NCBI GenBank assembly: GCA_965221695.1
Contig: OZ244905.1
Location: 1,952,001-2,016,000, forward strand
Reading direction: 5' to 3'
DNA: 64,000 nt
Source: Gammaproteobacteria bacterium
Lineage (GTDB): Bacteria > Pseudomonadota > Gammaproteobacteria > Eutrophobiales > Eutrophobiaceae
Below the pieces are notes generated by a model. That model was given only the letters and a program-made list of their open reading frames with translations. It was not told the origin of the DNA and searched no databases. The position numbers and the translations under genes were made by a program. Each line of letters opens with the position of its first letter. The stretch's first letter is position 1. Below, one piece after another: positions 1 through 64,000 of the stretch.

Positions 1-2
1 TG

Positions 3-848
3 TGCGCGATGGCGGCGGCCGGCAATGCGTATGCATCCGGGGCGTCGTTGAAGCAGTCGTTAAAAGCGGGGGTGTTTGCGTATGTGTCGGCGCAGGCGTT
101 TGCGGCGGTGGGCGACTATTTTACCGGCATTGAGGCGGTGGGCGGCGTGGGGCACTGGGGCGCGCATGCGCTAACGGGCGGGATATTGGCGGAGTTGCAG
201 GGCGGGGAGTTCGGGCACGGGTTCTTAGCCGCTGGGGTGGCCTTTGGGGTCGGACGCTTGGGCGAGAGCCAGAGCTGGTCGGTGGAGACGCAGTTGGCGG
301 CCAGGGCGGTGAGCGCCGGGACGGTGAGCGAGGTGACCGGCGGCAAGTTTGCCAACGGGGCAATGACCGCGGCGTTTGCGTATATTTTTAATGAGTTGGC
401 GCATTCCTATGAATACCAAACAAAAATATGCAACCGCTCTGAGTCTGCTTGCACAGAGGAGATTGTTTGGCCCTCTGTCAAGAGACAATCTGTGCCATTT
501 CAGAAGGGTATGTTAAAGGACGGCGATGTTACTAAAATACCGGGGGTTGGTTCAGTCCGGACGCTAGTGGATGATGCCAATTACAGGCTTACTAATCGAA
601 CAGAAGACGATCATCTGTTCAAAGGGACTGTCACCCGCTCTCTAGTGGTGACAGATGATGCCATATACGTCAGGACAGTGGGTGTGGGCGCTAACACCAG
701 TTGGGGTATACGAGCGCTGAATTACGGCGCATCAAGTTACTTTCCGGCTGTCGCAGACATGATTGTGAAGATGGATATTCATTTTCATCAACATGCGCAG
801 AATATTATGGACGGAAATTATTACATGTTCCATTTAGGGCAATATTAG
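3..848 (+). CDS. 3' part of an Rhs/YD-repeat polymorphic toxin (Gly/Ala-rich pre-toxin region plus variable toxin tip); 5'-truncated by the window edge
   Basis: Frame is open from the window start. HALTGGILAELQGGEFGHGFLAAG and GGKFANGA match the post-DPSG region of the Rhs at 1531-4273. GC drops after ~380 (variable tip). Confidence 0.8.
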   Translation, partial: CAMAAAGNAYASGASLKQSLKAGVFAYVSAQAFAAVGDYFTGIEAVGGVGHWGAHALTGGILAELQGGEFGHGFLAAGVAFGVGRLGESQSWSVETQLAARAVSAGTVSEVTGGKFANGAMTAAFAYIFNELAHSYEYQTKICNRSESACTEEIVWPSVKRQSVPFQKGMLKDGDVTKIPGVGSVRTLVDDANYRLTNRTEDDHLFKGTVTRSLVVTDDAIYVRTVGVGANTSWGIRALNYGASSYFPAVADMIVKMDIHFHQHAQNIMDGNYYMFHLGQY

Positions 849-850
849 CG

Positions 851-1336
851 ATGGTAAAACATATTCTCAGTCTTTTTCTTAGCAGTTTTGTACTAACCTC
901 GTGTTCTTCTGGATTGCTGGAGAGGGAAAATAAATTCATGTATTTACACTTGGGCGAATCCAGTTACGCTGAGTTGGTGGATTTTTTGTATGAGTTTGCC
1001 CGAAAGCATCGTTTAACGGTGTTGTGGTTTGGCGCCTACGAGGTAGAGAACCCGACGCATTGGTATGAATATGCGAAAGAAGCACTTGATGATCCTGAGT
1101 ATGGTGGGTTCAGGGGGTTTAAGATCAAGCTGGAGTTGTTGACTGAGGAAAACGGTTATTTATTTATTAACGACTATTTTGATGAGAAAATTGCTGCTAC
1201 AGTTATTGACTATGGCGATGAGAAAGCCGTTTGGCTTGAGATCGTTGACGAGTTTAAATACGCTTTAGTAGATCGCGGGTGGCGGTTGGAGGATATTTCA
1301 GATGCGAAAACAGAAAATAGAGTTGGATCGACCTAA
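851..1336 (+). CDS. Putative immunity lipoprotein for the first Rhs tip
   Basis: ATG 2 nt after the toxin stop; hydrophobic N-terminus ending in a lipobox (VLTS-C); low GC. Confidence 0.65.
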   Translation: MVKHILSLFLSSFVLTSCSSGLLERENKFMYLHLGESSYAELVDFLYEFARKHRLTVLWFGAYEVENPTHWYEYAKEALDDPEYGGFRGFKIKLELLTEENGYLFINDYFDEKIAATVIDYGDEKAVWLEIVDEFKYALVDRGWRLEDISDAKTENRVGST

Positions 1337-1403
1337 CTGTTTGCCCCCACCAGATATTCCATTACCACTCGGACCAAACAGCCTAACAAAGGCACGAGGT
1401 GGC

Positions 1404-1531
1404 GAAACAGGGTCGGGCCTACCTAACTATTTTTTCCATTGAGTTGATGTATCGTGGGGGTCTGTTCTGCTCCCTTAAATCCCACTTTTATTCCGTAAAA
1501 ACGAAATTCTAAGATTATTTTCCCTGTTTAA
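1404..1531 (+). repeat. ~130-bp junction repeat, full copy 1
   Basis: Aligns along its whole length with 9029-9158 and the reverse complement of 10715-10844. Ends AAACAGGG / CCCTGTTT are inverted complements. Confidence 0.9.
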
Positions 1532-4273
1532 CTGAGACGACCTACGACGGCTGGGGCTATCCGAGCGCGCTGACCACGTCCACCGTGGACCATACCAACA
1601 GCAAGCGTTTTCAGCAGGTACAACGGCTTTGACGAGCTGGTCGAGCGCGCCGACGCCGTGGGCAACCGCCAGACCCGCGCCTACGACGGGTTGGGTCGCC
1701 AGACAGTCCGCAAGGACTACGCGCCCGGGCCGACGAGCGCCGTTGCCGACGATGTGCTGGCGGGGACGACCACCTGGACCTATGACGCGCTGGCGGGGCA
1801 ACCGGCCTGCGCGACGGCGCTGGGGCAGTTGTGCCAGGTCGCGCACAGCGCGGCCCGCGCCGAGACCCGCGCCTATCACTACGACAGTCTCGGGCGCGTA
1901 ACCCAAACCACGCAGGACCGGGGCGCGGACGGGACTTATTACAGCAAACAGACCTACGATGAATACGGCCGGCCCTACCAGCGCTTTGACGCCGCCCGCG
2001 CGGGGTCGGCGACCCTGCGCTGGCAGGACAACGTGGTGGAGACGCGCTATAACGCCAACGGCTATGCGCACCGATGGGTGGACGGGATGTACGTGGGCGG
2101 CCAGCCACGCCGCACCTACCGGGAGATTGCCGGCATCGACGCCCGCGGCAACGTGACCCGGGAGAACCTCGGCGCCGGGGCGGTCAGCGTGCGCCGCGCC
2201 TATGACGCCAAGACCGGCCGGCTCGCCGGCATCACCGGCGAGGACCCCTTGGAGCGCACGCTGCAAGACCAGACCTATACCTGGGATATCGTGGGCAACC
2301 TGACCGAGCGCGCGCAGACCCTCGGCAAGACCACGTTAGAAGAGACCTTCGCCTATGACAGCCTTAACCGGCTGATCCAATCGAAGGTTGCCGGCGAGAC
2401 GGCGCGAAACGTGACCTACGACGGGCTGGGGAATATCACCGCCAAGACCGGGGAGGATGGCTTGTTGGAGCAGTATGTCTACGGCGACACGGACCGCCCG
2501 CACCGGCTCACCCAGGCCGGCAGCGCCCACTTTGTCTACGACGCCAACGGCAATGTCATCCAAGAGCACGAAACCGACCAGGCCGCCAACCCGACGCGCA
2601 GCTTCGCCTACACGCCGTTTAACAAGGCGGCGTCCATCAAGCAAGGCACGCACACCACCGAGTTCGAGTACGGCCCGGACCGCAGCCGCACGCGCAGGGT
2701 GGACACCGTGAACACCGGCGCCGGGACCAGCGTGACCACGACCCTGTATTTCGGGGGGGCCGAGAAGGTCATCGCCCCCGATGGCAGTTACACCTGGAAA
2801 CGCTATGTGGCCGACGGCTTTCTCATTGAGCAGACCTATAACAGCCATGACACCCTCACTAAGGAAGATACCCGCCACCTGCTCAAAGACCACCTCGGCA
2901 GCATTGCCCTTATCCTTGATGAGGCGGGCCTCGACAAGGACCTGCTGCCGCTGCAACGCTTAAGCTACGACGCCTGGGGCCAGCGCCGCGCCCCGGATGA
3001 CTGGACCCTCTTAGCCCGCCTGACCCTGAGCAGCCCCACCCATGGGGCGGTAACCCCGTATGGCTACACCGGCCATGAGATGCTCGACGCGGTGGGCATC
3101 ATCCACATGAACGGGCGCATCTACGACCCTAAGCTCGGCCGCTTCCTGCAGGCCGACCCGGTGATTCAGTTCCCGAACATGGCCCAGAACCACAACCGCT
3201 ACAGCTATGTGCTCAACAACCCGCTTGCCTATGTGGACCCGAGCGGGTATTTTATCGGGAAGTTGTTCAACAAGGTGTTCCGGGGACTGAACAAGCTGCT
3301 CGGGGACTTCGCCCCGTTCTTGAGCATTGCCTTGTTGGCCATCCCGGGGATGCAGCTTTGGGTGATGGAGTCCTGGATGCGGGCGTTTGCGTTCGGGTTT
3401 GTGACCGGCGGCATTGCCAGCGGCTCGTTCAAGGGGGCGTTATTCGGGGGTATCAGCGCCGCGGCGTTCTATGGGATAGGGCAGAAGTTTGTGAAGCCGA
3501 CGGGGTTCTTCAAGCAGGGCGGTCTTGGGCATGTGCTGGCGCACGGGGTAACCGGCGGCATTATGGCAGAGATACAGGGGGGTCAGTTCGGTCACGGGTT
3601 CCTGGCCGCTGGCTTGACCAAGGCGGTGATGGGCCGGTTTGACTATGCCGACCTCAGCGCCTCGGCGGTGACGGGGCGCGTGGCGATTGCCGCCATTGTC
3701 GGCGGCACCATCTCCCGCATCACCGGGGGCAAGTTTGCCAACGGGGCTTTGACTGCGGGCATGGCGCAGTTGTTGAACCGGGAGACGTCAGCGGCCCGGC
3801 AGCGGGAGGCCATACTCAAAGAAGCCGGGATTTTAGGGTTTACCAAAGATGGCGTGCCCATGTTTGATCCAGAGCATTCGGATTACCATCTCTATATGGT
3901 CACCAATTCCTGCTCAATGAGTTCGGCAGGTTGCAACTTGGCTAACGCAAAACAAGCGCATCTGAGATACCCCTCTCCCCGGAGGGGATCAAATGCGCCA
4001 GTTAAAGATGAAGGAGTCAGTTCCATTCCATTTCTCGGCAAGGTCCGTCATGAAGTATACGGAGGTGGGAGTGTGATTATTAACATCACGCTGGAAGGGC
4101 ACCTTCTGTATCCCGGTATTGTGGTGCGGTGGCTGGGTTCTGACGGGTCTAATGTCTACATCCATACGTATGGTATAGGCACTGGGCCTTGGAAGGGCCT
4201 AAATCAGAGTTTGTCTGAACGGTTATGGCGTGAGGTGGATAACGATATGTTTGAGTACATGGGGCAGCAATAA
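1531..4273 (+). pseudogene. Orphan Rhs module (partial YD core, PxxxxDPxG site, pre-toxin region, toxin tip); longest ORF is 1658-4273
   Basis: YD repeats; GYTGHE...MNGRIYDP..GRFLQADP core motif; NNPLAYVDPSG at ~3214-3247. Rhs-like coding (TETTYDGWG) begins at 1531 without a start codon and shifts frame at TTTT 1608-1611. Confidence 0.85.
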
Positions 4274-4286
4274 AGCTTGGTAAACC

Positions 4287-4574
4287 ATGAATACAGCACT
4301 AAGAGTCTCAACGGAAATCGTCTTTTATTCTGTTCTCGTTATCGTAATGATTTATGTACTTGACGATATTGCAGGCGTTATAACGCTGAATCGTGAGACC
4401 GGGCAGAAGATATCTCGAGTGTTTATGGCAGGTCCGCCGGTATCATTGATTTTATCTCAACTGTCTTTGTTCATTTTAAAAGACTGTCGTTATCTATGGT
4501 ATCTCATCATATCCACTTTAGAACTGGAACTATTAGCGGGATTTGTTTTCATGTTCCTCTTTGCTGTGGTTTAG
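4287..4574 (+). CDS. Putative membrane immunity protein (95 aa)
   Basis: Directly follows the Rhs tip; about three hydrophobic segments; paralogous to 4698-4970. Confidence 0.7.
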   Translation: MNTALRVSTEIVFYSVLVIVMIYVLDDIAGVITLNRETGQKISRVFMAGPPVSLILSQLSLFILKDCRYLWYLIISTLELELLAGFVFMFLFAVV

Positions 4575-4697
4575 ATTTTTTCTACGCATAGATATAAGCA
4601 ATGCTTGCAGAAGGTTAGGGATGTCACTGACATTCAATATTATCTGCGCAGGGTATCTGCAACCTTTGCGTGCTGCCAACCAACGAGGTGAGCACTG

Positions 4698-4970
4698 ATG
4701 CTGAAAACACTGCTGAAATTTTTAATGGATTTCATTTTTTATTCTATCTTAGTTATCGTAATTGTGTTTCTGGTCAGCAATGTTGCGGAACTAATCAAAT
4801 TCGAGTTGAAGACTCGTCAACTGCTATTTGCTATGGCAATGACCGGGCCTGCAATATCGCTCATTTTATCTGCAATCTGCTATTACGTTTGGCAGGACAT
4901 TCGTTATCAGTGGTACGTGATAATATCGAGCTTGGAGATGATAGGAGCAATATATTTATTTTTGATGTGA
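4698..4970 (+). CDS. Putative membrane immunity protein, paralog of 4287-4574 (90 aa)
   Basis: GAGG RBS upstream; shares FYS.LVIV, GP..SLILS and D.RY.WY.IIS.LE with the previous ORF. Confidence 0.7.
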   Translation: MLKTLLKFLMDFIFYSILVIVIVFLVSNVAELIKFELKTRQLLFAMAMTGPAISLILSAICYYVWQDIRYQWYVIISSLEMIGAIYLFLM

Positions 4971-5046
4971 CTCTATGTCCGGGCTTTCGACCATCACCCG
5001 CTGCCGGCGGGCGTATGCCCAAGATGGCACAGCGCGCTCGTTGGCC

Positions 5047-5105
5047 GAAACAGGGTCGGACCTGCCAAACTAAAACGAGGTTTTAAGATTCTTTTCCCTG
5101 TTTAA
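5047..5105 (+). repeat. Junction repeat, internally deleted 59-bp copy retaining both ends
   Basis: GAAACAGGGTCGGACCTGCCAAACT is fused directly to AAAACGAGGTTTTAAGATTCTTTTCCCTGTTTAA. Confidence 0.85.
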
Positions 5106-5307
5106 GAATATGAGCACGTAACTGTAAAAGGGTTATTTGTATCTAAAAAAAGTTCCTTTGGATTTTGAGTTTCCAAAAGACGATACCGAATTAAAATAGC
5201 CGTACTTGTCGCTGTCTGATTTGTTGTCTGTGATCTCGGCAGGGTATGTATTTATGCCTTTTCGGCATGCTCGTTTGTATTGTTAGAAATACAAACGGCA
5301 GTGTTAC

Positions 5308-5351
5308 TTGTAATTAGCCCGAATTAGGCAGTAAAATGCCCATAATGGGCA
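5308..5351 (+). promoter_or_regulatory. Putative promoter and autoregulatory operator of the MNT-HEPN operon
   Basis: TTGTAA-N18-TAAAAT; perfect inverted repeat TGCCCAT-A-ATGGGCA at 5337-5351 and a degenerate copy at 5316-5330. Confidence 0.45.
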
Positions 5352-6007
5352 ATATGACAAGTATGAAGTATTTTCAGGCGCCAGCGCACAATACCAATGA
5401 GCCGTTGGCGGCCGCGCATACCAGTCTGGCAGGCGCATTATTCACATCCACCCAACAGCGAGTTCTGGCTTTGCTCTTTGGCCAGCCTCAGCGTAGCTTT
5501 TATCTATCCGAGATGATCAAACGAACCGGTTCCGGTTCTGGCGCCGTGCAACGCGAACTCAAACGGTTGGTTGGTAGCGGTTTGGTCAGCGTCAAACGAA
5601 TCGGCAACCAGCAACATTACCAAGCCAATCCGACTGCTCCGATTTTCAATGAGTTGTGTAGCATGATGAACAAGACCGTGGCCTTAGTCGAGCCTTTGCG
5701 CGCCGCGCTGGCGCCCTTGGCAGAACACATAACCCTGGCGCTGCTGTATGGTTCTGTTGCAAAAGGCACGGACACAGCCAACAGCGACATTGATGTGCTC
5801 ATTGTCGCCCATGCGCTTACGTTGGAAAACATTTACAGGATCTTGGCCCCGGTAGAGCGTCAACTGGGTCGCAGGGTCAACCTGACATTATATTCCCCGG
5901 AAGAGTTTATCCAACGAAAGGAAACCAACAACGCCTTCCTCACCCGGGTGTTATCCGGCGAGTGCCTGGTATTAATAGACAATACACATGAGCCACCCAT
6001 TACTTGA
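5336..6007 (+). CDS. HTH plus minimal nucleotidyltransferase (MNT) antitoxin; start codon uncertain
   Basis: N-terminal winged HTH (GAVQRELKRL); GSVAKGTDTANSDIDVL nucleotidyltransferase motif; overlaps a HEPN-type gene. Confidence 0.85.
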   Translation: MPIMGNMTSMKYFQAPAHNTNEPLAAAHTSLAGALFTSTQQRVLALLFGQPQRSFYLSEMIKRTGSGSGAVQRELKRLVGSGLVSVKRIGNQQHYQANPTAPIFNELCSMMNKTVALVEPLRAALAPLAEHITLALLYGSVAKGTDTANSDIDVLIVAHALTLENIYRILAPVERQLGRRVNLTLYSPEEFIQRKETNNAFLTRVLSGECLVLIDNTHEPPIT

Positions 6008-6148
6008 TAATCTGGCGCGTATCGACAAACTGAAAACCGAGTTGCCTGCGTATTTCACTGAATCCTGCCACCCGTTTCACGTGAAGGCTGCCACCCGGAA
6101 CGCAGCAAAGCTGCCACCCCCCGGCGCGTGATGACGTGGGTATTGTCA

Positions 6149-6907
6149 TTATGACTCTGTTGGGGTCATGGCCGTCAATGTTTTTTTCTGTTTTCGCATG
6201 GATTCTCCCTTGAGGTTGATTTTATACGCATTGTGTACCAGGCGGTCGAGGATGGCATCGGCGAGTGTGGGGTCGCCGATCATGGCGTGCCATTTTTCGA
6301 CCGGCAGTTGACTGGTTGCCAGAGTGGAGTGTGCGCCGTGGCGGTCTTCGAGGATTTCGAGCAGGTCGCGGCGATGTTCGGTGGTCAACTTGACCAGTCC
6401 CCAGTCATCAAGGATGAGGAGTTGTGTTCTGGCCAGGGTGTGGATGAGTTTGGGGTAGCGCCCATCGCCTTTGGCAATAGTGAGGTCCTGGAGGAGTCGG
6501 GGCAGGCGCAGGTAGAGGGCGGTGTAGCCGGTCCGGCAGGCGCTGTGCGCCAGGGCGCAGGCGAGCCAGGTTTTCCCGACGCCGGTGGGGCCGGTGATGA
6601 GGATATTGAGGTGGTCACAGAGCCATTGGCAGGTGGCCAGGGATTGCATCAGGGCTTTATCCAGTCCGCGCGGGTGGAGGTAATCGATGTTCTCGATGGT
6701 GGCCTGGTGTTTGAGTCGGGCGCGTCGCAGTCGGCTGGCGGTGCGCCGGTTGTGGCGCTCGGTGAGTTCCCGGTCGACGAGCAGGCCGAGGCGTTCCTCG
6801 AAGGTCAGGGCGTCGATATCGGGCAGGGCCATTTGCTCGGTGAGGGCGGCCGCCATCCCGGTGCATTTCAGGGTGTGGAGTTTGTCCAGGGTTGGATGTG
6901 TCAGCAT
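6149..6907 (-). CDS. istB: IS21 helper ATPase IstB
   Basis: Walker A GPTGVGKT, Walker B LLILDDWG, ADAILDRLVH motif. Confidence 0.95.
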   Translation of the reverse strand: MLTHPTLDKLHTLKCTGMAAALTEQMALPDIDALTFEERLGLLVDRELTERHNRRTASRLRRARLKHQATIENIDYLHPRGLDKALMQSLATCQWLCDHLNILITGPTGVGKTWLACALAHSACRTGYTALYLRLPRLLQDLTIAKGDGRYPKLIHTLARTQLLILDDWGLVKLTTEHRRDLLEILEDRHGAHSTLATSQLPVEKWHAMIGDPTLADAILDRLVHNAYKINLKGESMRKQKKTLTAMTPTES

Positions 6908-6926
6908 AGCGCTCTCCTGTTGTGGG

Positions 6927-8468
6927 TTAGTGGTAATAGGTCGGACCACGGATATTGTCGTGCGCCGCGGGGAGCTCCATCTCGGTCTGCTCGGTCAGGG
7001 GTTGGTTGTCGAGGCCGTGGCGGAGGATGGATTCGATACTCTTGTAGCTGTGGCTGCCCAGGGTCAGAGCGCGTCGGCAGGCGGCGTTGAGCCGGTCATT
7101 GCCGTAGGTGTTACTCAGGCGCAGGATTCCCAGACAACTCCGGTAGGCTTGCTGGGGGTGTTTGCGGGCCGTCAGCCGCTGGCGGACCAGCCGTGCCGTG
7201 GCCGCACCGATACGGACGGCCCAACGTTCCAGGCGTTGCGGGGACCACTCGCCGGCCTGCCGGTGTGCCTCGGGCATATGGGCCGGGACGGTGGTATGGC
7301 GGCCTTTATGGTGTGTGCGCCGATGGCTGGCGATGCGCTGGTTGCGGTAGAAGCACTCAATGGTGTTGGCGGTGATGCGCACCTCCACCTGTTTTTTAAT
7401 AAACGCATGCGGCACTGAGTAGTAATGGCCGTGCACCTCGACGTGATAATCAATATGGACCCGGGCCTGCTTCCACTCGGCGTACTCATACGCATCGACC
7501 GGCAAGGGGCGCAGGGCCGGTTTATCCAGTTGCGCAAACAGGGCGCACCGACTGCCCGGCAGTTTCCTGAAGGGGCGCCGGTTGAGCCGCACCAGCAACT
7601 CGCCTATGGCCCGGTTCAACTCGGCCAGGGAGAAGCACTGACGGTGACGCAACGCAGCCAGGATCCAGCGCTCCACCACCTGCACCCCGACCTCGGCTTT
7701 CGCCTTATCCCGGGGCCGGCGCACCCGCGCCGGAATGATGGCCACCCCGTAATGCGTGGCCAGGTCCTGGTAGGTGGGGTTGATGTCCGGCTCATACCGA
7801 TGCGCCTTACTCACCCCGGCGCGCAAATTGTCCGGCACCACCACCTCCGGCACACCGTCCAAGTAGGTAAAACAGCGTACATGCGCGCCGATCCAGTCTG
7901 CCAGACCCTGGGTCCAGGTGGCCTCAGCATAGGTGTAGTTCGATGCGCCCAGCACCGCCACGAAGATGTTTGCCTCTCGCACTGCCCCGGTTACCCGGTC
8001 GATAACCTGGGCATGCATCCCGGCATAATCTACGAACAGCTTCTCACCGGCATGGTGGGTCTGGCGCATGACCAGGTCCAGCTTGCCGGCCCAGGCCCGG
8101 TACTGTTGGCAGAACCAGGTATACTGGTAGCCGTGCGGATGAGTCCGACGATATTCCTGCCACAGCAGCATCAACGTCACGCCCGGACGTTTCAGTTCCC
8201 GGTGCACAGCCGCCCAATCGGGCACCCCGCGCGCCCTAGCCGGCTGGACCGGCGGGGGCGGAAACAGCAGGCGATCCAGTGCCCTGTCATCCAACTCAAC
8301 CGGCAACGGCCAATGCAGCCCGGCCGCCTCAGCCCGGCGCAGGTATTCATTTACCGCCGGACGGGATATGCCACAACTCCTGGCCGTTTGGCGTTTGCTC
8401 AGGCCCTGGCCCCAGCACAAGCGTAATACGTCTTTTATCTTTCTCATGGACAACCTCTTTGCAGGCAT
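6927..8468 (-). CDS. istA: IS21 transposase IstA
   Basis: N-terminal HTH; DDE-type core ([22 protein letters not shown]). Confidence 0.95.
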
Positions 8469-9028
8469 CTGCGGTTCCTCCTTTCAATTGAAACAAGGAC
8501 ACAGGATACCTGTGGTTATCCACGTCAGACGCGCCGGCTATCTACCTCCTTGGGGGTGGCAGCTTTGCCGTGTAATGGGTGGCAGCTTTCGTGTGAAATG
8601 GGTGGCAGCTTTGCCGTGTAATCGGTGGCAGCTTTGCTGTGAAATACGCAAGTTGCCCTCAGAAACAGAGATTCAAGGGCTGTTGAGTTCCGGTTTGCGA
8701 CGGCTTCAGGATGCCATCAATGCAGAACTCAGTCTTGAAAGCCGTTTCGACCTTGCTTATAACGCGGCGCATGCGTTTGCGCTGGCAGCGCTGCGTTTTC
8801 ATGGCTATCGGTCTGAATCACGTTATCTGGTTTTTCAATGTTTGCAACATACAATTGCTTTACCCACCGAACAATGGCGCATTCTCGACCAGGCACACCG
8901 CAAGCGTAACTTGGCCGAATACGAAGGCGACATGGATGTAGATGAACAACTTGTTGCTGCTCTTCAACGAGTAGCATAGGAAGTGGAAAGCAGGGTCACC
9001 AAACTGATATCGCCATGATAGCGTCGGC

Positions 9029-9158
9029 GAAACAGGGTCGGACCTGCCTAATTATTTGTTTCCATTGATCTGATTTGTTGTAGGTGTCTGCTCTGCTCTC
9101 TTAAACCCCACTTTTTTGCCGTCAAAAACAAAGTTCTAAGACTCTTTTCCCGGTTTAA
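9029..9158 (+). repeat. ~130-bp junction repeat, full copy 2
   Basis: Colinear with 1404-1531; begins 10 nt after the HEPN frame ends. Confidence 0.9.
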
Positions 9159-9215
9159 CCGAGACGGTCTATGACGGCTGGGGCAATCCGAGCGCGCTGA
9201 CCACGACCACGGCGG
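9158..9215 (+). pseudogene. Rhs core stub (TETVYDGWGNPSALTT) matching the start of the orphan Rhs at 1531
   Basis: About 50 nt nearly identical to 1531-1580, then similarity stops. Confidence 0.75.
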
Positions 9216-9396
9216 GCGCTGCTATGCGACCCGCAAGGCGGATGGGAGTTGGTGTTTCTGATTTTATGGAGATGAGAACCGGGTGACAACGAATGCTTAG
9301 GACTTCATCTGTAGTAAGTCTGTCGCTTAACTTCTGGAAGTCACAACTTGATCTGACACTTCACTTGCAAATGTGAGGCTTGTCGGTGCCGGTGCG

Positions 9397-9696
9397 TTAA
9401 TTTTTCACCGGTGGCCATTGCCGCGCTGCATGCAACACACGCAAGACTTGGGTTTGCTGTAAGTCTTCTACCCACCGATAAATTACAATAAAAGGAAGGT
9501 CGCTAACCACAAGCTCACGAGTTCCTTTTACTCGTCCTGAGCGTCCTGCCATAGGATGGCTGGGCAGCATCATTTCAACAGTATCAATTACCTTCAATAC
9601 TACGGTAGTAGCAACATCCTGGCTGCTTTCTCTGGCTATGTAGGCTTCAATATTGTCTAGATCAGCAATTGCCGGTTCAGTCCACTTGAGCTGCAT
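9397..9696 (-). CDS. Type II toxin, RelE/ParE family
   Basis: WTEPAIADLDNI...GRSGRVKGTRELVV..LPFIVIYR...LRVLHAARQWP pattern. Confidence 0.9.
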   Translation of the reverse strand: MQLKWTEPAIADLDNIEAYIARESSQDVATTVVLKVIDTVEMMLPSHPMAGRSGRVKGTRELVVSDLPFIVIYRWVEDLQQTQVLRVLHAARQWPPVKN

Positions 9697-9925
9697 GCTT
9701 GGCCTTCCATATGGCTTTTATTTCAAGGTGGTCAACCAATTTACCATCAATGGCTGCCTGGATACCCTCTTCTACCTCTCGGACCAACCATTCTTCATGC
9801 TCCACATACTGCTTGATAGCATGCGCCATTAACCAGTCGCGGGATATTCCTTTCGCCTCAGCTATTTGCCTTGCTCGAATCAAGATATCCTCATCCAGTC
9901 TTACGAATATTGCTTTTAACGACAT
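9677..9925 (-). CDS. CopG/RHH-type antitoxin
   Basis: VRLD...SRDWL...AIKQYVEHEEW...EEGIQAA..G pattern; GGAGA RBS; overlaps the toxin start. Confidence 0.85.
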   Translation of the reverse strand: MSLKAIFVRLDEDILIRARQIAEAKGISRDWLMAHAIKQYVEHEEWLVREVEEGIQAAIDGKLVDHLEIKAIWKAKHAAQVD

Positions 9926-10714
9926 ATAAGTTCTCCTTGGCCGCACCAGGTTTTTGGATTATACCCGATTTCACCCGCATTAATACGGCACATACGTCTT
10001 AGTTATCGTATAACTCAGCCAGAAACGCGCCTTATTGTTCAGGCCCGAAGTCGGTACAATTCATCGGCAATTGCACAATGATTTTTCTGCAGAACTGCTG
10101 CTACGCATACCCTTTGACGTGAGTGCTTTGGCGATGAGTGGTAATATGACGGAATATAAATTTACACGTGCTTTAATAGAAAGCGTAGAACATGGGGCAC
10201 ATCACTTCATTACATCCGGTGTGATAGAAACAACAGAAATTATCAAGCAGGATCAGAGCGGAACACCGCTCAAACATCTTGCTATTCGAGACCATCGAAA
10301 ATATGACGGATGGGAGAAAGCAGCATGACAGAAACTGTCCGAAATCAGGGTTTTTTTCCATCGCCCCTAAGTGGTACGGCAGCCTCATCACACCACTTGC
10401 CAGCTTCTCTTGATTGGTCCAGTCTGTCAGTCCGTATTAAAAACCGGACAGTTCTCATTCCTGATAAGATGAAAACAATGCAGAATTTAAATATCTCTGA
10501 AACTAAAACAACTGTCGTTCTTCGTCGGAATAAATTGCTTCAATATCGGATTCATCTGAAGGGACAGAATTTTTTGTCAGATCGTAAACCCCGGTCATTT
10601 TGCCTGGCCAAAACGACAAATTGCCTCTGGCAGTCGGTGTAGTTCACCGTCTGCAACTGCCCCAGGCTATAGGGTGTCCCGTCTTAGGGATATGGATCGT
10701 ATTGAGTCATGTCG

Positions 10715-10844
10715 TTAAACAAGGATAAAGAATCTTAAAACCCCGGTTTTGACGGCAAAAAGTGGGGTTTAAGAGAGCACAACAGACACCTGCAACAAAT
10801 CAGCTCAATGGAAACAAAGAGTTAGGCAGGTCCGACCCTGTTTC
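10715..10844 (-). repeat. ~130-bp junction repeat, full inverted copy
   Basis: Reverse complement reads GAAACAGGGTCGGACCTGCCTAACTC...CCTTGTTTAA and aligns with 9029-9158. Confidence 0.9.
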
Positions 10845-10999
10845 TCTCAGCATATCATCATGAAGTATTTGAGGAATATGGATTGCCTGCTAACACTTTT
10901 GGCGGCACGCCGCTAACAGGCGCGCTTTGGGAGGCGGATATTAATTTCGGCAAAGCGTTGGGCCTGCCCTATTGGTGCGAAGGGTGTGCGCCGAAATGA
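10845..10999 (+). pseudogene. Start-less C-terminal stub, probably a toxin tip (AYHHEVFEEYGLPANTFGGTPLTG...WCEGCAPK)
   Basis: Open frame from the repeat boundary; its TGA overlaps the next ATG (ATGA at 10996-10999). Confidence 0.55.
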
Positions 11000-11715
11000 A
11001 CGCATTAGTGAACCTGGTTCGTGCCTTCTGCCTGTTTCTGGCAGTTATTTCGATGAGCGCTGATGCGTTTGATATGGATACCGTCAAGATCAAGGTTGGC
11101 AAGCATCATTTGACTGTTCCAGAACGCTATATGATAGAGCCTCAGATACCAATCTGGTTGCGTTGGGTGCCGGGACTGGCGCCGAGCGAGGGGGGCATCA
11201 TACTTGATATAAAAGCGGAAGACATCGCTGCTGAAGTGCCGGGTTATCAAATCTATGACGGCCGATATAAGGCGGATTGCATACTGCTTATCCAGGTCAA
11301 GGGTGAAAAAGAATTAAAGACATACCTGGACCCGCATTGGCATTATTATAGTGACATGTGGTACGGGCGCGGTTTTTACAGCAATCGAGTTGTTGAAAAG
11401 CATGCGCGCTCTGGATTTTATAAATTATATGACAAAGGCATTGAATCATCTTGGCGTGCTGTAAGAATTTACCCGGATGCCAGCCAACCGATACCCGATG
11501 ACCCGTTTGCTTTTTGGGTGGCGAGCTGTCTAAATGGGACTTCTCCCAGAACGCGAAGTGGCCGGATAACGAGGTGCAAGACCAGGATAATATACGATGA
11601 CCTGCTCTTGGATTTTGGCGTGGCTGAATTTAATTTGCATTTGATTGATGAAGTCAGAGCGATGATGCTTAGGCAGTTGTTGCTATGGAAGGGTGAAATG
11701 GTAGCAGTGGAGTAA
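10996..11715 (+). CDS. Exported hypothetical protein, putative orphan immunity protein
   Basis: Signal-peptide-like N-terminus (..FLAVISMSADA); coupled to the upstream stub; followed 4 nt later by the repeat core. Confidence 0.6.
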   Translation: MNALVNLVRAFCLFLAVISMSADAFDMDTVKIKVGKHHLTVPERYMIEPQIPIWLRWVPGLAPSEGGIILDIKAEDIAAEVPGYQIYDGRYKADCILLIQVKGEKELKTYLDPHWHYYSDMWYGRGFYSNRVVEKHARSGFYKLYDKGIESSWRAVRIYPDASQPIPDDPFAFWVASCLNGTSPRTRSGRITRCKTRIIYDDLLLDFGVAEFNLHLIDEVRAMMLRQLLLWKGEMVAVE

Positions 11716-11719
11716 CAGC

Positions 11720-11737
11720 GAAACAGGGTCGGACCTG
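11720..11737 (+). repeat. Junction repeat, 18-bp core only
   Basis: GAAACAGGGTCGGACCTG, identical to the start of the copies at 5047 and 9029. Confidence 0.85.
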
Positions 11738-11887
11738 AATAAATGCAAGCTTACCAAAGACGCCTGGGGCAACGACTACCGATATGAAGCGCCTGGAAAA
11801 AACGGACTCTATGATCTATATTCCTATGGCGCGGATAATTCCTCCGGGGGCTCTCGCGAAGACAGGGATATTGTCAGTTGGGAGTAA
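11735..11887 (+). pseudogene. gspG: 3' fragment of type II secretion major pseudopilin GspG
   Basis: LTKDAWGNDYRYEAPGKNGLYDLYSYGADNSSGGSREDRDIVSWE* matches the GspG C-terminal pattern DPWGNxYxYxxPG...D.YSYGAD...GG...D.DI. Confidence 0.8.
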
Positions 11888-11982
11888 AAGTGGCATCACC
11901 CTGGTCGAATTATCGTTTATCTATACGACAATCTGTATAGATTTCCGGGATTGTTTGAATATAACAGAACGAGGGCGAAGCG

Positions 11983-14900
11983 ATGGCAACTGCAAAAGAA
12001 AAAAACGATGCGCCTGACAACATGTCCACCCCTTACGAGATGGATTTAAGCGCCGACGAGTATACGTTTGAAGGGTGGATTGACGATAACAAGGACCAGG
12101 ACTGGGTCAAAATCCAGCTCACAAAAGGAATATTGTACACCATTACGCTTCAGGGAAAAGGCAGCAAAAACGTTCAGGCTGCCGATCACACCGTGCTGAT
12201 ACTCTACGACGCAAAGGGAAATGAAATCGCTCGCTCGGATGCGAGTTCACGTTCTTCCTCAAGTTCAACAATAGACTTTACTGCGCCGGCAAATGACGTA
12301 TATTTCCTCAGCGCCGGCGTCAATGCAGTGGATAAGAAAAAGGATTATTCGGGTCATTATGAAATTAAGGTTTATGAGTCCAAGCCGCAGGATAAAGATG
12401 AGGGGATAATATTCAAGGGCACAGCGGCCCCTGAGGTAATAGAAGGCGGGAAAGGCAACGATCTGCTCGACGGCTTGGGAGGTGACGATACGATATACGG
12501 TTATGGCGGCGACGACACGATAACAGGCGGCGATGGCGATGACGTTATCGTTGGTGGGCCGGGGGCTGACAAACTCGATGGCGGAAATGACATTGATTTA
12601 ATTGCGTATTTCGATTCACCGGCAGCAGTCAAAATAAACCTGCTCTATCGCACAGCCTGGGGCGGTGATGCCGAGGGAGATAGGATAGGTCCGGATATTG
12701 AAGGGGTGGCAGGATCCGACTTTGAAGACGAACTGGCGGGAAATGATGGGTTCAACATTATCTTGGGCGGCGCCGGTGATGACATCATATACGGATTGGG
12801 AGATGTTGACTTATTACTCGGCGAAGCAGGTGACGACAGGATAAACGGCGGCAAGGGTCCTGATTATATTGTTGGAGGTGAGGGTGACGATTCTCTATTC
12901 GGCGAGGATGGCGATGATCAGTTGATAGGAGAGGCCGGCAATGACAAGCTGTATGGTGGAGCTGGCGATGATTGGCTGACAGGACAGACCGGTGATGACA
13001 AGCTGAATGGCGGCGCTGGCGGTGATGCGCTTGAAGGAGGCGCCGGCAATGATACTCTGGATGCTGGTGCTGGCGATGATACGCTAGAAGGAGGCGTCGG
13101 CGATGATACTCTGGATGGTGGTGATGGCGATGATCATCTGGCAGGAGGGGCCGGCGATGATAAGCTGTATGGTGGCTATGGTAATGATAGGCTGACGGGT
13201 GGGCCAGGCGCTGATGATCTAATCGGTGGTCCTGGCAGGGATGTTGCCTCATTCCATTATTCGAACGCGGTGACAGTGCGGCTACATTCATTTGAGTTGA
13301 GCGGCGGCGATGCCGAGGGCGATACTTTTGGTGGCAGGGGCGATCCAATAGTATATACAGACGAGGACGGCAACGAGAAAACGTTCATACCAGCCGATAT
13401 TGAGGATCTTCAGGGATCCACTTCTAATGACACTCTGGCCGGCGATATCAGAGCTAATTTCATCGATGGCGGTTCAGGGGACGACAACATCCAAGGTATG
13501 GCTGGCGATGACTTCCTGGATGGCAATGATGGTGATGACATTCTTGATGGCGGCGCTGGTGATGATACGCTGCGAGGCGGTTCAGGTAGTGACCATGTGA
13601 CAGGCGGAGGTGGCGCTGATACGCTCGAAGGCGGCCCCGGCTGGGATACATTATCGTATTATGATTCACCCGAAGCAGTTGAGGTGAACCTGTCATCCGG
13701 CTTAGCCAAAGGTGGTGATGCTGAGGGAGATACATTAGGGCTGGGTTTTGAATATCTGGAAGGTTCCCAATTTGCTGACAAACTGACGGGCAACAGCGAC
13801 CGTAATACGATATGGGGTCGCGCTGGTGATGATGTTCTTGAAGGAGGCGCGGGCGATGACCTTCTGGATGGTGGCGTGGGCGACGATTCGCTGAATGGCG
13901 GCGCTGGGTATGATTTGTTGAGAGGTGGACCCGGCGCTGATGAGCTGATCGGTGGTCCTGGTGGGAATATGGCCTCTTTCTATTTTTCTGACGCTGCGGT
14001 GACAGTGCGTCTGCATTCCTTCGAGTTAAGTGGTGGCTATGCCGAAGGCGATACATTTGGTGGCAGGGACGACCCCATAGTGTATACAGACGAGGAGGGC
14101 AACGAGAAAACGTTCATCCCTGCTGATATTACTAGTCTCCGAGGCTCTGAATGGAATGACATTCTGGTTGGCGATATCAGAAATAATTTCATCGGGGGAG
14201 TTGGTGGTGATGACAAGATTCAAGGCATGGCGGGCAACGATTACCTATATGGTGGCGATGGCAATGACATCTTGGATGGCGATGATGGTGATGACTTTCT
14301 TGATGGTAGGCAAGGCAATGATACTCTGAACGGTGGCGCTGGTGATGACTGGTTAGAAGGCGACGCGGGTGATGATACGCTGCGGGGTGACGCAGGCAAT
14401 GACCATGTGGCAGGTGGCGCGGGCGCTGATACGCTCGAAGGCGGCCCGGGCTGGGATAGATTATCCTATTTCGATTCACCCGAAGCAGTAGAGGTGAACC
14501 TGTCATCCGGTTCAGCCAAAGGTGGTGATGCCGAAGGGGATACGATAGGGCTGGATTTTGAAGTTCTGCATGGTTCTGAATTTGACGACAAACTGACGGG
14601 AAATAGCGGCAATAATTTCATATGGGGTTACACCGGCAATGATGCTCTTGAAGGAAGCGATGGCGATGACCTTCTGGAGGGTGACGCGGGCGACGATTCA
14701 CTGAAAGGCGGCGATGGCAATGATGAACTGAGAGGCGGAGCTGGCGCTGATGAGCTGATCGGTGGTCCTGGCAGGGATGTTGCTGCATTCTATTATTCGG
14801 ACGCGGCAGTGATAGTGCGTCTGCATTCCTTTGAGTTGAGCGGCGGCGATGCCGAGGGCGATACCTTTGGTGGCAGGGACGACCCCATAGTGTATAGAGA

Positions 14901-17166
14901 CGAGGAGGGCAACGTGAAAACGTTCACACCAGCCGATATTGAAGGTCTGATTGGTTCTAAATGGAATGACGTTCTGGTTGGTGATATCAGGGATAATGCC
15001 ATCCGAGGCTTTGATGGTCATGACAACATCGTAGGCATGGCTGGCAATGACACTTTGGATGGCAATGATGGTAATGACATTGTTTATGGTGATGCTGGCG
15101 ATGATACGCTGCGAGGCGGCGCAGGGAATGACTTTTTGGAGGGTGGCGCAGGCGCTGATACGCTCGAAGGCGGCACGGGCCGGGATACACTATCCTATTT
15201 TAATTCACCTGAAGCAGTTGAGGTGAACCTGTCATCCGGCTTAGCCAAAGGTGGTGATGCCGAGGGTGATACCTTAGGTTTGGATTTTGAGAAGCTGGAA
15301 GGTTCCGAATTTGCTGACAAACTGACGGGGAACAGCGGCAGTAATTTCATATGGGGTTATGCAGGCGATGATGCTCTTGAAGGTGGCGCAGGCGATGATG
15401 TTCTGGAGGGTGGCGCGGGCGACGATTCACTGAAAGGCGGCGATGGCGATGACGAGTTGAGAGGCGGCGCCGGTGATGATCATGTGACAGGTGGCGCAGG
15501 CGCAGATACGCTCGAAGGCGGCCCGGGTCTGAATACACTATCCTATATTAATTCACCCGAAGCAGTTGAGGTGAATCTGTCAACCGGTTTGGCCAAAGGC
15601 GGTGATGCTGAGGGTGATACCTTAGGGCTGGATTTTGAAAGTCTGATTGGTTCCAAATTTAATGACAAACTGACCGGAAACAGTGGTAATAATTCGATAC
15701 TTGGTGGCAGGGGTAATGATACGGTGCATGGCGGCGCTGGCGATGATACGCTGGATGGACACGATGGCGATGATGATCTTAGAGGTGGAGCGGGCAATGA
15801 TGGTTTGTACGGCGACTCTGGTGACGATTCGCTGAATGGTGGTGATGGCGATGATGATCTTTGGGGATATCCCGGCAATGATACCTTGATCGGTGGCGCC
15901 GGCGATGATCTACTGCACGGCGGCAGTGGTAACGACAATCTGGAAGGTGGTCCTGGCGCGGATGTGCTCTATGGTAGCGTCGGTGGAGATTCGCTGCACG
16001 GCGGCATTGGTAATGACTATGTGGAAGGTGGCCCTGGCGCGGATGTGCTTAATGGTGGCGCTGGCGTTGATAATTTGTCTTACATTGGCTCGATGGAAGC
16101 GGTCGAAGTCGACCTGTCATCGGGTTCAGCCAAAGGTGGTGATGCAGAGGAAGATACATTGGGACTTGATTTTGAAAATGTTCAAGGTTCTCAATTTGCT
16201 GACAAGCTGACCGGGAACAGTGGCAATAACGTGATACGAGGCCAAGGCGGTAATGATACGCTACGTGGCGGCGCCGGCAATGATGAGCTTCACGGCGGGA
16301 AGGGAGAAGATATATTGTGGGGTGACGCTGGCAATGATACGTTTTATGGCGGCGAGGACAATGACATCATCTACGTTGACGGTATGGATGATGATGCAAA
16401 TATTGATGGGGGCAGTGGCCATTTTGATATTGTGTCCTACGAACATGCAGGATTGAGTGAAGGTGTTACAAAAAACATCAGTGATTTTAATGGCATCGAA
16501 TATATCATCGGCACGAGCCACGCTGACACGCTAACAGATGACATTGATATGGGGAATAACTATCTTGAAGGCGGTCCGGGCGCTGATACTCTTGACGGTG
16601 GCGATGGATATGATTATTTAGCGTATAGCCAATCCAGTGAGGGAGTAACAGTAAATCTATCGACGAATATCACCAGTGGCGGTGATGCTGCCGGCGATAC
16701 CGTGAAAAACTTCGAGGCTATCGCCGGGTCTGAGCATAATGATAATTTAACCGGTAACGATAGTGATAATAATTTATTTGGCCTGGGCGGTGACGATAAT
16801 CTTGCGGGTGGCGCCGGCCCGGATCTTATTTTAGGTGGACAAGGCGATGACACATTGACGGGTGGGAGTGGCAATGATCTTTATTTGTTCTTCCCCGGTG
16901 ACGGGGATGACGTCATCACGGATTTTGGTGATGGTAGTGATGTGATCATACTCGCCGATTTTAACTCTAGTATTGAGAGTGTGGATCTTAAAACTATTAT
17001 AAGCCAAGAAGGCGATGATGTGATTTTTGATCTGGAGGACTTTGGCGGCGGGTCAATAACAGTGCAAGCTAGCGAGGACAATACCGTAAGTGTTTCTGAT
17101 TTTATTGATGAGAACGGAGAGACAACGGATGTTTTGCTCATTTCATACTCTGAATCTGCCGCTTAG
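11983..17166 (+). CDS. Large RTX/hemolysin-type Ca-binding repeat protein with an N-terminal PPC-like domain, probable type I secretion substrate
   Basis: Dozens of GGxGxDxLx nonapeptides; repeated GGDAEGD modules; no N-terminal signal peptide; DQDWVKIQL...YTITL..G N-terminal beta domain. Confidence 0.9.
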   Translation: MATAKEKNDAPDNMSTPYEMDLSADEYTFEGWIDDNKDQDWVKIQLTKGILYTITLQGKGSKNVQAADHTVLILYDAKGNEIARSDASSRSSSSSTIDFTAPANDVYFLSAGVNAVDKKKDYSGHYEIKVYESKPQDKDEGIIFKGTAAPEVIEGGKGNDLLDGLGGDDTIYGYGGDDTITGGDGDDVIVGGPGADKLDGGNDIDLIAYFDSPAAVKINLLYRTAWGGDAEGDRIGPDIEGVAGSDFEDELAGNDGFNIILGGAGDDIIYGLGDVDLLLGEAGDDRINGGKGPDYIVGGEGDDSLFGEDGDDQLIGEAGNDKLYGGAGDDWLTGQTGDDKLNGGAGGDALEGGAGNDTLDAGAGDDTLEGGVGDDTLDGGDGDDHLAGGAGDDKLYGGYGNDRLTGGPGADDLIGGPGRDVASFHYSNAVTVRLHSFELSGGDAEGDTFGGRGDPIVYTDEDGNEKTFIPADIEDLQGSTSNDTLAGDIRANFIDGGSGDDNIQGMAGDDFLDGNDGDDILDGGAGDDTLRGGSGSDHVTGGGGADTLEGGPGWDTLSYYDSPEAVEVNLSSGLAKGGDAEGDTLGLGFEYLEGSQFADKLTGNSDRNTIWGRAGDDVLEGGAGDDLLDGGVGDDSLNGGAGYDLLRGGPGADELIGGPGGNMASFYFSDAAVTVRLHSFELSGGYAEGDTFGGRDDPIVYTDEEGNEKTFIPADITSLRGSEWNDILVGDIRNNFIGGVGGDDKIQGMAGNDYLYGGDGNDILDGDDGDDFLDGRQGNDTLNGGAGDDWLEGDAGDDTLRGDAGNDHVAGGAGADTLEGGPGWDRLSYFDSPEAVEVNLSSGSAKGGDAEGDTIGLDFEVLHGSEFDDKLTGNSGNNFIWGYTGNDALEGSDGDDLLEGDAGDDSLKGGDGNDELRGGAGADELIGGPGRDVAAFYYSDAAVIVRLHSFELSGGDAEGDTFGGRDDPIVYRDEEGNVKTFTPADIEGLIGSKWNDVLVGDIRDNAIRGFDGHDNIVGMAGNDTLDGNDGNDIVYGDAGDDTLRGGAGNDFLEGGAGADTLEGGTGRDTLSYFNSPEAVEVNLSSGLAKGGDAEGDTLGLDFEKLEGSEFADKLTGNSGSNFIWGYAGDDALEGGAGDDVLEGGAGDDSLKGGDGDDELRGGAGDDHVTGGAGADTLEGGPGLNTLSYINSPEAVEVNLSTGLAKGGDAEGDTLGLDFESLIGSKFNDKLTGNSGNNSILGGRGNDTVHGGAGDDTLDGHDGDDDLRGGAGNDGLYGDSGDDSLNGGDGDDDLWGYPGNDTLIGGAGDDLLHGGSGNDNLEGGPGADVLYGSVGGDSLHGGIGNDYVEGGPGADVLNGGAGVDNLSYIGSMEAVEVDLSSGSAKGGDAEEDTLGLDFENVQGSQFADKLTGNSGNNVIRGQGGNDTLRGGAGNDELHGGKGEDILWGDAGNDTFYGGEDNDIIYVDGMDDDANIDGGSGHFDIVSYEHAGLSEGVTKNISDFNGIEYIIGTSHADTLTDDIDMGNNYLEGGPGADTLDGGDGYDYLAYSQSSEGVTVNLSTNITSGGDAAGDTVKNFEAIAGSEHNDNLTGNDSDNNLFGLGGDDNLAGGAGPDLILGGQGDDTLTGGSGNDLYLFFPGDGDDVITDFGDGSDVIILADFNSSIESVDLKTIISQEGDDVIFDLEDFGGGSITVQASEDNTVSVSDFIDENGETTDVLLISYSESAA

Positions 17167-17372
17167 AGACTTTAACAAAAACTGTGTAAACCGCCCATCA
17201 TTAACCTTAACGTCGCACCTGGTGTCAACGCTGGCAAAACCTGAGCGTCCTGTTCCGCTACCCGGATGACATTCGCAAGGCGACTTATACGACAAACGCC
17301 ATCGAATCCCTGAACTGCGTAATCCGCAAGGCCGTCAAGAAGCGCAAGCTGTTCTCGTCGGACGATGCGGCG
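17166..17372 (+). mobile_element. IS256-family remnant (terminal-repeat-like sequence plus transposase C-terminal fragment)
   Basis: 17214-17372 encodes W..W.NL..LFRYPDDIRKATYTTNAIESLNCVIRKAVKKRKLF. GAGACTTTAACAAAAACTGTGTAAAC at 17166 resembles IS256 ends. Confidence 0.8.
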
Positions 17373-17412
17373 GCCTTCCGCGGACAGGAAGTTAAATGCC
17401 CTACAGGCAGTG

Positions 17413-17937
17413 TTATCCAGGCAAAAGAAACAGCTTGAAGGCGGTGAACAGCGAACCCGTGAATGCAGCTTGAATCAGGACAATTTTTACCATCAGTCGT
17501 AATTCCAGATTCTTGAGCCGGTGGTCCATCGATATTTCCTGCTTCTCCATCTCGTGGCGTAGCGATGTTTCCATTTTCTCCATATCGCTACGAAGGGATG
17601 TTTCCATGCTCTCCATATCGCCCCGCAGATTCTCGATGTCACCGCGAAGCGATGCTTCCATCTTCTCCATATCGCTACGAAGCGCTGTCTCCGTCTTCTC
17701 CATGTCGCCCCGCAGGGATGTTTCCATTTTCTCCATGTCGCCGCGAAGCGCGGTTTCCATGCTCTCCATATCGCTACGAAGCGTAGTCTCCGTCTTAGCC
17801 AGATCAGCCTTGGTCGCTACTCGCTCATTAATCGCATCTTGCACCAGTATCACCACCGATTCCGCTTGTTTGGCCTCCATGCCGGAGTCCTTCAAGCCTT
17901 GCGCCATCTTCAGCGTATAAAAAGCTACATCTGTCAT
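17413..17937 (-). CDS. DUF1640/CCDC90-like coiled-coil protein with a C-terminal membrane anchor
   Basis: FYTLK....L..SGM...QAE; ATKADL; 11-aa repeats (LRxDMEKMETS); hydrophobic C-terminus. Confidence 0.8.
   Translation of the reverse strand: MTDVAFYTLKMAQGLKDSGMEAKQAESVVILVQDAINERVATKADLAKTETTLRSDMESMETALRGDMEKMETSLRGDMEKTETALRSDMEKMEASLRGDIENLRGDMESMETSLRSDMEKMETSLRHEMEKQEISMDHRLKNLELRLMVKIVLIQAAFTGSLFTAFKLFLLPG
17550..17795 (-). repeat. 33-bp intragenic tandem repeats, about 7 units
   Basis: Recurring TCTCCATATCGCTACGAAG / CTCCATGTCGCC units. Confidence 0.85.
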
Positions 17938-18159
17938 TTTTCCGTCTCCGATCTTGTTGTTCATTTCACTTGGCCGGAACGCCGACCTATGCTCCGCAGG
18001 TCATAAACCCAGCGGGAGGCAGCCCGGATTATTGTTCCCTTTGCATCACTGCCGCATCCGGCGACAGTTCGGGACTGCTCTCAGGTGTTACTCTATCTGC
18101 AAGTCTTCGAGGTTGTCAAATCAAAGTGTTTTTCAATATGAAATGAGCCTAAAAACTAG

Positions 18160-18176
18160 AATTAGGCAGGTCCGAC
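18160..18176 (-). repeat. Junction repeat core, inverted 17-bp fragment
   Basis: Reverse complement GTCGGACCTGCCTAATT is identical to 9037-9053. Confidence 0.7.
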
Positions 18177-18388
18177 TATGAATTCTGGATATCGTAATTC
18201 AGTTGTGTCTCGCTGTTTCCCCTCCAAGGTGACAGCCTTTGCTACGACACAGCTTACTCCGTTACCCCAAAGACAATGTTGCCAGAAAGTCTTTGGCAGG
18301 TTCGATGCGCGCGCCGTCAGGAAAGGATTTGCTCTGATTAAGCTGGGCGACGACCTGGGTTCGGGCAATCGATTGGTCAGCAAGAAAT

Positions 18389-18627
18389 TTTGGGTTCCTT
18401 CAACAGGGCGCGGGCTATGTTTTTATGGTATGGCTTCAATTTGAAAATCACATAAAGGTCTTCCAGTAATTGCAGCCAGTGTCGGATCGTATTTGGGCTT
18501 TTTTGCAAATCGCGGGCGAGCGAGTTAGCAGAGACAGAGTAGTCTTGCCACACTGGCGAGGGCCGGTCAATAACAGGATTTTTTTGCCCAACTCATCTGC
18601 AAGCGCGACGTTCAAGTACCTTTCCAT
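18389..18627 (-). pseudogene. AAA_14/DUF4143-type ATPase remnant with a large internal deletion
   Basis: MERYL...ILLLTGPRQCGKTTL joined out of frame to SLARDLQKSPNTIRHWLQLLEDLYVIF...NIARALLKEPK. Confidence 0.75.
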
Positions 18628-18789
18628 TATGGAATAGCCTGATTGATATTCTCTGTCAGTAGGGTGACAATTAGTCAAATACTTGCGCTTACTACTCGCG
18701 CAACAGCGGGAGCTCAATCAAATACAGTGTCGCCTGAAAAGCGGCCCTGTTCTGGTGAATTTGCAGGTGTCGTGAGAAGTGATGCCGGC

Positions 18790-19698
18790 TCAGGCTGCTT
18801 TCGCTGCGGGAAACACGCCGGCGCGGGTGAGCATGGCCGGCATGGACGCGCCCAGCGGACCTTCCAGCCATTTTGCGGTGTCGATGATCCTGTTGATGTC
18901 GATGCCGGTCTCAAAACCCATACGCTGGATCATGTACAGCAGGTCTTCCGTGGCCACGTTGCCGGTCGCAGCCGGGGCGAACGGGCAACCGCCCACGCCG
19001 CCGCAGCTCGCATCGAAGGACCTGACGCCTTCCTGTATGGCCGCATAGGTGTTTGCCACCGCCGTGTTGCGGGTGTTGTGGAAATGGCAACCCAGGATCA
19101 GATCAGGTTCAAGGCTGCTGATGCGGCTTATCATCGCGGCAACGTCCGAAGGGCCGGCGGCGCCGATGGTGTCCGCCAGGGAAATTTCGTTATAACCCAT
19201 AGCCGCCAATCGCTGGACCAGGCCCACGACCTTCTCCATCGGCATTTCGCCCTCGAAAGGACAACCGAATGCGGCGCTGATTGTGACTGCCTTGCCGATG
19301 CCGGCGGCTTCAACCTCCCGAGTAATCTGCGCGACCAGCTCCATGGTCTGCTCCGTGGTCGCACCCTGGTTGCGCAAACTGAATGTGTCCGAGGCCACCA
19401 CAGCACATTTCACTTCATCGATCTTGCAGGCCAGCGCGCGCTCGAAACCCCGCAGGTTCAGCGCCAGCCCGATATAGGACACATCATCCCGTTGCGGCAG
19501 GCCGCGCGCCACCTCTTCCGCGTCCGCCATCTGCGGGACCCGCTTCGGGTTGACGAAACTGACTACTTCCATGCGCCGGATGCCGGCGTCTACTAGCCGG
19601 TTGATTAACTCCAGTTTGTGCTCGACGCTCAATACCACAGGCTGGCTCTGCAGGCCATCGCGGGGGCTGACGTCAACGATTTCGATAAAATCCGGCAT
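18790..19698 (-). CDS. hmgL: Hydroxymethylglutaryl-CoA lyase
   Basis: DVSPRDGLQ, VSFVNPKRVPQMAD, HFHNT and GGCPFAPAATGNVATED motifs. Confidence 0.92.
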   Translation of the reverse strand: MPDFIEIVDVSPRDGLQSQPVVLSVEHKLELINRLVDAGIRRMEVVSFVNPKRVPQMADAEEVARGLPQRDDVSYIGLALNLRGFERALACKIDEVKCAVVASDTFSLRNQGATTEQTMELVAQITREVEAAGIGKAVTISAAFGCPFEGEMPMEKVVGLVQRLAAMGYNEISLADTIGAAGPSDVAAMISRISSLEPDLILGCHFHNTRNTAVANTYAAIQEGVRSFDASCGGVGGCPFAPAATGNVATEDLLYMIQRMGFETGIDINRIIDTAKWLEGPLGASMPAMLTRAGVFPAAKAA

Positions 19699-19905
19699 GG
19701 CGCTCTCAAATCTCCAAGGACGCTCTGACATAATGCCAGAGGTTCCCAAGGTTTTCCCGGGGCAAGTCCCGGGCAGTCTTGTTCATTATTCGCCGTATAA
19801 TATACCATAGTCCGGCGAGCCGCTTGAGCGGGAGTTGCTCAGCAGACGACAACTAAAACCCCGACGGGGTATTGCTCATTTTCCCGGGGCGTTTACAGAA
19901 ACAGA

Positions 19906-20928
19906 ATGAAGATTTGCGTGATCATGCTCGCCAGGAAGTTCGGCGGGGCGGAAAGGTTCTACGTCGATTTGACCAACGGACTGGCCCGGCGCGGCCATCA
20001 GGTTCTTGCCCTGTCACACAGTCGTTCCAAGGCGGCGTTGCGCCTCGAGCAGCGCGACAACCTGGATCAGGGAGCGGTCGGAGTTCTGGGTCCGTGGGAC
20101 CTGCTGGCGGCGCGGAAAATCCTGAAACGGGTCCGGGATTTCGCGCCGGAGATTATACAGACGTCGCTGGGACGCGCGGCTCACCTGGCGGGCCCGGCGG
20201 CGCGCCGCCTCAACATCCCGCTGGTTGCCCACACCCATGATTTCGTGGACCTGAAGTATTTCCGCAATGCGACCGTTTTTACGCCTACCACCCAGGCACA
20301 ACGGGATTACCTGGTGAATCACGGCGTTGCCGCCGGAAAGGCCTGCTTAATTCCCAATTTTTCCAATTTCTCCGCTGTAACCAAAGTCCACTGCAAACCG
20401 GAAGTGACAAAAATAGTGGCGCACGGCAGGTTCGTGCACAAAAAAGGCTTCGACCTGCTGCTGCGCAGTTTCAGCCGCGTGGCGAGTGATACTATCCACC
20501 TCTATCTTGCGGGGGACGGCGTCGAGCGGCGCCGGCTCATGGGCATTGCCGCGGAACTCAAGCTGGGTGACAGGGTCCGTTTTGTCGGCTGGCAGGAAGA
20601 CATCCGCAACTTCCTGCTGCAAGGTGACCTGTTCGTACTGCCGTCGAGGTATGAACCATTTGGCATAGCCGTGCTGGAGGCAATGGCCTGCGGGCTGCCT
20701 ATCATCGCAACGAAATGCCATGGCCCGGTGGAAATCCTGGATAATAACAGCGCTTGGCTTTGCAATGCCGATGAAGATGCGTTGACTGATGCACTGAACA
20801 CCGCGCTGAATGATCCGGATGGCCGCCAGCGGCGCGCGCAAAAGGCATGGACATTATTTCGGGAGCGCTATGCCGCCGAGAAAGTGATCCCGCGTTTTGA
20901 AAACCTGTATGAAAGTATCCGCAGATAA
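19906..20928 (+). CDS. Glycosyltransferase family 4 (GT-B)
   Basis: GGAER, GRF..KKGFDLL and PSRYEPFGIAVLEAMACG motifs. Confidence 0.9.
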   Translation: MKICVIMLARKFGGAERFYVDLTNGLARRGHQVLALSHSRSKAALRLEQRDNLDQGAVGVLGPWDLLAARKILKRVRDFAPEIIQTSLGRAAHLAGPAARRLNIPLVAHTHDFVDLKYFRNATVFTPTTQAQRDYLVNHGVAAGKACLIPNFSNFSAVTKVHCKPEVTKIVAHGRFVHKKGFDLLLRSFSRVASDTIHLYLAGDGVERRRLMGIAAELKLGDRVRFVGWQEDIRNFLLQGDLFVLPSRYEPFGIAVLEAMACGLPIIATKCHGPVEILDNNSAWLCNADEDALTDALNTALNDPDGRQRRAQKAWTLFRERYAAEKVIPRFENLYESIRR

Positions 20929-20960
20929 CGCGGTTCGTTCAGGGATAGGTCGCCTTATCA

Positions 20961-22220
20961 TTAATCTACGCTGACCCGTGGATTATTCTGCGCGGCGAGC
21001 ACACACGCTATCAGCAACCACAAAAAACCGCTCCAGTAGGAACCGTAAAACGCGAGGTGCGTATTTAACGGGAAGCTCGCGGTCAGCAGCGCCGCGGCCC
21101 AAGCGACTTGGGTGGTGGAGCGTCTTCCTCGCCACCAGTATCGCAGTATCACCAGATAAAACAGGATAAACCCGGCCAGTCCTATCACACCGGTCTCGAC
21201 CGCGATCTCCAGGATCACCAGGTGCGGATGGGTCTGCCCATCGTGCCCCTCGCGCATAAAATAGTTGCCTTCATCTGCATAGACATCGTAAGCGTAACGG
21301 AAACCTCTTGGGCCGACCCCGTTCAGCCAATTGTCCTGAAACATGTGCCCGGCAGTATCCCAGATCTCCGTGCGCAAGGAGGTTGCGCGTTCGGCCTGGT
21401 ATTCGCTGTCGAGTATGCCGGTCAGCAATACGATGCGGCGGTTGATGTCCGGACTCTTGAAATACACGGTGACCGTCAGCGCCGCGGCAACGCACAACGC
21501 GCCCGCGATGATATATCTTGCCTTGGATGACAGGGAGATCAAAACCAGGGGCAGGTAGGCGGACAAACTGATGATCAGCATCAGCCATGCGCTCCGCCTG
21601 CCGCTCAGCAGTACCACCACGGTGAACGGGATCAGCAACAACCATGGGTATGGGCTGTCCCGGTTGATCTGCCTGACGGTTTCCAGGGCAATGGGAACCA
21701 GCGCCGCCAGGATAATGCCCAGGCGCAGCTTCGGGTAGAACATGCCGCTCAGCATGCCGTCCTGGTACGGGTATCCGAACAGGTTTGTCCCGGTTGCGTA
21801 TTGCAACAGCGCATCCACGCACCAGAAAACAACCACCAACAGCAGCGCGATGGCGACGCGGGAGAGATTGCCGGGGCGCGCCAGTTCCAGCGTGATAAAG
21901 ATCCCGCAAAACAGGTACAACGGGTATAACGCGGCGATTTTTGCCGATCGTTCCAGGTTCACCGCATCGGCCAGTGAGACAAGTTGGGGCAGCCACAGGC
22001 ACAAGAACAAAACCAGCAATATCCGTAATGTCCTGTCCCGGTAGATGGCCTGCGGTTCCCGCCCGATACGGTAAACCCCCAGCGCCGCCATTATGCCCAG
22101 CGGGGCAAGCGACAAGGTATCGGTGGATAACAGCAACAATGCGGCCGCAACCAGTATCCACGCGTGGTTGTCGGCGACAAACCGGCCGGCGGAGTTGATG
22201 CTGGTAGTTGGATATGCCAT
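20961..22220 (-). CDS. O-antigen ligase (WaaL-like) membrane protein
   Basis: Multiple TM segments; SGRRSAW, R..IW, G.GPRGFR, HPH...LEI..ETG..G. Confidence 0.85.
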   Translation of the reverse strand: MAYPTTSINSAGRFVADNHAWILVAAALLLLSTDTLSLAPLGIMAALGVYRIGREPQAIYRDRTLRILLVLFLCLWLPQLVSLADAVNLERSAKIAALYPLYLFCGIFITLELARPGNLSRVAIALLLVVVFWCVDALLQYATGTNLFGYPYQDGMLSGMFYPKLRLGIILAALVPIALETVRQINRDSPYPWLLLIPFTVVVLLSGRRSAWLMLIISLSAYLPLVLISLSSKARYIIAGALCVAAALTVTVYFKSPDINRRIVLLTGILDSEYQAERATSLRTEIWDTAGHMFQDNWLNGVGPRGFRYAYDVYADEGNYFMREGHDGQTHPHLVILEIAVETGVIGLAGFILFYLVILRYWWRGRRSTTQVAWAAALLTASFPLNTHLAFYGSYWSGFLWLLIACVLAAQNNPRVSVD

Positions 22221-22269
22221 CTGCTTTATCCCGAATGGTATCTCTCAGCGGGCCAGGTGATCTCTGCGG

Positions 22270-23424
<1,155 letters not shown>

Positions 23425-24465
23425 TCAATCTGTCCCCTGCCGCTGACGGGTTATGAACATCGCGTCACCATAACTGAAAAATCGATACTCAGCCTCTATA
23501 GCATGTTGGTATGCCTGCATAATATTGTCACGGCCCGCAAACGCACACACCAGGAGCAGCAGCGTTGAGCCGGGCAGGTGGAAGTTGGTGATCATCGCAT
23601 CCACGGTGCGAAATTCAAAGCCGGGATAGATAAAAATATCCGTCTCCCCCTGGAATGGCTGCAAGCGGCCGTCCACCGTGGCTGACTCCAGGCACCGGAC
23701 CGCCGTCGTGCCGACAGCGATGACTCGGCGGCCTTCCTGTTTTGCCGCGTTGACCTGGCTACACACTGCCTTGCTTACCTCGAACCACTCGCTGTGCATC
23801 CGGTGTTTCTCGATAACTTCTTCACGAATAGGTTGGAAGGTCCCGGCGCCGACATGCAGCGTAACATGCACACACTGCACACCACTGTTCGCCAGTTCCC
23901 CGATCAGTTCCCGGGTAAAATGCAGTCCGGCCGTCGGCGCCGCCACTGCGCCGGGCTTGCTGGCGTACACGGTCTGGTAACGTTCCTTGTCCAGCGCCTC
24001 GTCGGCGCGCCGGATATAAGGCGGCAATGGAGTGTGACCCTGCTGTTCCAACACCTGCGCCAGGGACTGGTCGCCCGTCAAGGTCAATTCAAACAAGTCA
24101 TCACTGCGGCCGCAGACTTGCAATTCTGTGTCACCATCCAAGATGAGGCGGCTGCCTTTTTTCGGCGTTTTGCTCGCCTGTACGTGAGCCAAACACCTGC
24201 CCCTGTCCAGCATGCGTTCCACCAGGATTTCAACTCGGCCTCCGGTCTCCTTGCGCCCGAACAACCGGGCCGGCACCACCCGGGTATCATTAAATACCAA
24301 TAAATCTCCGGGGTTCACCAGGGAGATCAGGTCGCTGAACTGCCGGTCGGCATATCCACCGGTGACGCCATCGAGCAGCAACAATCGCCCGGAATCCCGC
24401 TTGGTCGCCGGATACTGGGCAATCAGTTCTTCAGGCAGGTCAAAGTCAAAATCCTGGCGTCGCAT
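23425..24465 (-). CDS. queA: S-adenosylmethionine:tRNA ribosyltransferase-isomerase
   Basis: [43 protein letters not shown]. Confidence 0.98.
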
Positions 24466-24531
24466 GGCAGGGGAGTCTAACGTAGAATTACGGTTTCTGT
24501 TATACTCAGCGCCCCATTCGTTGATAACCCA

Positions 24532-24618
24532 GCCGGGGTGGCGGAACTGGTAGACGCGCCGGATTCAAAATCCGGTTCTGGCAACAGAGTGAGAGTTCGA
24601 GTCTCTCTCCCGGCACCA
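24532..24618 (+). tRNA. tRNA-Leu (CAA)
   Basis: Acceptor GCCGGGG / CCCGGC-ACCA; anticodon stem CCGGA-TTCAAAA-TCCGG; long variable arm; GTTCGA T-loop. Confidence 0.97.
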
Positions 24619-24654
24619 TTCAGCGCTTCAGAATGATGTACTGAAATATCCGTG

Positions 24655-24828
24655 TTAGCGGCGACGTTGGCGGTTGATATTGTCCTGGCGATGTGCAAGC
24701 CAAGCCATGAATAGGCCCGCGGCGAAGACCAGTCCACCAGCAACCAACAGTGTGGTGTTCATTTGTTTAATTTTGCTAACTGACCGGTGCGGGATAGAGC
24801 ACGCATCATAAACAACTGTGAGGCCCAT
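24655..24828 (-). CDS. Small ORF (57 aa): PIN-toxin-like first ~10 codons fused to a hydrophobic segment with a basic tail
   Basis: ATG overlaps the upstream stop (TGATG); MGLTVVYDAC followed by out-of-frame LYPAP; later LLVAGGLVFAAGLFMAWLA-HRQDNINRQRRR. Confidence 0.4.
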   Translation of the reverse strand: MGLTVVYDACSIPHRSVSKIKQMNTTLLVAGGLVFAAGLFMAWLAHRQDNINRQRRR

Positions 24829-25280
24829 CAATAGCCGAGATTGTTTTCCTGGGCGATCTTCACCAGTTCATCCATGGCGTCTGAGCTTTGCTGCCTGATT
24901 TCGTTCTTGTACGCCACCACATCCCTGAAACGAAGGCACCGGTGGGTTCCCACTTTCGTATAGCGTAATTCGCCTTTCTCCAGCAGCGTAATCAGGTAGG
25001 GCCTGGACACATTCAGGTAATCGGCCGCCTGTTGTGTCGTCATTTCCGCATGAAGGGGGGCAATGGCAAACGCAGCGCCCTGCGACATGCCAGCCAGCAG
25101 GTCCCTGAGTAGGACAAGCGCTCCGCGCGGCAGGACCACTTCTTGTCCGTCCAGTTTAATACTGGTTTTATCCATATCCGGCAATTTGTTCAATAAGCGC
25201 TCCAGCTCGGACGCGCCAGCACGGGCGAGCCGTACCGTTTCCTGGTCCGGCAGTTGCTCATGCACTCGTTCAATCGTCAA
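24828..25280 (-). CDS. Excisionase-family HTH DNA-binding protein (antitoxin-like partner of PIN proteins)
   Basis: TTQQAADYLNVSRPYLI.LLE.G.L...KVGTHR motif. Confidence 0.88.
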   Translation of the reverse strand: MTIERVHEQLPDQETVRLARAGASELERLLNKLPDMDKTSIKLDGQEVVLPRGALVLLRDLLAGMSQGAAFAIAPLHAEMTTQQAADYLNVSRPYLITLLEKGELRYTKVGTHRCLRFRDVVAYKNEIRQQSSDAMDELVKIAQENNLGY

Positions 25281-25461
25281 TGTAGTTCTCCAGCGCGGCT
25301 AGTTCAGATGTGAAATTCCGCAGATTAATCTGGCGATTCAGTACTATTAATAGAGTCAATAATCGAAATAAACGCAACAAGGAAACGCTCACCCCGAAAT
25401 TGACAAACCCTTCAAACGTATTACTGTATCAAGTAAGCTTTTTACAACCCAGGAACGACAG

Positions 25462-25578
25462 ATGCGTATTACCAGTAAAGGCCAGGTGACAATACCCCTT
25501 GCCATCAGAGAACAGGCCGGCTTTCTTCCGGAAACGGAAGTGGAGTTTATTATGTCCGGTTCCGTCGGCAGAAAATGA
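25462..25578 (+). pseudogene. Truncated AbrB/MazE/SpoVT antitoxin (38 aa)
   Basis: MRITSKGQVTIPLAIREQAGFLPETEVEF then an early stop; AGGA RBS. Confidence 0.75.
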
Positions 25579-25591
25579 CCCGCGTCTTCGA

Positions 25592-27718
25592 TTAAACCCT
25601 GCTTACCTCGCACATCAGTCCTTTCAGGTTGGTTGATCCGGATTCGGGGCCGACGTTGAGGTCGTCGGTGAGGAAATTGATGTTGCATTCCCTGAAGCCG
25701 TAGTCCGGCGCTTTGCGTTCCGGGTACCACCAGGCGAATTCGGCCGCGACTACGCGCGGGTCGACGCCATCAGTGACTTTTGCCTTGTGTTTCACCTTGC
25801 CGCGCGGGCTTTCGATATAAACCCAGTCGCCGTGCTGGATGTTTCTTGCCGCGGCGGTATCCGGGTGGATGGACAACAGCGGGTCCGGGTGTGTTTTGCG
25901 CAATAGCGGGCTTTGCCGGTGTTCGGAGCCGAAATATTCCTGTACGCGTGTGCCTGTCGTCAGTATCAACGGGTATTTTTCCACAAATTCCGCTTCCCTG
26001 ACCGGACTCTCCGGGGGCTCCTGGTGCGCCGGCAGCGGGTCGTAGCCCCAGTCCGCATTCTGCTGTATGTAGAAATCAAGCTTACCGGATTCGGACTTGA
26101 AGCCCTCGGTCTCGTATTTTCGGTACCGGGGCTCGTTGCGCAGGTATTCCATGTTCTTGAATTCTTCCCAGGTGACGCCGGCAGGCTCAAGAATATAATC
26201 CAGGGAATCTTCATAGTTCTCCCAGAACGAATCCTCAAACCCCAGTTTCTTGCCCAGTTCGTTGAGAATCTCGACATCGGCCATAGCCTCGCCCGGCGCA
26301 TCCACGATCTTGGGCCTGGGGAAGATATAGCCATGGGATTTCCAGTAGTCCGCAATATTATCGAACTCGATCCAGGTCTTTGCGGGCAGTACGATGTCCG
26401 CAAGCTCCGTTGTCGGGGTGGGAAAGATATCCGCCACCACCAGGAATTCGACCTTCTTCAGGGACTCATAAACCCGCGAGGTATTCGCCCTGACCACCAG
26501 CGGGTTGCTGCCCATGATGATCATTGCTCTGACCGGGTAGGGTTCGCCGGTCTCAATGGCGTCCCAGATAACATGGGGCGTGATGCGGTTGATCGACGCG
26601 GCAAGGCGATAACGCGTGCCGCCGAGCATTTTGTCGACATTATCGAGGAACTGGTTGCCGCAGAATTCCATGCGCGGCAGCCCGGGCGGGGGGCCGAACA
26701 TGACATTGCCGCCTGGGGCATCCAGGTTGCCGGTCATTGCGGACATGTAGATGAGCACACGATCCGAATTGGCGCAGTTAACACCGTGTTCGATGCCGAC
26801 GCCCCACTGGATGGCGGCGGGTTTGGTCTCTGCAAACATCCGCGCCGCGTCGATGATCTTCTCCTTCGGCACCCAGGAAATCTCTTCGCCAACCTCGGGC
26901 GGGTACTCTTCCAGGCGTTCGCAGAATTTGTCGAACCCGGTCGTGTAGTTCTCGACGAAATGGTGGTCGTACAGATCTTCCTTGACCATTACATGCATCA
27001 TGGCCATGGCCAGCGCAACATCCGTGCCGGGGCGAAGTTGCAACCAGATATCGGCTTTTTCCGCCAGTTGGGTACGCTGCGGGTCAACCACGATATACTT
27101 CGGTTTGCGCTTGAGGCTCAAACCCAGGTTGACGCCGATGTATTCATCGGGATTGGATTTTATCGTGTTGCTGCCCCAGGACATCACGCACTGCGGATTG
27201 CTGTCATAGTCCACGATCGGCACCGACATGCCCAGTTGCTTGGAGACCGCCAACCGGGGCAGGTAACAGACATGGCCGTTCGCCAGCACATTGGGGGAGC
27301 CGAACATGTTTGCAACCCGGTAGACAAAACGATGATGGCTGCGGCCGGTGCCGTGCCCGAAGATGACGGACTCAGGCCCATTCTCCGCCTTGATCGTGTT
27401 GAATTTGTCGGCGATGGTAGTCAGGGCTTCGTCCCAACTGATGCGTTCCCACTTGCCCTCGCCGCGCTCACCGACCCGTTTCATCGGATACAACAGGCGA
27501 TCCCTGTGGTATTGCAAATCGGCGATGAACCCTCTTGCTTTTCTGCATAGGTACCCTTTGCTGATGGGGTGATCCTTGTCGCCCCTGATATTCACGGCTT
27601 TGCCGTTTTCAAGCGTGATGAAGACACCGCAGCCGGCATGGCCGCAGGCGCGGCAATTGGTGTGGACAACTTTTGTCTCGGTTTCAGACTTAACTTCTGG
27701 GGTTACTTGCATGTCCAT
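25592..27718 (-). CDS. Molybdopterin (bis-MGD) oxidoreductase, acetylene-hydratase-like, cytoplasmic
   Basis: N-terminal CxxC..C...C Fe-S motif; RLLYPMKRVGERGEGKWERISWDEAL; Cys at the metal-ligand position (GHVC); TPTTELADIVLP; no Tat signal; GAGG RBS before 27718. Confidence 0.88.
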   Translation of the reverse strand: MDMQVTPEVKSETETKVVHTNCRACGHAGCGVFITLENGKAVNIRGDKDHPISKGYLCRKARGFIADLQYHRDRLLYPMKRVGERGEGKWERISWDEALTTIADKFNTIKAENGPESVIFGHGTGRSHHRFVYRVANMFGSPNVLANGHVCYLPRLAVSKQLGMSVPIVDYDSNPQCVMSWGSNTIKSNPDEYIGVNLGLSLKRKPKYIVVDPQRTQLAEKADIWLQLRPGTDVALAMAMMHVMVKEDLYDHHFVENYTTGFDKFCERLEEYPPEVGEEISWVPKEKIIDAARMFAETKPAAIQWGVGIEHGVNCANSDRVLIYMSAMTGNLDAPGGNVMFGPPPGLPRMEFCGNQFLDNVDKMLGGTRYRLAASINRITPHVIWDAIETGEPYPVRAMIIMGSNPLVVRANTSRVYESLKKVEFLVVADIFPTPTTELADIVLPAKTWIEFDNIADYWKSHGYIFPRPKIVDAPGEAMADVEILNELGKKLGFEDSFWENYEDSLDYILEPAGVTWEEFKNMEYLRNEPRYRKYETEGFKSESGKLDFYIQQNADWGYDPLPAHQEPPESPVREAEFVEKYPLILTTGTRVQEYFGSEHRQSPLLRKTHPDPLLSIHPDTAAARNIQHGDWVYIESPRGKVKHKAKVTDGVDPRVVAAEFAWWYPERKAPDYGFRECNINFLTDDLNVGPESGSTNLKGLMCEVSRV

Positions 27719-27828
27719 AACAGCCTCGATAATGTTCTGTTCTGTCAGGTTTTTCCGGCGCTTGTCTTTTCCGCAATTGCGGGATTCCTTACTAATAATA
27801 CTCCAAATAATGAATAATTGCTTACTGG

Positions 27829-27911
27829 ATTCCCGCTTTCGCGGGAATGGGATGGGGGGCGCTCTCGCGGGTATGGGGGGCGCTTGTGCGGGGATGGGGG
27901 GCACTTGCTCG
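27829..27911 (+). repeat. ATTCCC-N8-GGGAAT palindrome followed by three 21-bp G-rich tandem repeats
   Basis: ATTCCCGCTTTCGCGGGAAT at 27829-27848; units GG(G/T)ATGGGGGGC(G/A)CT... at 27849, 27870 and 27891. Confidence 0.85.
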
Positions 27912-27935
27912 GGAGTATTAGAGAAGCAACCCGTT

Positions 27936-28646
27936 CTACTTGATGGCCAGGAAGCCTTCAAAACTGACGTATTTCATTACCGTCATCACGTCGGTGAAGC
28001 CGGCACGGTTCAACAGGCCCAGGTTGCCGGCGGTGGAGAAGGGTTTCAACACACCCTTCAGGCTGAGTTCCTTGTTCAGGATCTCATCGGAACTGAAGCC
28101 GTTGCGCTGTTTGAACTCCCGGTACAAGCAGGACATCATGTCCTGGAAGCGCGCATCGGGCGCGCCGACTTTTTCGAACAGGATGAAGGCGCCACCCCAG
28201 TTCAGGGCCTGGTGGATCCTGTCGAACATCGCCTGACGATGCCGTTCCTCCAGGAATTGGATCGTGTAATAGGCGATGATCATGTCGGCTCCCTCAAGTT
28301 CGCCGGTCAGGATATCCTGGTGTTGCAGTTCCACGTTCTCAACACCGGCGCAGGTCTCGCGGGCGCGCTCGATCATCGCCTGCTCCCGGTCCAGACCAAT
28401 CCAGCGCACGCCCGGTTTATGCTTGTTGTGCGCAGCCAGTCGCTGCAGCAGCTCACCGGTTGAACACCCCAGGTCATACACGGTACTGTCCGGCGCCACG
28501 AAAAAATCACTCAGGTAGCAGATGAGTTCGTGCCCGTCCCGGTAGCAGGGAATGGCGCGCTCAGCGTGATCGGAAAACGCTTCCGCAACGCCGTCGCCGA
28601 AGGACCAGGCTGATCGTTCTGCAGTGATGCCGGCGTCGATCTTCAT
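27936..28646 (-). CDS. CmoA-like SAM-dependent methyltransferase
   Basis: W.F...VAEAF..H..RAIP.Y, YDLGCSTG, YTIQF, FILFEK. Confidence 0.8.
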   Translation of the reverse strand: MKIDAGITAERSAWSFGDGVAEAFSDHAERAIPCYRDGHELICYLSDFFVAPDSTVYDLGCSTGELLQRLAAHNKHKPGVRWIGLDREQAMIERARETCAGVENVELQHQDILTGELEGADMIIAYYTIQFLEERHRQAMFDRIHQALNWGGAFILFEKVGAPDARFQDMMSCLYREFKQRNGFSSDEILNKELSLKGVLKPFSTAGNLGLLNRAGFTDVMTVMKYVSFEGFLAIK

Positions 28647-29413
28647 TTGGGGCTGTGGTTAAACACCACGCCCTTGAGGCGTATGATCGCGTCCGCCAGA
28701 TCATCAGCGGCGGCGTTCATCCTGGCCGCGTCCGTACTGCGCAGCACCAGGTTCAATCCCAGTTTTCCTTTTCTGAAGTAGGGATAGCTCCCCATGCCGA
28801 CATCGGGGTATTTTTCCTGCAACGCGCCCAGGTCGTCGGCCACCTCGCTTTCGGGAAGATTGGTGGTGACGTTGGCCGTGAGTATCGGGTCGCCCCCCAC
28901 AAGCCTGTCGGTCAGACCGTCGAACATGGCTTCCATAATGGACGGCACACCAGGCAAAACAAACACATTCTCGAGCTGGAAACCGGGCGCGCCGCTTACC
29001 GGGTTATCAATCAAGCGGGCGCCTGCCGGTATATCCGCCATTTTGAGCCTGGCATCGGTCAGGCGTCCCGGCTCGTAATACCGGTCCAGCGCGTTCACGG
29101 CCTCCTCGTTACGCAACAGATCAACAGCGAATGCGTTGGCAAGAGCGGACGCGGTGATATCGTCATGGGTGGGCCCGATGCCGCCGGTCGTGAACACATA
29201 GGTAAACATCTCGCGACAGGTGTTGACGGTTTCGACGATATCCGCTTCCACATCCGCAATAATCCGCGCCTCGGTCAAGCGGATACCCAGGGCATCGCAT
29301 TTTTTGCCGATTATCTCCAGGTTCGCATCTCGGGTCCGGCCGGACAGGATTTCATTGCCGATAATGATCAGGCAGGCGGTAATCCGATCTGGTTTTTCCA
29401 CCACTGAAGTCAT
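28643..29413 (-). CDS. CinA-like molybdopterin-binding domain protein
   Basis: IIIGNEILSGRT.D.N, TTGGIGPTHDDIT, LPGVP. Confidence 0.9.
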   Translation of the reverse strand: MTSVVEKPDRITACLIIIGNEILSGRTRDANLEIIGKKCDALGIRLTEARIIADVEADIVETVNTCREMFTYVFTTGGIGPTHDDITASALANAFAVDLLRNEEAVNALDRYYEPGRLTDARLKMADIPAGARLIDNPVSGAPGFQLENVFVLPGVPSIMEAMFDGLTDRLVGGDPILTANVTTNLPESEVADDLGALQEKYPDVGMGSYPYFRKGKLGLNLVLRSTDAARMNAAADDLADAIIRLKGVVFNHSPK

Positions 29414-29515
29414 CGGACCAGCTTATCAGATAATTACCGCAGACGAGAAAAAATAGAGCGCCTTAACCGGCTACGCCGGCATTCCCGCTTGTGTGCTAGT
29501 ACTCTTTCAACTTAA

Positions 29516-29668
29516 GGAACCTCTGATTAAGTCTCAGAGGTTCCTACGATACAAGGATGTATCGTCAATATCAATGACTGTAAGGCATTGATATTGTGAG
29601 GAAAACAAAAATCGCATTTTTGTTTTCCGTACTCTGACAAGTCCAGGATGGACTTGTTCAGAGTTTCC
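29516..29668. mobile_element. 153-bp MITE with IS5-group-like ends
   Basis: Ends GGAACCTCTGATTAAGTC and GACTTGTTCAGAGTTTCC; TTAA flanks at 29512-29515 and 29669-29672. Confidence 0.8.
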
Positions 29669-29756
29669 TTAATTTTGACATATTCAGCGGGTCGGGAAGC
29701 GGTTGAGCGCAATGCGCGGCGCGCAGCGGTTGAAAGAGTACTGTCCGGTTATACCT

Positions 29757-30845
29757 TCAAAATGCGTATTGCCACCCGGCGGTTACAGTCCAGTCGGTTT
29801 CCATCTGAGGGCCGTTCAGGTCGCGCCGCAACGGTAGACTCAGTTCTACTGCCAGGCGCTGGCCCGTCAGGACTCCGGACTGCCCCATTAGATTGACGCC
29901 GATATTCAGGTCCAGTTCTTTTCCGCCGTAGTGGTCAGGGTTGGCAGTCTGTACCGGTCCGGCAATGCCTGGATCAATGCCGCTTATTGTTCCCAGCGTC
30001 TCGTATTGTAAGCGCGCTGATGTGCTGATGGATGGCTGCCACTGGTAATTCAGCCAGGCGCTCAGGGTATGCTTATCGCCCAATGAGTAACCATTGTCCT
30101 TGCCCAACCTGAACGCGCCCAGATACTGGCTGCCCCAGTACCAATTGCCGGCATGGCCGTTATAGGTAATGCCGGGCAAAAGGTCATATGTGCCGGAACC
30201 CAGTTGCATGGCATACGGCGCTCGAACCGTGGGGCGCGCGCCCATCGGGGTGAGTATCTCGTGGGTCTTTGTAGTGGAGCCGGTGGGAAAACTTATTCCG
30301 GCATTCAAGTGCAAACGATGCGTGCGGTCGTCATACAAACTGATCAAGCCGGACAAGCGGGTATCGCCGATACCGTCGGTCTTTACCCTGAAGTTGCCGC
30401 GCGCGGTTGTTCCGCTTCCCCCCATGTAGGTCGTATGCTCCATATCCTTTTCAATAAACATGCTCATCGCCATCAGGGTCAGCCAATCCGTCGGCGCGTA
30501 CATGGCGCCGAACATATGCATGTCCATGCGCATTCGGGTGGGCGCGATGCGCAAGGTGGGGGGTTGCATCGGACGGCCAAAAAATCGGTTAGGGACAGTG
30601 GTCACGATAGTGTCCGCGTCGATGCTGTCCGTGCCCGCGCGGCTGCCCTGCATTGCCATGTGCATGAACCGATAGCTCAACATGAATTCACCCTTCTGGT
30701 GCATATGGTCGCCCATCATGCCAATAGGAGCATGGTCCGCAGCATTGTTGATGGAGGAGCCGGGCGCGTCCGCGTGCGCTGGTATAATGGAACAGGTCGC
30801 TATCAATAGCGTCAGGGCAATACTTGTATGTGATACGGGTTTCAT
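29757..30845 (-). CDS. Putative outer-membrane beta-barrel transporter with a His/Met-rich N-terminal motif
   Basis: Signal peptide (..PAHA); HAPIGMMGDHMH..GEFMLSYRFMHM; GIGD; QLGSGTYD; C-terminal WQYAF. Confidence 0.75.
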   Translation of the reverse strand: MKPVSHTSIALTLLIATCSIIPAHADAPGSSINNAADHAPIGMMGDHMHQKGEFMLSYRFMHMAMQGSRAGTDSIDADTIVTTVPNRFFGRPMQPPTLRIAPTRMRMDMHMFGAMYAPTDWLTLMAMSMFIEKDMEHTTYMGGSGTTARGNFRVKTDGIGDTRLSGLISLYDDRTHRLHLNAGISFPTGSTTKTHEILTPMGARPTVRAPYAMQLGSGTYDLLPGITYNGHAGNWYWGSQYLGAFRLGKDNGYSLGDKHTLSAWLNYQWQPSISTSARLQYETLGTISGIDPGIAGPVQTANPDHYGGKELDLNIGVNLMGQSGVLTGQRLAVELSLPLRRDLNGPQMETDWTVTAGWQYAF

Positions 30846-30905
30846 GATCCTCTGCGTTAACTGAGACTTGTGATTGATTCTAATCATTGTCAGCCGGAAC
30901 GGGAA

Positions 30906-30922
30906 TGCGACAAATTGTCGCA
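30906..30922. promoter_or_regulatory. RegA/PrrA/RegR-type binding box
   Basis: Perfect palindrome TGCGACAA-A-TTGTCGCA containing GCGAC-N5-GTCGC, between the barrel gene and regB. Confidence 0.75.
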
Positions 30923-31013
30923 GGACAGAAACAGGGTAGCGGGGACAAGCTGAGCGGAAATAAGGTAGTATTCAGGAAGCTCTGACATAATCTGCGTCTC
31001 CTTTATTGTTCCC

Positions 31014-32264
31014 ATGTTGAATAACCTGAAATATCTGCTGTTGATCCGTTTTATTGCCATCGGCGGACAAATGTTGGCGATGTTGCTCCTGCGGCAGGTG
31101 TTCGCCGTTGAAATACCTGCCAAGCCTGTAGTGTGGATCATCATTGCGCTGGCGTTGTTCACGCTTGTATCCTGGTTGCGCCTGCGCGGTCGGGAGGAGC
31201 TTCCTGATTGGATGTTCCTGGGGCAATTACTGGTCGATGTGGCGGCTTTGACCTTCCTGGTTTACTTCACCGGCGGTTCTGCCAACCCGTTCATCTTCCT
31301 GTTTATCCTGCCGGTTATTTTTGCCGCGGCCAGTATCCGTCCGATTTTTACCACCCTGGTTGCGTTGTCGGCAGCGCTTGGTTACACGTTGCTGATGTTC
31401 TTTCACGTTCCGATAGGCGAACCCTACTCAGGACATAACGCGGCACAGTTGCACGTCTGGGGTATGTGGTATGGATTCATTCTGAGCGCCGGCCTGGTCG
31501 CGTTGTTCGTATCCCGGATCGCCAGCGCCTTGAGGCAGCGGGACCGTGCCCTGTCGGCGGCGCGGGAAGACGCGTTACGGGCTGAACAGGCGGTAACTCT
31601 CGGCACTCTGGCCGCGGGCACTGCCCATGAACTGGGCACGCCACTATCGACCATGGCGGCGTTGGCCCGGGACATGCAGGATCAGTATGCTGATCGTCCG
31701 GAATTAAGCGACGATCTGAAACTGATGCGAGAACAACTGGACCGATGTAAGTCCATACTGGCTGAAATGGCGTCCGACGCCGGCCAGTTGCAGGCGGATT
31801 CAGGCCATATCGTCTCTGTGGAAGAATTTTTGCATGACCTGTTCGAGGCGTGGAAAATAAACCGTCATAATGCGCTCATTGATATTGACTGTCACGGTGT
31901 CCGGCCAGCGCCGCTGATCATCGCAGACAAATCACTGGGGCAGGCAGTGACCAACATATTGAACAATGCGGCGGATGCATACCGCTCACGTATTCAATTG
32001 ACGGGAAACTGGACGGCCGACAGCCTGATGATTCGCGTTGTCGACGATGGACGGGGCATTCCGGAAGATTACCAATCGAAATTGGGCAATAGGATACTGG
32101 GGAGCAGACCGGCAGACAAGGGCCTGGGTATCGGCCTGTTCTTGGCGCAAACTACGCTGAAACGGCTGGGCGGGGAAATAACATTCACCAACCTGCCGTC
32201 CGACGGATTGCGCACACAGATTGAACTACCACTGAACAGGATACTGGTTCGGGATGGTGGGTAA
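31014..32264 (+). CDS. regB: RegB/PrrB-family sensor histidine kinase
   Basis: TGGSANPF membrane motif; AHELGTPL H-box; G.GIGLFL G-box. Confidence 0.9.
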   Translation: MLNNLKYLLLIRFIAIGGQMLAMLLLRQVFAVEIPAKPVVWIIIALALFTLVSWLRLRGREELPDWMFLGQLLVDVAALTFLVYFTGGSANPFIFLFILPVIFAAASIRPIFTTLVALSAALGYTLLMFFHVPIGEPYSGHNAAQLHVWGMWYGFILSAGLVALFVSRIASALRQRDRALSAAREDALRAEQAVTLGTLAAGTAHELGTPLSTMAALARDMQDQYADRPELSDDLKLMREQLDRCKSILAEMASDAGQLQADSGHIVSVEEFLHDLFEAWKINRHNALIDIDCHGVRPAPLIIADKSLGQAVTNILNNAADAYRSRIQLTGNWTADSLMIRVVDDGRGIPEDYQSKLGNRILGSRPADKGLGIGLFLAQTTLKRLGGEITFTNLPSDGLRTQIELPLNRILVRDGG

Positions 32265-32803
32265 TGCAGAATGACCGCAAACTTCTGCTGGTCGACGACG
32301 ATGACGTCTATTGCGGCATCCTGGCGCGGGCGCTGACCCGGCGCGGGTTGGATGTGTCTGTCGCATACAACCGGCAGGATGCCCTGGTTCGCGCCACTGC
32401 AACTGTTCCGGACCTGGCTGTGGTAGACCTGCGCATCGGCGCTGATTCAGGTCTCGAACTGATCCCGGAGTTGCTTGGCGTCAATCCAACGGCGCGCATC
32501 ATCGTTTTGACCGGGTATGCAAGCATCTCCACCGCGGTGGAGGCTATTAAGCTGGGAGCCGTTCAGTACCTGACCAAACCGGCCGATGCGGATGATATCC
32601 TGACAGCAATCCAACGCGAAACAGGCGCGCCACAGGTGGCGGTTCGGGACAGACCGTTACCCCTGGCCAGACTGGAATGGGAACACATTCAGAGGACTCT
32701 GGCAGAGTGTGATGGAAATATTTCGGCGACCGCGCGCCGGCTTGGCATGCACCGGCGCACTCTGCAAAGAAAACTCCAAAAACGCCCTGTCAGGATTGGT
32801 TGA
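32264..32803 (+). CDS. regA: RegA/PrrA-family response regulator
   Basis: LTGYASISTAVEAIKLGA; WEHIQR.L....GNISATARRLGMHRRTLQRKL. Confidence 0.93.
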   Translation: MQNDRKLLLVDDDDVYCGILARALTRRGLDVSVAYNRQDALVRATATVPDLAVVDLRIGADSGLELIPELLGVNPTARIIVLTGYASISTAVEAIKLGAVQYLTKPADADDILTAIQRETGAPQVAVRDRPLPLARLEWEHIQRTLAECDGNISATARRLGMHRRTLQRKLQKRPVRIG

Positions 32804-32837
32804 GCCTGATGCGCCGCCCTAGTACTAGGGGGGTATT

Positions 32838-33704
32838 CTACCCTCTCAAATCCGGGTTAAGCTTAACCTTAATATTATCTATCAGCCGGGCCGAGCCCAG
32901 CCATGCGGCGGCAAGAATGGACAAGCGCGTATCCTGCCCGGCCGGCAACATGAGGTCTTCGGCGCGCCGGATACTGACATATTCGGCTCTGAAGCCCGCC
33001 TTCTCCAACCTGCGCATTGCCGATTTTTCAATTTCATCCAGGCTTTTCCCGGCTCTTCGCAAATCATCTGCGGCGGCCTTCAGGGTACGGTAAATCTCCG
33101 GCGCCTTGCGTCGCTCATCCGGCGTCAGGTAGGCGTTGCGGGAACTCATCGCCAAACCGTCGTGTTCGCGCACGATGGGCAGGCCGATGATCTCCACCGG
33201 CAGGCACAAATCCCGCGCCAAGCGTTTGATGACCAGCAGTTGCTGGTAATCCTTTTCGCCGAACAAGGCCAGGTCCGGCTGCGCATTACAGAGCAGTTTC
33301 GCCACCACGGTGGCCACTCCGGAGAAATGGCCGGGCCTGAATTCGCCGCACAGAATGTTCGACAATTCGGGCACGTTGACACGGGTATCGGCATCGGTGC
33401 CGCCGGGATATAGCGCTTCCAGGTCAGGTGTGAACAACAGGTCAAGCCCGTGCTTTTCCAGTTTGTTCTTGTCTTCGGCCAGGGCGCTGGGGTATCTCTC
33501 GTAATCCTCGCCTTTGCCGAATTGTATGGGGTTGACAAAAATACTCACAATGGTGCGATGCGCGCGCTCAGAGGCGTGATTAAGCAACGAAATATGCCCA
33601 TCATGCAGGTTGCCCATAGTGGGGACCAGGGCGATGGTATGCCCTGCCCGCTTCCACCTGCTGACAACCGCGCGCAACCCATGCAGGGTGGACACGGTTT
33701 CCAT
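32838..33704 (-). CDS. panC: Pantoate-beta-alanine ligase (upstream start at 33764 also possible)
   Basis: VPTMGNLHDGH, SIFVNP.QF, FGEKDYQQ, GLAMSSRN, RLIDN. Confidence 0.97.
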   Translation of the reverse strand: METVSTLHGLRAVVSRWKRAGHTIALVPTMGNLHDGHISLLNHASERAHRTIVSIFVNPIQFGKGEDYERYPSALAEDKNKLEKHGLDLLFTPDLEALYPGGTDADTRVNVPELSNILCGEFRPGHFSGVATVVAKLLCNAQPDLALFGEKDYQQLLVIKRLARDLCLPVEIIGLPIVREHDGLAMSSRNAYLTPDERRKAPEIYRTLKAAADDLRRAGKSLDEIEKSAMRRLEKAGFRAEYVSIRRAEDLMLPAGQDTRLSILAAAWLGSARLIDNIKVKLNPDLRG

Positions 33705-33806
33705 GATAGGCGTCCCGCTGAAGGGCGCGGTAATATGTTTGTGCGCGATTTGTGGCTCTGACATAGTCGCTCCCGGATCAGTAACCTGATAAAACCAAAC
33801 CTTTCA

Positions 33807-34604
33807 TTATTTAAACGAATGCTCCGACCCGGGAAACTCGCCGGCCTTCACCGCGCGCGCGTATTCCCGAACAGCCGCCTGGATAGACCCGACGCCAGCC
33901 AGAAAATTTTTTGCCATGCGCGGACTACGCGCAGTAATGCCCAGCAAATCATAGAGCACGAGCACCTGCCCGTCACAGTTTGCGCCCGCGCCGATACCTA
34001 TGGTGGGGATCGTCAGATCATTAGTAATATGCTCGGCAAGGCCGGCTGGAATGCATTCCAGCACCAACATGCATGCGCCGGCAGCTTCCAGGGCGCGGGC
34101 GCCGGCTATAATGCGTTCGGCCTGTTGTTTGTCCCTGCCCTGGACCTTGTATCCCCCATACTCCCTGATAGACTGCGGTTGCAGGCCGACATGGCCGCAA
34201 ACCGGTATGCCCTGATCAACCAAGGCCGCTACAGAGGCTGCATGTTCCTCTCCGCCTTCCAGCTTCACTACCTCGGCTTCGCCTTCCTCCACCAATCTGC
34301 GGGCATTTTCACAGGCCGCTGTTGCTGTCTCATAACTACGGTACGGCATGTCCACCACCAGCAACGCCCGCCGGCAGGCTCGGCTGACCATCCTACTGTG
34401 ATAAATCATGTCATTCATGGAAACGCTCAACGTGTCTTCCATACCCTGTAACGCCATGCCCAACGAGTCGCCCACCAGGGTGATTTCCACCCCGGCCGCA
34501 TCCAGTATTTCGGCAAAACCCGCATCATATGCGGTCAGACCGACGATTTTGTCGCCGGCCTGTTTCATCTTGCGCAATCGGGCAATGGTGACTTTTTCGA
34601 TCAT
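33807..34604 (-). CDS. panB: 3-methyl-2-oxobutanoate hydroxymethyltransferase
   Basis: LTAYD, LVGDSLG, VKLEGG, TIGIGAG..CDGQVLV. Confidence 0.97.
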   Translation of the reverse strand: MIEKVTIARLRKMKQAGDKIVGLTAYDAGFAEILDAAGVEITLVGDSLGMALQGMEDTLSVSMNDMIYHSRMVSRACRRALLVVDMPYRSYETATAACENARRLVEEGEAEVVKLEGGEEHAASVAALVDQGIPVCGHVGLQPQSIREYGGYKVQGRDKQQAERIIAGARALEAAGACMLVLECIPAGLAEHITNDLTIPTIGIGAGANCDGQVLVLYDLLGITARSPRMAKNFLAGVGSIQAAVREYARAVKAGEFPGSEHSFK

Positions 34605-35248
34605 AATTCCTGGGGATTGAAATAATGCCGCCCGGGTCTGAGCTTGTCCAGGTAATTCAGCAACATATCATAGTCGCCGCGCTTGGCGCTGAAATCCATG
34701 TCCGTCGAATTCACGATGAGTAACGATGATGCGTCATAATGATAGAAAAATTCGGTGTATCCGTCCGAAATCTTATGCAGGTACTCCCTGTCTATCTTAA
34801 TCTCCGGGACTCCGTTTTTTTCCCGGATCCGTTTTGCCATTACATCCACGGAAGATTGCAGGTAAATCACCAGGTCGGGAATGGGGATGCTTCCGACCAG
34901 CAAGTGGTAAACCTGGTAATACAAATCCAGTTCGTCGTGACTCAATGTGGCTTCGGCGAATAATCTGTGCGCCTGGATCAGGAAGTCCGAGACGCTGCTG
35001 GTCAGAAAAAGGTCTCCCTGGCGCAGTCCGCGCGCTTGTTTGACATGTTCAAACAAAAAATGCAGTTGCGCCGATAAGGCGGCTGTTCCAGGACGCAGGT
35101 ACATCTCAGGCATAAATGGATTGGCGGTGATGCGCTCCAGTAGCAGGGCATCGTCCAAGGTGTCTGCGAGGCGTCTTGCCAGCGCGGTCTTGCCAACGCC
35201 GATCGGGCCTTCTACGACGATATATTTGAATTTCTGTTCAGTCCGCAT
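34601..35248 (-). CDS. Deoxynucleoside kinase
   Basis: VEGPIGVGKT P-loop; PDLVIYLQ; conserved position between folK and panB. Confidence 0.9.
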   Translation of the reverse strand: MRTEQKFKYIVVEGPIGVGKTALARRLADTLDDALLLERITANPFMPEMYLRPGTAALSAQLHFLFEHVKQARGLRQGDLFLTSSVSDFLIQAHRLFAEATLSHDELDLYYQVYHLLVGSIPIPDLVIYLQSSVDVMAKRIREKNGVPEIKIDREYLHKISDGYTEFFYHYDASSLLIVNSTDMDFSAKRGDYDMLLNYLDKLRPGRHYFNPQEL

Positions 35249-35359
35249 TTCTCGCCAATTCGCTAGTCAGAATAAGAAAAAATTTATTATGGAAGCTCTG
35301 ACTTAATCAGCGGTTTTTTATCAATAAGTAATGATATTATTCCAGATGCGTGGCGCGGG

Positions 35360-35860
35360 TTAACCCGCATCGGCGCGCCTCCGATCCAGCTTTGTGATGC
35401 CCGCGTGACCGATCATGGCCAACAGTTGATCCGCCCTGCCAAGTCCCGGAATTTCGAGGTCGGGCGCCAATTCCAGCAACGGCGCCAGAACAAAGTTACG
35501 ATGCCTGATTCCGGGGTGCGGCACGGACAATTCGGGTTCCTCAATGATCTGGTTGCCATACAGCAACAGGTCCAGATCCAGAGTGCGCGGTCCCCATTTT
35601 TGTCCGTTCCGGGTCCGTCCTTGGCGGTTTTCAATCAACTGCAATTGTCGCAACAATTGTCCTGCCATCATGCTTGAATTGAGCAGCGCAACGGCGTTCA
35701 CGAAATCAGGCTGCTCACTCGGACCCAGCGGCAAGCTACGGTAGAATGAGGAATATTTCACCAGGCGCGTGTCCGGAATACCATCCAGAGCCGCCAAAGC
35801 CGAATCCAACTGCCATTCCGGGTTGTCCAGATTACTGCCCAACCCGATGTAACTTTCCAT
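35360..35860 (-). CDS. folK: HPPK (folate biosynthesis)
   Basis: YIGLGSNL, WGPRTLDLDLL, L.VPHP. Confidence 0.96.
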   Translation of the reverse strand: MESYIGLGSNLDNPEWQLDSALAALDGIPDTRLVKYSSFYRSLPLGPSEQPDFVNAVALLNSSMMAGQLLRQLQLIENRQGRTRNGQKWGPRTLDLDLLLYGNQIIEEPELSVPHPGIRHRNFVLAPLLELAPDLEIPGLGRADQLLAMIGHAGITKLDRRRADAG

Positions 35861-35900
35861 TCCTCATACCTGGCATACCAAACCGCTTTTATATATCTAA

Positions 35901-35927
35901 GGAAACTCTGACTTAATCAGAGTTTCC
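35901..35927. repeat. Collapsed 27-bp IS5-like palindromic element with CTAA duplication
   Basis: CTAA-GGAAACTCTGA-CTTAA-TCAGAGTTTCC-CTAA. Confidence 0.85.
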
Positions 35928-37226
35928 CTAACCTGTATTCCGCGCTTTGGGCCGCCTGCGCCGGTTTCGTTTGTTCCGGGACTGGCTATTTTGAGCAGGG
36001 TTGTTCTGTTGAAACTCGGTCCACCATTGCGCCAACTCGTTGACATCTTCCCCGGATTCCGCCCGAAGAAGCAAAAAATCGTAAGCTGCCCGAAACCGGA
36101 GGTTGTTGAGCAGCCGGTGCGGCCGGCGGTTCACGCTCCGTTCCAGACGCGGTTGCATTTGCCAGATATCCCGCGCCAAACGCGTAAAGCGGCGCGGGAC
36201 CGCGATAGAGCGGGTTTGCCTGGAGATTACAATGTCTCCAGCTAGCGCGATGGCGTCGATTTCACTCATGCCCTGAGCCATATGGCGCCGCGCCAGTTTA
36301 TCCATGGGCAACCATAGCAGAGCGGCGAGCAGAAACCCCGGTGTTACCGGTTTGTTTTGCGCCAGTCGGCTGTCGGTATTACGCAAGGCGTTGGCGACGA
36401 ACGTATAGGGAAATCCGCCGCGCTGGTCCGTGAGCGCCTCTTCGGTCTGTGGAAACAACTCCTTGAACAGCTCACAACGACGCAATTGTTCAAAGGTCTG
36501 CAAAGCATAACCGCTAAAAAACAGTTTCAGACATTCTTCAAACAAGCGCGCGGTAGAAATTTCTCCTAACGAGGGAGCCAGTTTGGATATATGTGCTTCG
36601 GTGTCAGGGCCGAGCCTGAAACCCAGTTTGGTCGCAAACCGCACTGCCCGCAACAGCCGCACCGGATCTTCCACAAAACGCCGGCGCGGGTCGCCGATTA
36701 GCCGGATACAACCGGATTTGATATCGCGCATGCCGTTGACATAGTCCACTACCGACTCATCAACGATATTATAATACAAGGCATTTACGGTGAAATCCCG
36801 GCGCCATACATCTTCGTCGATGGAACCGTAAACGTTATCGCGCACAATCCGGCCGTCGACAACGTGCCCTGCGCCATGATCGTCATCGTGAGGCGCCCGG
36901 AAAGTAGAGACCTCCACGACCTCATTGCCAAAACGCACATGAGCTAGCCGGAAACGACGCCCGATCAGCCTGCTGTTCCGAAACAGCTCTCTTACCTGTT
37001 GTGGTGTAGCGTCCGTCACCACGTCGAAATCTTTAGGTTCGCGCCCCAACAGCAGATCGCGTACGCTGCCTCCGACCAGGTAACCGGCATAGCCGGCATT
37101 TTTTAGACGATACAAGACTTTCAGCGCTCCTTCGCTGATGTTTTTCGTCGAGATATTATGCTGTTCGCTGGGAATGATTGTCGGCTGTGGACGCAGGTAT
37201 GAAACTTTCTCTTGGCTTTTGTTCAT
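35928..37226 (-). CDS. pcnB: Poly(A) polymerase I
   Basis: LVGGSVRDLLLG..PKDFD, IGRRFRLAHV, RRDFTVNALYY, FRAAYDFLLLR. Confidence 0.96.
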   Translation of the reverse strand: MNKSQEKVSYLRPQPTIIPSEQHNISTKNISEGALKVLYRLKNAGYAGYLVGGSVRDLLLGREPKDFDVVTDATPQQVRELFRNSRLIGRRFRLAHVRFGNEVVEVSTFRAPHDDDHGAGHVVDGRIVRDNVYGSIDEDVWRRDFTVNALYYNIVDESVVDYVNGMRDIKSGCIRLIGDPRRRFVEDPVRLLRAVRFATKLGFRLGPDTEAHISKLAPSLGEISTARLFEECLKLFFSGYALQTFEQLRRCELFKELFPQTEEALTDQRGGFPYTFVANALRNTDSRLAQNKPVTPGFLLAALLWLPMDKLARRHMAQGMSEIDAIALAGDIVISRQTRSIAVPRRFTRLARDIWQMQPRLERSVNRRPHRLLNNLRFRAAYDFLLLRAESGEDVNELAQWWTEFQQNNPAQNSQSRNKRNRRRRPKARNTG

Positions 37227-37255
37227 GAAGCAGTATTATAATGATTTGTATGTTC

Positions 37256-37331
37256 GCTCCCTTCGTCTAGTGGCCCAGGACGCTGGCCTCTCACGCCGGA
37301 AACAGGGGTTCGATTCCCCTAGGGAGCGCCA
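37256..37331 (+). tRNA. tRNA-Glu (CTC)
   Basis: GCTCCCT / AGGGAGC-GCCA acceptor; anticodon arm CTGGC-CTCTCAC-GCCGG; GGTTCGATTCC. Confidence 0.95.
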
Positions 37332-37385
37332 ATTGATTTAAGCAAGCAGTTTTGTGAATTTCGCGTGTTTTCTTCCTGTCAGCCA

Positions 37386-38345
37386 TTACTTTCGGGAGAA
37401 ATTCGCATTCAGCATGGTCTGCATGGCGGTGATCACAATTTCCGGTTGGTCAAGGTGGATTACATGCCCGCTGCGTTCCGCAATCAAGTGTACCGGGTTG
37501 ACTCCAAGCTGGGACAACTCGTCCTGCAACTCCATCCAGACACGTTCCGTCTCATGCCAAAAGGTATTATTCGGCCAGAAGCTTCGCCCGCGGGTCAGCA
37601 CCACAACCGGCACCTCAGGCATCGGCCGGGATACTTGTACTTGTTTGGCGCTGACTGAGAATACCTTCATTTCCTCGCGCCAGGTCATCTTGTGATTCCA
37701 ACTCTGCATGATACGTTGAGCCATCAGCGCATTCTCATCGGGAAAGTTGGGATGGGGGAAATGCCAGGTTACAACATAGCTGTTCGACCCAGGCTTGACC
37801 CGCTTCATGGTTCCCGGTTCAGGGCCCGGCAATCGCTCTATCTGTTCCGGATGGGAGGCGTCGATCAAAACCAGTCCCGCGGTCTCATCCGGGTAGTTTC
37901 GCGCAAATAGCTGCGCGTTGTAACCTCCGAACGAATGGCCGGCAATAATGTAAGGACCGGCCACTTCAGCCTTCTCCAACAAGGTATGCAGCTCCCGGGT
38001 GATTCGTTTGCTGGTTCTCGGCAGTGGGCCGGGGTCACTCCAACCATAGCCTGCCCGATCATATGAGCATACCCGGGTGCGGCGAGCCAGGACTTTCTGA
38101 ACTTCGGACCATTCCAGCGAGAAACCACCGACTCCTGAATCGAAGATGATGGTGGGCGCGCCCGCGCCTGCGCAATATATATGCAGGCGATAGCCGCCGA
38201 TATCCACCAATCTGCCCGGAATGGCGGACTTGGGCGCGGCGGGAGACGCGGCAAGCTGCGCGCTGAAGGCTAACGATAGCGCGACTGCCGACCAGCCCAG
38301 GATGAAAATACGGCGCAGGAATTGGCACAACAAATTTATATTCAT
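37386..38345 (-). CDS. Exported alpha/beta hydrolase
   Basis: YDRAGYGWS, GHSFGG nucleophile elbow, SGHVIH; N-terminal hydrophobic signal. Confidence 0.88.
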   Translation of the reverse strand: MNINLLCQFLRRIFILGWSAVALSLAFSAQLAASPAAPKSAIPGRLVDIGGYRLHIYCAGAGAPTIIFDSGVGGFSLEWSEVQKVLARRTRVCSYDRAGYGWSDPGPLPRTSKRITRELHTLLEKAEVAGPYIIAGHSFGGYNAQLFARNYPDETAGLVLIDASHPEQIERLPGPEPGTMKRVKPGSNSYVVTWHFPHPNFPDENALMAQRIMQSWNHKMTWREEMKVFSVSAKQVQVSRPMPEVPVVVLTRGRSFWPNNTFWHETERVWMELQDELSQLGVNPVHLIAERSGHVIHLDQPEIVITAMQTMLNANFSRK

Positions 38346-38432
38346 GCCTCTATAATAACATGAGAATGGTTGGGCGCCTGCGTAACCTGCATAGAGCAGG
38401 GTTTCAAAAAATCTCATATACAGTATAACCAG

Positions 38433-39602
38433 ATGCAGACACAAGTGGTAATAATCGGGGGTGGGCCGGCAGGTCTGCTGCTGTCGCAGATGTTACAACT
38501 GCGAGGAGTGGATAGCATTGTGCTGGAGTTGCGTTCTCGCGCCTATGTGCTGCAACGCATTCGCGCCGGCTTGCTTGAATGGGGCTCTGTTGAGATACTG
38601 CGCGGCGCGGGAGTAGGCGAGCGCCTTGACCGTGAGGGCTTTTTTCACGACGGCTCGATGATCGTCTGGGCCGGCGCAAGACAATGTCTGATCGATACCC
38701 GGAAGTACGCCGGCAGACAGATGGTCGCCTACGGCCAGACCAATATTACCGAAGACCTGTATGCGGCCCGTGACGCCATGGGAGGGACGATCATTGATGA
38801 GGCGCGGGATGTCACGCCTCATGCCATCGATACGGACAAACCCTGGGTCAGCTTTGTCAAGGATGGATTGGAGCAACGCATCGATTGCGATTTCATAGCC
38901 GGTTGCGACGGCTCCTATGGCGTCAGCAGGAAAGCCATTCCCACTTCTGTGCTGCGCACCTATGAAAAAGTGTATCCGTTCGGCTGGTTGGGGATCATGT
39001 CTGAAACACCGCCATTGTCAGATGTGATCTATGCCAACCACCCGCGCGGTTTCGCCCTGGCATCGCAACGCAACCCCATGCTCAGTCGCTATTACATACA
39101 GTGCGAGATAAACGCGGACATTGCCGATTGGCCCGATGACCGGTTCTGGCCGGAATTGAAAGCGCGCTTTCCCCGGGACATCGCAGATGCCATCGCTACC
39201 GGACCGTCTATAGAAAAATCTATCGCACCGTTGCGCAGTTTCGTGGCCGAACCGATGAGCTACGGCCGTTTGTACCTGGCCGGCGACGCTGCCCATATTG
39301 TGCCGCCGACCGGCGCCAAGGGTTTGAACCTCGCTATTTCGGATGTGTATTATCTGTCGCGCGCGCTAGCCGCGTTCTATCATGACAATGATATGGCAAA
39401 ACTGGACGGTTATTCGCGGACAGCTTTGAAACGGGTTTGGGGGGCCGTGCGCATCTCCTGGCGCCTGACCAATCTCTTACACCGCTTTCCGAACCAGGAT
39501 GAGTTTGACCTGCGTATGCAGGAGAACGAACTCGAGCGTCTGGCTGATTCAGAAGCGGCCATGCGCGATCTTGCAGAGCAATACATTGGCTTGCCGCTCT
39601 GA
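38433..39602 (+). CDS. pobA: 4-hydroxybenzoate 3-monooxygenase
   Basis: GGGPAGL, RIRAG.LE, YGQT, AGCDG, YPFGWLG, GDAAHIVPPTGAKGLN, AE.YIGLP. Confidence 0.93.
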   Translation: MQTQVVIIGGGPAGLLLSQMLQLRGVDSIVLELRSRAYVLQRIRAGLLEWGSVEILRGAGVGERLDREGFFHDGSMIVWAGARQCLIDTRKYAGRQMVAYGQTNITEDLYAARDAMGGTIIDEARDVTPHAIDTDKPWVSFVKDGLEQRIDCDFIAGCDGSYGVSRKAIPTSVLRTYEKVYPFGWLGIMSETPPLSDVIYANHPRGFALASQRNPMLSRYYIQCEINADIADWPDDRFWPELKARFPRDIADAIATGPSIEKSIAPLRSFVAEPMSYGRLYLAGDAAHIVPPTGAKGLNLAISDVYYLSRALAAFYHDNDMAKLDGYSRTALKRVWGAVRISWRLTNLLHRFPNQDEFDLRMQENELERLADSEAAMRDLAEQYIGLPL

Positions 39603-40033
39603 TGAAACCTGACAAGTATCATTACTGCGGACTCGCTCGCAGGTTGATGGCCATTGCTTATGACTGTTGCCTGCTGTTTTCCTTACTGTTTTTTGCGACC
39701 CTGCCGGCGCTTGCCGTTACTGGCGGCAAAGCATTTGTCCCCGGCAACCCGTATTATTGCGCGTACCTACTGCTGATCTCATGGTTTTATTTCGTCTGGC
39801 AGTGGAAAACAGGACGGCAAACCCTGGGCATGCGCACCTGGCGCATATACCTGGCAACCCGGGGCGGGAGGCCGCCTGACTGGAAAAACCTCAGTGTCAG
39901 ATTTTTTCTTGCAATTGTATCGTTGTCTGCAATGGGCCTTGGGTTTCTCTGGGCTCTGGTCGATGAGGAACGGATGACGTTTCACGATCGGTTTTCGGGG
40001 ACAATACTGGTTTTCGCCGGTAAAACAGGGTGA
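39602..40033 (+). CDS. RDD family membrane protein
   Basis: RRLMA..YD, GRQTLGMR.W, FHDRFSGT; usual neighbour of lptG. Confidence 0.9.
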   Translation: MKPDKYHYCGLARRLMAIAYDCCLLFSLLFFATLPALAVTGGKAFVPGNPYYCAYLLLISWFYFVWQWKTGRQTLGMRTWRIYLATRGGRPPDWKNLSVRFFLAIVSLSAMGLGFLWALVDEERMTFHDRFSGTILVFAGKTG

Positions 40034-41072
40034 ACAGGACCAGGCACAGCAACAGGGTTGGTGCGTTCGAGCTGATGAGCGGATGGATGCCGTAGACGAT
40101 GCCGATATGGCCGGATGCGGAATTGATAAAGTAGAAAATCACGCCGATCAGGGCGCCGGCAAATACATGTTGGCCCAGCCCGTCTGAACGGGCGCGCGCG
40201 GCAACCAGCGGTATGGACAGAATAATCATAGCAATGATTGTGAACGGGCGCGCCAGTTTTCCGTAAAACGCCCGTTCATGGGCCGCGGCGTTCTGTGAAT
40301 TGGATTTCAGCGCGCTGATGTTGTCAGACAGGTTCCACAGGGACATGTGCAAAGGGTTGACGATGATCAGGTTGATCAAACCGTCATCGATCCAGGAAGC
40401 CCAGGTTGCCTTGCTGTAATGCTCCCGACTGAGACCGGAGCTGTCGATAACCGTTCTTTCAACGTTCTCCAATAGCCAGCGACCATCAATAAATTGGCCG
40501 GTATCAGCGCTGATACTGCTGCGCATCCGGTCCTGCTCGTCGAACTCATAGATGTATATTTCCTCAATGAGATTGCCGGGCAATATTTTGCGGATATTGA
40601 TGAAACTGTTTCCATCCCTGGCCCAGAAGCCGTATTGTGTCTGCATGACGACCTGTTCCGCCAATGCGATGGAACGTTGATATCTGGCCTTAATTTCACT
40701 GACAGGAACAACCAGCTCACCGAGCAGGACAGAAAACAGCGCGATGACCAGGGCTGCTTTTGCCAGATAACCGGCGAGTGTATATTCCGAAACGCCGGCG
40801 AGCCTGATTATGTCGAGCTCGCTGTTTCTGTGTAACAACGCCATACATGTCATGCCGCCAATCATCGCCGCGATCGGCAGAATCTCATAAGCCAGCCGCG
40901 GCAGGGTCAGAAGCACGTAATTGATTGCCTGGTAGGTATCGTAGTTGCCTTGTCCGGCATCTTCCAGTTGGTCAATAAGAGACAAAAACGCAAACACGCC
41001 AACCAGGACGGCCAGGGCCAGAGCCGTAGTCCAGACCAGGTTGACGATAAAATAGCGTTGTATGATTTTCAT
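39897..41072 (-). CDS. lptG: LPS export permease LptG
   Basis: SEL.IIR.AGVS, GFWARDG..FINI; follows lptF. Confidence 0.92.
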   Translation of the reverse strand: MKIIQRYFIVNLVWTTALALAVLVGVFAFLSLIDQLEDAGQGNYDTYQAINYVLLTLPRLAYEILPIAAMIGGMTCMALLHRNSELDIIRLAGVSEYTLAGYLAKAALVIALFSVLLGELVVPVSEIKARYQRSIALAEQVVMQTQYGFWARDGNSFINIRKILPGNLIEEIYIYEFDEQDRMRSSISADTGQFIDGRWLLENVERTVIDSSGLSREHYSKATWASWIDDGLINLIIVNPLHMSLWNLSDNISALKSNSQNAAAHERAFYGKLARPFTIIAMIILSIPLVAARARSDGLGQHVFAGALIGVIFYFINSASGHIGIVYGIHPLISSNAPTLLLCLVLFTLFYRRKPVLSPKTDRETSSVPHRPEPRETQGPLQTTIQLQEKI

Positions 41073-41105
41073 ACTGTCGCCATATTACGGGAAGCGCTGA
41101 TCATC

Positions 41106-42221
41106 TCAGAGATTTCCAGGAATTCGTCCGGGAACCGGCCAGGCGACGCGCTTCTTCCATCTCAACCTCCAGAGCGGTAACCGGAAGAACAGGACAATGA
41201 CTACGATTAGTAGCAAGTGCGCCCACCACAGGCCGATGAAACCCGGTATGTCATCTCGTTTCAACAAGGTTTTCGCTATGCTCAGCAGGTTGCTGTAAAC
41301 GATGTAAATGAGCAAGGCCACGAATGCGGAAAAGTATTTCTGCTCGCTGAATGAATAACGGCTCAGGGCAAGCGCCAGCACAGGCAACAGTAATGACGAT
41401 ATGACAAACGACAGGCGCCACTGTAGTTCGGCGGCATGTTTGGGGCTGTTGGAAGCCATCAGAGTTGCCGTCGGGAGGGATTCCAGCTTCAGGTATTCAG
41501 TTTGCGTCTCATCCTGTTCAACCAGCACGGCATAAGTCCGATATCGGGTAATACGGTAATCCAGGGAATCCCGGCTCCCGGTATAGCCTCGCCCGTCCTC
41601 GAACAATATAAATTTGCCGCCCGAAGTTTCCCCGTACCGGTAACTGGCGCTGTTTGCGTTGAGCACGCTGGTTTGCCGCCCTTGCCTGACCTGCAGAAAA
41701 ACGTTCTCCATCCGGCTCCTGTCATTCGAGAACTGTTCAATATAGATAACCCGATCTCCTTTGCTCATCTCGTTGAATTTGCCGGCCGCTATGCCGGCGG
41801 TATCCGCTTGCGCTACCGCCCGGGTTCGCAATGTCTCGGTATTCTGCGCGGCCCAAGGCGAAATGTAAAAACTGGTGGCAAAGACGACCAGGGAGAACAA
41901 CAGGGAAAACTGGAGCACAGATAGCATTTCAACGCGCCGCGCGCCGCCCGCAACCGACAGCGCGGTCAATTCCCGATCACGCGCCAGTCTTGACAGGCCC
42001 AGCAATACTGCCAGAAAAACAGCGATAGGCATTAGTTTGGGCAGGGTCGAGAGCATTTTCATCAGCAGGGTCTGTAAAACCAGGTCGGCGGGCAGGGCGC
42101 CGGCGGCGGCATCAGCGAGGTATCTGACAAACCGGTTGCTCATGATGATCAGCAATAGCAGGCCTATGATCCAACCGAGTTTTTCAGCAATTTCTTTGTG
42201 AATATAACGTCGCAGGATCAT
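41106..42221 (-). CDS. lptF: LPS export permease LptF
   Basis: MILRRY, FVRYLADAAAG.L, AELQWR; divergent from pepA. Confidence 0.92.
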   Translation of the reverse strand: MILRRYIHKEIAEKLGWIIGLLLLIIMSNRFVRYLADAAAGALPADLVLQTLLMKMLSTLPKLMPIAVFLAVLLGLSRLARDRELTALSVAGGARRVEMLSVLQFSLLFSLVVFATSFYISPWAAQNTETLRTRAVAQADTAGIAAGKFNEMSKGDRVIYIEQFSNDRSRMENVFLQVRQGRQTSVLNANSASYRYGETSGGKFILFEDGRGYTGSRDSLDYRITRYRTYAVLVEQDETQTEYLKLESLPTATLMASNSPKHAAELQWRLSFVISSLLLPVLALALSRYSFSEQKYFSAFVALLIYIVYSNLLSIAKTLLKRDDIPGFIGLWWAHLLLIVVIVLFFRLPLWRLRWKKRVAWPVPGRIPGNL

Positions 42222-42323
42222 AATGCTTGGTTATAATACCGGTTATCGGATACTATTCAGCAAGCTCCCACTCAATCAGAGCTTGTTTCGCCACCTTTTA
42301 TTTACACGAATGAACAGAATATC

Positions 42324-43823
42324 ATGGAATACAACATAAAAAGCGGTCGCCCTGAAAAACAACGCAGCTCATGCCTGGTCGTAGGCGTGTATGAAGCCCG
42401 CAAACTGACGCCTGTGGCGCAGGCTGTTGACAACATCAGCGACAAGCTACTGTCGAGTCTGCTACGCAAAGGCGATATGAATGGAAAAATCGGACAGTCG
42501 TTATTGTTGCACAATGTTCCCGGAATCTTTGCCGACCGGCTGCTGCTGGTTGGTTGCGGCAAACAGAAAGAACTGGATGACAGACAATACCGGAAGATCA
42601 TCGTCAACAGCATTAAACAGGTAAAACAGACCGGCGCAATAGACGCCGCCTTTTTCCTACCGGCCCTTGAGGTCAAAAACAGAGATAATGCCTGGAAGAT
42701 ACAAAACACAATAGTGTTTATCGACCATGAGTTGTACCAGTTCAAGGAATTCAAGAGTAAAAACAAGGAGCCAAAAAAATCCCTGCGCCAAATTACTCTG
42801 ATGGTCCCCTCACGCAAGGACCTGCCGGAATGCGAACCCGCGCTGGCACGCGGCATTGCGTTGGCCGCGGGCGTGAAACTGACCCGCGATCTGGCCAACC
42901 GCCCGGCCAATGCCTGCACGCCGACCCACCTGGCCGATCAGGCCGTAGAACTGGGCAAGACGTATGCATCGGTGAAAGTGACGACGCTCGACGAAGCGGA
43001 AATGAAAGACCTGGGCATGAATTCACTGTTATCGGTTTCGCAAGGTAGCGCCCAGCCGGCAAAACTGATCGTTTTCCAGTACCAGGGCGCAGGCGCGGAC
43101 AGCAGGCCGGTCGTGCTGGTGGGAAAAGGCGTCACGTTCGATACTGGCGGTATCTCTATCAAGCCGTCCGCGGCGATGGATGAAATGAAATTTGATATGT
43201 GCGGCGCGGCCTCGGTCTTCGGGGCAGTCGCTGCTGTCGCAGGCATACAACTGCCGATCAACCTGGTGGGTGTAATCCCGGCTGTTGAAAACATGCCCGG
43301 CGACTCCGCGACAAAACCCGGCGACATCTTTACCAGCATGTCCGGACAGACCGTCGAGGTATTGAACACTGACGCGGAAGGCCGCCTGATACTTTGCGAT
43401 GCCCTGACCTATAGCGAACAGTTCGATCCCGTAACCGTGATAGACATAGCCACGCTCACCGGCGCCTGCGTAGTTGCCCTGGGAAAACATGCCACAGGAC
43501 TGCTCAGCAATCATGACCCGCTCGCCGGCGAATTGCTCAAAGCAGGAGAAATCGCGGGCGATCGGGCCTGGCAACTGCCTCTTTGGGAAGAATACGAGAA
43601 ACAACTGGAGAGCCCGTTTGCCGATATGGCCAATATCGGCGGACGCGATGCCGGCACGATAACCGCCGCCTGTTTCCTGGCGAAATTTGCCAAAAAATAC
43701 CAGTGGGCGCATCTGGATATTGCCGGAACCGCGTGGGTAAGCGGGAAAAACAAGTGCGCGACAGGCCGGCCAGTTCCATTACTGACGCAATACCTTATCC
43801 AGCATTGCGAAGACCAGAGCTGA
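42324..43823 (+). CDS. pepA: Leucyl aminopeptidase
   Basis: VGKGVTFDTGGISIKP, MKFDMCG, NTDAEGRL. Confidence 0.97.
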   Translation: MEYNIKSGRPEKQRSSCLVVGVYEARKLTPVAQAVDNISDKLLSSLLRKGDMNGKIGQSLLLHNVPGIFADRLLLVGCGKQKELDDRQYRKIIVNSIKQVKQTGAIDAAFFLPALEVKNRDNAWKIQNTIVFIDHELYQFKEFKSKNKEPKKSLRQITLMVPSRKDLPECEPALARGIALAAGVKLTRDLANRPANACTPTHLADQAVELGKTYASVKVTTLDEAEMKDLGMNSLLSVSQGSAQPAKLIVFQYQGAGADSRPVVLVGKGVTFDTGGISIKPSAAMDEMKFDMCGAASVFGAVAAVAGIQLPINLVGVIPAVENMPGDSATKPGDIFTSMSGQTVEVLNTDAEGRLILCDALTYSEQFDPVTVIDIATLTGACVVALGKHATGLLSNHDPLAGELLKAGEIAGDRAWQLPLWEEYEKQLESPFADMANIGGRDAGTITAACFLAKFAKKYQWAHLDIAGTAWVSGKNKCATGRPVPLLTQYLIQHCEDQS

Positions 43824-43830
43824 AGGCGGT

Positions 43831-44271
43831 ATGGCCAGAGCTGATTTTTATATCGTCAACGAGTCCGTTATGCCTTACCGCTTTGTCTGCCAGCTTGCCG
43901 ATAAAATCAGGAATGAGGGCTATGATATCTATATCCACGCGGCTTCCCGGGAAGAAGCGGCGTCCTTGGACGACCTGCTCTGGACCTTCAGGGATATCAG
44001 TTTCTTGCCCCACATTGCCATTGATGCCGGTGAATCCGTGGTGGAAGACTCCCCGATAGTCATCGGCTGGGAGGGCGAAGCGCCGTTAGCGCGCCGGGCT
44101 CTAATCAACCTGTCCGGCGCCGCGCCCGACAACCCGGACGCGTATGAGCGAATTCTAGAGGTGGTTCCATCCGAACCGGCCGGCCGCCAACAGGCCAGGC
44201 TGCGCTACAGGGATTACCGCGCCAAGGGGTTGGAGATGCATAGCCACAATATCGATTCCAGCCATGTCTGA
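43831..44271 (+). CDS. holC: DNA polymerase III chi subunit
   Basis: RADFY, LDDLLWTF...SFLPH, AR.RYR.YR; pepA-holC-valS synteny. Confidence 0.93.
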   Translation: MARADFYIVNESVMPYRFVCQLADKIRNEGYDIYIHAASREEAASLDDLLWTFRDISFLPHIAIDAGESVVEDSPIVIGWEGEAPLARRALINLSGAAPDNPDAYERILEVVPSEPAGRQQARLRYRDYRAKGLEMHSHNIDSSHV

Positions 44272-44497
44272 CTCCGGTCGCCCGGCCACAACAAACGGCA
44301 ACAGCTCGCCGGGGCAGGACAGCAAAGTTGGAACCCGAAAACGGTTGCCTAAGCTGCGCGATCAGGTCAGGCAGACTGACATACCGACACTGGCTCAACC
44401 CGTGGCTGCGCCTGCGCTCGATGAACAAATTCCGACGCTTGAAGAAACTTCCTCCAAATTCGAGCAGGCCATCCCCGTAGTTGACCGGAATGGATAA
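44264..44497 (+). CDS. Small hypothetical protein between holC and valS
   Basis: Overlaps both neighbours; repeated IPTL motifs. Confidence 0.45.
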
Positions 44498-47312
44498 GAC
44501 CTACAACCCAAAAACCATCGAGTCTCGCTGGTACGTCATGTGGGAACAGCAGGGTTATTTCAAGCCCCGGGGAGGCGCCAACCGTTACAGCATTGCCCTG
44601 CCGCCCCCCAACGTGACGGGCAGTTTGCACATGGGGCATGCCTTCCAGCAGACCCTGATGGACATATTAATTCGCTACCAGCGCATGCGCGGGACCGACA
44701 CCTTGTGGCAATGCGGAACCGATCACGCCGGCATTGCCACACAGATGGTGGTGGAACGGCAGTTGGAGGGCAAGGGCAGGTCGCGACATGACCTGGGACG
44801 GGAAAAGTTCGTCGAGGCGGTATGGGATTGGAAGGAACGCTCCGGCAGCGCCATCACCCGGCAGTCCCGGCGCCTGGGCGCATCCATGGATTGGAGCCGG
44901 GAACGTTTCACCATGGATGAAGGTCTCTCCCATGCGGTTCGGGAGGTATTCATCCGCTTGTACGATGAGGGCCTCATCTACCGCGGCAAACGGCTGGTCA
45001 ACTGGGACCCGGTATTGCATACAGCCGTCTCCGACCTGGAGGTGCAGACACAAGAAGAAGCAGGCCATCTCTGGCATATTCGCTATCCGTTCACTGATGG
45101 CAACGGCTGTCTGGTGGTGGCGACGACACGCCCCGAAACCATGCTGGGAGACACCGCAGTCGCAGTGCACCCGGACGACAGCCGCTACCTGGAACGGGTG
45201 GGAAAGACCGTGACATTGCCACTGACGGGGCGCGCCATCCCCGTTATTGCCGACGAGCAGGTGGATCCCGAATTCGGCACCGGTTGCGTTAAAATCACAC
45301 CGGCCCATGATTTCAACGATTACGAGATGGGGCTGCGCCACGATCTGCCGCTGGTAAACATCTTCACCATTGACGCCGCAATCAATGACAACGCGCCGTC
45401 CGCATATCGTGGTATGGATCGCTACGTTGCGCGCCGACAGATCATCAAGGACCTCGAAGATCAGGAGTTGATCGAGAAAATTGAAGACCACACCCTGATG
45501 GCGCCCCGTGGCGATCGCTCCGGTGCGGTGATCGAACCCTACCTGACCGACCAATGGTATGTGAAGATTCAACCGCTGGCGGACCCGGCCATTGCCGCGG
45601 TGGAAAACGGCGCCATCCGCTTTGTCCCGGAGAACTGGTCAAAAACCTATTTCGAGTGGATGCGCAACATCAAAGACTGGTGCATATCCCGCCAGCTCTG
45701 GTGGGGACACCGCATCCCGGCCTGGTATGACGCGCAGGGAAATATCTATGTCGGCAAAGACGAGGCTGATGTCCGAAAAAAATACCAACTCGACAATGGC
45801 GCGCGCCTCACCCAGGACCCGGATGTGCTGGACACCTGGTTTTCCTCAGCCTTGTGGCCTTTCTCCACGCTGGGCTGGCCGGAACGGAGTTCGGAGCTGG
45901 AGCGATTCTACCCGACCAGTGTGCTGGTTACCGGTTTTGACATTATTTTCTTCTGGGTCGCCAGAATGATCATGATGGGACTGAAATTCATGGGCGATGT
46001 GCCGTTCCGGGAGGTGTACGTCACCGGTCTGGTGCGCGACCCCGAGGGCCAGAAGATGTCCAAGTCCAAGGGTAATATCCTGGATCCACTGGACCTGATT
46101 GACGGTATCGAACTGCAGCCACTGCTGAAAAAACAGACTGAAAGCCTGATGCAGCCGCAGTTACAGAGCAAGATAGAAAAAGCGACACGCAAACGGTTTC
46201 CGGACGGCATCCCTGCGTTCGGAACGGATGCGTTGCGTTTTACCTTTGCCCAGCTTGCTACGCAGGGGCGCGACATCCGCTTTGATACGGGACGGATCCA
46301 GGGTTATCGCAACTTCTGCAACAAACTCTGGAATGCATCCCGGTATGTCCTGCTCTGTGTCGCGGAGCATGACCTGGACCTCCGAACCGGCGATACGGAG
46401 TACGGGAGCGCGGAACGCTGGATAAGCATCCGGCTGGGCCAGGCCACGCGCCAGGTTGTCCAGGGCATTGCCGATTATCGCTTCGACCTGGCGGCCCAGG
46501 CTCTGTACGAGTTCACCTGGGATGAATATTGCGACTGGTACGTGGAATTATCGAAGGCCGCGCTGAACGACCCGCGGTCTACCATTGAATACAAGCGGGG
46601 TATCCTGCTCACCTTGTTGACCGATCTGGAAATGCTGCTGCGCCTGTTGCATCCGTTCATACCTTTTATTACCGAAGAACTCTGGCACAGGATCGCTGCC
46701 CAGTTGGACCGGGACGGCGACACGATCATGTTGCAGCCTTATCCCTCCACCGAGGAGATAGCTGGCATGATCGGCATGGAAGCGCTCGCGCAAACCGATT
46801 GGCAAAGCGTTGTGAAGGAGAACGCCGAGGCGCTGGCGGAGATGGATTGGCTGAAATCCTTTGTCCTGGGAGTGCGGCGCATCCGGGCTGAACGAGACAT
46901 CGCGCCCAGGAAACCGCTGGACATAAAAGTCAAAGGCGGCAGCGCGCAAGAACAGGCATGGCTGAACGCAAACGCTAACAGGATACAAGCGCTGACCAGT
47001 GTGAATGATATTACGCAGGTTGAGATGGAACCCGATGACGCAATCACAGCGCAGGCCGGTTCGATGATGTTGATGGCGCTGCTGGCCGACCTGATCGACC
47101 CCGCTGCTGAGGCTGAAAAATTGAATAAACAATTAGCGCGGCTTAATACCGACAGGGAACGGCTGGATGGGAAGCTTCAAAATCGCAACTTCACCGATAA
47201 AGCGCCGCCTGCAATCGTGCAAAAGGAACGTGATAAACTGGCAGACATGAACACAGCGGCTGAAAGGCTGACCGAACAGCTTGAGCGCATCAGCAGATTA
47301 AGGAACCTCTGA
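44490..47312 (+). CDS. valS: Valine-tRNA ligase
   Basis: [31 protein letters not shown]-terminal coiled coil. Confidence 0.98.
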
Positions 47313-47382
47313 TTCAGTCAGAGCTATGTTAACCAAATAAATGAAACTCTGACTTAACCAGAGACTCCAACATAATGCAACC

Positions 47383-48093
47383 ATGTTCGAAACTCTGAAA
47401 GAAGACATACAGGTAGTGTTCGAGCGGGATCCCGCCTCCCGCAGCGCGCTGGAAACGCTGATCGCCTGCCCCGGTTTGCACGCGATCATGCTGCATCGCA
47501 TAAACCATTGGCTATGGAGAAAAAAACTCTACCTACTGGCCCGCTTCTGCGCGCATATTGCGCGCTTCCTGACGGGCGTGGAGATCCATCCCGGCGCAAT
47601 GGTAGGCCGGCGCCTGTTTATCGATCATGGTATGGGCATCGTCATCGGCGAGACCTCCGAGATCGGCGATGATTGCTCCATCTACCACGGCGTCACCCTG
47701 GGCGGCACCACCTGGCAGAAGGGCAAACGCCATCCCACGCTCAAAAACGGTGTCATCATCGGCGCCGGCGCCAAGGCGCTGGGACCGATTACCTTGGGCG
47801 ACAATGTCAGGATCGGCTCCAACGCGGTGGTAGTCAAGGATGTGCCAGACAACGCCACCGTTGTCGGCATACCCGGACGGGTGATTGCCAGGGAATCAAA
47901 GGCGGAAGAGGAGCTCAAGAAAGCGCAACGCGAGGCCATGGCCAGGAAGATCGGTTTTGACGCATATGGCGGCAGCCGGGACATGCCGGACCCGATACAG
48001 AACACCCTCGACGCGCTGCTCGACCACATGCACAAAATGGACCAGGAACTGGAAGAGATGAAGCAAAAACTACCCGCTGATGACGCAGATTAA
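47383..48093 (+). CDS. cysE: Serine O-acetyltransferase
   Basis: [27 protein letters not shown]...GKRHP. Confidence 0.96.
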
Positions 48094-48145
48094 CACGGGA
48101 ACCTCTTTGAGTCAGAGCTTCCACAGATAAAACAACTGTTTGCAG

Positions 48146-48979
48146 TTACATGCTTTGTGTCAGTCGGGTGAGGCCGGGATAGTCACTAGCGGACAAAAGA
48201 AATTTCCGGGCGCTTTCGCCCAGACCTTGGTGTGCGCTTAACCGCTGCCGGGCCTGCTGTGCGGAACGGATTTCTGAACCGCCGATGGCAGAGATGCCGC
48301 GGGTAAACAGGGGATCCGGGAAGAAGCCGGCAGTCGGACCGATGATCACTCTCTTTTGCGCTCCACGGGAATATTCCAGCAACGCATCAATTGAATTGTT
48401 CAACAGGGTAGATGCCGTGATCATTACCTTGTTGCAACCTTCCAGTTTGCGCGGGTCAGCGCTGACCAGGAAATTCTCCTGCTGATTGTGGAACTGCGGC
48501 TTTGTTTCGATGACTGTCAGCCTGTTGCCGTTGTTCCTGAGCCGCTTTACCAACGACGGGAAATAGCCCACCATGCCCACATGGTCGGCGCTGGCAATAT
48601 CCAGAAACCCCATTGAATCCGGCGCGTCCATGGGCGATAACCTGGCCTTTCGGAATACATGGCGCGTGATCGCGTTTATCGCGGCCAAACCCAGGGAACA
48701 ATCCGCCTCGTCATCACTGTCGCAGTAGCGCGCCAGATCGATGGGGCGTCCGCCCCGGAACTCATCCGGTTGATAGCGATTGCCCATGCCTTTCTGCGAA
48801 GCGCCCAGCCAAGCATAGTAGAGTCCTGCGGAGCCATCCCGTAATGTCACGATGCCGAACTCGGTATGACGTTCCGGACCGGGGTCGGGCTCCGGGATGT
48901 ATACCCAGTCAATTGGTGGCAGGTCAACAGCATCCGCAACGGTTTCCACCAGTTGCAGCAGGTCGGCTTTTATGGTCAC
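48146..48979 (-). CDS. DUF364-type (Rossmann-like) protein
   Basis: LGLAAINA, VGMVGYFP, ITASTLLN.SID.LL, GPTA. Confidence 0.75.
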   Translation of the reverse strand: MTIKADLLQLVETVADAVDLPPIDWVYIPEPDPGPERHTEFGIVTLRDGSAGLYYAWLGASQKGMGNRYQPDEFRGGRPIDLARYCDSDDEADCSLGLAAINAITRHVFRKARLSPMDAPDSMGFLDIASADHVGMVGYFPSLVKRLRNNGNRLTVIETKPQFHNQQENFLVSADPRKLEGCNKVMITASTLLNNSIDALLEYSRGAQKRVIIGPTAGFFPDPLFTRGISAIGGSEIRSAQQARQRLSAHQGLGESARKFLLSASDYPGLTRLTQSM

Positions 48980-50013
48980 TATTGCTTTTGGCCTGCAACT
49001 ATGGCCGTGTACGCGCTGCCGGTCAAGGGATTTACTGCGGTCACCTGAAGCCCGGCAACGGCGAAGATTTCGCTATATTCTCCTGCTGTGTAAGTATCGC
49101 CGGCGGGAGTCTGGCGCAGCATGTGCAGGTCAAATCCTGCGACAAAAGGTGGAGATATCCGATCTTCGTTGGGGACAAATTCCAGTGTGTAAATTTTGCC
49201 GTCGGCCGCCAGGGCATCCTTCATGCGCGCCAGAAACTTTGAGCAGGTTGCCGCATCGAAGTGGTGTAGGAAATTGCATAGCAGGATCACCTTGTAGCCG
49301 GTCCCGGTTTCCACCTCAAAGGCGCTGCCCGGGATGGCGTGGTAACGTTGCCCGAGTCCAGCCTGGCGCGCATTCTCCTGCGCCACCTCCAGGACATTGG
49401 GCCAGTCCACCGCGAAAATCTCTGCCCCTGGATGCTTTTGCGCCAGGGTTATGCCGAAAATACCTGAACCGGCCGCAATGTCCAGCGTGCTGACCCGATC
49501 CCCGAAATTCGTTCCGCCAAGGTCGGCACATATTAAATCAGCCAACAGGGCCGCTGGCATACGGTTCAGGCTGGTCATGGATCGGGCAAACGTGACCCAC
49601 ATGGGGTGTCCGGGCACATCGGACCCTGCCACGGATGTCGCCACGCCGCCTTTCCTCACCGCGCTGGCCACATCGCCGATATCCCTGATGAAAAACGGGT
49701 CGAGCAGGAAGTCCACGACATCTCCCATGTAAGCGGGGGAGTTGCGGTCCAGGAACACCGCTGAGTCGCCTGTCAGAGAATAGCTTGAACCGGATTTCTC
49801 CAGCAAACCCATCACACAAAGATAATCACACAGAATGCGCATGCCACGCGGGTCCGTTTGGCAACGCTCTGCCAGGGTCTTCGCAGTATCGGCGCCCTGT
49901 CCCAAGGCGGTAAAAACATCCAGCTCCACCGCGCCCTTTATCGCAGCGGAGTCACGGTAGGCCATGACCGCTTTGAGAAAAAGTTCGGGGGAAGGTTGAC
50001 TATCCCGGCTCAT
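48979..50013 (-). CDS. Class I SAM-dependent O-methyltransferase with dimerisation domain
   Basis: AVELDVFT.L, LDIAAGSG, NFLHHF. Confidence 0.87.
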   Translation of the reverse strand: MSRDSQPSPELFLKAVMAYRDSAAIKGAVELDVFTALGQGADTAKTLAERCQTDPRGMRILCDYLCVMGLLEKSGSSYSLTGDSAVFLDRNSPAYMGDVVDFLLDPFFIRDIGDVASAVRKGGVATSVAGSDVPGHPMWVTFARSMTSLNRMPAALLADLICADLGGTNFGDRVSTLDIAAGSGIFGITLAQKHPGAEIFAVDWPNVLEVAQENARQAGLGQRYHAIPGSAFEVETGTGYKVILLCNFLHHFDAATCSKFLARMKDALAADGKIYTLEFVPNEDRISPPFVAGFDLHMLRQTPAGDTYTAGEYSEIFAVAGLQVTAVNPLTGSAYTAIVAGQKQ

Positions 50014-50141
50014 GTCGATCATTTGTTGTGCTTCCTGGTTTAGTATCGTTTCGGAACGGTTAGAAGCATTGCAATATACCATGTAAGTTATGGCTTTTTT
50101 ATCTATACTTTGAGATGGAGAACTAACGACAGAATCACTTT

Positions 50142-50732
50142 ATGACTTCATTACGGCTGATTTCGCTGGTTTTGCTTGCGGCATTGCTCTTGCCCCCTGT
50201 GAACGGTTACACCCAGTCGATGAGCATTATCGGCGGCGGTTCCTTCGCGCGTAACTGCTACATGGCCGCGACCCTTGCCATACAGATGAACTCCTCGTCC
50301 AGAGAAGACCTGGAGGACTGTAATCTGGCGATTGCCCACGGCAAGCTGCAGCGCAAGGACCTGCTGGCCACCTATGTTAACCGGGGCATCATCTATGCCG
50401 CCATGGAAGAATACCAGTTGGCCATGCAAAACTACGGAGCTGCCATCGATCTTGGCCCGAAAACCGGCGAAGTCTATGTCAACCTGGGTAATATCTACTT
50501 GCTCGCCCAAAAATTCGACTCGGCGATACAGCAATACACCATCGCCATCGAATTGACCCTGGCCAAAGACCACATTGCCCATTACAACCGCGGAATGGCT
50601 TACGAAAACAACCTGGAGTTTGACAACGCCGAAGCCGACTACCGCAAGGCCATAGAATTATCGCCCGAGTGGTTCCTGCCTCAACTGCGCCTGGAACGCC
50701 TCCGGAAAAAAGCTGAGGAGCAAAATACCTGA
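50142..50732 (+). CDS. Exported TPR-repeat protein
   Basis: Signal peptide; YVNRG, YVNLGN and HYNRG TPR units. Confidence 0.85.
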   Translation: MTSLRLISLVLLAALLLPPVNGYTQSMSIIGGGSFARNCYMAATLAIQMNSSSREDLEDCNLAIAHGKLQRKDLLATYVNRGIIYAAMEEYQLAMQNYGAAIDLGPKTGEVYVNLGNIYLLAQKFDSAIQQYTIAIELTLAKDHIAHYNRGMAYENNLEFDNAEADYRKAIELSPEWFLPQLRLERLRKKAEEQNT

Positions 50733-50901
50733 CCTGGCCCGTTCACAACGATTGTTTGTCGTACTTCCTACGATCTGTTGTTTTGGTTTTCCATAAATTC
50801 GCAAGCATGGATTGGGTTCTTGTCCATAAGAAGCCTCTGGTTGTATTGAGATAATAGCGCCAATAATTTTATTGAATGTCCTGTGTTTTTGTGACGGGGA
50901 A

Positions 50902-50926
50902 ATACTTGACTAAAATAGTCGGATAT
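50902..50926. promoter_or_regulatory. IscR type-1 binding site
   Basis: ATACTTGACTAAAATAGTCGGATAT fits ATASYYGACTRwwwYAGTCRRSTAT with one mismatch; lies upstream of iscR. Confidence 0.85.
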
Positions 50927-50967
50927 GTAAAAATATTCGTTCTTTTAAACAGTTCGTGGCGTTTGCT

Positions 50968-51417
50968 ATGCGATTGACAACAAAAGGACGGTATGCCGTT
51001 ACAGCCATGCTGGACCTGGCTTTGCATGAAAACTTCGGTCCCGTCAACCTGATGGAGATATCCAAACGTCAGGGGATATCCTTGATGTATCTGGAGCAAT
51101 TGTTCCTGCGCCTGAGAAAGAGTGGTCTGATAGTCAGCGCGCGCGGCCCCGGTGGGGGTTACCGGTTACAGCAGCCCGGGTCGGATATCTCCGTGGCGGA
51201 CGTGATTCGCGCGGTTGACGAACAGGTTGACGCAACCCGCTGTGGCGGCCATAAAAACTGCCAGGCTGACCAGCCTTGCCTGACGCACGACCTGTGGGAA
51301 GACCTGAGTTTGCACATTACCAGCTTTCTCAGTGACATAAGCCTGTCCGACCTGGTCCAGCGAAGCTCCGTAAAACAGGTCTCAGCCAGACAGGACCAGG
51401 TGATGTTTCGCGTATGA
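50968..51417 (+). CDS. iscR: Fe-S cluster regulator IscR (Rrf2 family)
   Basis: [32 protein letters not shown]-x5-C-x5-C-LTH. Confidence 0.95.
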
Positions 51418-51441
51418 GCAGCAATATGACAGAGGTAAATT

Positions 51442-51798
51442 ATGCCGAATAATGAAATAGCGCTGACCGAGCGCGCCGCCAGGCATGTCAAAACCTACCT
51501 GGCCAAAAATGCCGGGGGGATCGGTCTGCGAGTCGGGGTCAAACCTACGGGCTGCTCCGGTTACCAGTATGTGGTCGAAACCGCAGAGGTCGTAAATGAC
51601 CACGACAGCTCGTTTGAATCCAACGGCGTCACCGTCGTCATCGATGCGCAGAGCCTGCGATACCTGGCCGGAACACAACTGGATTTCGTCAAGGAGGGCC
51701 TGAATGAGGGCTTCAGATTCCACAACCCCAACGTCAGTCAGACCTGCGGTTGTGGCGAGAGTTTCAGTATTTCCGACGATCAACCGGGCAACGGGTAG
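51442..51798 (+). CDS. sufA: A-type Fe-S carrier (SufA/IscA)
   Basis: TGCSG and CGCGESF. Confidence 0.9.
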   Translation: MPNNEIALTERAARHVKTYLAKNAGGIGLRVGVKPTGCSGYQYVVETAEVVNDHDSSFESNGVTVVIDAQSLRYLAGTQLDFVKEGLNEGFRFHNPNVSQTCGCGESFSISDDQPGNG

Positions 51799-51801
51799 AC
51801 C

Positions 51802-53250
51802 ATGATGGATGAAACGACAAGAGTTGAGGAGCTGGTACATAAGGAATACGAGCACGGTTTCGTCACGGATATCGATACGGATACCGTCGCGCCCGGCCTG
51901 AACGAAGAAGTGATTGCGCTGATATCCAGCAAGAAGGAAGAGCCCGAGTGGCTGCTGGAATGGCGTCTTGACGCGTTTCGGCGCTGGACCCGCATGACCG
52001 AACCGGAATGGGCACATGTGCGTTACCCACCCATTGATTTCCAGGACATTTCCTATTATTCGGCCCCGAAAGCCAAAACGGACGCGCCGAAAAGTCTGGA
52101 TGAGGTGGACCCGAAACTGCTGGAAACTTACGAGAAACTCGGCATTCCGCTGCACGAACAGAAAATGCTGGCCGGCGTTGCGGTGGACGCGGTATTCGAC
52201 AGCGTTTCCGTGGCGACCACGTTCAAGGAGAAACTGGCGGACGCTGGCGTGATTTTCTGTTCATTTTCAGAAGCCGTACAAAACCACCCCGACCTGGTGC
52301 GGGAATACCTGGGTAGCGTCGTGCCGGTCGCGGACAACTATTATGCGGCGCTTAACTCCGCAGTATTTACCGACGGTTCGTTCTGCTTTATTCCAAAAAA
52401 CACCCGCTGCCCGCTGGAACTGTCCACCTACTTCCGCATTAACGCAGCTAACACCGGTCAGTTCGAGAGAACCCTGATCGTTGCCGAAGAAGGTTCTTAT
52501 GTGAGTTACCTGGAAGGTTGCACCGCGCCCATGCGCGATGAGAACCAGTTGCATGCGGCGGTGGTGGAACTGGTTGCGCTGGACAATGCCGAAATCAAGT
52601 ACTCGACGGTACAGAACTGGTACCCCGGCGATGAAAACGGCGTTGGCGGTATTTACAACTTCGTGACCAAGCGCGGCGATTGCCGCGGAAACAACTCCAG
52701 GATTTCCTGGACCCAGATTGAGACCGGTTCGGCGATCACCTGGAAATATCCGAGTTGCATCCTGCGCGGCGACAATTCCAACGGCGAGTTCTATTCCGTC
52801 GCGGTAACCAACAATTACCAGCAGGCAGATACCGGTACCAAGATGATCCACATCGGTAAAAATACCCGCAGCACCATTATCTCCAAGGGCATTTCCGCCG
52901 GGAAGGCACAGAATGCCTACCGCGGCCTGGTCAAGATCAGCAAGGATGCAGATAACGCCCGTAACTATACACAGTGTGATTCCCTGTTGATGAGCGATAC
53001 CTGCGGCGCCCATACGTTTCCCTATATCGAGACCGGAAACGCCGGCGCCATTGTTGAACACGAGGCCACCACGTCCAAGATCAGCGATGACCAGTTGTTC
53101 TATTGCCGCCAGCGCGGGATTGACGAGGAGGATGCCGTGAACATGATTGTCAACGGTTTCTGCAAGGATGTCTTCAAGGAACTTCCGATGGAGTTCGCGG
53201 TGGAGGCACAGAAACTGTTGAATATCACCCTGGAAGGAGCAGTCGGATAA
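51802..53250 (+). CDS. sufB: Fe-S assembly protein SufB
   Basis: [38 protein letters not shown]. Confidence 0.98.
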
Positions 53251-53265
53251 TCAAAGGACGTATCA

Positions 53266-53328
53266 GGTCAGGGTAAATCCCCCAGACTTTGACGGCAACC
53301 GCGATAACAGCGATTTTACTCTGATCCC
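53266..53328. repeat. Imperfect inverted repeat (REP-doublet-like) in the sufB-sufC spacer
   Basis: GGTCAGGGTAAATC at 53266-53279 pairs with GATTTTACTCTGATCC from 53312. Confidence 0.55.
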
Positions 53329-53350
53329 AGACAGCAAGATATGAGGAATA

Positions 53351-54115
53351 GTGACAACAATGTTAACCATTAAAGATCTACAGGTGAGCGTAGAGAACAA
53401 GCAGATACTGAAAGGCCTGAACCTGGCGGTAAATGCAGGCGAAGTGCATGCGATTATGGGTCCCAACGGTTCCGGCAAGAGCACCCTGGCAAGCGTGCTT
53501 GCCGGGCGCGACGGCTACGACATCACGTCAGGCGCGATCGAATACGACGGCAACAACCTGTTCGAACTTTCCCCGGAAGAGCGCGCCCGGCAAGGGATAT
53601 TCCTGGCATTCCAATACCCGGTGGAAATCCCCGGGGTGAACAATATCTACCTGCTCAAGGCAGCGCTGAATGCGATTCGCTCACACCAGGGACAATCTCC
53701 CCTGGACGCGGTTGATTTTTTGCAGGTAGTGCGGCAAAAGATGCAACTGGTGAAGATGGACGAAAGCCTGCTGAACCGGTCAGTGAACGAGGGCTTTTCC
53801 GGCGGCGAAAAAAAACGCAATGAGATCTTCCAGATGGCAGTGCTGGAACCGCGCCTGGCTATCCTGGATGAGACCGATTCAGGACTGGATATCGATGCGC
53901 TGAAGATCGTCGCCGAAGGCGTTAATACACTCCGGAACGAGTCCCGCGCCATCGTCCTGGTAACCCACTACCAACGCTTGCTGAACTATATCGTGCCGGA
54001 TTTCGTACATGTGCTCTCGGACGGGAAGATTATCAAGTCCGGTGACCGCACCCTGGCCATGGAACTCGAGGAAAAAGGCTATGACTGGGTAAGACAGGGA
54101 GCCAAAGCCGCATGA
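53351..54115 (+). CDS. sufC: Fe-S assembly ATPase SufC
   Basis: [35 protein letters not shown]. Confidence 0.98.
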
Positions 54116-55443
54116 GCGAGGCCGCCCTGGACCACTATCTCGCGGAATACGACCGGTTCCGGGATACGCTGGCAGCCTCATGGCCGGCGCCGCGCCGCGC
54201 CGACGCGCTGGAGTACCTCAAGACCCACGGTTTCCCCACGCGCAGGACTGAACAGTGGAAATACACCGACATCACCCCCATTACCAGGAGAAAATTCACG
54301 CTCGGTAAACTCTCCGCGCAGCATATTGATGGCGCGCTGGTGGACAAGCTGCGCTTCTCCCGGCTCGACTGCCACGAACTGGTGTTCATAAACGGCAGCT
54401 TCTCCGCCGACATGTCACGCAACCTGCGCCTGCCGTCCGGGGCGACCCTGCGCGCCTTACAATCGGACGGGGAAGACAATTCCGAACTGTTGGAGCGCTA
54501 TTTCGGCAACGAAGATATCGGCCACGCGTTTACCGCGCTGAACACGGCCTTCGTCAACGACGGTGTGCTGGTGCATGTGCCCGAAGACATGGAAATCCCG
54601 ATGCCGATTCACATCATCCACCTCGGTGGCCGGGAGGACGAAACCCAGCCGTCATTGATGTCGCATCCACGCAACTTGATCGCATTGGGCCGTCATGCCG
54701 GTGCAAGCATTATTGAGACTTACGCAGGCATTCCTGATGCGGAATATTTCACGAACAGCCATACCAGTATCCTGGCTCAGGCCGGCGCGCGCCTGGACTA
54801 TTACAAAATCCAGCAGGAAAGCCAACGCGCATACCATATCGGCAAAACCCGGATCAGCCAGGAGGCTGACAGCCGCGTTGACTGCCATGCCCTGTCGCTG
54901 GGGGCGAAGCTGGCACGCTGGGACATTGATGTTGAACTGCTGGAGCCAGGCGCGGAAATCAACCTTAACGGCCTGTATCTGACCCGTAACCGGCAACATA
55001 TCGATAACCATACGCTGGTAGAGCATAAGCAGCCCCACACGACCAGCAACGAGCATTACCGGGGCATTATGAACGAGCGCTCGCGCGCCGTGTTCAACGG
55101 CAAGGTAATCGTGCATGAACAGGCCCAGAAGACCGAGGCGCACCAATCCAATGCCAACCTGCTGCTCTCCGCCGATGCCGAGGTCGACACCAAGCCGGAA
55201 CTGGAGATCTACGCGGATGATGTCAAGTGCAGTCACGGCGCAACAGTGGGACGCCTGGATGAGAACATGTTGTTCTACCTGCGCTCCCGGGCAGTGGATG
55301 AGGACACCGCCAGGAGCCTGCTGACCTATGCATTCGCCGATGAGATAATCCGTGACATCAGGTTCCCGGAGATACGCGCGCGGCTGGAACAAAGCATCGC
55401 CGGCGAGTTACCTGATACCGACCTGATCAAGGAGTTCATGTAA
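54112..55443 (+). CDS. sufD: Fe-S assembly protein SufD
   Basis: [30 protein letters not shown]. Confidence 0.96.
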
Positions 55444-56693
55444 TGACGGCTGCAGCACAACCACTGGATGATTCGGGATTTCCCGTACACCAGTACCGCG
55501 CGGACTTCCCGGTGCTGGCGCGCACAGTGCGCGACAAGCCACTGGTTTACCTGGACAACGCCGCCACCGCGCAAAAACCGCGCCAGGTCATCGAGGCGTT
55601 GGATGAATACTATCGCGGTTACAATTCGAATATCCACCGCGGCGTGCACACGTTGAGTGAACTGGCAACGGAAGCCTACGAGACAGCCCGAAAGAAGATA
55701 CAAACCTTCATCAATGCCGCGTCTCACCAGGAAATCATTTTTGTGCGCGGCACGACGGAGGGAATCAACCTGGTTGCGCAAAGCTACGGCAGGGACAAAC
55801 TCGGCGCCGGGGATGAGATCATCATCTCGGAAATGGAGCACCATTCGAATATCGTCCCCTGGCAATTGTTATGCGAACAGACTGGCGCCACACTGAAGGT
55901 CATTCCCATCAATGACGCCGGCGAACTCGATATGGACGCGTATAAAAACCTGCTGGGCGACAATACCCGGATCGTGGCAATCGGCCATATCTCCAATGCC
56001 CTGGGCACCATCAACCCGGTTGCGGAGATCACGGCGCTGGCCCATGCAGCCGGCGCGGTCACGCTGATCGACGGCGCCCAGGCGGCGCCCCATACAAGGC
56101 TGGACATGGCTGCGCTGGATTGCGATTTCTACGCGTTCTCGGGCCATAAACTGTTCGGGCCAACGGGTATCGGCGTGCTCTACGGAAAACAGGCATTACT
56201 CGATGCCATGCCGCCGTATCACGGTGGCGGCGATATGATAAAGATGGTGACTTTCGAAAAAACCCAGTACAACGATCTGCCTTACAAGTTCGAAGCGGGC
56301 ACACCATACATCGCCGGTGTAATCGGTCTGGGCGCGGCAATCGACTATGTCAACAGTGTCGATATGGACAGCATCCGGGATTATGAACACGGGTTGTTGC
56401 AGTACGCGACCCGGGCAGTTGCGAACATCGCGGGACTGAAGCTGATTGGCACGGCGGCAGAGAAGGCCGGTGTCCTGTCTTTCGTGATGGATGGGATCCA
56501 CCCGCATGACCTCGGCACCATACTGGACCACGACGGCATAGCCATCAGGGCCGGCCACCATTGCGCGATGCCGGTGATGGAGCGCTATCGCGTGCCCGCC
56601 ACATCCAGGGCTTCGTTTGCGTTTTACAATACCACGGAAGAAGTGGACAAACTGGTTGCCGGGCTTGACAAGGCAAAACATATTTTCCAGTAA
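55443..56693 (+). CDS. sufS: Cysteine desulfurase SufS
   Basis: YLDNAATAQKP, FSGHKLFGPTG, RAGHHCA. Confidence 0.97.
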   Translation: MTAAAQPLDDSGFPVHQYRADFPVLARTVRDKPLVYLDNAATAQKPRQVIEALDEYYRGYNSNIHRGVHTLSELATEAYETARKKIQTFINAASHQEIIFVRGTTEGINLVAQSYGRDKLGAGDEIIISEMEHHSNIVPWQLLCEQTGATLKVIPINDAGELDMDAYKNLLGDNTRIVAIGHISNALGTINPVAEITALAHAAGAVTLIDGAQAAPHTRLDMAALDCDFYAFSGHKLFGPTGIGVLYGKQALLDAMPPYHGGGDMIKMVTFEKTQYNDLPYKFEAGTPYIAGVIGLGAAIDYVNSVDMDSIRDYEHGLLQYATRAVANIAGLKLIGTAAEKAGVLSFVMDGIHPHDLGTILDHDGIAIRAGHHCAMPVMERYRVPATSRASFAFYNTTEEVDKLVAGLDKAKHIFQ

Positions 56694-56698
56694 CGGCC

Positions 56699-57151
56699 AT
56701 GTTCGATATCAAAGACCTGTACCAGGAAGTGATCGTCGATCACAACCGCAGCCCCAGGAATTTCGGCAAGCTCGACCCTGTCGGGAGATCCCTGGAAGGG
56801 TTCAACCCCCTGTGTGGCGACCGCCTGACGCTGTACCTGAACCTGGATGACGATGGCCACATCGGCGATATCAGTTTCGACGGTTCAGGCTGTGCCATCT
56901 CCATTGCGTCGGCGTCGTTGATGACCGAAGGCGTCAAGGGGAAGTCCATTCAGGAAGCCGAGACCCTGTTCGGCGACTTCCACGAACTGCTGACCGATTC
57001 CGCCCAGGCTATCGACCCGGCCGTTATGGGAAAACTCGCAGTCCTGGCAGGGGTGCGGGAGTATCCAAGCCGGGTAAAGTGCGCGACCTTGTGCTGGCAC
57101 ACGTTGCGCGCGCTGCTGGCCGGTGATCACGCGACGGTATCTACGGAATAA
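56699..57151 (+). CDS. sufU: SufU (NifU-like) sulfur-transfer protein
   Basis: LYQEVI.DH, NPLCGD, GCAIS.ASAS, RVKCATL.W. Confidence 0.93.
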   Translation: MFDIKDLYQEVIVDHNRSPRNFGKLDPVGRSLEGFNPLCGDRLTLYLNLDDDGHIGDISFDGSGCAISIASASLMTEGVKGKSIQEAETLFGDFHELLTDSAQAIDPAVMGKLAVLAGVREYPSRVKCATLCWHTLRALLAGDHATVSTE

Positions 57152-57153
57152 TC

Positions 57154-57705
57154 ATGTACACCAACGACCCTGTTACGGTGGCACGCGAGTGTGATGCGAT
57201 CCTGATTCCGACGGGGACGCCAATCACGCTGCCTGAAGGCAGCCTGGTGTTCATTACCCAGGCGCTGGGAGGCAATTACACGGTCAATATCAACGGTAAC
57301 CTGGCCCAGGTAGGACCGAAGGATGCGGACGCCCTCGGTTTTGATCCGTCCGACTATCTCAATTTGGACCAGGAACCCAACCAGGACGGCTCGGTCAATG
57401 AAGCACACCTCTGGGAGCAGATGCGCACCTGTTATGACCCGGAGATCCCGATAAACATAGTCGAACTCGGGTTGGTATATGATTGCCGGATATCATGCTC
57501 GGATGCCGGAGAAAACCAGGTGGATGTGCTCATGACGCTCACTGCGCCAGCCTGCGGCATGGGCGATTTTCTCGCGGCGGATGTGCAAAGCAAGATCTCG
57601 ATGGCGCCGAATGTCGACAAGGTAAATGTTGAACTGACTTTTGACCCGCCATGGAGTCCGGAGATGATGACCGAAGCGGCGCGCCTGGAAACCGGGTTAA
57701 TGTAA
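57154..57705 (+). CDS. sufT: Fe-S assembly protein SufT (DUF59)
   Basis: ITQALGG, YDPEIP.NIVELGLVY, TLTAP.CGMG, FDPPW. Confidence 0.92.
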   Translation: MYTNDPVTVARECDAILIPTGTPITLPEGSLVFITQALGGNYTVNINGNLAQVGPKDADALGFDPSDYLNLDQEPNQDGSVNEAHLWEQMRTCYDPEIPINIVELGLVYDCRISCSDAGENQVDVLMTLTAPACGMGDFLAADVQSKISMAPNVDKVNVELTFDPPWSPEMMTEAARLETGLM

Positions 57706-57852
57706 CGCCATTACCAATGCCGACTAGCGCCTGTTATTCTCAGGGAAGCGCCAAACCTGTCCCTCCAGGACTTGCCAGTGCGCGCGCATCCCTGTACCGT
57801 TAGAACCTATGACTTAATCTCAAAGCTTCCTTTGTAAAGTTGGACAAAATAT

Positions 57853-58293
57853 ATGCCTGTAGAACAAACTTTATCCATTATCAAGCCTGATGCGGTAGCC
57901 AACAACCAGATTGGAGCCATCTACCAACGTTTTGAAAACGCCGGACTGAAGATTGTAGCTGCAAAAATGCTACATCTCGACGCGCGCCAGGCTTCCGAAT
58001 TTTACGCCGTGCACAAGGGAAAACCTTTTTTTCACGAGTTGGTGGATTTCATGATTTCAGGGCCCATCATGGTGCAAACGCTGGAAGGAGAAAACGCCAT
58101 CGCCAGGAACCGCGAACTGATGGGAGCAACCTTCCCCAAGAACGCCGAACCCGGAACCATTCGCGCGGACTTCTGCGATCCGGCCGGCGACCAGGGAGAA
58201 AACGCGGTGCATGGCTCTGATGGACCAGAAACCGCGCGCGATGAAATTCGCTTCTTTTTCCGCGCAGAAGAAATCTGCGCGCGCCCCCGGTGA
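57853..58293 (+). CDS. ndk: Nucleoside diphosphate kinase
   Basis: [24 protein letters not shown]. Confidence 0.97.
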
Positions 58294-58355
58294 GTTGTTC
58301 GTGCTGATCTTCAGCGCCTCGCCGCTGGTTGTAATCGGATACTTCTGCACTATCG

Positions 58356-59459
58356 ATGAATTGCGTTAACCTGTTCAACCTGAACCGGAGCGCCATGCGG
58401 GATTACTTTGCCGGCATGAAGGAACAGCCTTTTCGCGCCACCCAGGTAATGAAATGGATCTACCACCAGGGGGTCACCGATTTTGCCGACATGACCGACC
58501 TGAGCAAGGCTTTGCGGGCGCGTCTGACCGGCAGCGCTTATTCAAATTTGCCGGCCATCCTCTCTGAAAAGACCTCAACAGACGGTACCCGCAAGTGGCT
58601 CTTTGGGGTTGATGGCGATAACGCCATCGAGACTGTTTTTATTCCGGAGCCCAAGCGCGGCACCTTGTGTATTTCTTCACAGGTCGGTTGCGCCTTGAAT
58701 TGCGCCTTCTGCTCAACCGGAAAACAAGGCTACAACCGCAATCTTTCGGTTGCAGAAATCATCGGACAGGTCTGGCTGGCAAACAAACAACTGGGCTATT
58801 TTTCCAACCGCAGGCGCGTCATCACCAATATTGTGCTGATGGGAATGGGAGAGCCGCTGCTCAATTTTGATCATGTCCTTGAGGCGGTCGAGCTGATTAC
58901 CGATGATCTCGGCTTCGGTCTGGCGAACAAACGCGTGACACTGAGCACTGCCGGAATCGTGCCCGGCATCATTAAGCTGTCCCAGCGCAGCAGGATCAGT
59001 CTGGCGGTCTCATTGCATGCAGCCAACGACGCGCTACGGGACGAACTGGTGCCAATTAACAGGTCGTACCCGATTCGCGAGCTGTTAGCGGCCTGCCGCC
59101 GCTATAGTGAGGCCACGGGCAACGAACTAATCACCTTCGAATACGTGCTCTTACGTGGAATAAATGATTCTGAAAACGATGCCCGGGAACTGGCAAAACT
59201 GCTAAAAGGATTTCCTGCGAAAGTCAATTTGATTATCTTCAATCCGTTTCCCGGCGCCGGCTTCAGCCGCTCTTCCATGGAAACAACAGACCGGTTTCGG
59301 GATATACTGACAGGTTCCGGCATCATTACCATTACCCGCAAGACGCGCGGCGATGATATCGATGCCGCTTGTGGCCAACTGGTTGGGCTCGTACGGGCGC
59401 GCGCCCGGAACAGACAAACACAGGCTGAAATAACAACAAACGAACTGGCGTTGACATGA
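58356..59459 (+). CDS. rlmN: Dual-specificity RNA methyltransferase RlmN
   Basis: CISSQVGCALNCAFC radical-SAM motif, MGMGEP, DIDAACGQL. Confidence 0.97.
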   Translation: MNCVNLFNLNRSAMRDYFAGMKEQPFRATQVMKWIYHQGVTDFADMTDLSKALRARLTGSAYSNLPAILSEKTSTDGTRKWLFGVDGDNAIETVFIPEPKRGTLCISSQVGCALNCAFCSTGKQGYNRNLSVAEIIGQVWLANKQLGYFSNRRRVITNIVLMGMGEPLLNFDHVLEAVELITDDLGFGLANKRVTLSTAGIVPGIIKLSQRSRISLAVSLHAANDALRDELVPINRSYPIRELLAACRRYSEATGNELITFEYVLLRGINDSENDARELAKLLKGFPAKVNLIIFNPFPGAGFSRSSMETTDRFRDILTGSGIITITRKTRGDDIDAACGQLVGLVRARARNRQTQAEITTNELALT

Positions 59460-60367
59460 GCGAGCGGCATAACACTGAAGAAGAAATCACTCTCGGCGCA
59501 TATCTACAACGCTTGCGCACGGAAAAGAACATTTCTGTAGCTGAAATGGCGACAAAGATGTACCTGCAACCGAATGTTATTTTGGCTCTGGAACAGGATG
59601 ACCATGAGAACTTGCCAGGGTCGCTTTATGTCCGCGGTTACCTTCAGCTCTACGCCAAAATACTCAATGTGCCGGCGGATCAAATTCTGGCGATGCATAA
59701 GCAGGGCACAGCAGAGCCGCCAAAACAGGCCGCAGAAACGCTGGCTCCATTGAAACCTGAAACGAAACAGCCCGGCCACTGGACTCATATCATCATCTAT
59801 CTGGCCGTGTTTTTTCTGACGCTGGCCGCAGTTGCCCTTTGGCGCAGCCAGTATGCGCAGGAATCCGTGGAGACGAGTGCCGGGCTGGACCGCCCTGCCA
59901 TTATCACCGAAGATACTGACACAACCCACTACTTGCCTGAGGATACCAATACAGAGGAGATTGGAGGAGACACAGATGCGGCGGAAACACCGAACCGGGA
60001 AACGGCAAAAGAACCGGTAACCGAGTCGGAACCGGAGACGGCGCCTGCCGCCACAGAGAATGCCTCCGAACCCGAGCGCGTATATGAAAGTACGACGATT
60101 ATCTCTGGCGTCGGCCCCGACACGATTACGGTGGTTCTGGTCATGGACTGCTGGATTGAGATATTCGATGCTGACAATGAAAAAGTGTATTACGACCTGG
60201 CCCAAGCCGGCCAAACGCTGATATTGAACGGCGTCGCCCCGTTTTCCGTTCTGCTTGGCAACGCGAATGCCGGCACAGTTGAAATCAATAACATACCTTT
60301 TGATATCACCCCGCATGTGACAGGCATCGGCATCGCCCGCTTCGTGCTCGGTGAGGATCAGGGCTAA
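59456..60367 (+). CDS. rodZ: Cytoskeleton protein RodZ
   Basis: N-terminal HTH (YVRGYL..YAK.L), single TM segment, C-terminal CWIEI.D...LGNA domain. Confidence 0.88.
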   Translation: MSERHNTEEEITLGAYLQRLRTEKNISVAEMATKMYLQPNVILALEQDDHENLPGSLYVRGYLQLYAKILNVPADQILAMHKQGTAEPPKQAAETLAPLKPETKQPGHWTHIIIYLAVFFLTLAAVALWRSQYAQESVETSAGLDRPAIITEDTDTTHYLPEDTNTEEIGGDTDAAETPNRETAKEPVTESEPETAPAATENASEPERVYESTTIISGVGPDTITVVLVMDCWIEIFDADNEKVYYDLAQAGQTLILNGVAPFSVLLGNANAGTVEINNIPFDITPHVTGIGIARFVLGEDQG

Positions 60368-61671
60368 TGGAAAAACTGCAAGCTGTCAGGGGGATGCGTG
60401 ATGCGCTGCCCGATGACACGCCCCGATGGCGTCTGCTGGAACGAACCACGCAAGCCATTTTGCGCGCCTATTGCTACCAGGAAATTCGCCTTCCCATCAT
60501 TGAAAAAACCGAGCTTTTTTCCCGCAGCCTCGGCGTCGGCACGGACATTGTGAACAAGGAAATGTACACGTTTCGGGATCGCAACGATGAACTTCTGACC
60601 TTGCGCCCGGAAGGCACCGCAGGGTGCGCGCGCGCGCTGTTGCAACACGGGCTGATCTATTCCGGGCCGCAACGAATCTGGTATCAGGGGCCTATGTTCC
60701 GCCATGAAAGACCGCAGAAAGGACGACAAAGACAATTCTACCAACTCGGCGCTGAGGCATTTGGCATAGCAAGCCCAGAGATTGACGCGGAGCTTATATT
60801 GCTCTGCGCGCGCATTTGGAAAGCTTTGGGAATTAACGATCTGTGCCTGCAACTGAACTCGCTGGGCTCCTATGCGGCGCGGCAGAGTTACCGAAGCCTG
60901 CTGGTCGAATACTTGTCCGATCATCGGGGTCAACTCGATGAGGACAGCATACGACGCCTGGAGACTAATCCGTTGCGAATACTCGACAGCAAGAACCCTG
61001 GGATGCAAACGCTGATCAACGGCGCGCCGTCGTTGCTTGATTCCATCGACGATGAATCCGCTGAACATTTTGCCGCGCTGGGTGAATTGCTTGGCGCAAG
61101 CGGCGTGGATTATGAAATCAAGCCGCGCTTGGTGCGCGGACTTGATTACTACAATCGCACCGTCTTTGAATGGGTTACCGACCGGCTCGGCGCCCAGGGA
61201 ACGCTTTGCGCGGGCGGGCGTTATGACGATCTTGTCACACAGATCGGCGGCAAGGCAACCCCGGCGGTCGGCTTTGCCATGGGGCTAGAGCGCATACTGG
61301 AGTTGATGGAAGCCATGCCGTCGGAGATAGACCTGAGCGCGCCTCGGTTTTATCAGGTTATGGCCGGCAAAGAGGCGTTAACAGCCGGTGTTCTGCTGGC
61401 GGAGCGCCTGCGGAATGAGCTGCCTGACTTACGCTTGATGACGCATTGCGGCGGCGGCAGTTTCAAAAGCCAACTCAGGAAAGCGGATAAGTCAGGGGCC
61501 GATTACGCCCTGATACTCGGCGCTGACGAAGTATCCAGACACACCGCGCTCATCAAGCCGCTGCGCGCGGATGAGGACCAATATGAAATCTCCCAGGATA
61601 AACTTGCCATCGAAGTTGCGCGGCTACTGAACCAGGACAGAACAAACACTACTTTGAGTGTTAGCGACTAA
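60367..61671 (+). CDS. hisS: Histidine-tRNA ligase
   Basis: LRPEGTA, FRHERPQKGR.RQF, LVRGLDYY, GGRYD. Confidence 0.98.
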   Translation: MEKLQAVRGMRDALPDDTPRWRLLERTTQAILRAYCYQEIRLPIIEKTELFSRSLGVGTDIVNKEMYTFRDRNDELLTLRPEGTAGCARALLQHGLIYSGPQRIWYQGPMFRHERPQKGRQRQFYQLGAEAFGIASPEIDAELILLCARIWKALGINDLCLQLNSLGSYAARQSYRSLLVEYLSDHRGQLDEDSIRRLETNPLRILDSKNPGMQTLINGAPSLLDSIDDESAEHFAALGELLGASGVDYEIKPRLVRGLDYYNRTVFEWVTDRLGAQGTLCAGGRYDDLVTQIGGKATPAVGFAMGLERILELMEAMPSEIDLSAPRFYQVMAGKEALTAGVLLAERLRNELPDLRLMTHCGGGSFKSQLRKADKSGADYALILGADEVSRHTALIKPLRADEDQYEISQDKLAIEVARLLNQDRTNTTLSVSD

Positions 61672-61816
61672 GTCGTTTCAGCGCTGGATATCGGTCGCTT
61701 ATTTCGCTGGAGTCGCTTCCTGCGAGAGTAGCGGCGCATTTAATTATCGCCTACGTGTATCCGAGAAGTTCCTTAACCGTGTATAATCGGTTATTGTCTG
61801 AAATCGGAGAAGTTCT

Positions 61817-62449
61817 TTGGACTTACACACTGCTGAAGCGCAGCAGATAGAAGATATTAAAACATGGTGGCGTGAAAACGGGTTGTCCGTTGTGCTCGGC
61901 TTGACCCTGGGCGTGTCAGGGATATTCGGCTGGCGTTACTGGCAGGGCGAAAAAGTTGAACGCGCAGAAGTCGCGTCCGCTCTGTATTCAGAACTGCTCG
62001 CCTCGATACAGGACGAGAACGAAATGGAGGCCCGGGAGACCGCCGATAAAATACTTGCGGAATACCGGAACACCTTGTATAGCGTGTTTGCCCTGATGAG
62101 CCTGGCCGCGCTGGCCGTAGACGCGGATGACCTGGAGACTGCCGAAACGAGGCTGCGCCAGGCCCTGGAGGAAAGTGGCAACCCGTCACTTTCTCACGTC
62201 ATCCGTATCAGGTTGATTCGCGTTCTCATCAGCCGAGATCAACTGGAGCAGGCGAACACGCTGATCAGCGGGCAGAGCAAGAGCGAATTCGCGGCCAACT
62301 ATGACGAACTGCTGGGAGACATCAAGAGCAGGCAGGGGAATATTGACGCGGCACGCGCGGCATATCAGCAGGCCATCAACAAACTACGCGCGGACGGGCG
62401 AGATGTTGCCACAATTGAACTCAAACTCAACAATATCGGCCAACCCTGA
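61817..62449 (+). CDS. yfgM: YfgM ancillary SecYEG subunit (TPR-like)
   Basis: Q.E.IK.WW.ENG, TM segment, ELLGDI; hisS-yfgM-bamB synteny; TTG start with GGAGA. Confidence 0.88.
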   Translation: MDLHTAEAQQIEDIKTWWRENGLSVVLGLTLGVSGIFGWRYWQGEKVERAEVASALYSELLASIQDENEMEARETADKILAEYRNTLYSVFALMSLAALAVDADDLETAETRLRQALEESGNPSLSHVIRIRLIRVLISRDQLEQANTLISGQSKSEFAANYDELLGDIKSRQGNIDAARAAYQQAINKLRADGRDVATIELKLNNIGQP

Positions 62450-62519
62450 CGCTCTTGCTACGCTTACTCTCAGGCGCTGGATTTGCGGCAAAACAACCTG
62501 CGCGCCGGACCGGAGTGAA

Positions 62520-63740
62520 ATGCGGACCAAACCTGTTATCGCGATCCTGTTCATTGCGCTGTTTCTGTCAGGCTGCGCAGCAACGGAAAGAGTAACCGAT
62601 TATTTCAAGGGAAGCAGCGACAATGCCGAACCTCCTAATCCTCTGGTCGAATTCAGGCCGCTCATCAACGTTATTGAACTCTGGAAAAAGAATAATGGCA
62701 TAGGCACCGATGAACAATACCTGAAACTTGCGCCGGTCATTGTCAATCAGCGCGTGTACGTAGTCGATTCAGCCGGGGAGATTGGGTCTCTGGATGCGAC
62801 CAACGGTAAAAGTCTGTGGCGAAAAAAAATTGAAGCGTCAGAATCGGTCGATGGCAAGTCAGGCTGGTTTCGCGGCGAAAATATTCGCATCACTGGTGGG
62901 CCCGGTTATGGGGAAAACACGCTGCTGGTCGGCTCCATGGAAGGAGAAGTGGTTTCCCTGTCCGCTGAAAACGGCAGTGAGTTGTGGCGCGCCAGGGTAT
63001 CGAGCGAAGTATTGTCGGCGCCGCAAAGGGACTCGAATACCGTTATCGTCAGGACTATCGACGGCAAGGTTTTCGGTCTCGACGCTGACGACGGAAGACG
63101 CCTGTGGATTTATGACCGGACGGTGCCACCGTTAACACTCCGCGGCACCAGCACGCCGGCAATCGACGGCGATATCCTGGTAGCCGGATTTGACGGCGGG
63201 AAATTAGCGGCTTTGGATGTCCGTACCGGCAAATTACTCTGGGAAAGCAGTATCGCCGCCGCGCGCGGGCGCTCTGAACTGGAGCGGATGGTGGACATTG
63301 ATTCACAACCGACGATTGTGGACGGCGCTGTCTATATCGCCACGTTTCAAGGCCATGTGGCGGCTGTGCAACTGGAATCCGGCCGCATCCTGTGGAGCAA
63401 CGATATGTCTTCCTACGCCGGCTTCAGCGCCGACGAACAAAACCTTTACGTGACCGATGAGAACAGTCATATATGGGCGCTGGACAGATTCGACGGTTCG
63501 GTATTGTGGGAACTGGAAGACTTGCATGCTCGCTCGGTAACCGCGCCGGGCTCGATCGACGATCAGATCGTCGTCGGAGATATGGCAGGCTATCTGCACT
63601 GGATCAACAAGAAAACCGGCGCATTCAACGCCAGAACACGACTGTGCAAGGAACCTGTTATCGCTAAACCCATCGTAGTAGGCAAGATAGTTTACGCTTA
63701 TTGCAGCGACGGCAAACTGGCTGCTTATACTTACCGATAG
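62520..63740 (+). CDS. bamB: Outer membrane assembly lipoprotein BamB
   Basis: Lipobox LSGC; PQQ-like beta-propeller repeats; [14 protein letters not shown]. Confidence 0.93.
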
Positions 63741-63751
63741 CCCGACCCGCC

Positions 63752-64000
63752 ATGATTCCGGTCATTGCCATCGTCGGCTGCCCCAATGTCGGTAAATCCA
63801 CCTTGTTCAACCGTCTGACCCGTTCCCGAGCGGCGCTGGTCGCAGATGTGCCAGGGGTGACCAGAGATAGACAGTACGGCTATGCCGATCGGGAAAATTG
63901 CGCCATCCTGTTAATTGACACAGGTGGCATAGCGGGCAGCTCTGATGACGCCGATCCACTGCGCGCGGCAGTAACCGGACAGACCACGCAGGCAATCACC
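63752..64000 (+). CDS. der: Ribosome biogenesis GTPase Der (5' part, cut by the window edge)
   Basis: [17 protein letters not shown]...[13 protein letters not shown]...LIDTGG. Confidence 0.95.

Follow-up and report, generated by a model that had tools for sequence, protein, structure and literature searches.

A 130-bp repeat at Rhs and toxin-immunity cassette junctions, probably half of an element derived from a REP-type transposase gene

The array of Rhs tips, immunity genes and toxin-antitoxin modules analysed here raises the question of what sets the borders of its cassettes. Within a stretch of 64,000 nucleotides (the window) of the gammaproteobacterial genome G000, a repeat of about 130 bp recurs beside these genes. 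The original prediction held that this repeat is a recombination or insertion site which builds and reshuffles the array, using an enzyme encoded elsewhere. Our analysis points to another origin: the repeat is probably the left half of a genus-specific non-autonomous element, a member of a RAYT-derived half-MITE family. It would be a repeat of a known kind in unusual surroundings, since such a half derives from a REP-type (HUH) transposase gene.

The repeat and the genes that it borders

The predicted set was recovered in the window, comprising three full copies, a copy with an internal deletion, two solo cores and a degenerate core:

~1316-1344, plus strand: degenerate solo core, matching 24/29 positions of the stretch that follows the paralogous immunity gene
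1404-1531, plus strand: full copy C, putative left-half element (nhmmer E 8e-35)
5047-5105, plus strand: copy D, internally deleted, matching model positions 1-25 and 95-129
9029-9158, plus strand: full copy E (profile match E 2.7e-38)
10715-10844, minus strand: full copy F; 10690..10844 with a ~25-nt extension common to most copies in this genome and its sister
11720-11742, plus strand: solo core G
18150..18176, minus strand: solo core H (core 18160-18176, 17/17 complementary)

The three full copies are 81-88% alike, and the window contains the 19-nt core five times, where shuffled sequence would give 0.01. Both features described earlier, the 8-bp inverted ends and the GGTC-G-GACC mini-hairpin sequence, are present. 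This palindrome (GGTC-N-GACC) has arms of 4 bp, occasionally 5 bp, and the single-strand folding z-scores of the three copies are -2.3, +0.4 and +0.3, no better than shuffles in two of the three, suggesting that the element is without the hairpin expected of classical REPs. The immunity gene takes its final codons and its stop from the degenerate core, whose match to the stretch after the upstream paralogue suggests that it is an older, decayed repeat copy that goes with that cassette.

The neighbouring genes are listed below, in window positions unless stated otherwise:

Genome 1950812-1952848: whole ORF of Rhs orphan O2, 678 aa, with RHS_repeat and DUF637 matches
3..848, plus strand: 3' part of O2, 86% identical to residues 3832-4566 of the main Rhs protein
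851..1336, plus strand: immunity-type gene, paralogue of the 157-aa gene that follows the main Rhs gene (translations aligned by eye)
1532..4273, plus strand: Rhs orphan O3, joined to copy C at main-gene base 9808; open frame 1658-4273
5336..6007, plus strand: MntA-like nucleotidyltransferase (antitoxin-type) gene, with Polbeta and NTP_transf_2 matches
6047..8650, minus strand: IS21-family insertion sequence with multiple terminal repeats (istA 6927-8468, istB 6149-6949)
9159..9255, plus strand: short Rhs core stubs, with the same junction as at copy C (main-gene base 9808)
11741..11887, plus strand: C-terminal fragment of the gspG pseudopilin gene, directly adjoining core G
17413-17964, minus strand: multi-copy 183-aa coiled-coil gene, with core H upstream

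The locus is organised as an Rhs orphan array: behind a full-length main gene (4567 aa) come core fragments that lack a start and have distinct tips, along with small downstream genes. Identity of the orphans to the main gene is 74-86%, that between O1 and O3 reaches 99.3% over 715 aa, and repeat copy B precedes O2 upstream of the window. Both start-less Rhs fragments proposed after full copies held up. O3 begins with 92% identity to main-gene bases 9808-9896 and then jumps to base 11079, with an internal deletion junction near 1618, and the fragment after copy E starts at the same main-gene base. The gspG fragment was likewise upheld (T2SSG positions 62-108 of 108, E 7e-15; TIGR01710 positions 89-134 of 134). 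A further possible Rhs stub at 10633-10710 on the minus strand had to be given up, its best blastx match to the main Rhs having an E value of 1.1; the first ~25 nt of this stretch are the repeat family's own extension. Translation of the immunity ORF, which was listed from 701, probably begins with the methionine of MVKHILS, and the gene at 851..1336 matched no Pfam or NCBIfam family. The nucleotidyltransferase gene, whose cassette is split by the IS21 element, matched MntA_antitoxin with an E value of 1e-8, under the curated cut-off.

Outside the window, G000 carries full copies at 1950633-761, 2234988-5126 and 2237424-555, a 39-nt inverted partial copy at 2237583-621, further cores at 1947471 and 3054152, and ~70% relatives of the repeat at 42885-42993 and 563057-563176. 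These copies are mostly grouped in two clusters; the J-K pair is the sole doublet, and six full copies are one-ended. Left ends are sharp, with 68 of the 72 profile matches beginning at model positions 0-19, while right ends are scattered. Likewise, five copies in G018 have 165 to ~400 nt in common rightward and nothing leftward. Small tandem duplications occur beside the core, namely a 10-nt insert in copies I and J and a 19-nt duplication in the sister genome G008, and a 10-nt insertion variant lies beside the core at 10821 (run X4). G020 has ten co-oriented copies, each placed after a different toxin-immunity module. Mean likeness between copies is 0.96 within G018 and 0.85 within G020, both without a cognate RAYT, against 0.79 between G000 and G008 and 0.56-0.74 between non-sister genomes. 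Conserved blocks read by eye, including a TTGCCR-N15-TAAGAT motif, extend across species. Collectively, the data support a discrete element with a sharp left end that sits at accessory-cassette junctions across the genus, adjoined by 5'-truncated genes, in line with the original prediction.

A transposase unit and its two-ended derivative in related species

RAYT/Y1 genes beside other copies, which the original prediction suggested looking for, were found in G019, G013 and G006. A profile built from 39 copies of six genomes, none of them from RAYT loci, matched the flank of the RAYT gene in all three (E 2e-18 to 9e-16, model positions 5-126). In three related species, a unit of ~950 bp consists of one gene for a RAYT-like Y1/HUH transposase (261-265 aa) between two inverted GGGTCGGACC cores, which take the form ..ATAGGGTCGGACC... 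All three intact RAYT genes (L068, L069, L070) have one core in plus orientation and one inverted core, ~950 bp apart. The 130 bases of the repeat correspond to the core, the last ~40 codons and the 3' flank of the RAYT gene on the opposite strand; the minus strand of the repeat encodes the C-terminal tail of the transposase, and the stop of the RAYT ORF falls within it. The protein passes Pfam Y1_Tnp, and its top NCBIfam match is REP_Tyr_transpos (E 2e-18), at 66.6 bits below the cut-off of 80 bits. The gene is single-copy, with one full-length match each in G019, G013 and G006, and in G001 and G003 pieces of RAYT (aa 101-144 and 224-261) are found within copies or next to them. Another 22 loci of the genus have Y1-type matches, and 20 of these had no core within 1.5 kb; L042 is a cut IS200 fragment adjoining a copy, and L078 displayed one-mismatch core matches only. 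Pairwise BLAST of window copies against the RAYT units gave short matches only, which speaks against a half-MITE origin, and the proposed link between repeat and unit draws on profiles and intermediate sequences. Most genomes rich in copies are without a RAYT gene.

In G001, G019, G015 and G002, the repeat extends across the RAYT ribosome-binding region as far as an inverted core. Two-ended copies of ~295 nt are dispersed in G019 and G001, with at least 12 full-length copies in each; the former keeps the transposase, the latter only gene fragments. Both termini are present in 12 of the 15 copies fetched from these two genomes, 293-327 nt apart and with 15/17 terminal inverted identity. No target-site duplication was found in these 12 copies, and some ends instead have the terminal heptamer repeated in tandem on their outer side. 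With terminal inverted repeats and descent by internal deletion from an autonomous unit, the two-ended form can be shown, at the level of sequence, to correspond to the RAYT unit minus its gene, a MITE similar to REPIN. In G019 and G001 the element is mostly a dispersed two-ended MITE, a pattern that the original prediction named as speaking against a cassette-building site.

On the sequence evidence, deletion of the gene from the ~950-bp RAYT unit gave rise to the ~295-nt two-ended MITE. In G000 the transposase gene is absent, and left halves, one inverted doublet and solo cores of ~25-35 nt remain. The element would have landed just 3' of genes and beside earlier copies. We infer that later one-sided deletions or insertions, from or near the core, removed the right half together with adjoining DNA and left the 5'-truncated Rhs core, gspG and cassette gene. 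Co-oriented copies and the ~2-kb Rhs core homology would then act as portable homology, through which ordinary recombination may duplicate and exchange tip-immunity modules. The series from RAYT unit to long two-ended MITE, half elements and ~30-nt singlets, as traced on sequence evidence, connects 'REP singlets' and MITEs with a transposase gene inside a single genus.

Junctions, enzymes and rival explanations

Rhs DNA is joined at main-gene base 9808 by copies C and E, at ~11007 by copy I and at 11479 by copy B, and no target sequence common to these four Rhs junctions was found. Right sides in G000 are truncated at differing points, and 5'-truncated genes start 20-35 nt behind its solo cores A, G and H, as they do after direct solo cores in G020, where an IS200 tnpA is also cut at the left end of a copy. 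The sulfatase island is identical in G000 and G008 until ~30 nt into the core and diverged thereafter, and homology of the nucleotidyltransferase cassette to the sister species begins exactly after the last base of copy D. Among matches to the sister of at least 200 nt and at least 90% identity, two of six have their start at the edge of a repeat or IS; an additional match (81%) stops at a repeat core. Breakpoints between G000 and the sister at repeat ends are a minority of cases. At repeat ends, the contig joints (10844 and 9159) have flanks present in several copies and are confounded by paralogues. Our verdict is that the family marks old rearrangement junctions; dedicated cassette-building recombination, as originally proposed, is not borne out by these matches and joints.

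The enzymes named in the original prediction fared differently. A REP-associated HUH tyrosine transposase is the cognate enzyme in three relatives, but is absent from G000, in which neither PF01797 (Y1 transposase) nor the RAYT protein of G019 had a match. A tyrosine recombinase as builder was not sustained: G000 encodes XerC and XerD only, both of which pass the XerC/XerD cut-offs and fail those for integrons. The search of G000 for serine recombinases returned no match, and a search for Y2 enzymes found nothing in G000 and likewise nothing in 14 control genomes, so it was uninformative. The best explanation is that no repeat-specific enzyme acts in G000 today.

Three other readings were weighed against the half-MITE origin. 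The repeat might be kept as a regulatory spacer (an outward promoter, terminator or insulator) for orphan immunity genes and spread passively with the modules, as its blocks conserved across species and its constant position between immunity gene and next toxin fragment in G000 and G020 could suggest. However, none of the copies contains a promoter or terminator call in a consensus scan, descent from RAYT coding sequence accounts for the blocks, and the AAACCCC/GGGGTTT stem is not preserved in G020, making this reading unlikely. We consider it quite unlikely that the core is an HUH nick and strand-transfer site, mobilising DNA between co-oriented cores by an enzyme acting in trans or recently lost. 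Such a process, like ISCR/IS91 one-ended or rolling-circle transposition or like integron cassettes, would build arrays of repeat, truncated toxin and immunity gene. The preserved left ends with nested right ends, the G000/G008 divergence inside the core, the spacing of truncated genes behind solo cores, the tandem duplications and the homogeneous copies of RAYT-less genomes all fit it. Against it stand the lack of any detectable Y1, Y2 or serine recombinase in G000 (with the Y2 search uninformative), the dispersed, two-ended element outside cassette arrays in RAYT-bearing G019, and candidate joints that yielded no circle or excision junction. It is equally doubtful that GGGTCGGACC is specifically a RAYT-type nick site from which a run ends at the next co-oriented core or randomly, with the DNA between being excised or copied. 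If true, toxin-immunity, toxin-antitoxin and restriction arrays would be 'HUH cassettes', a single-strand counterpart of integrons and a new route to arrays of defence and toxin genes, and RAYTs, whose cellular role is still debated, would gain a concrete function.

Attachment sites of the attC type (integrons or attC clusters) or dif-like sites of Xer-dependent modules are very improbable, even though the repeats resemble them in size (110-140 bp), co-orientation, position 3' of small cassettes, enrichment of toxin-antitoxin cargo and species-specific homogeneity, and though no tyrosine recombinase other than XerC and XerD was detected. The core contains GCCTAAC, which fits the attC inverse-core pattern; the far end offers no complementary GTTRRRY, and folding revealed no conserved imperfect hairpin. 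The repeat contains no 28-bp XerC/XerD site, and the lone dif-like site of G000, at 402235 near the GC-skew maximum, is unlike the core. With no integron integrase and with homology of the family to the RAYT unit, an integron-like or Xer site is contradicted.

The half-MITE origin leaves some tension in two genomes. The high copy likeness in G018 and G020 without RAYT needs recent gene loss, gene conversion or another mobilising activity. Long-dead relics would be expected to have drifted further, and the ten-module regularity of G020 exceeds what random MITE decay predicts; both count against this origin, as do the short palindrome arms and the weak folding.

Comparison with known systems

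With REP/REPIN-RAYT systems (Bertels & Rainey 2011, PMC3116915; Bertels et al. 2017, PMC5581495), the family shares a single-copy Y1/HUH gene flanked by its own inverted repeat, non-autonomous doublets with inverted termini across extragenic DNA, singlets as remnants, and lineage-specific variants. REPs are described as hairpin-forming palindromes of 20-40 nt with a GTAG or CGTC tag (PMC3733652). By these accounts, our family differs in that its doublet is a ~295-nt gene unit without the ORF rather than two 20-40-nt hairpins, in its short arms, and in that most many-copy genomes are without the RAYT gene; the G000 repeat has neither such a tag nor a 20-40-nt REP-type palindrome. The protein also differs in scoring below the NCBIfam RAYT cut-off.

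MITEs arise from insertion sequences by internal deletion, as among IS200/IS605 relatives. The family resembles such MITEs in its terminal inverted repeat, its internal-deletion relation and its tens of copies, and differs in the missing target-site duplication of the 12 two-ended copies, the single-copy source gene and the halved state of the window copies.

Correia elements and REP clusters near variable loci in Neisseria are mentioned in PMC10210955. In both cases, small repeats flank or disrupt toxin and secretion loci and form deletion end-points. The two are probably unrelated in sequence. In Correia elements, the inverted repeats measure 26 bp and a TA duplication is present.

As in the Rhs orphan arrays of Koskiniemi et al. 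(2014, PMC3967940), a main gene stands ahead of core fragments that lack a start and bring their own tip and immunity gene, and the core homology is able to recombine; unlike those, the orphans here and in G020 are bounded 5' by a copy or core of a mobile repeat. Our literature search found no report of Rhs orphans bounded in this way. In this genus, the 5' edges of orphan Rhs modules and the edges of many toxin-antitoxin and restriction modules are set by a mobile repeat, and not by core homology alone. A practical use lies in annotation, where the repeat can point to accessory-gene junctions and to fragmentary genes in these metagenome-assembled genomes.

Copies of the repeat and the Rhs array around them

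The ~130-bp repeat occurs in the window where it had originally been placed, as confirmed by repeat finding and by a search with its 19-nt core, which returned 5 matches against 0.01 expected. The internally deleted copy was likewise confirmed, and retains model positions 1-25 and 95-129. The copies outside the window come from genome-wide BLAST and from a profile search; the window itself corresponds to G000:C1:1952001-2016000 in the genome under study (G000).

Copies and cores of the repeat in G000
Core A: genome 1947471; genome-wide BLAST and profile
Copy B: genome 1950633-761; genome-wide BLAST and profile
Copy C: window 1404-1531; repeat finding and 19-nt core search
Copy D: window 5047-5105; internal deletion
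Copy E: window 9029-9158; repeat finding and 19-nt core search
Copy F: window 10715-10844, inverted; repeat finding and 19-nt core search
Core G: window 11720; 19-nt core search
Core H: window 18160-18176, inverted; 17/17 match
Copy I: genome 2234988-5126; genome-wide BLAST and profile
Copy J: genome 2237424-555; genome-wide BLAST and profile
Copy K: genome 2237583-621, inverted, 39-nt partial copy; genome-wide BLAST and profile
Core M: genome 3054152; genome-wide BLAST and profile
L and N: two ~70% relatives of the repeat; genome-wide BLAST and profile

Twelve sites are clustered in two places, at 1947-1970 kb and 2235-2237 kb, and three (L, M and N) lie elsewhere. A hand count put 10 of the 14 copies in the orientation of replication, a figure too weak to interpret and confounded by gene orientation. 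The first cluster belongs to the array that follows the main Rhs gene.

Order of the array, 5' to 3'
Main Rhs-family gene, 4567 aa with a signal peptide, upstream of the window
157-aa gene, core A
Start-less Rhs orphan O1 (866 aa), 158-aa gene, copy B
Orphan O2 (678 aa, extending into the window), ~161-aa gene with a degenerate core at its end, copy C
Orphan O3, two small ORFs, copy D
MntA-like nucleotidyltransferase cassette split by IS21, copy E
Rhs stubs, two small ORFs, copy F (inverted)
247-aa ORF, core G
Final 47 codons of gspG, 1727-aa ORF rich in 27-nt GGxGxD-type tandem repeats
IS256-family transposase fragment, 183-aa coiled-coil gene, core H

Alignment of the orphans to the main protein begins at residue 3707 or 3832, with 74-86% identity; between O1 and O3, 99.3% identity extends across 715 residues, after which the tips differ. 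Exchange of tips via core homology is described for Rhs orphans (PMC3967940), which leaves unexplained the mobile repeat found at the 5' edge of each orphan in our array. An Rhs stub that had been read after copy F was not supported. The giant Rhs ORF (G000:C1:1933224-1946924, locus L001) also displays tandem ~100-aa repeats at its N-terminus.

A probable source of the repeat

A related genome, G019, encodes a 261-aa ORF with an HUH motif and a Y1_Tnp match that is flanked by the repeat. On one flank are two tandem copies, whose opposite strand encodes the C-terminal tail and stop of the ORF, and on the other are inverted cores. The best NCBIfam match of the protein is the REP-associated tyrosine transposase (RAYT; E 2e-18, 66.6 bits, below the 80-bit cut-off), with a far lower IS200 score; solved structures gave no sequence match to it. 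Intact orthologues with 83-84% identity are present in G013 and G006, and each of the three genes is bounded by one plus-strand core and one inverted core, ~950 bp apart. These flanks were found at E 2e-18 to 9e-16 by a repeat profile built solely from copies of G000, G008, G020, G001, G004 and G018. Among the 22 other Y1-type matches in the genus, 20 had no core nearby, the exceptions being a cut IS200 fragment adjoining a copy (L042) and a locus with one-mismatch core matches only (L078).

In G001, G019, G015 and G002, the repeat extends rightward through ORF remnants and the reverse complement of the ribosome-binding region to an inverted core. A ~310-nt query recovered at least 12 full-length dispersed copies of this two-ended form in G019 and at least 12 in G001, and both termini lie 293-327 nt apart in 12 of 15 fetched copies. 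The left terminus falls between CAGGATA and GGGTC and the right one between GACCC and TATACTG, with an inverted identity of 15/17. Copies with both termini displayed no target duplication, and the terminal heptamer is repeated in tandem outside several ends. In G001 and G003, copies contain or adjoin fragments of the ORF (aa 1-38, 101-144 and 224-261). Given the flanks, the two-ended copies and these fragments, the 130-bp repeat of the window is the core together with the 3' end of a RAYT-type gene unit. The original prediction, which had named a REP-associated HUH tyrosine transposase encoded elsewhere as a candidate enzyme, was thus right in class, as G019, G013 and G006 attest, but that enzyme is absent from G000.

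The defining gene-repeat arrangement is shared with REPIN-RAYT systems (PMC3116915, PMC5581495). Relative to those, the present family is without the classical REP hairpin and tag, its doublet is much longer, and it mostly occurs without its gene. Two of three window copies folded, as single strands, no better than shuffled sequences, and the internal AAACCCC/GGGGTTT stem is absent in G020. No promoter or terminator was called inside any copy, and Rfam searches with E up to 1 returned no family for the repeat, either in the window (1-20000) or at four further loci. G000/G008, G020 and G004 show terminal pairing with covariation between species; G001 does not, and the pairing was set aside as evidence.

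Beyond either terminus, the adjacent 7-9 nt are duplicated in tandem in several copies (L082-L096, G019 and G001; for example tatactg-c-tatactg), and in three genomes the outermost left tandem repeat forms the stop codon of the upstream gene.

Junctions and their possible origin

The left end of the repeat is sharp, since the left flank differs in every copy right to the terminus. Profile hits start at model positions 0-19 in 68 of 72 cases, with right ends spread from 30 to 169, a pattern in which some detection bias to the conserved core is likely. Five copies of G018, 91-99% alike, share 165 to ~400 nt rightward and then each meets different DNA. In G000, copies C and E end in GTTTAAC, and the Rhs DNA that follows them starts at main-gene base 9808. 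For copies I and B the corresponding bases are ~11007 and 11479, reached in both cases after a ~25-35-nt extension that belongs to the repeat family, and no target-site-like sequence was found at these three positions. The last base of copy D is the start of the next cassette's homology to the sister-species genome G008, where this point falls inside an open frame. At the sulfatase-hydrolase island, G000 and G008 are 96-99% identical outside it and until ~30 nt into the core at the end of the ATPase gene; beyond this point, G000 holds the rest of copy J and inverted K, and G008 holds 5 kb of other genes with an inverted copy at the end. In G020, the left end of one copy truncates an IS200 tnpA downstream of the HUH motif.

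The junctions are compatible with deletions or insertions that were anchored at the element and extended to one side, with ordinary recombination afterwards. Such a course would need no cassette recombinase, and one since lost is also compatible. The alternative that an HUH enzyme acting at the cores assembles the cassettes draws on copies that look young in the RAYT-less genomes G018 and G020, on the strikingly regular arrays of G020 and on small duplications that cluster directly 3' of the core. We regard this alternative as improbable. G000, a single contig that is 96.9% complete, gave no match to Y1_Tnp, the G019 protein or Resolvase. The original interpretation of the repeat as a site that builds and reshuffles the array is partly supported, in that the enzyme class was right; no such enzyme is encoded in G000, and active shuffling is unproven. 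Both tyrosine recombinases of G000 score above the XerD and XerC cut-offs and below those of integron integrases, and its single dif-like site, at the GC-skew maximum (402235), is unlike the core, so that Xer/dif and integron readings were rejected. A Y2 transposase search was uninformative, with no match in any of 14 control genomes.

Four public sequencing runs were examined, all as contigs; in runs X1-X3, 59-96% of the sampled words were present. Run X2 holds three joints with a side exactly at 10844 (twice) or 9159, each supported by a single contig whose shorter side measures 37-42 nt, and the adjoining 25-mers occur more than once in G000, apart from the right end of copy E. Since these are single contigs with short sides and multi-copy flanks, they were not counted as evidence and cannot be told from paralogous loci. 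An apparent joint of 5105 to 2018 is accounted for by the paralogous locus of copy B. One X4 contig carries a 10-nt insertion at window 10821, just 3' of the copy F core, of the same kind as the insert marking copies I and J.

Three IS200 tnpA fragments of G020 (G020:C1:1070824, 644094 and 3614048) all end at profile position ~56-60, one of them adjoining the left end of the repeat; it is possible that the truncated fragment belongs to a repeated unit.

Distribution and neighbouring genes

Of 22 further genomes of the genus, 13 contain the repeat; all 18 genomes examined from outside the genus, two of the same family among them, lack it. Among 185,579 species representatives, the exact degenerate pattern occurred in only five metagenome-assembled genomes, all of this genus. 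Mean likeness of copies within a genome is 0.76-0.96, against 0.56-0.74 between non-sister genomes and 0.79 between G000 and its sister G008. Our literature search yielded no report that connects REP/RAYT repeats with orphan arrays of polymorphic toxins or places such a repeat at orphan edges, and the core motif turned up solely in unrelated primers.

Neighbours of the repeat are overwhelmingly accessory genes. They include fragments of Rhs or other toxins, followed by small genes (G020 has ten co-oriented copies, each after such a module), TA pairs (HigBA, HicAB, VapBC, ParE/Phd, BrnTA and RelE-type), an EcoO109I restriction-modification pair, AAA_14/DUF4143 ATPases and an MntA-like gene. Some copies lie among ordinary genes, between metG and rnfA, 3' of a sulfatase gene and 3' of tRNA-Asp. 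A tRNA-derived att site was dropped as a candidate: one distant copy lies ~20 nt 3' of tRNA-Asp, but none of 16 loci scanned in relatives had a tRNA.

The ATPase genes recur beside the repeat in G000, G008, G004 and G018 (L002 10063-11445 and 12428-13693; L031, L035, L016, L032), and in G000 and G008 the last codons and stop of such a gene lie inside the core. IS21-family elements lie beside or inside copies in three genomes (window 6047-8650; L030 4200-6700 in G004; L014 1-1540 in G001), which may reflect a target preference for the repeat or just for accessory DNA; the MntA-like cassette that IS21 splits in the window is contiguous in G008.

The G008 homologue of the 1727-aa ORF scores as an RTX calcium-binding protein. 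Between this RTX-like gene and the coiled-coil cassette lies a C-terminal piece of an IS256-family (Transposase_mut) gene (window 17232-17360). The cassette itself (17361-18161; minus-strand gene 17413-17964, 183 aa, with 33-nt repeats) is multi-copy, matching five sites in G000 and at least seven places in G008. It holds ~50 nt like the 3' end of the DUF498 gene beside rpoS, as though copying from that locus had taken the flank along. In three species, arrays break up or adjoin type II secretion genes, namely the gspG tail (window 11741-11887), a split gspF (G020, L026 16330-19200) and the end of gspE (G014, L024 2-373), which suggests a common hot spot within or beside the T2SS cluster.
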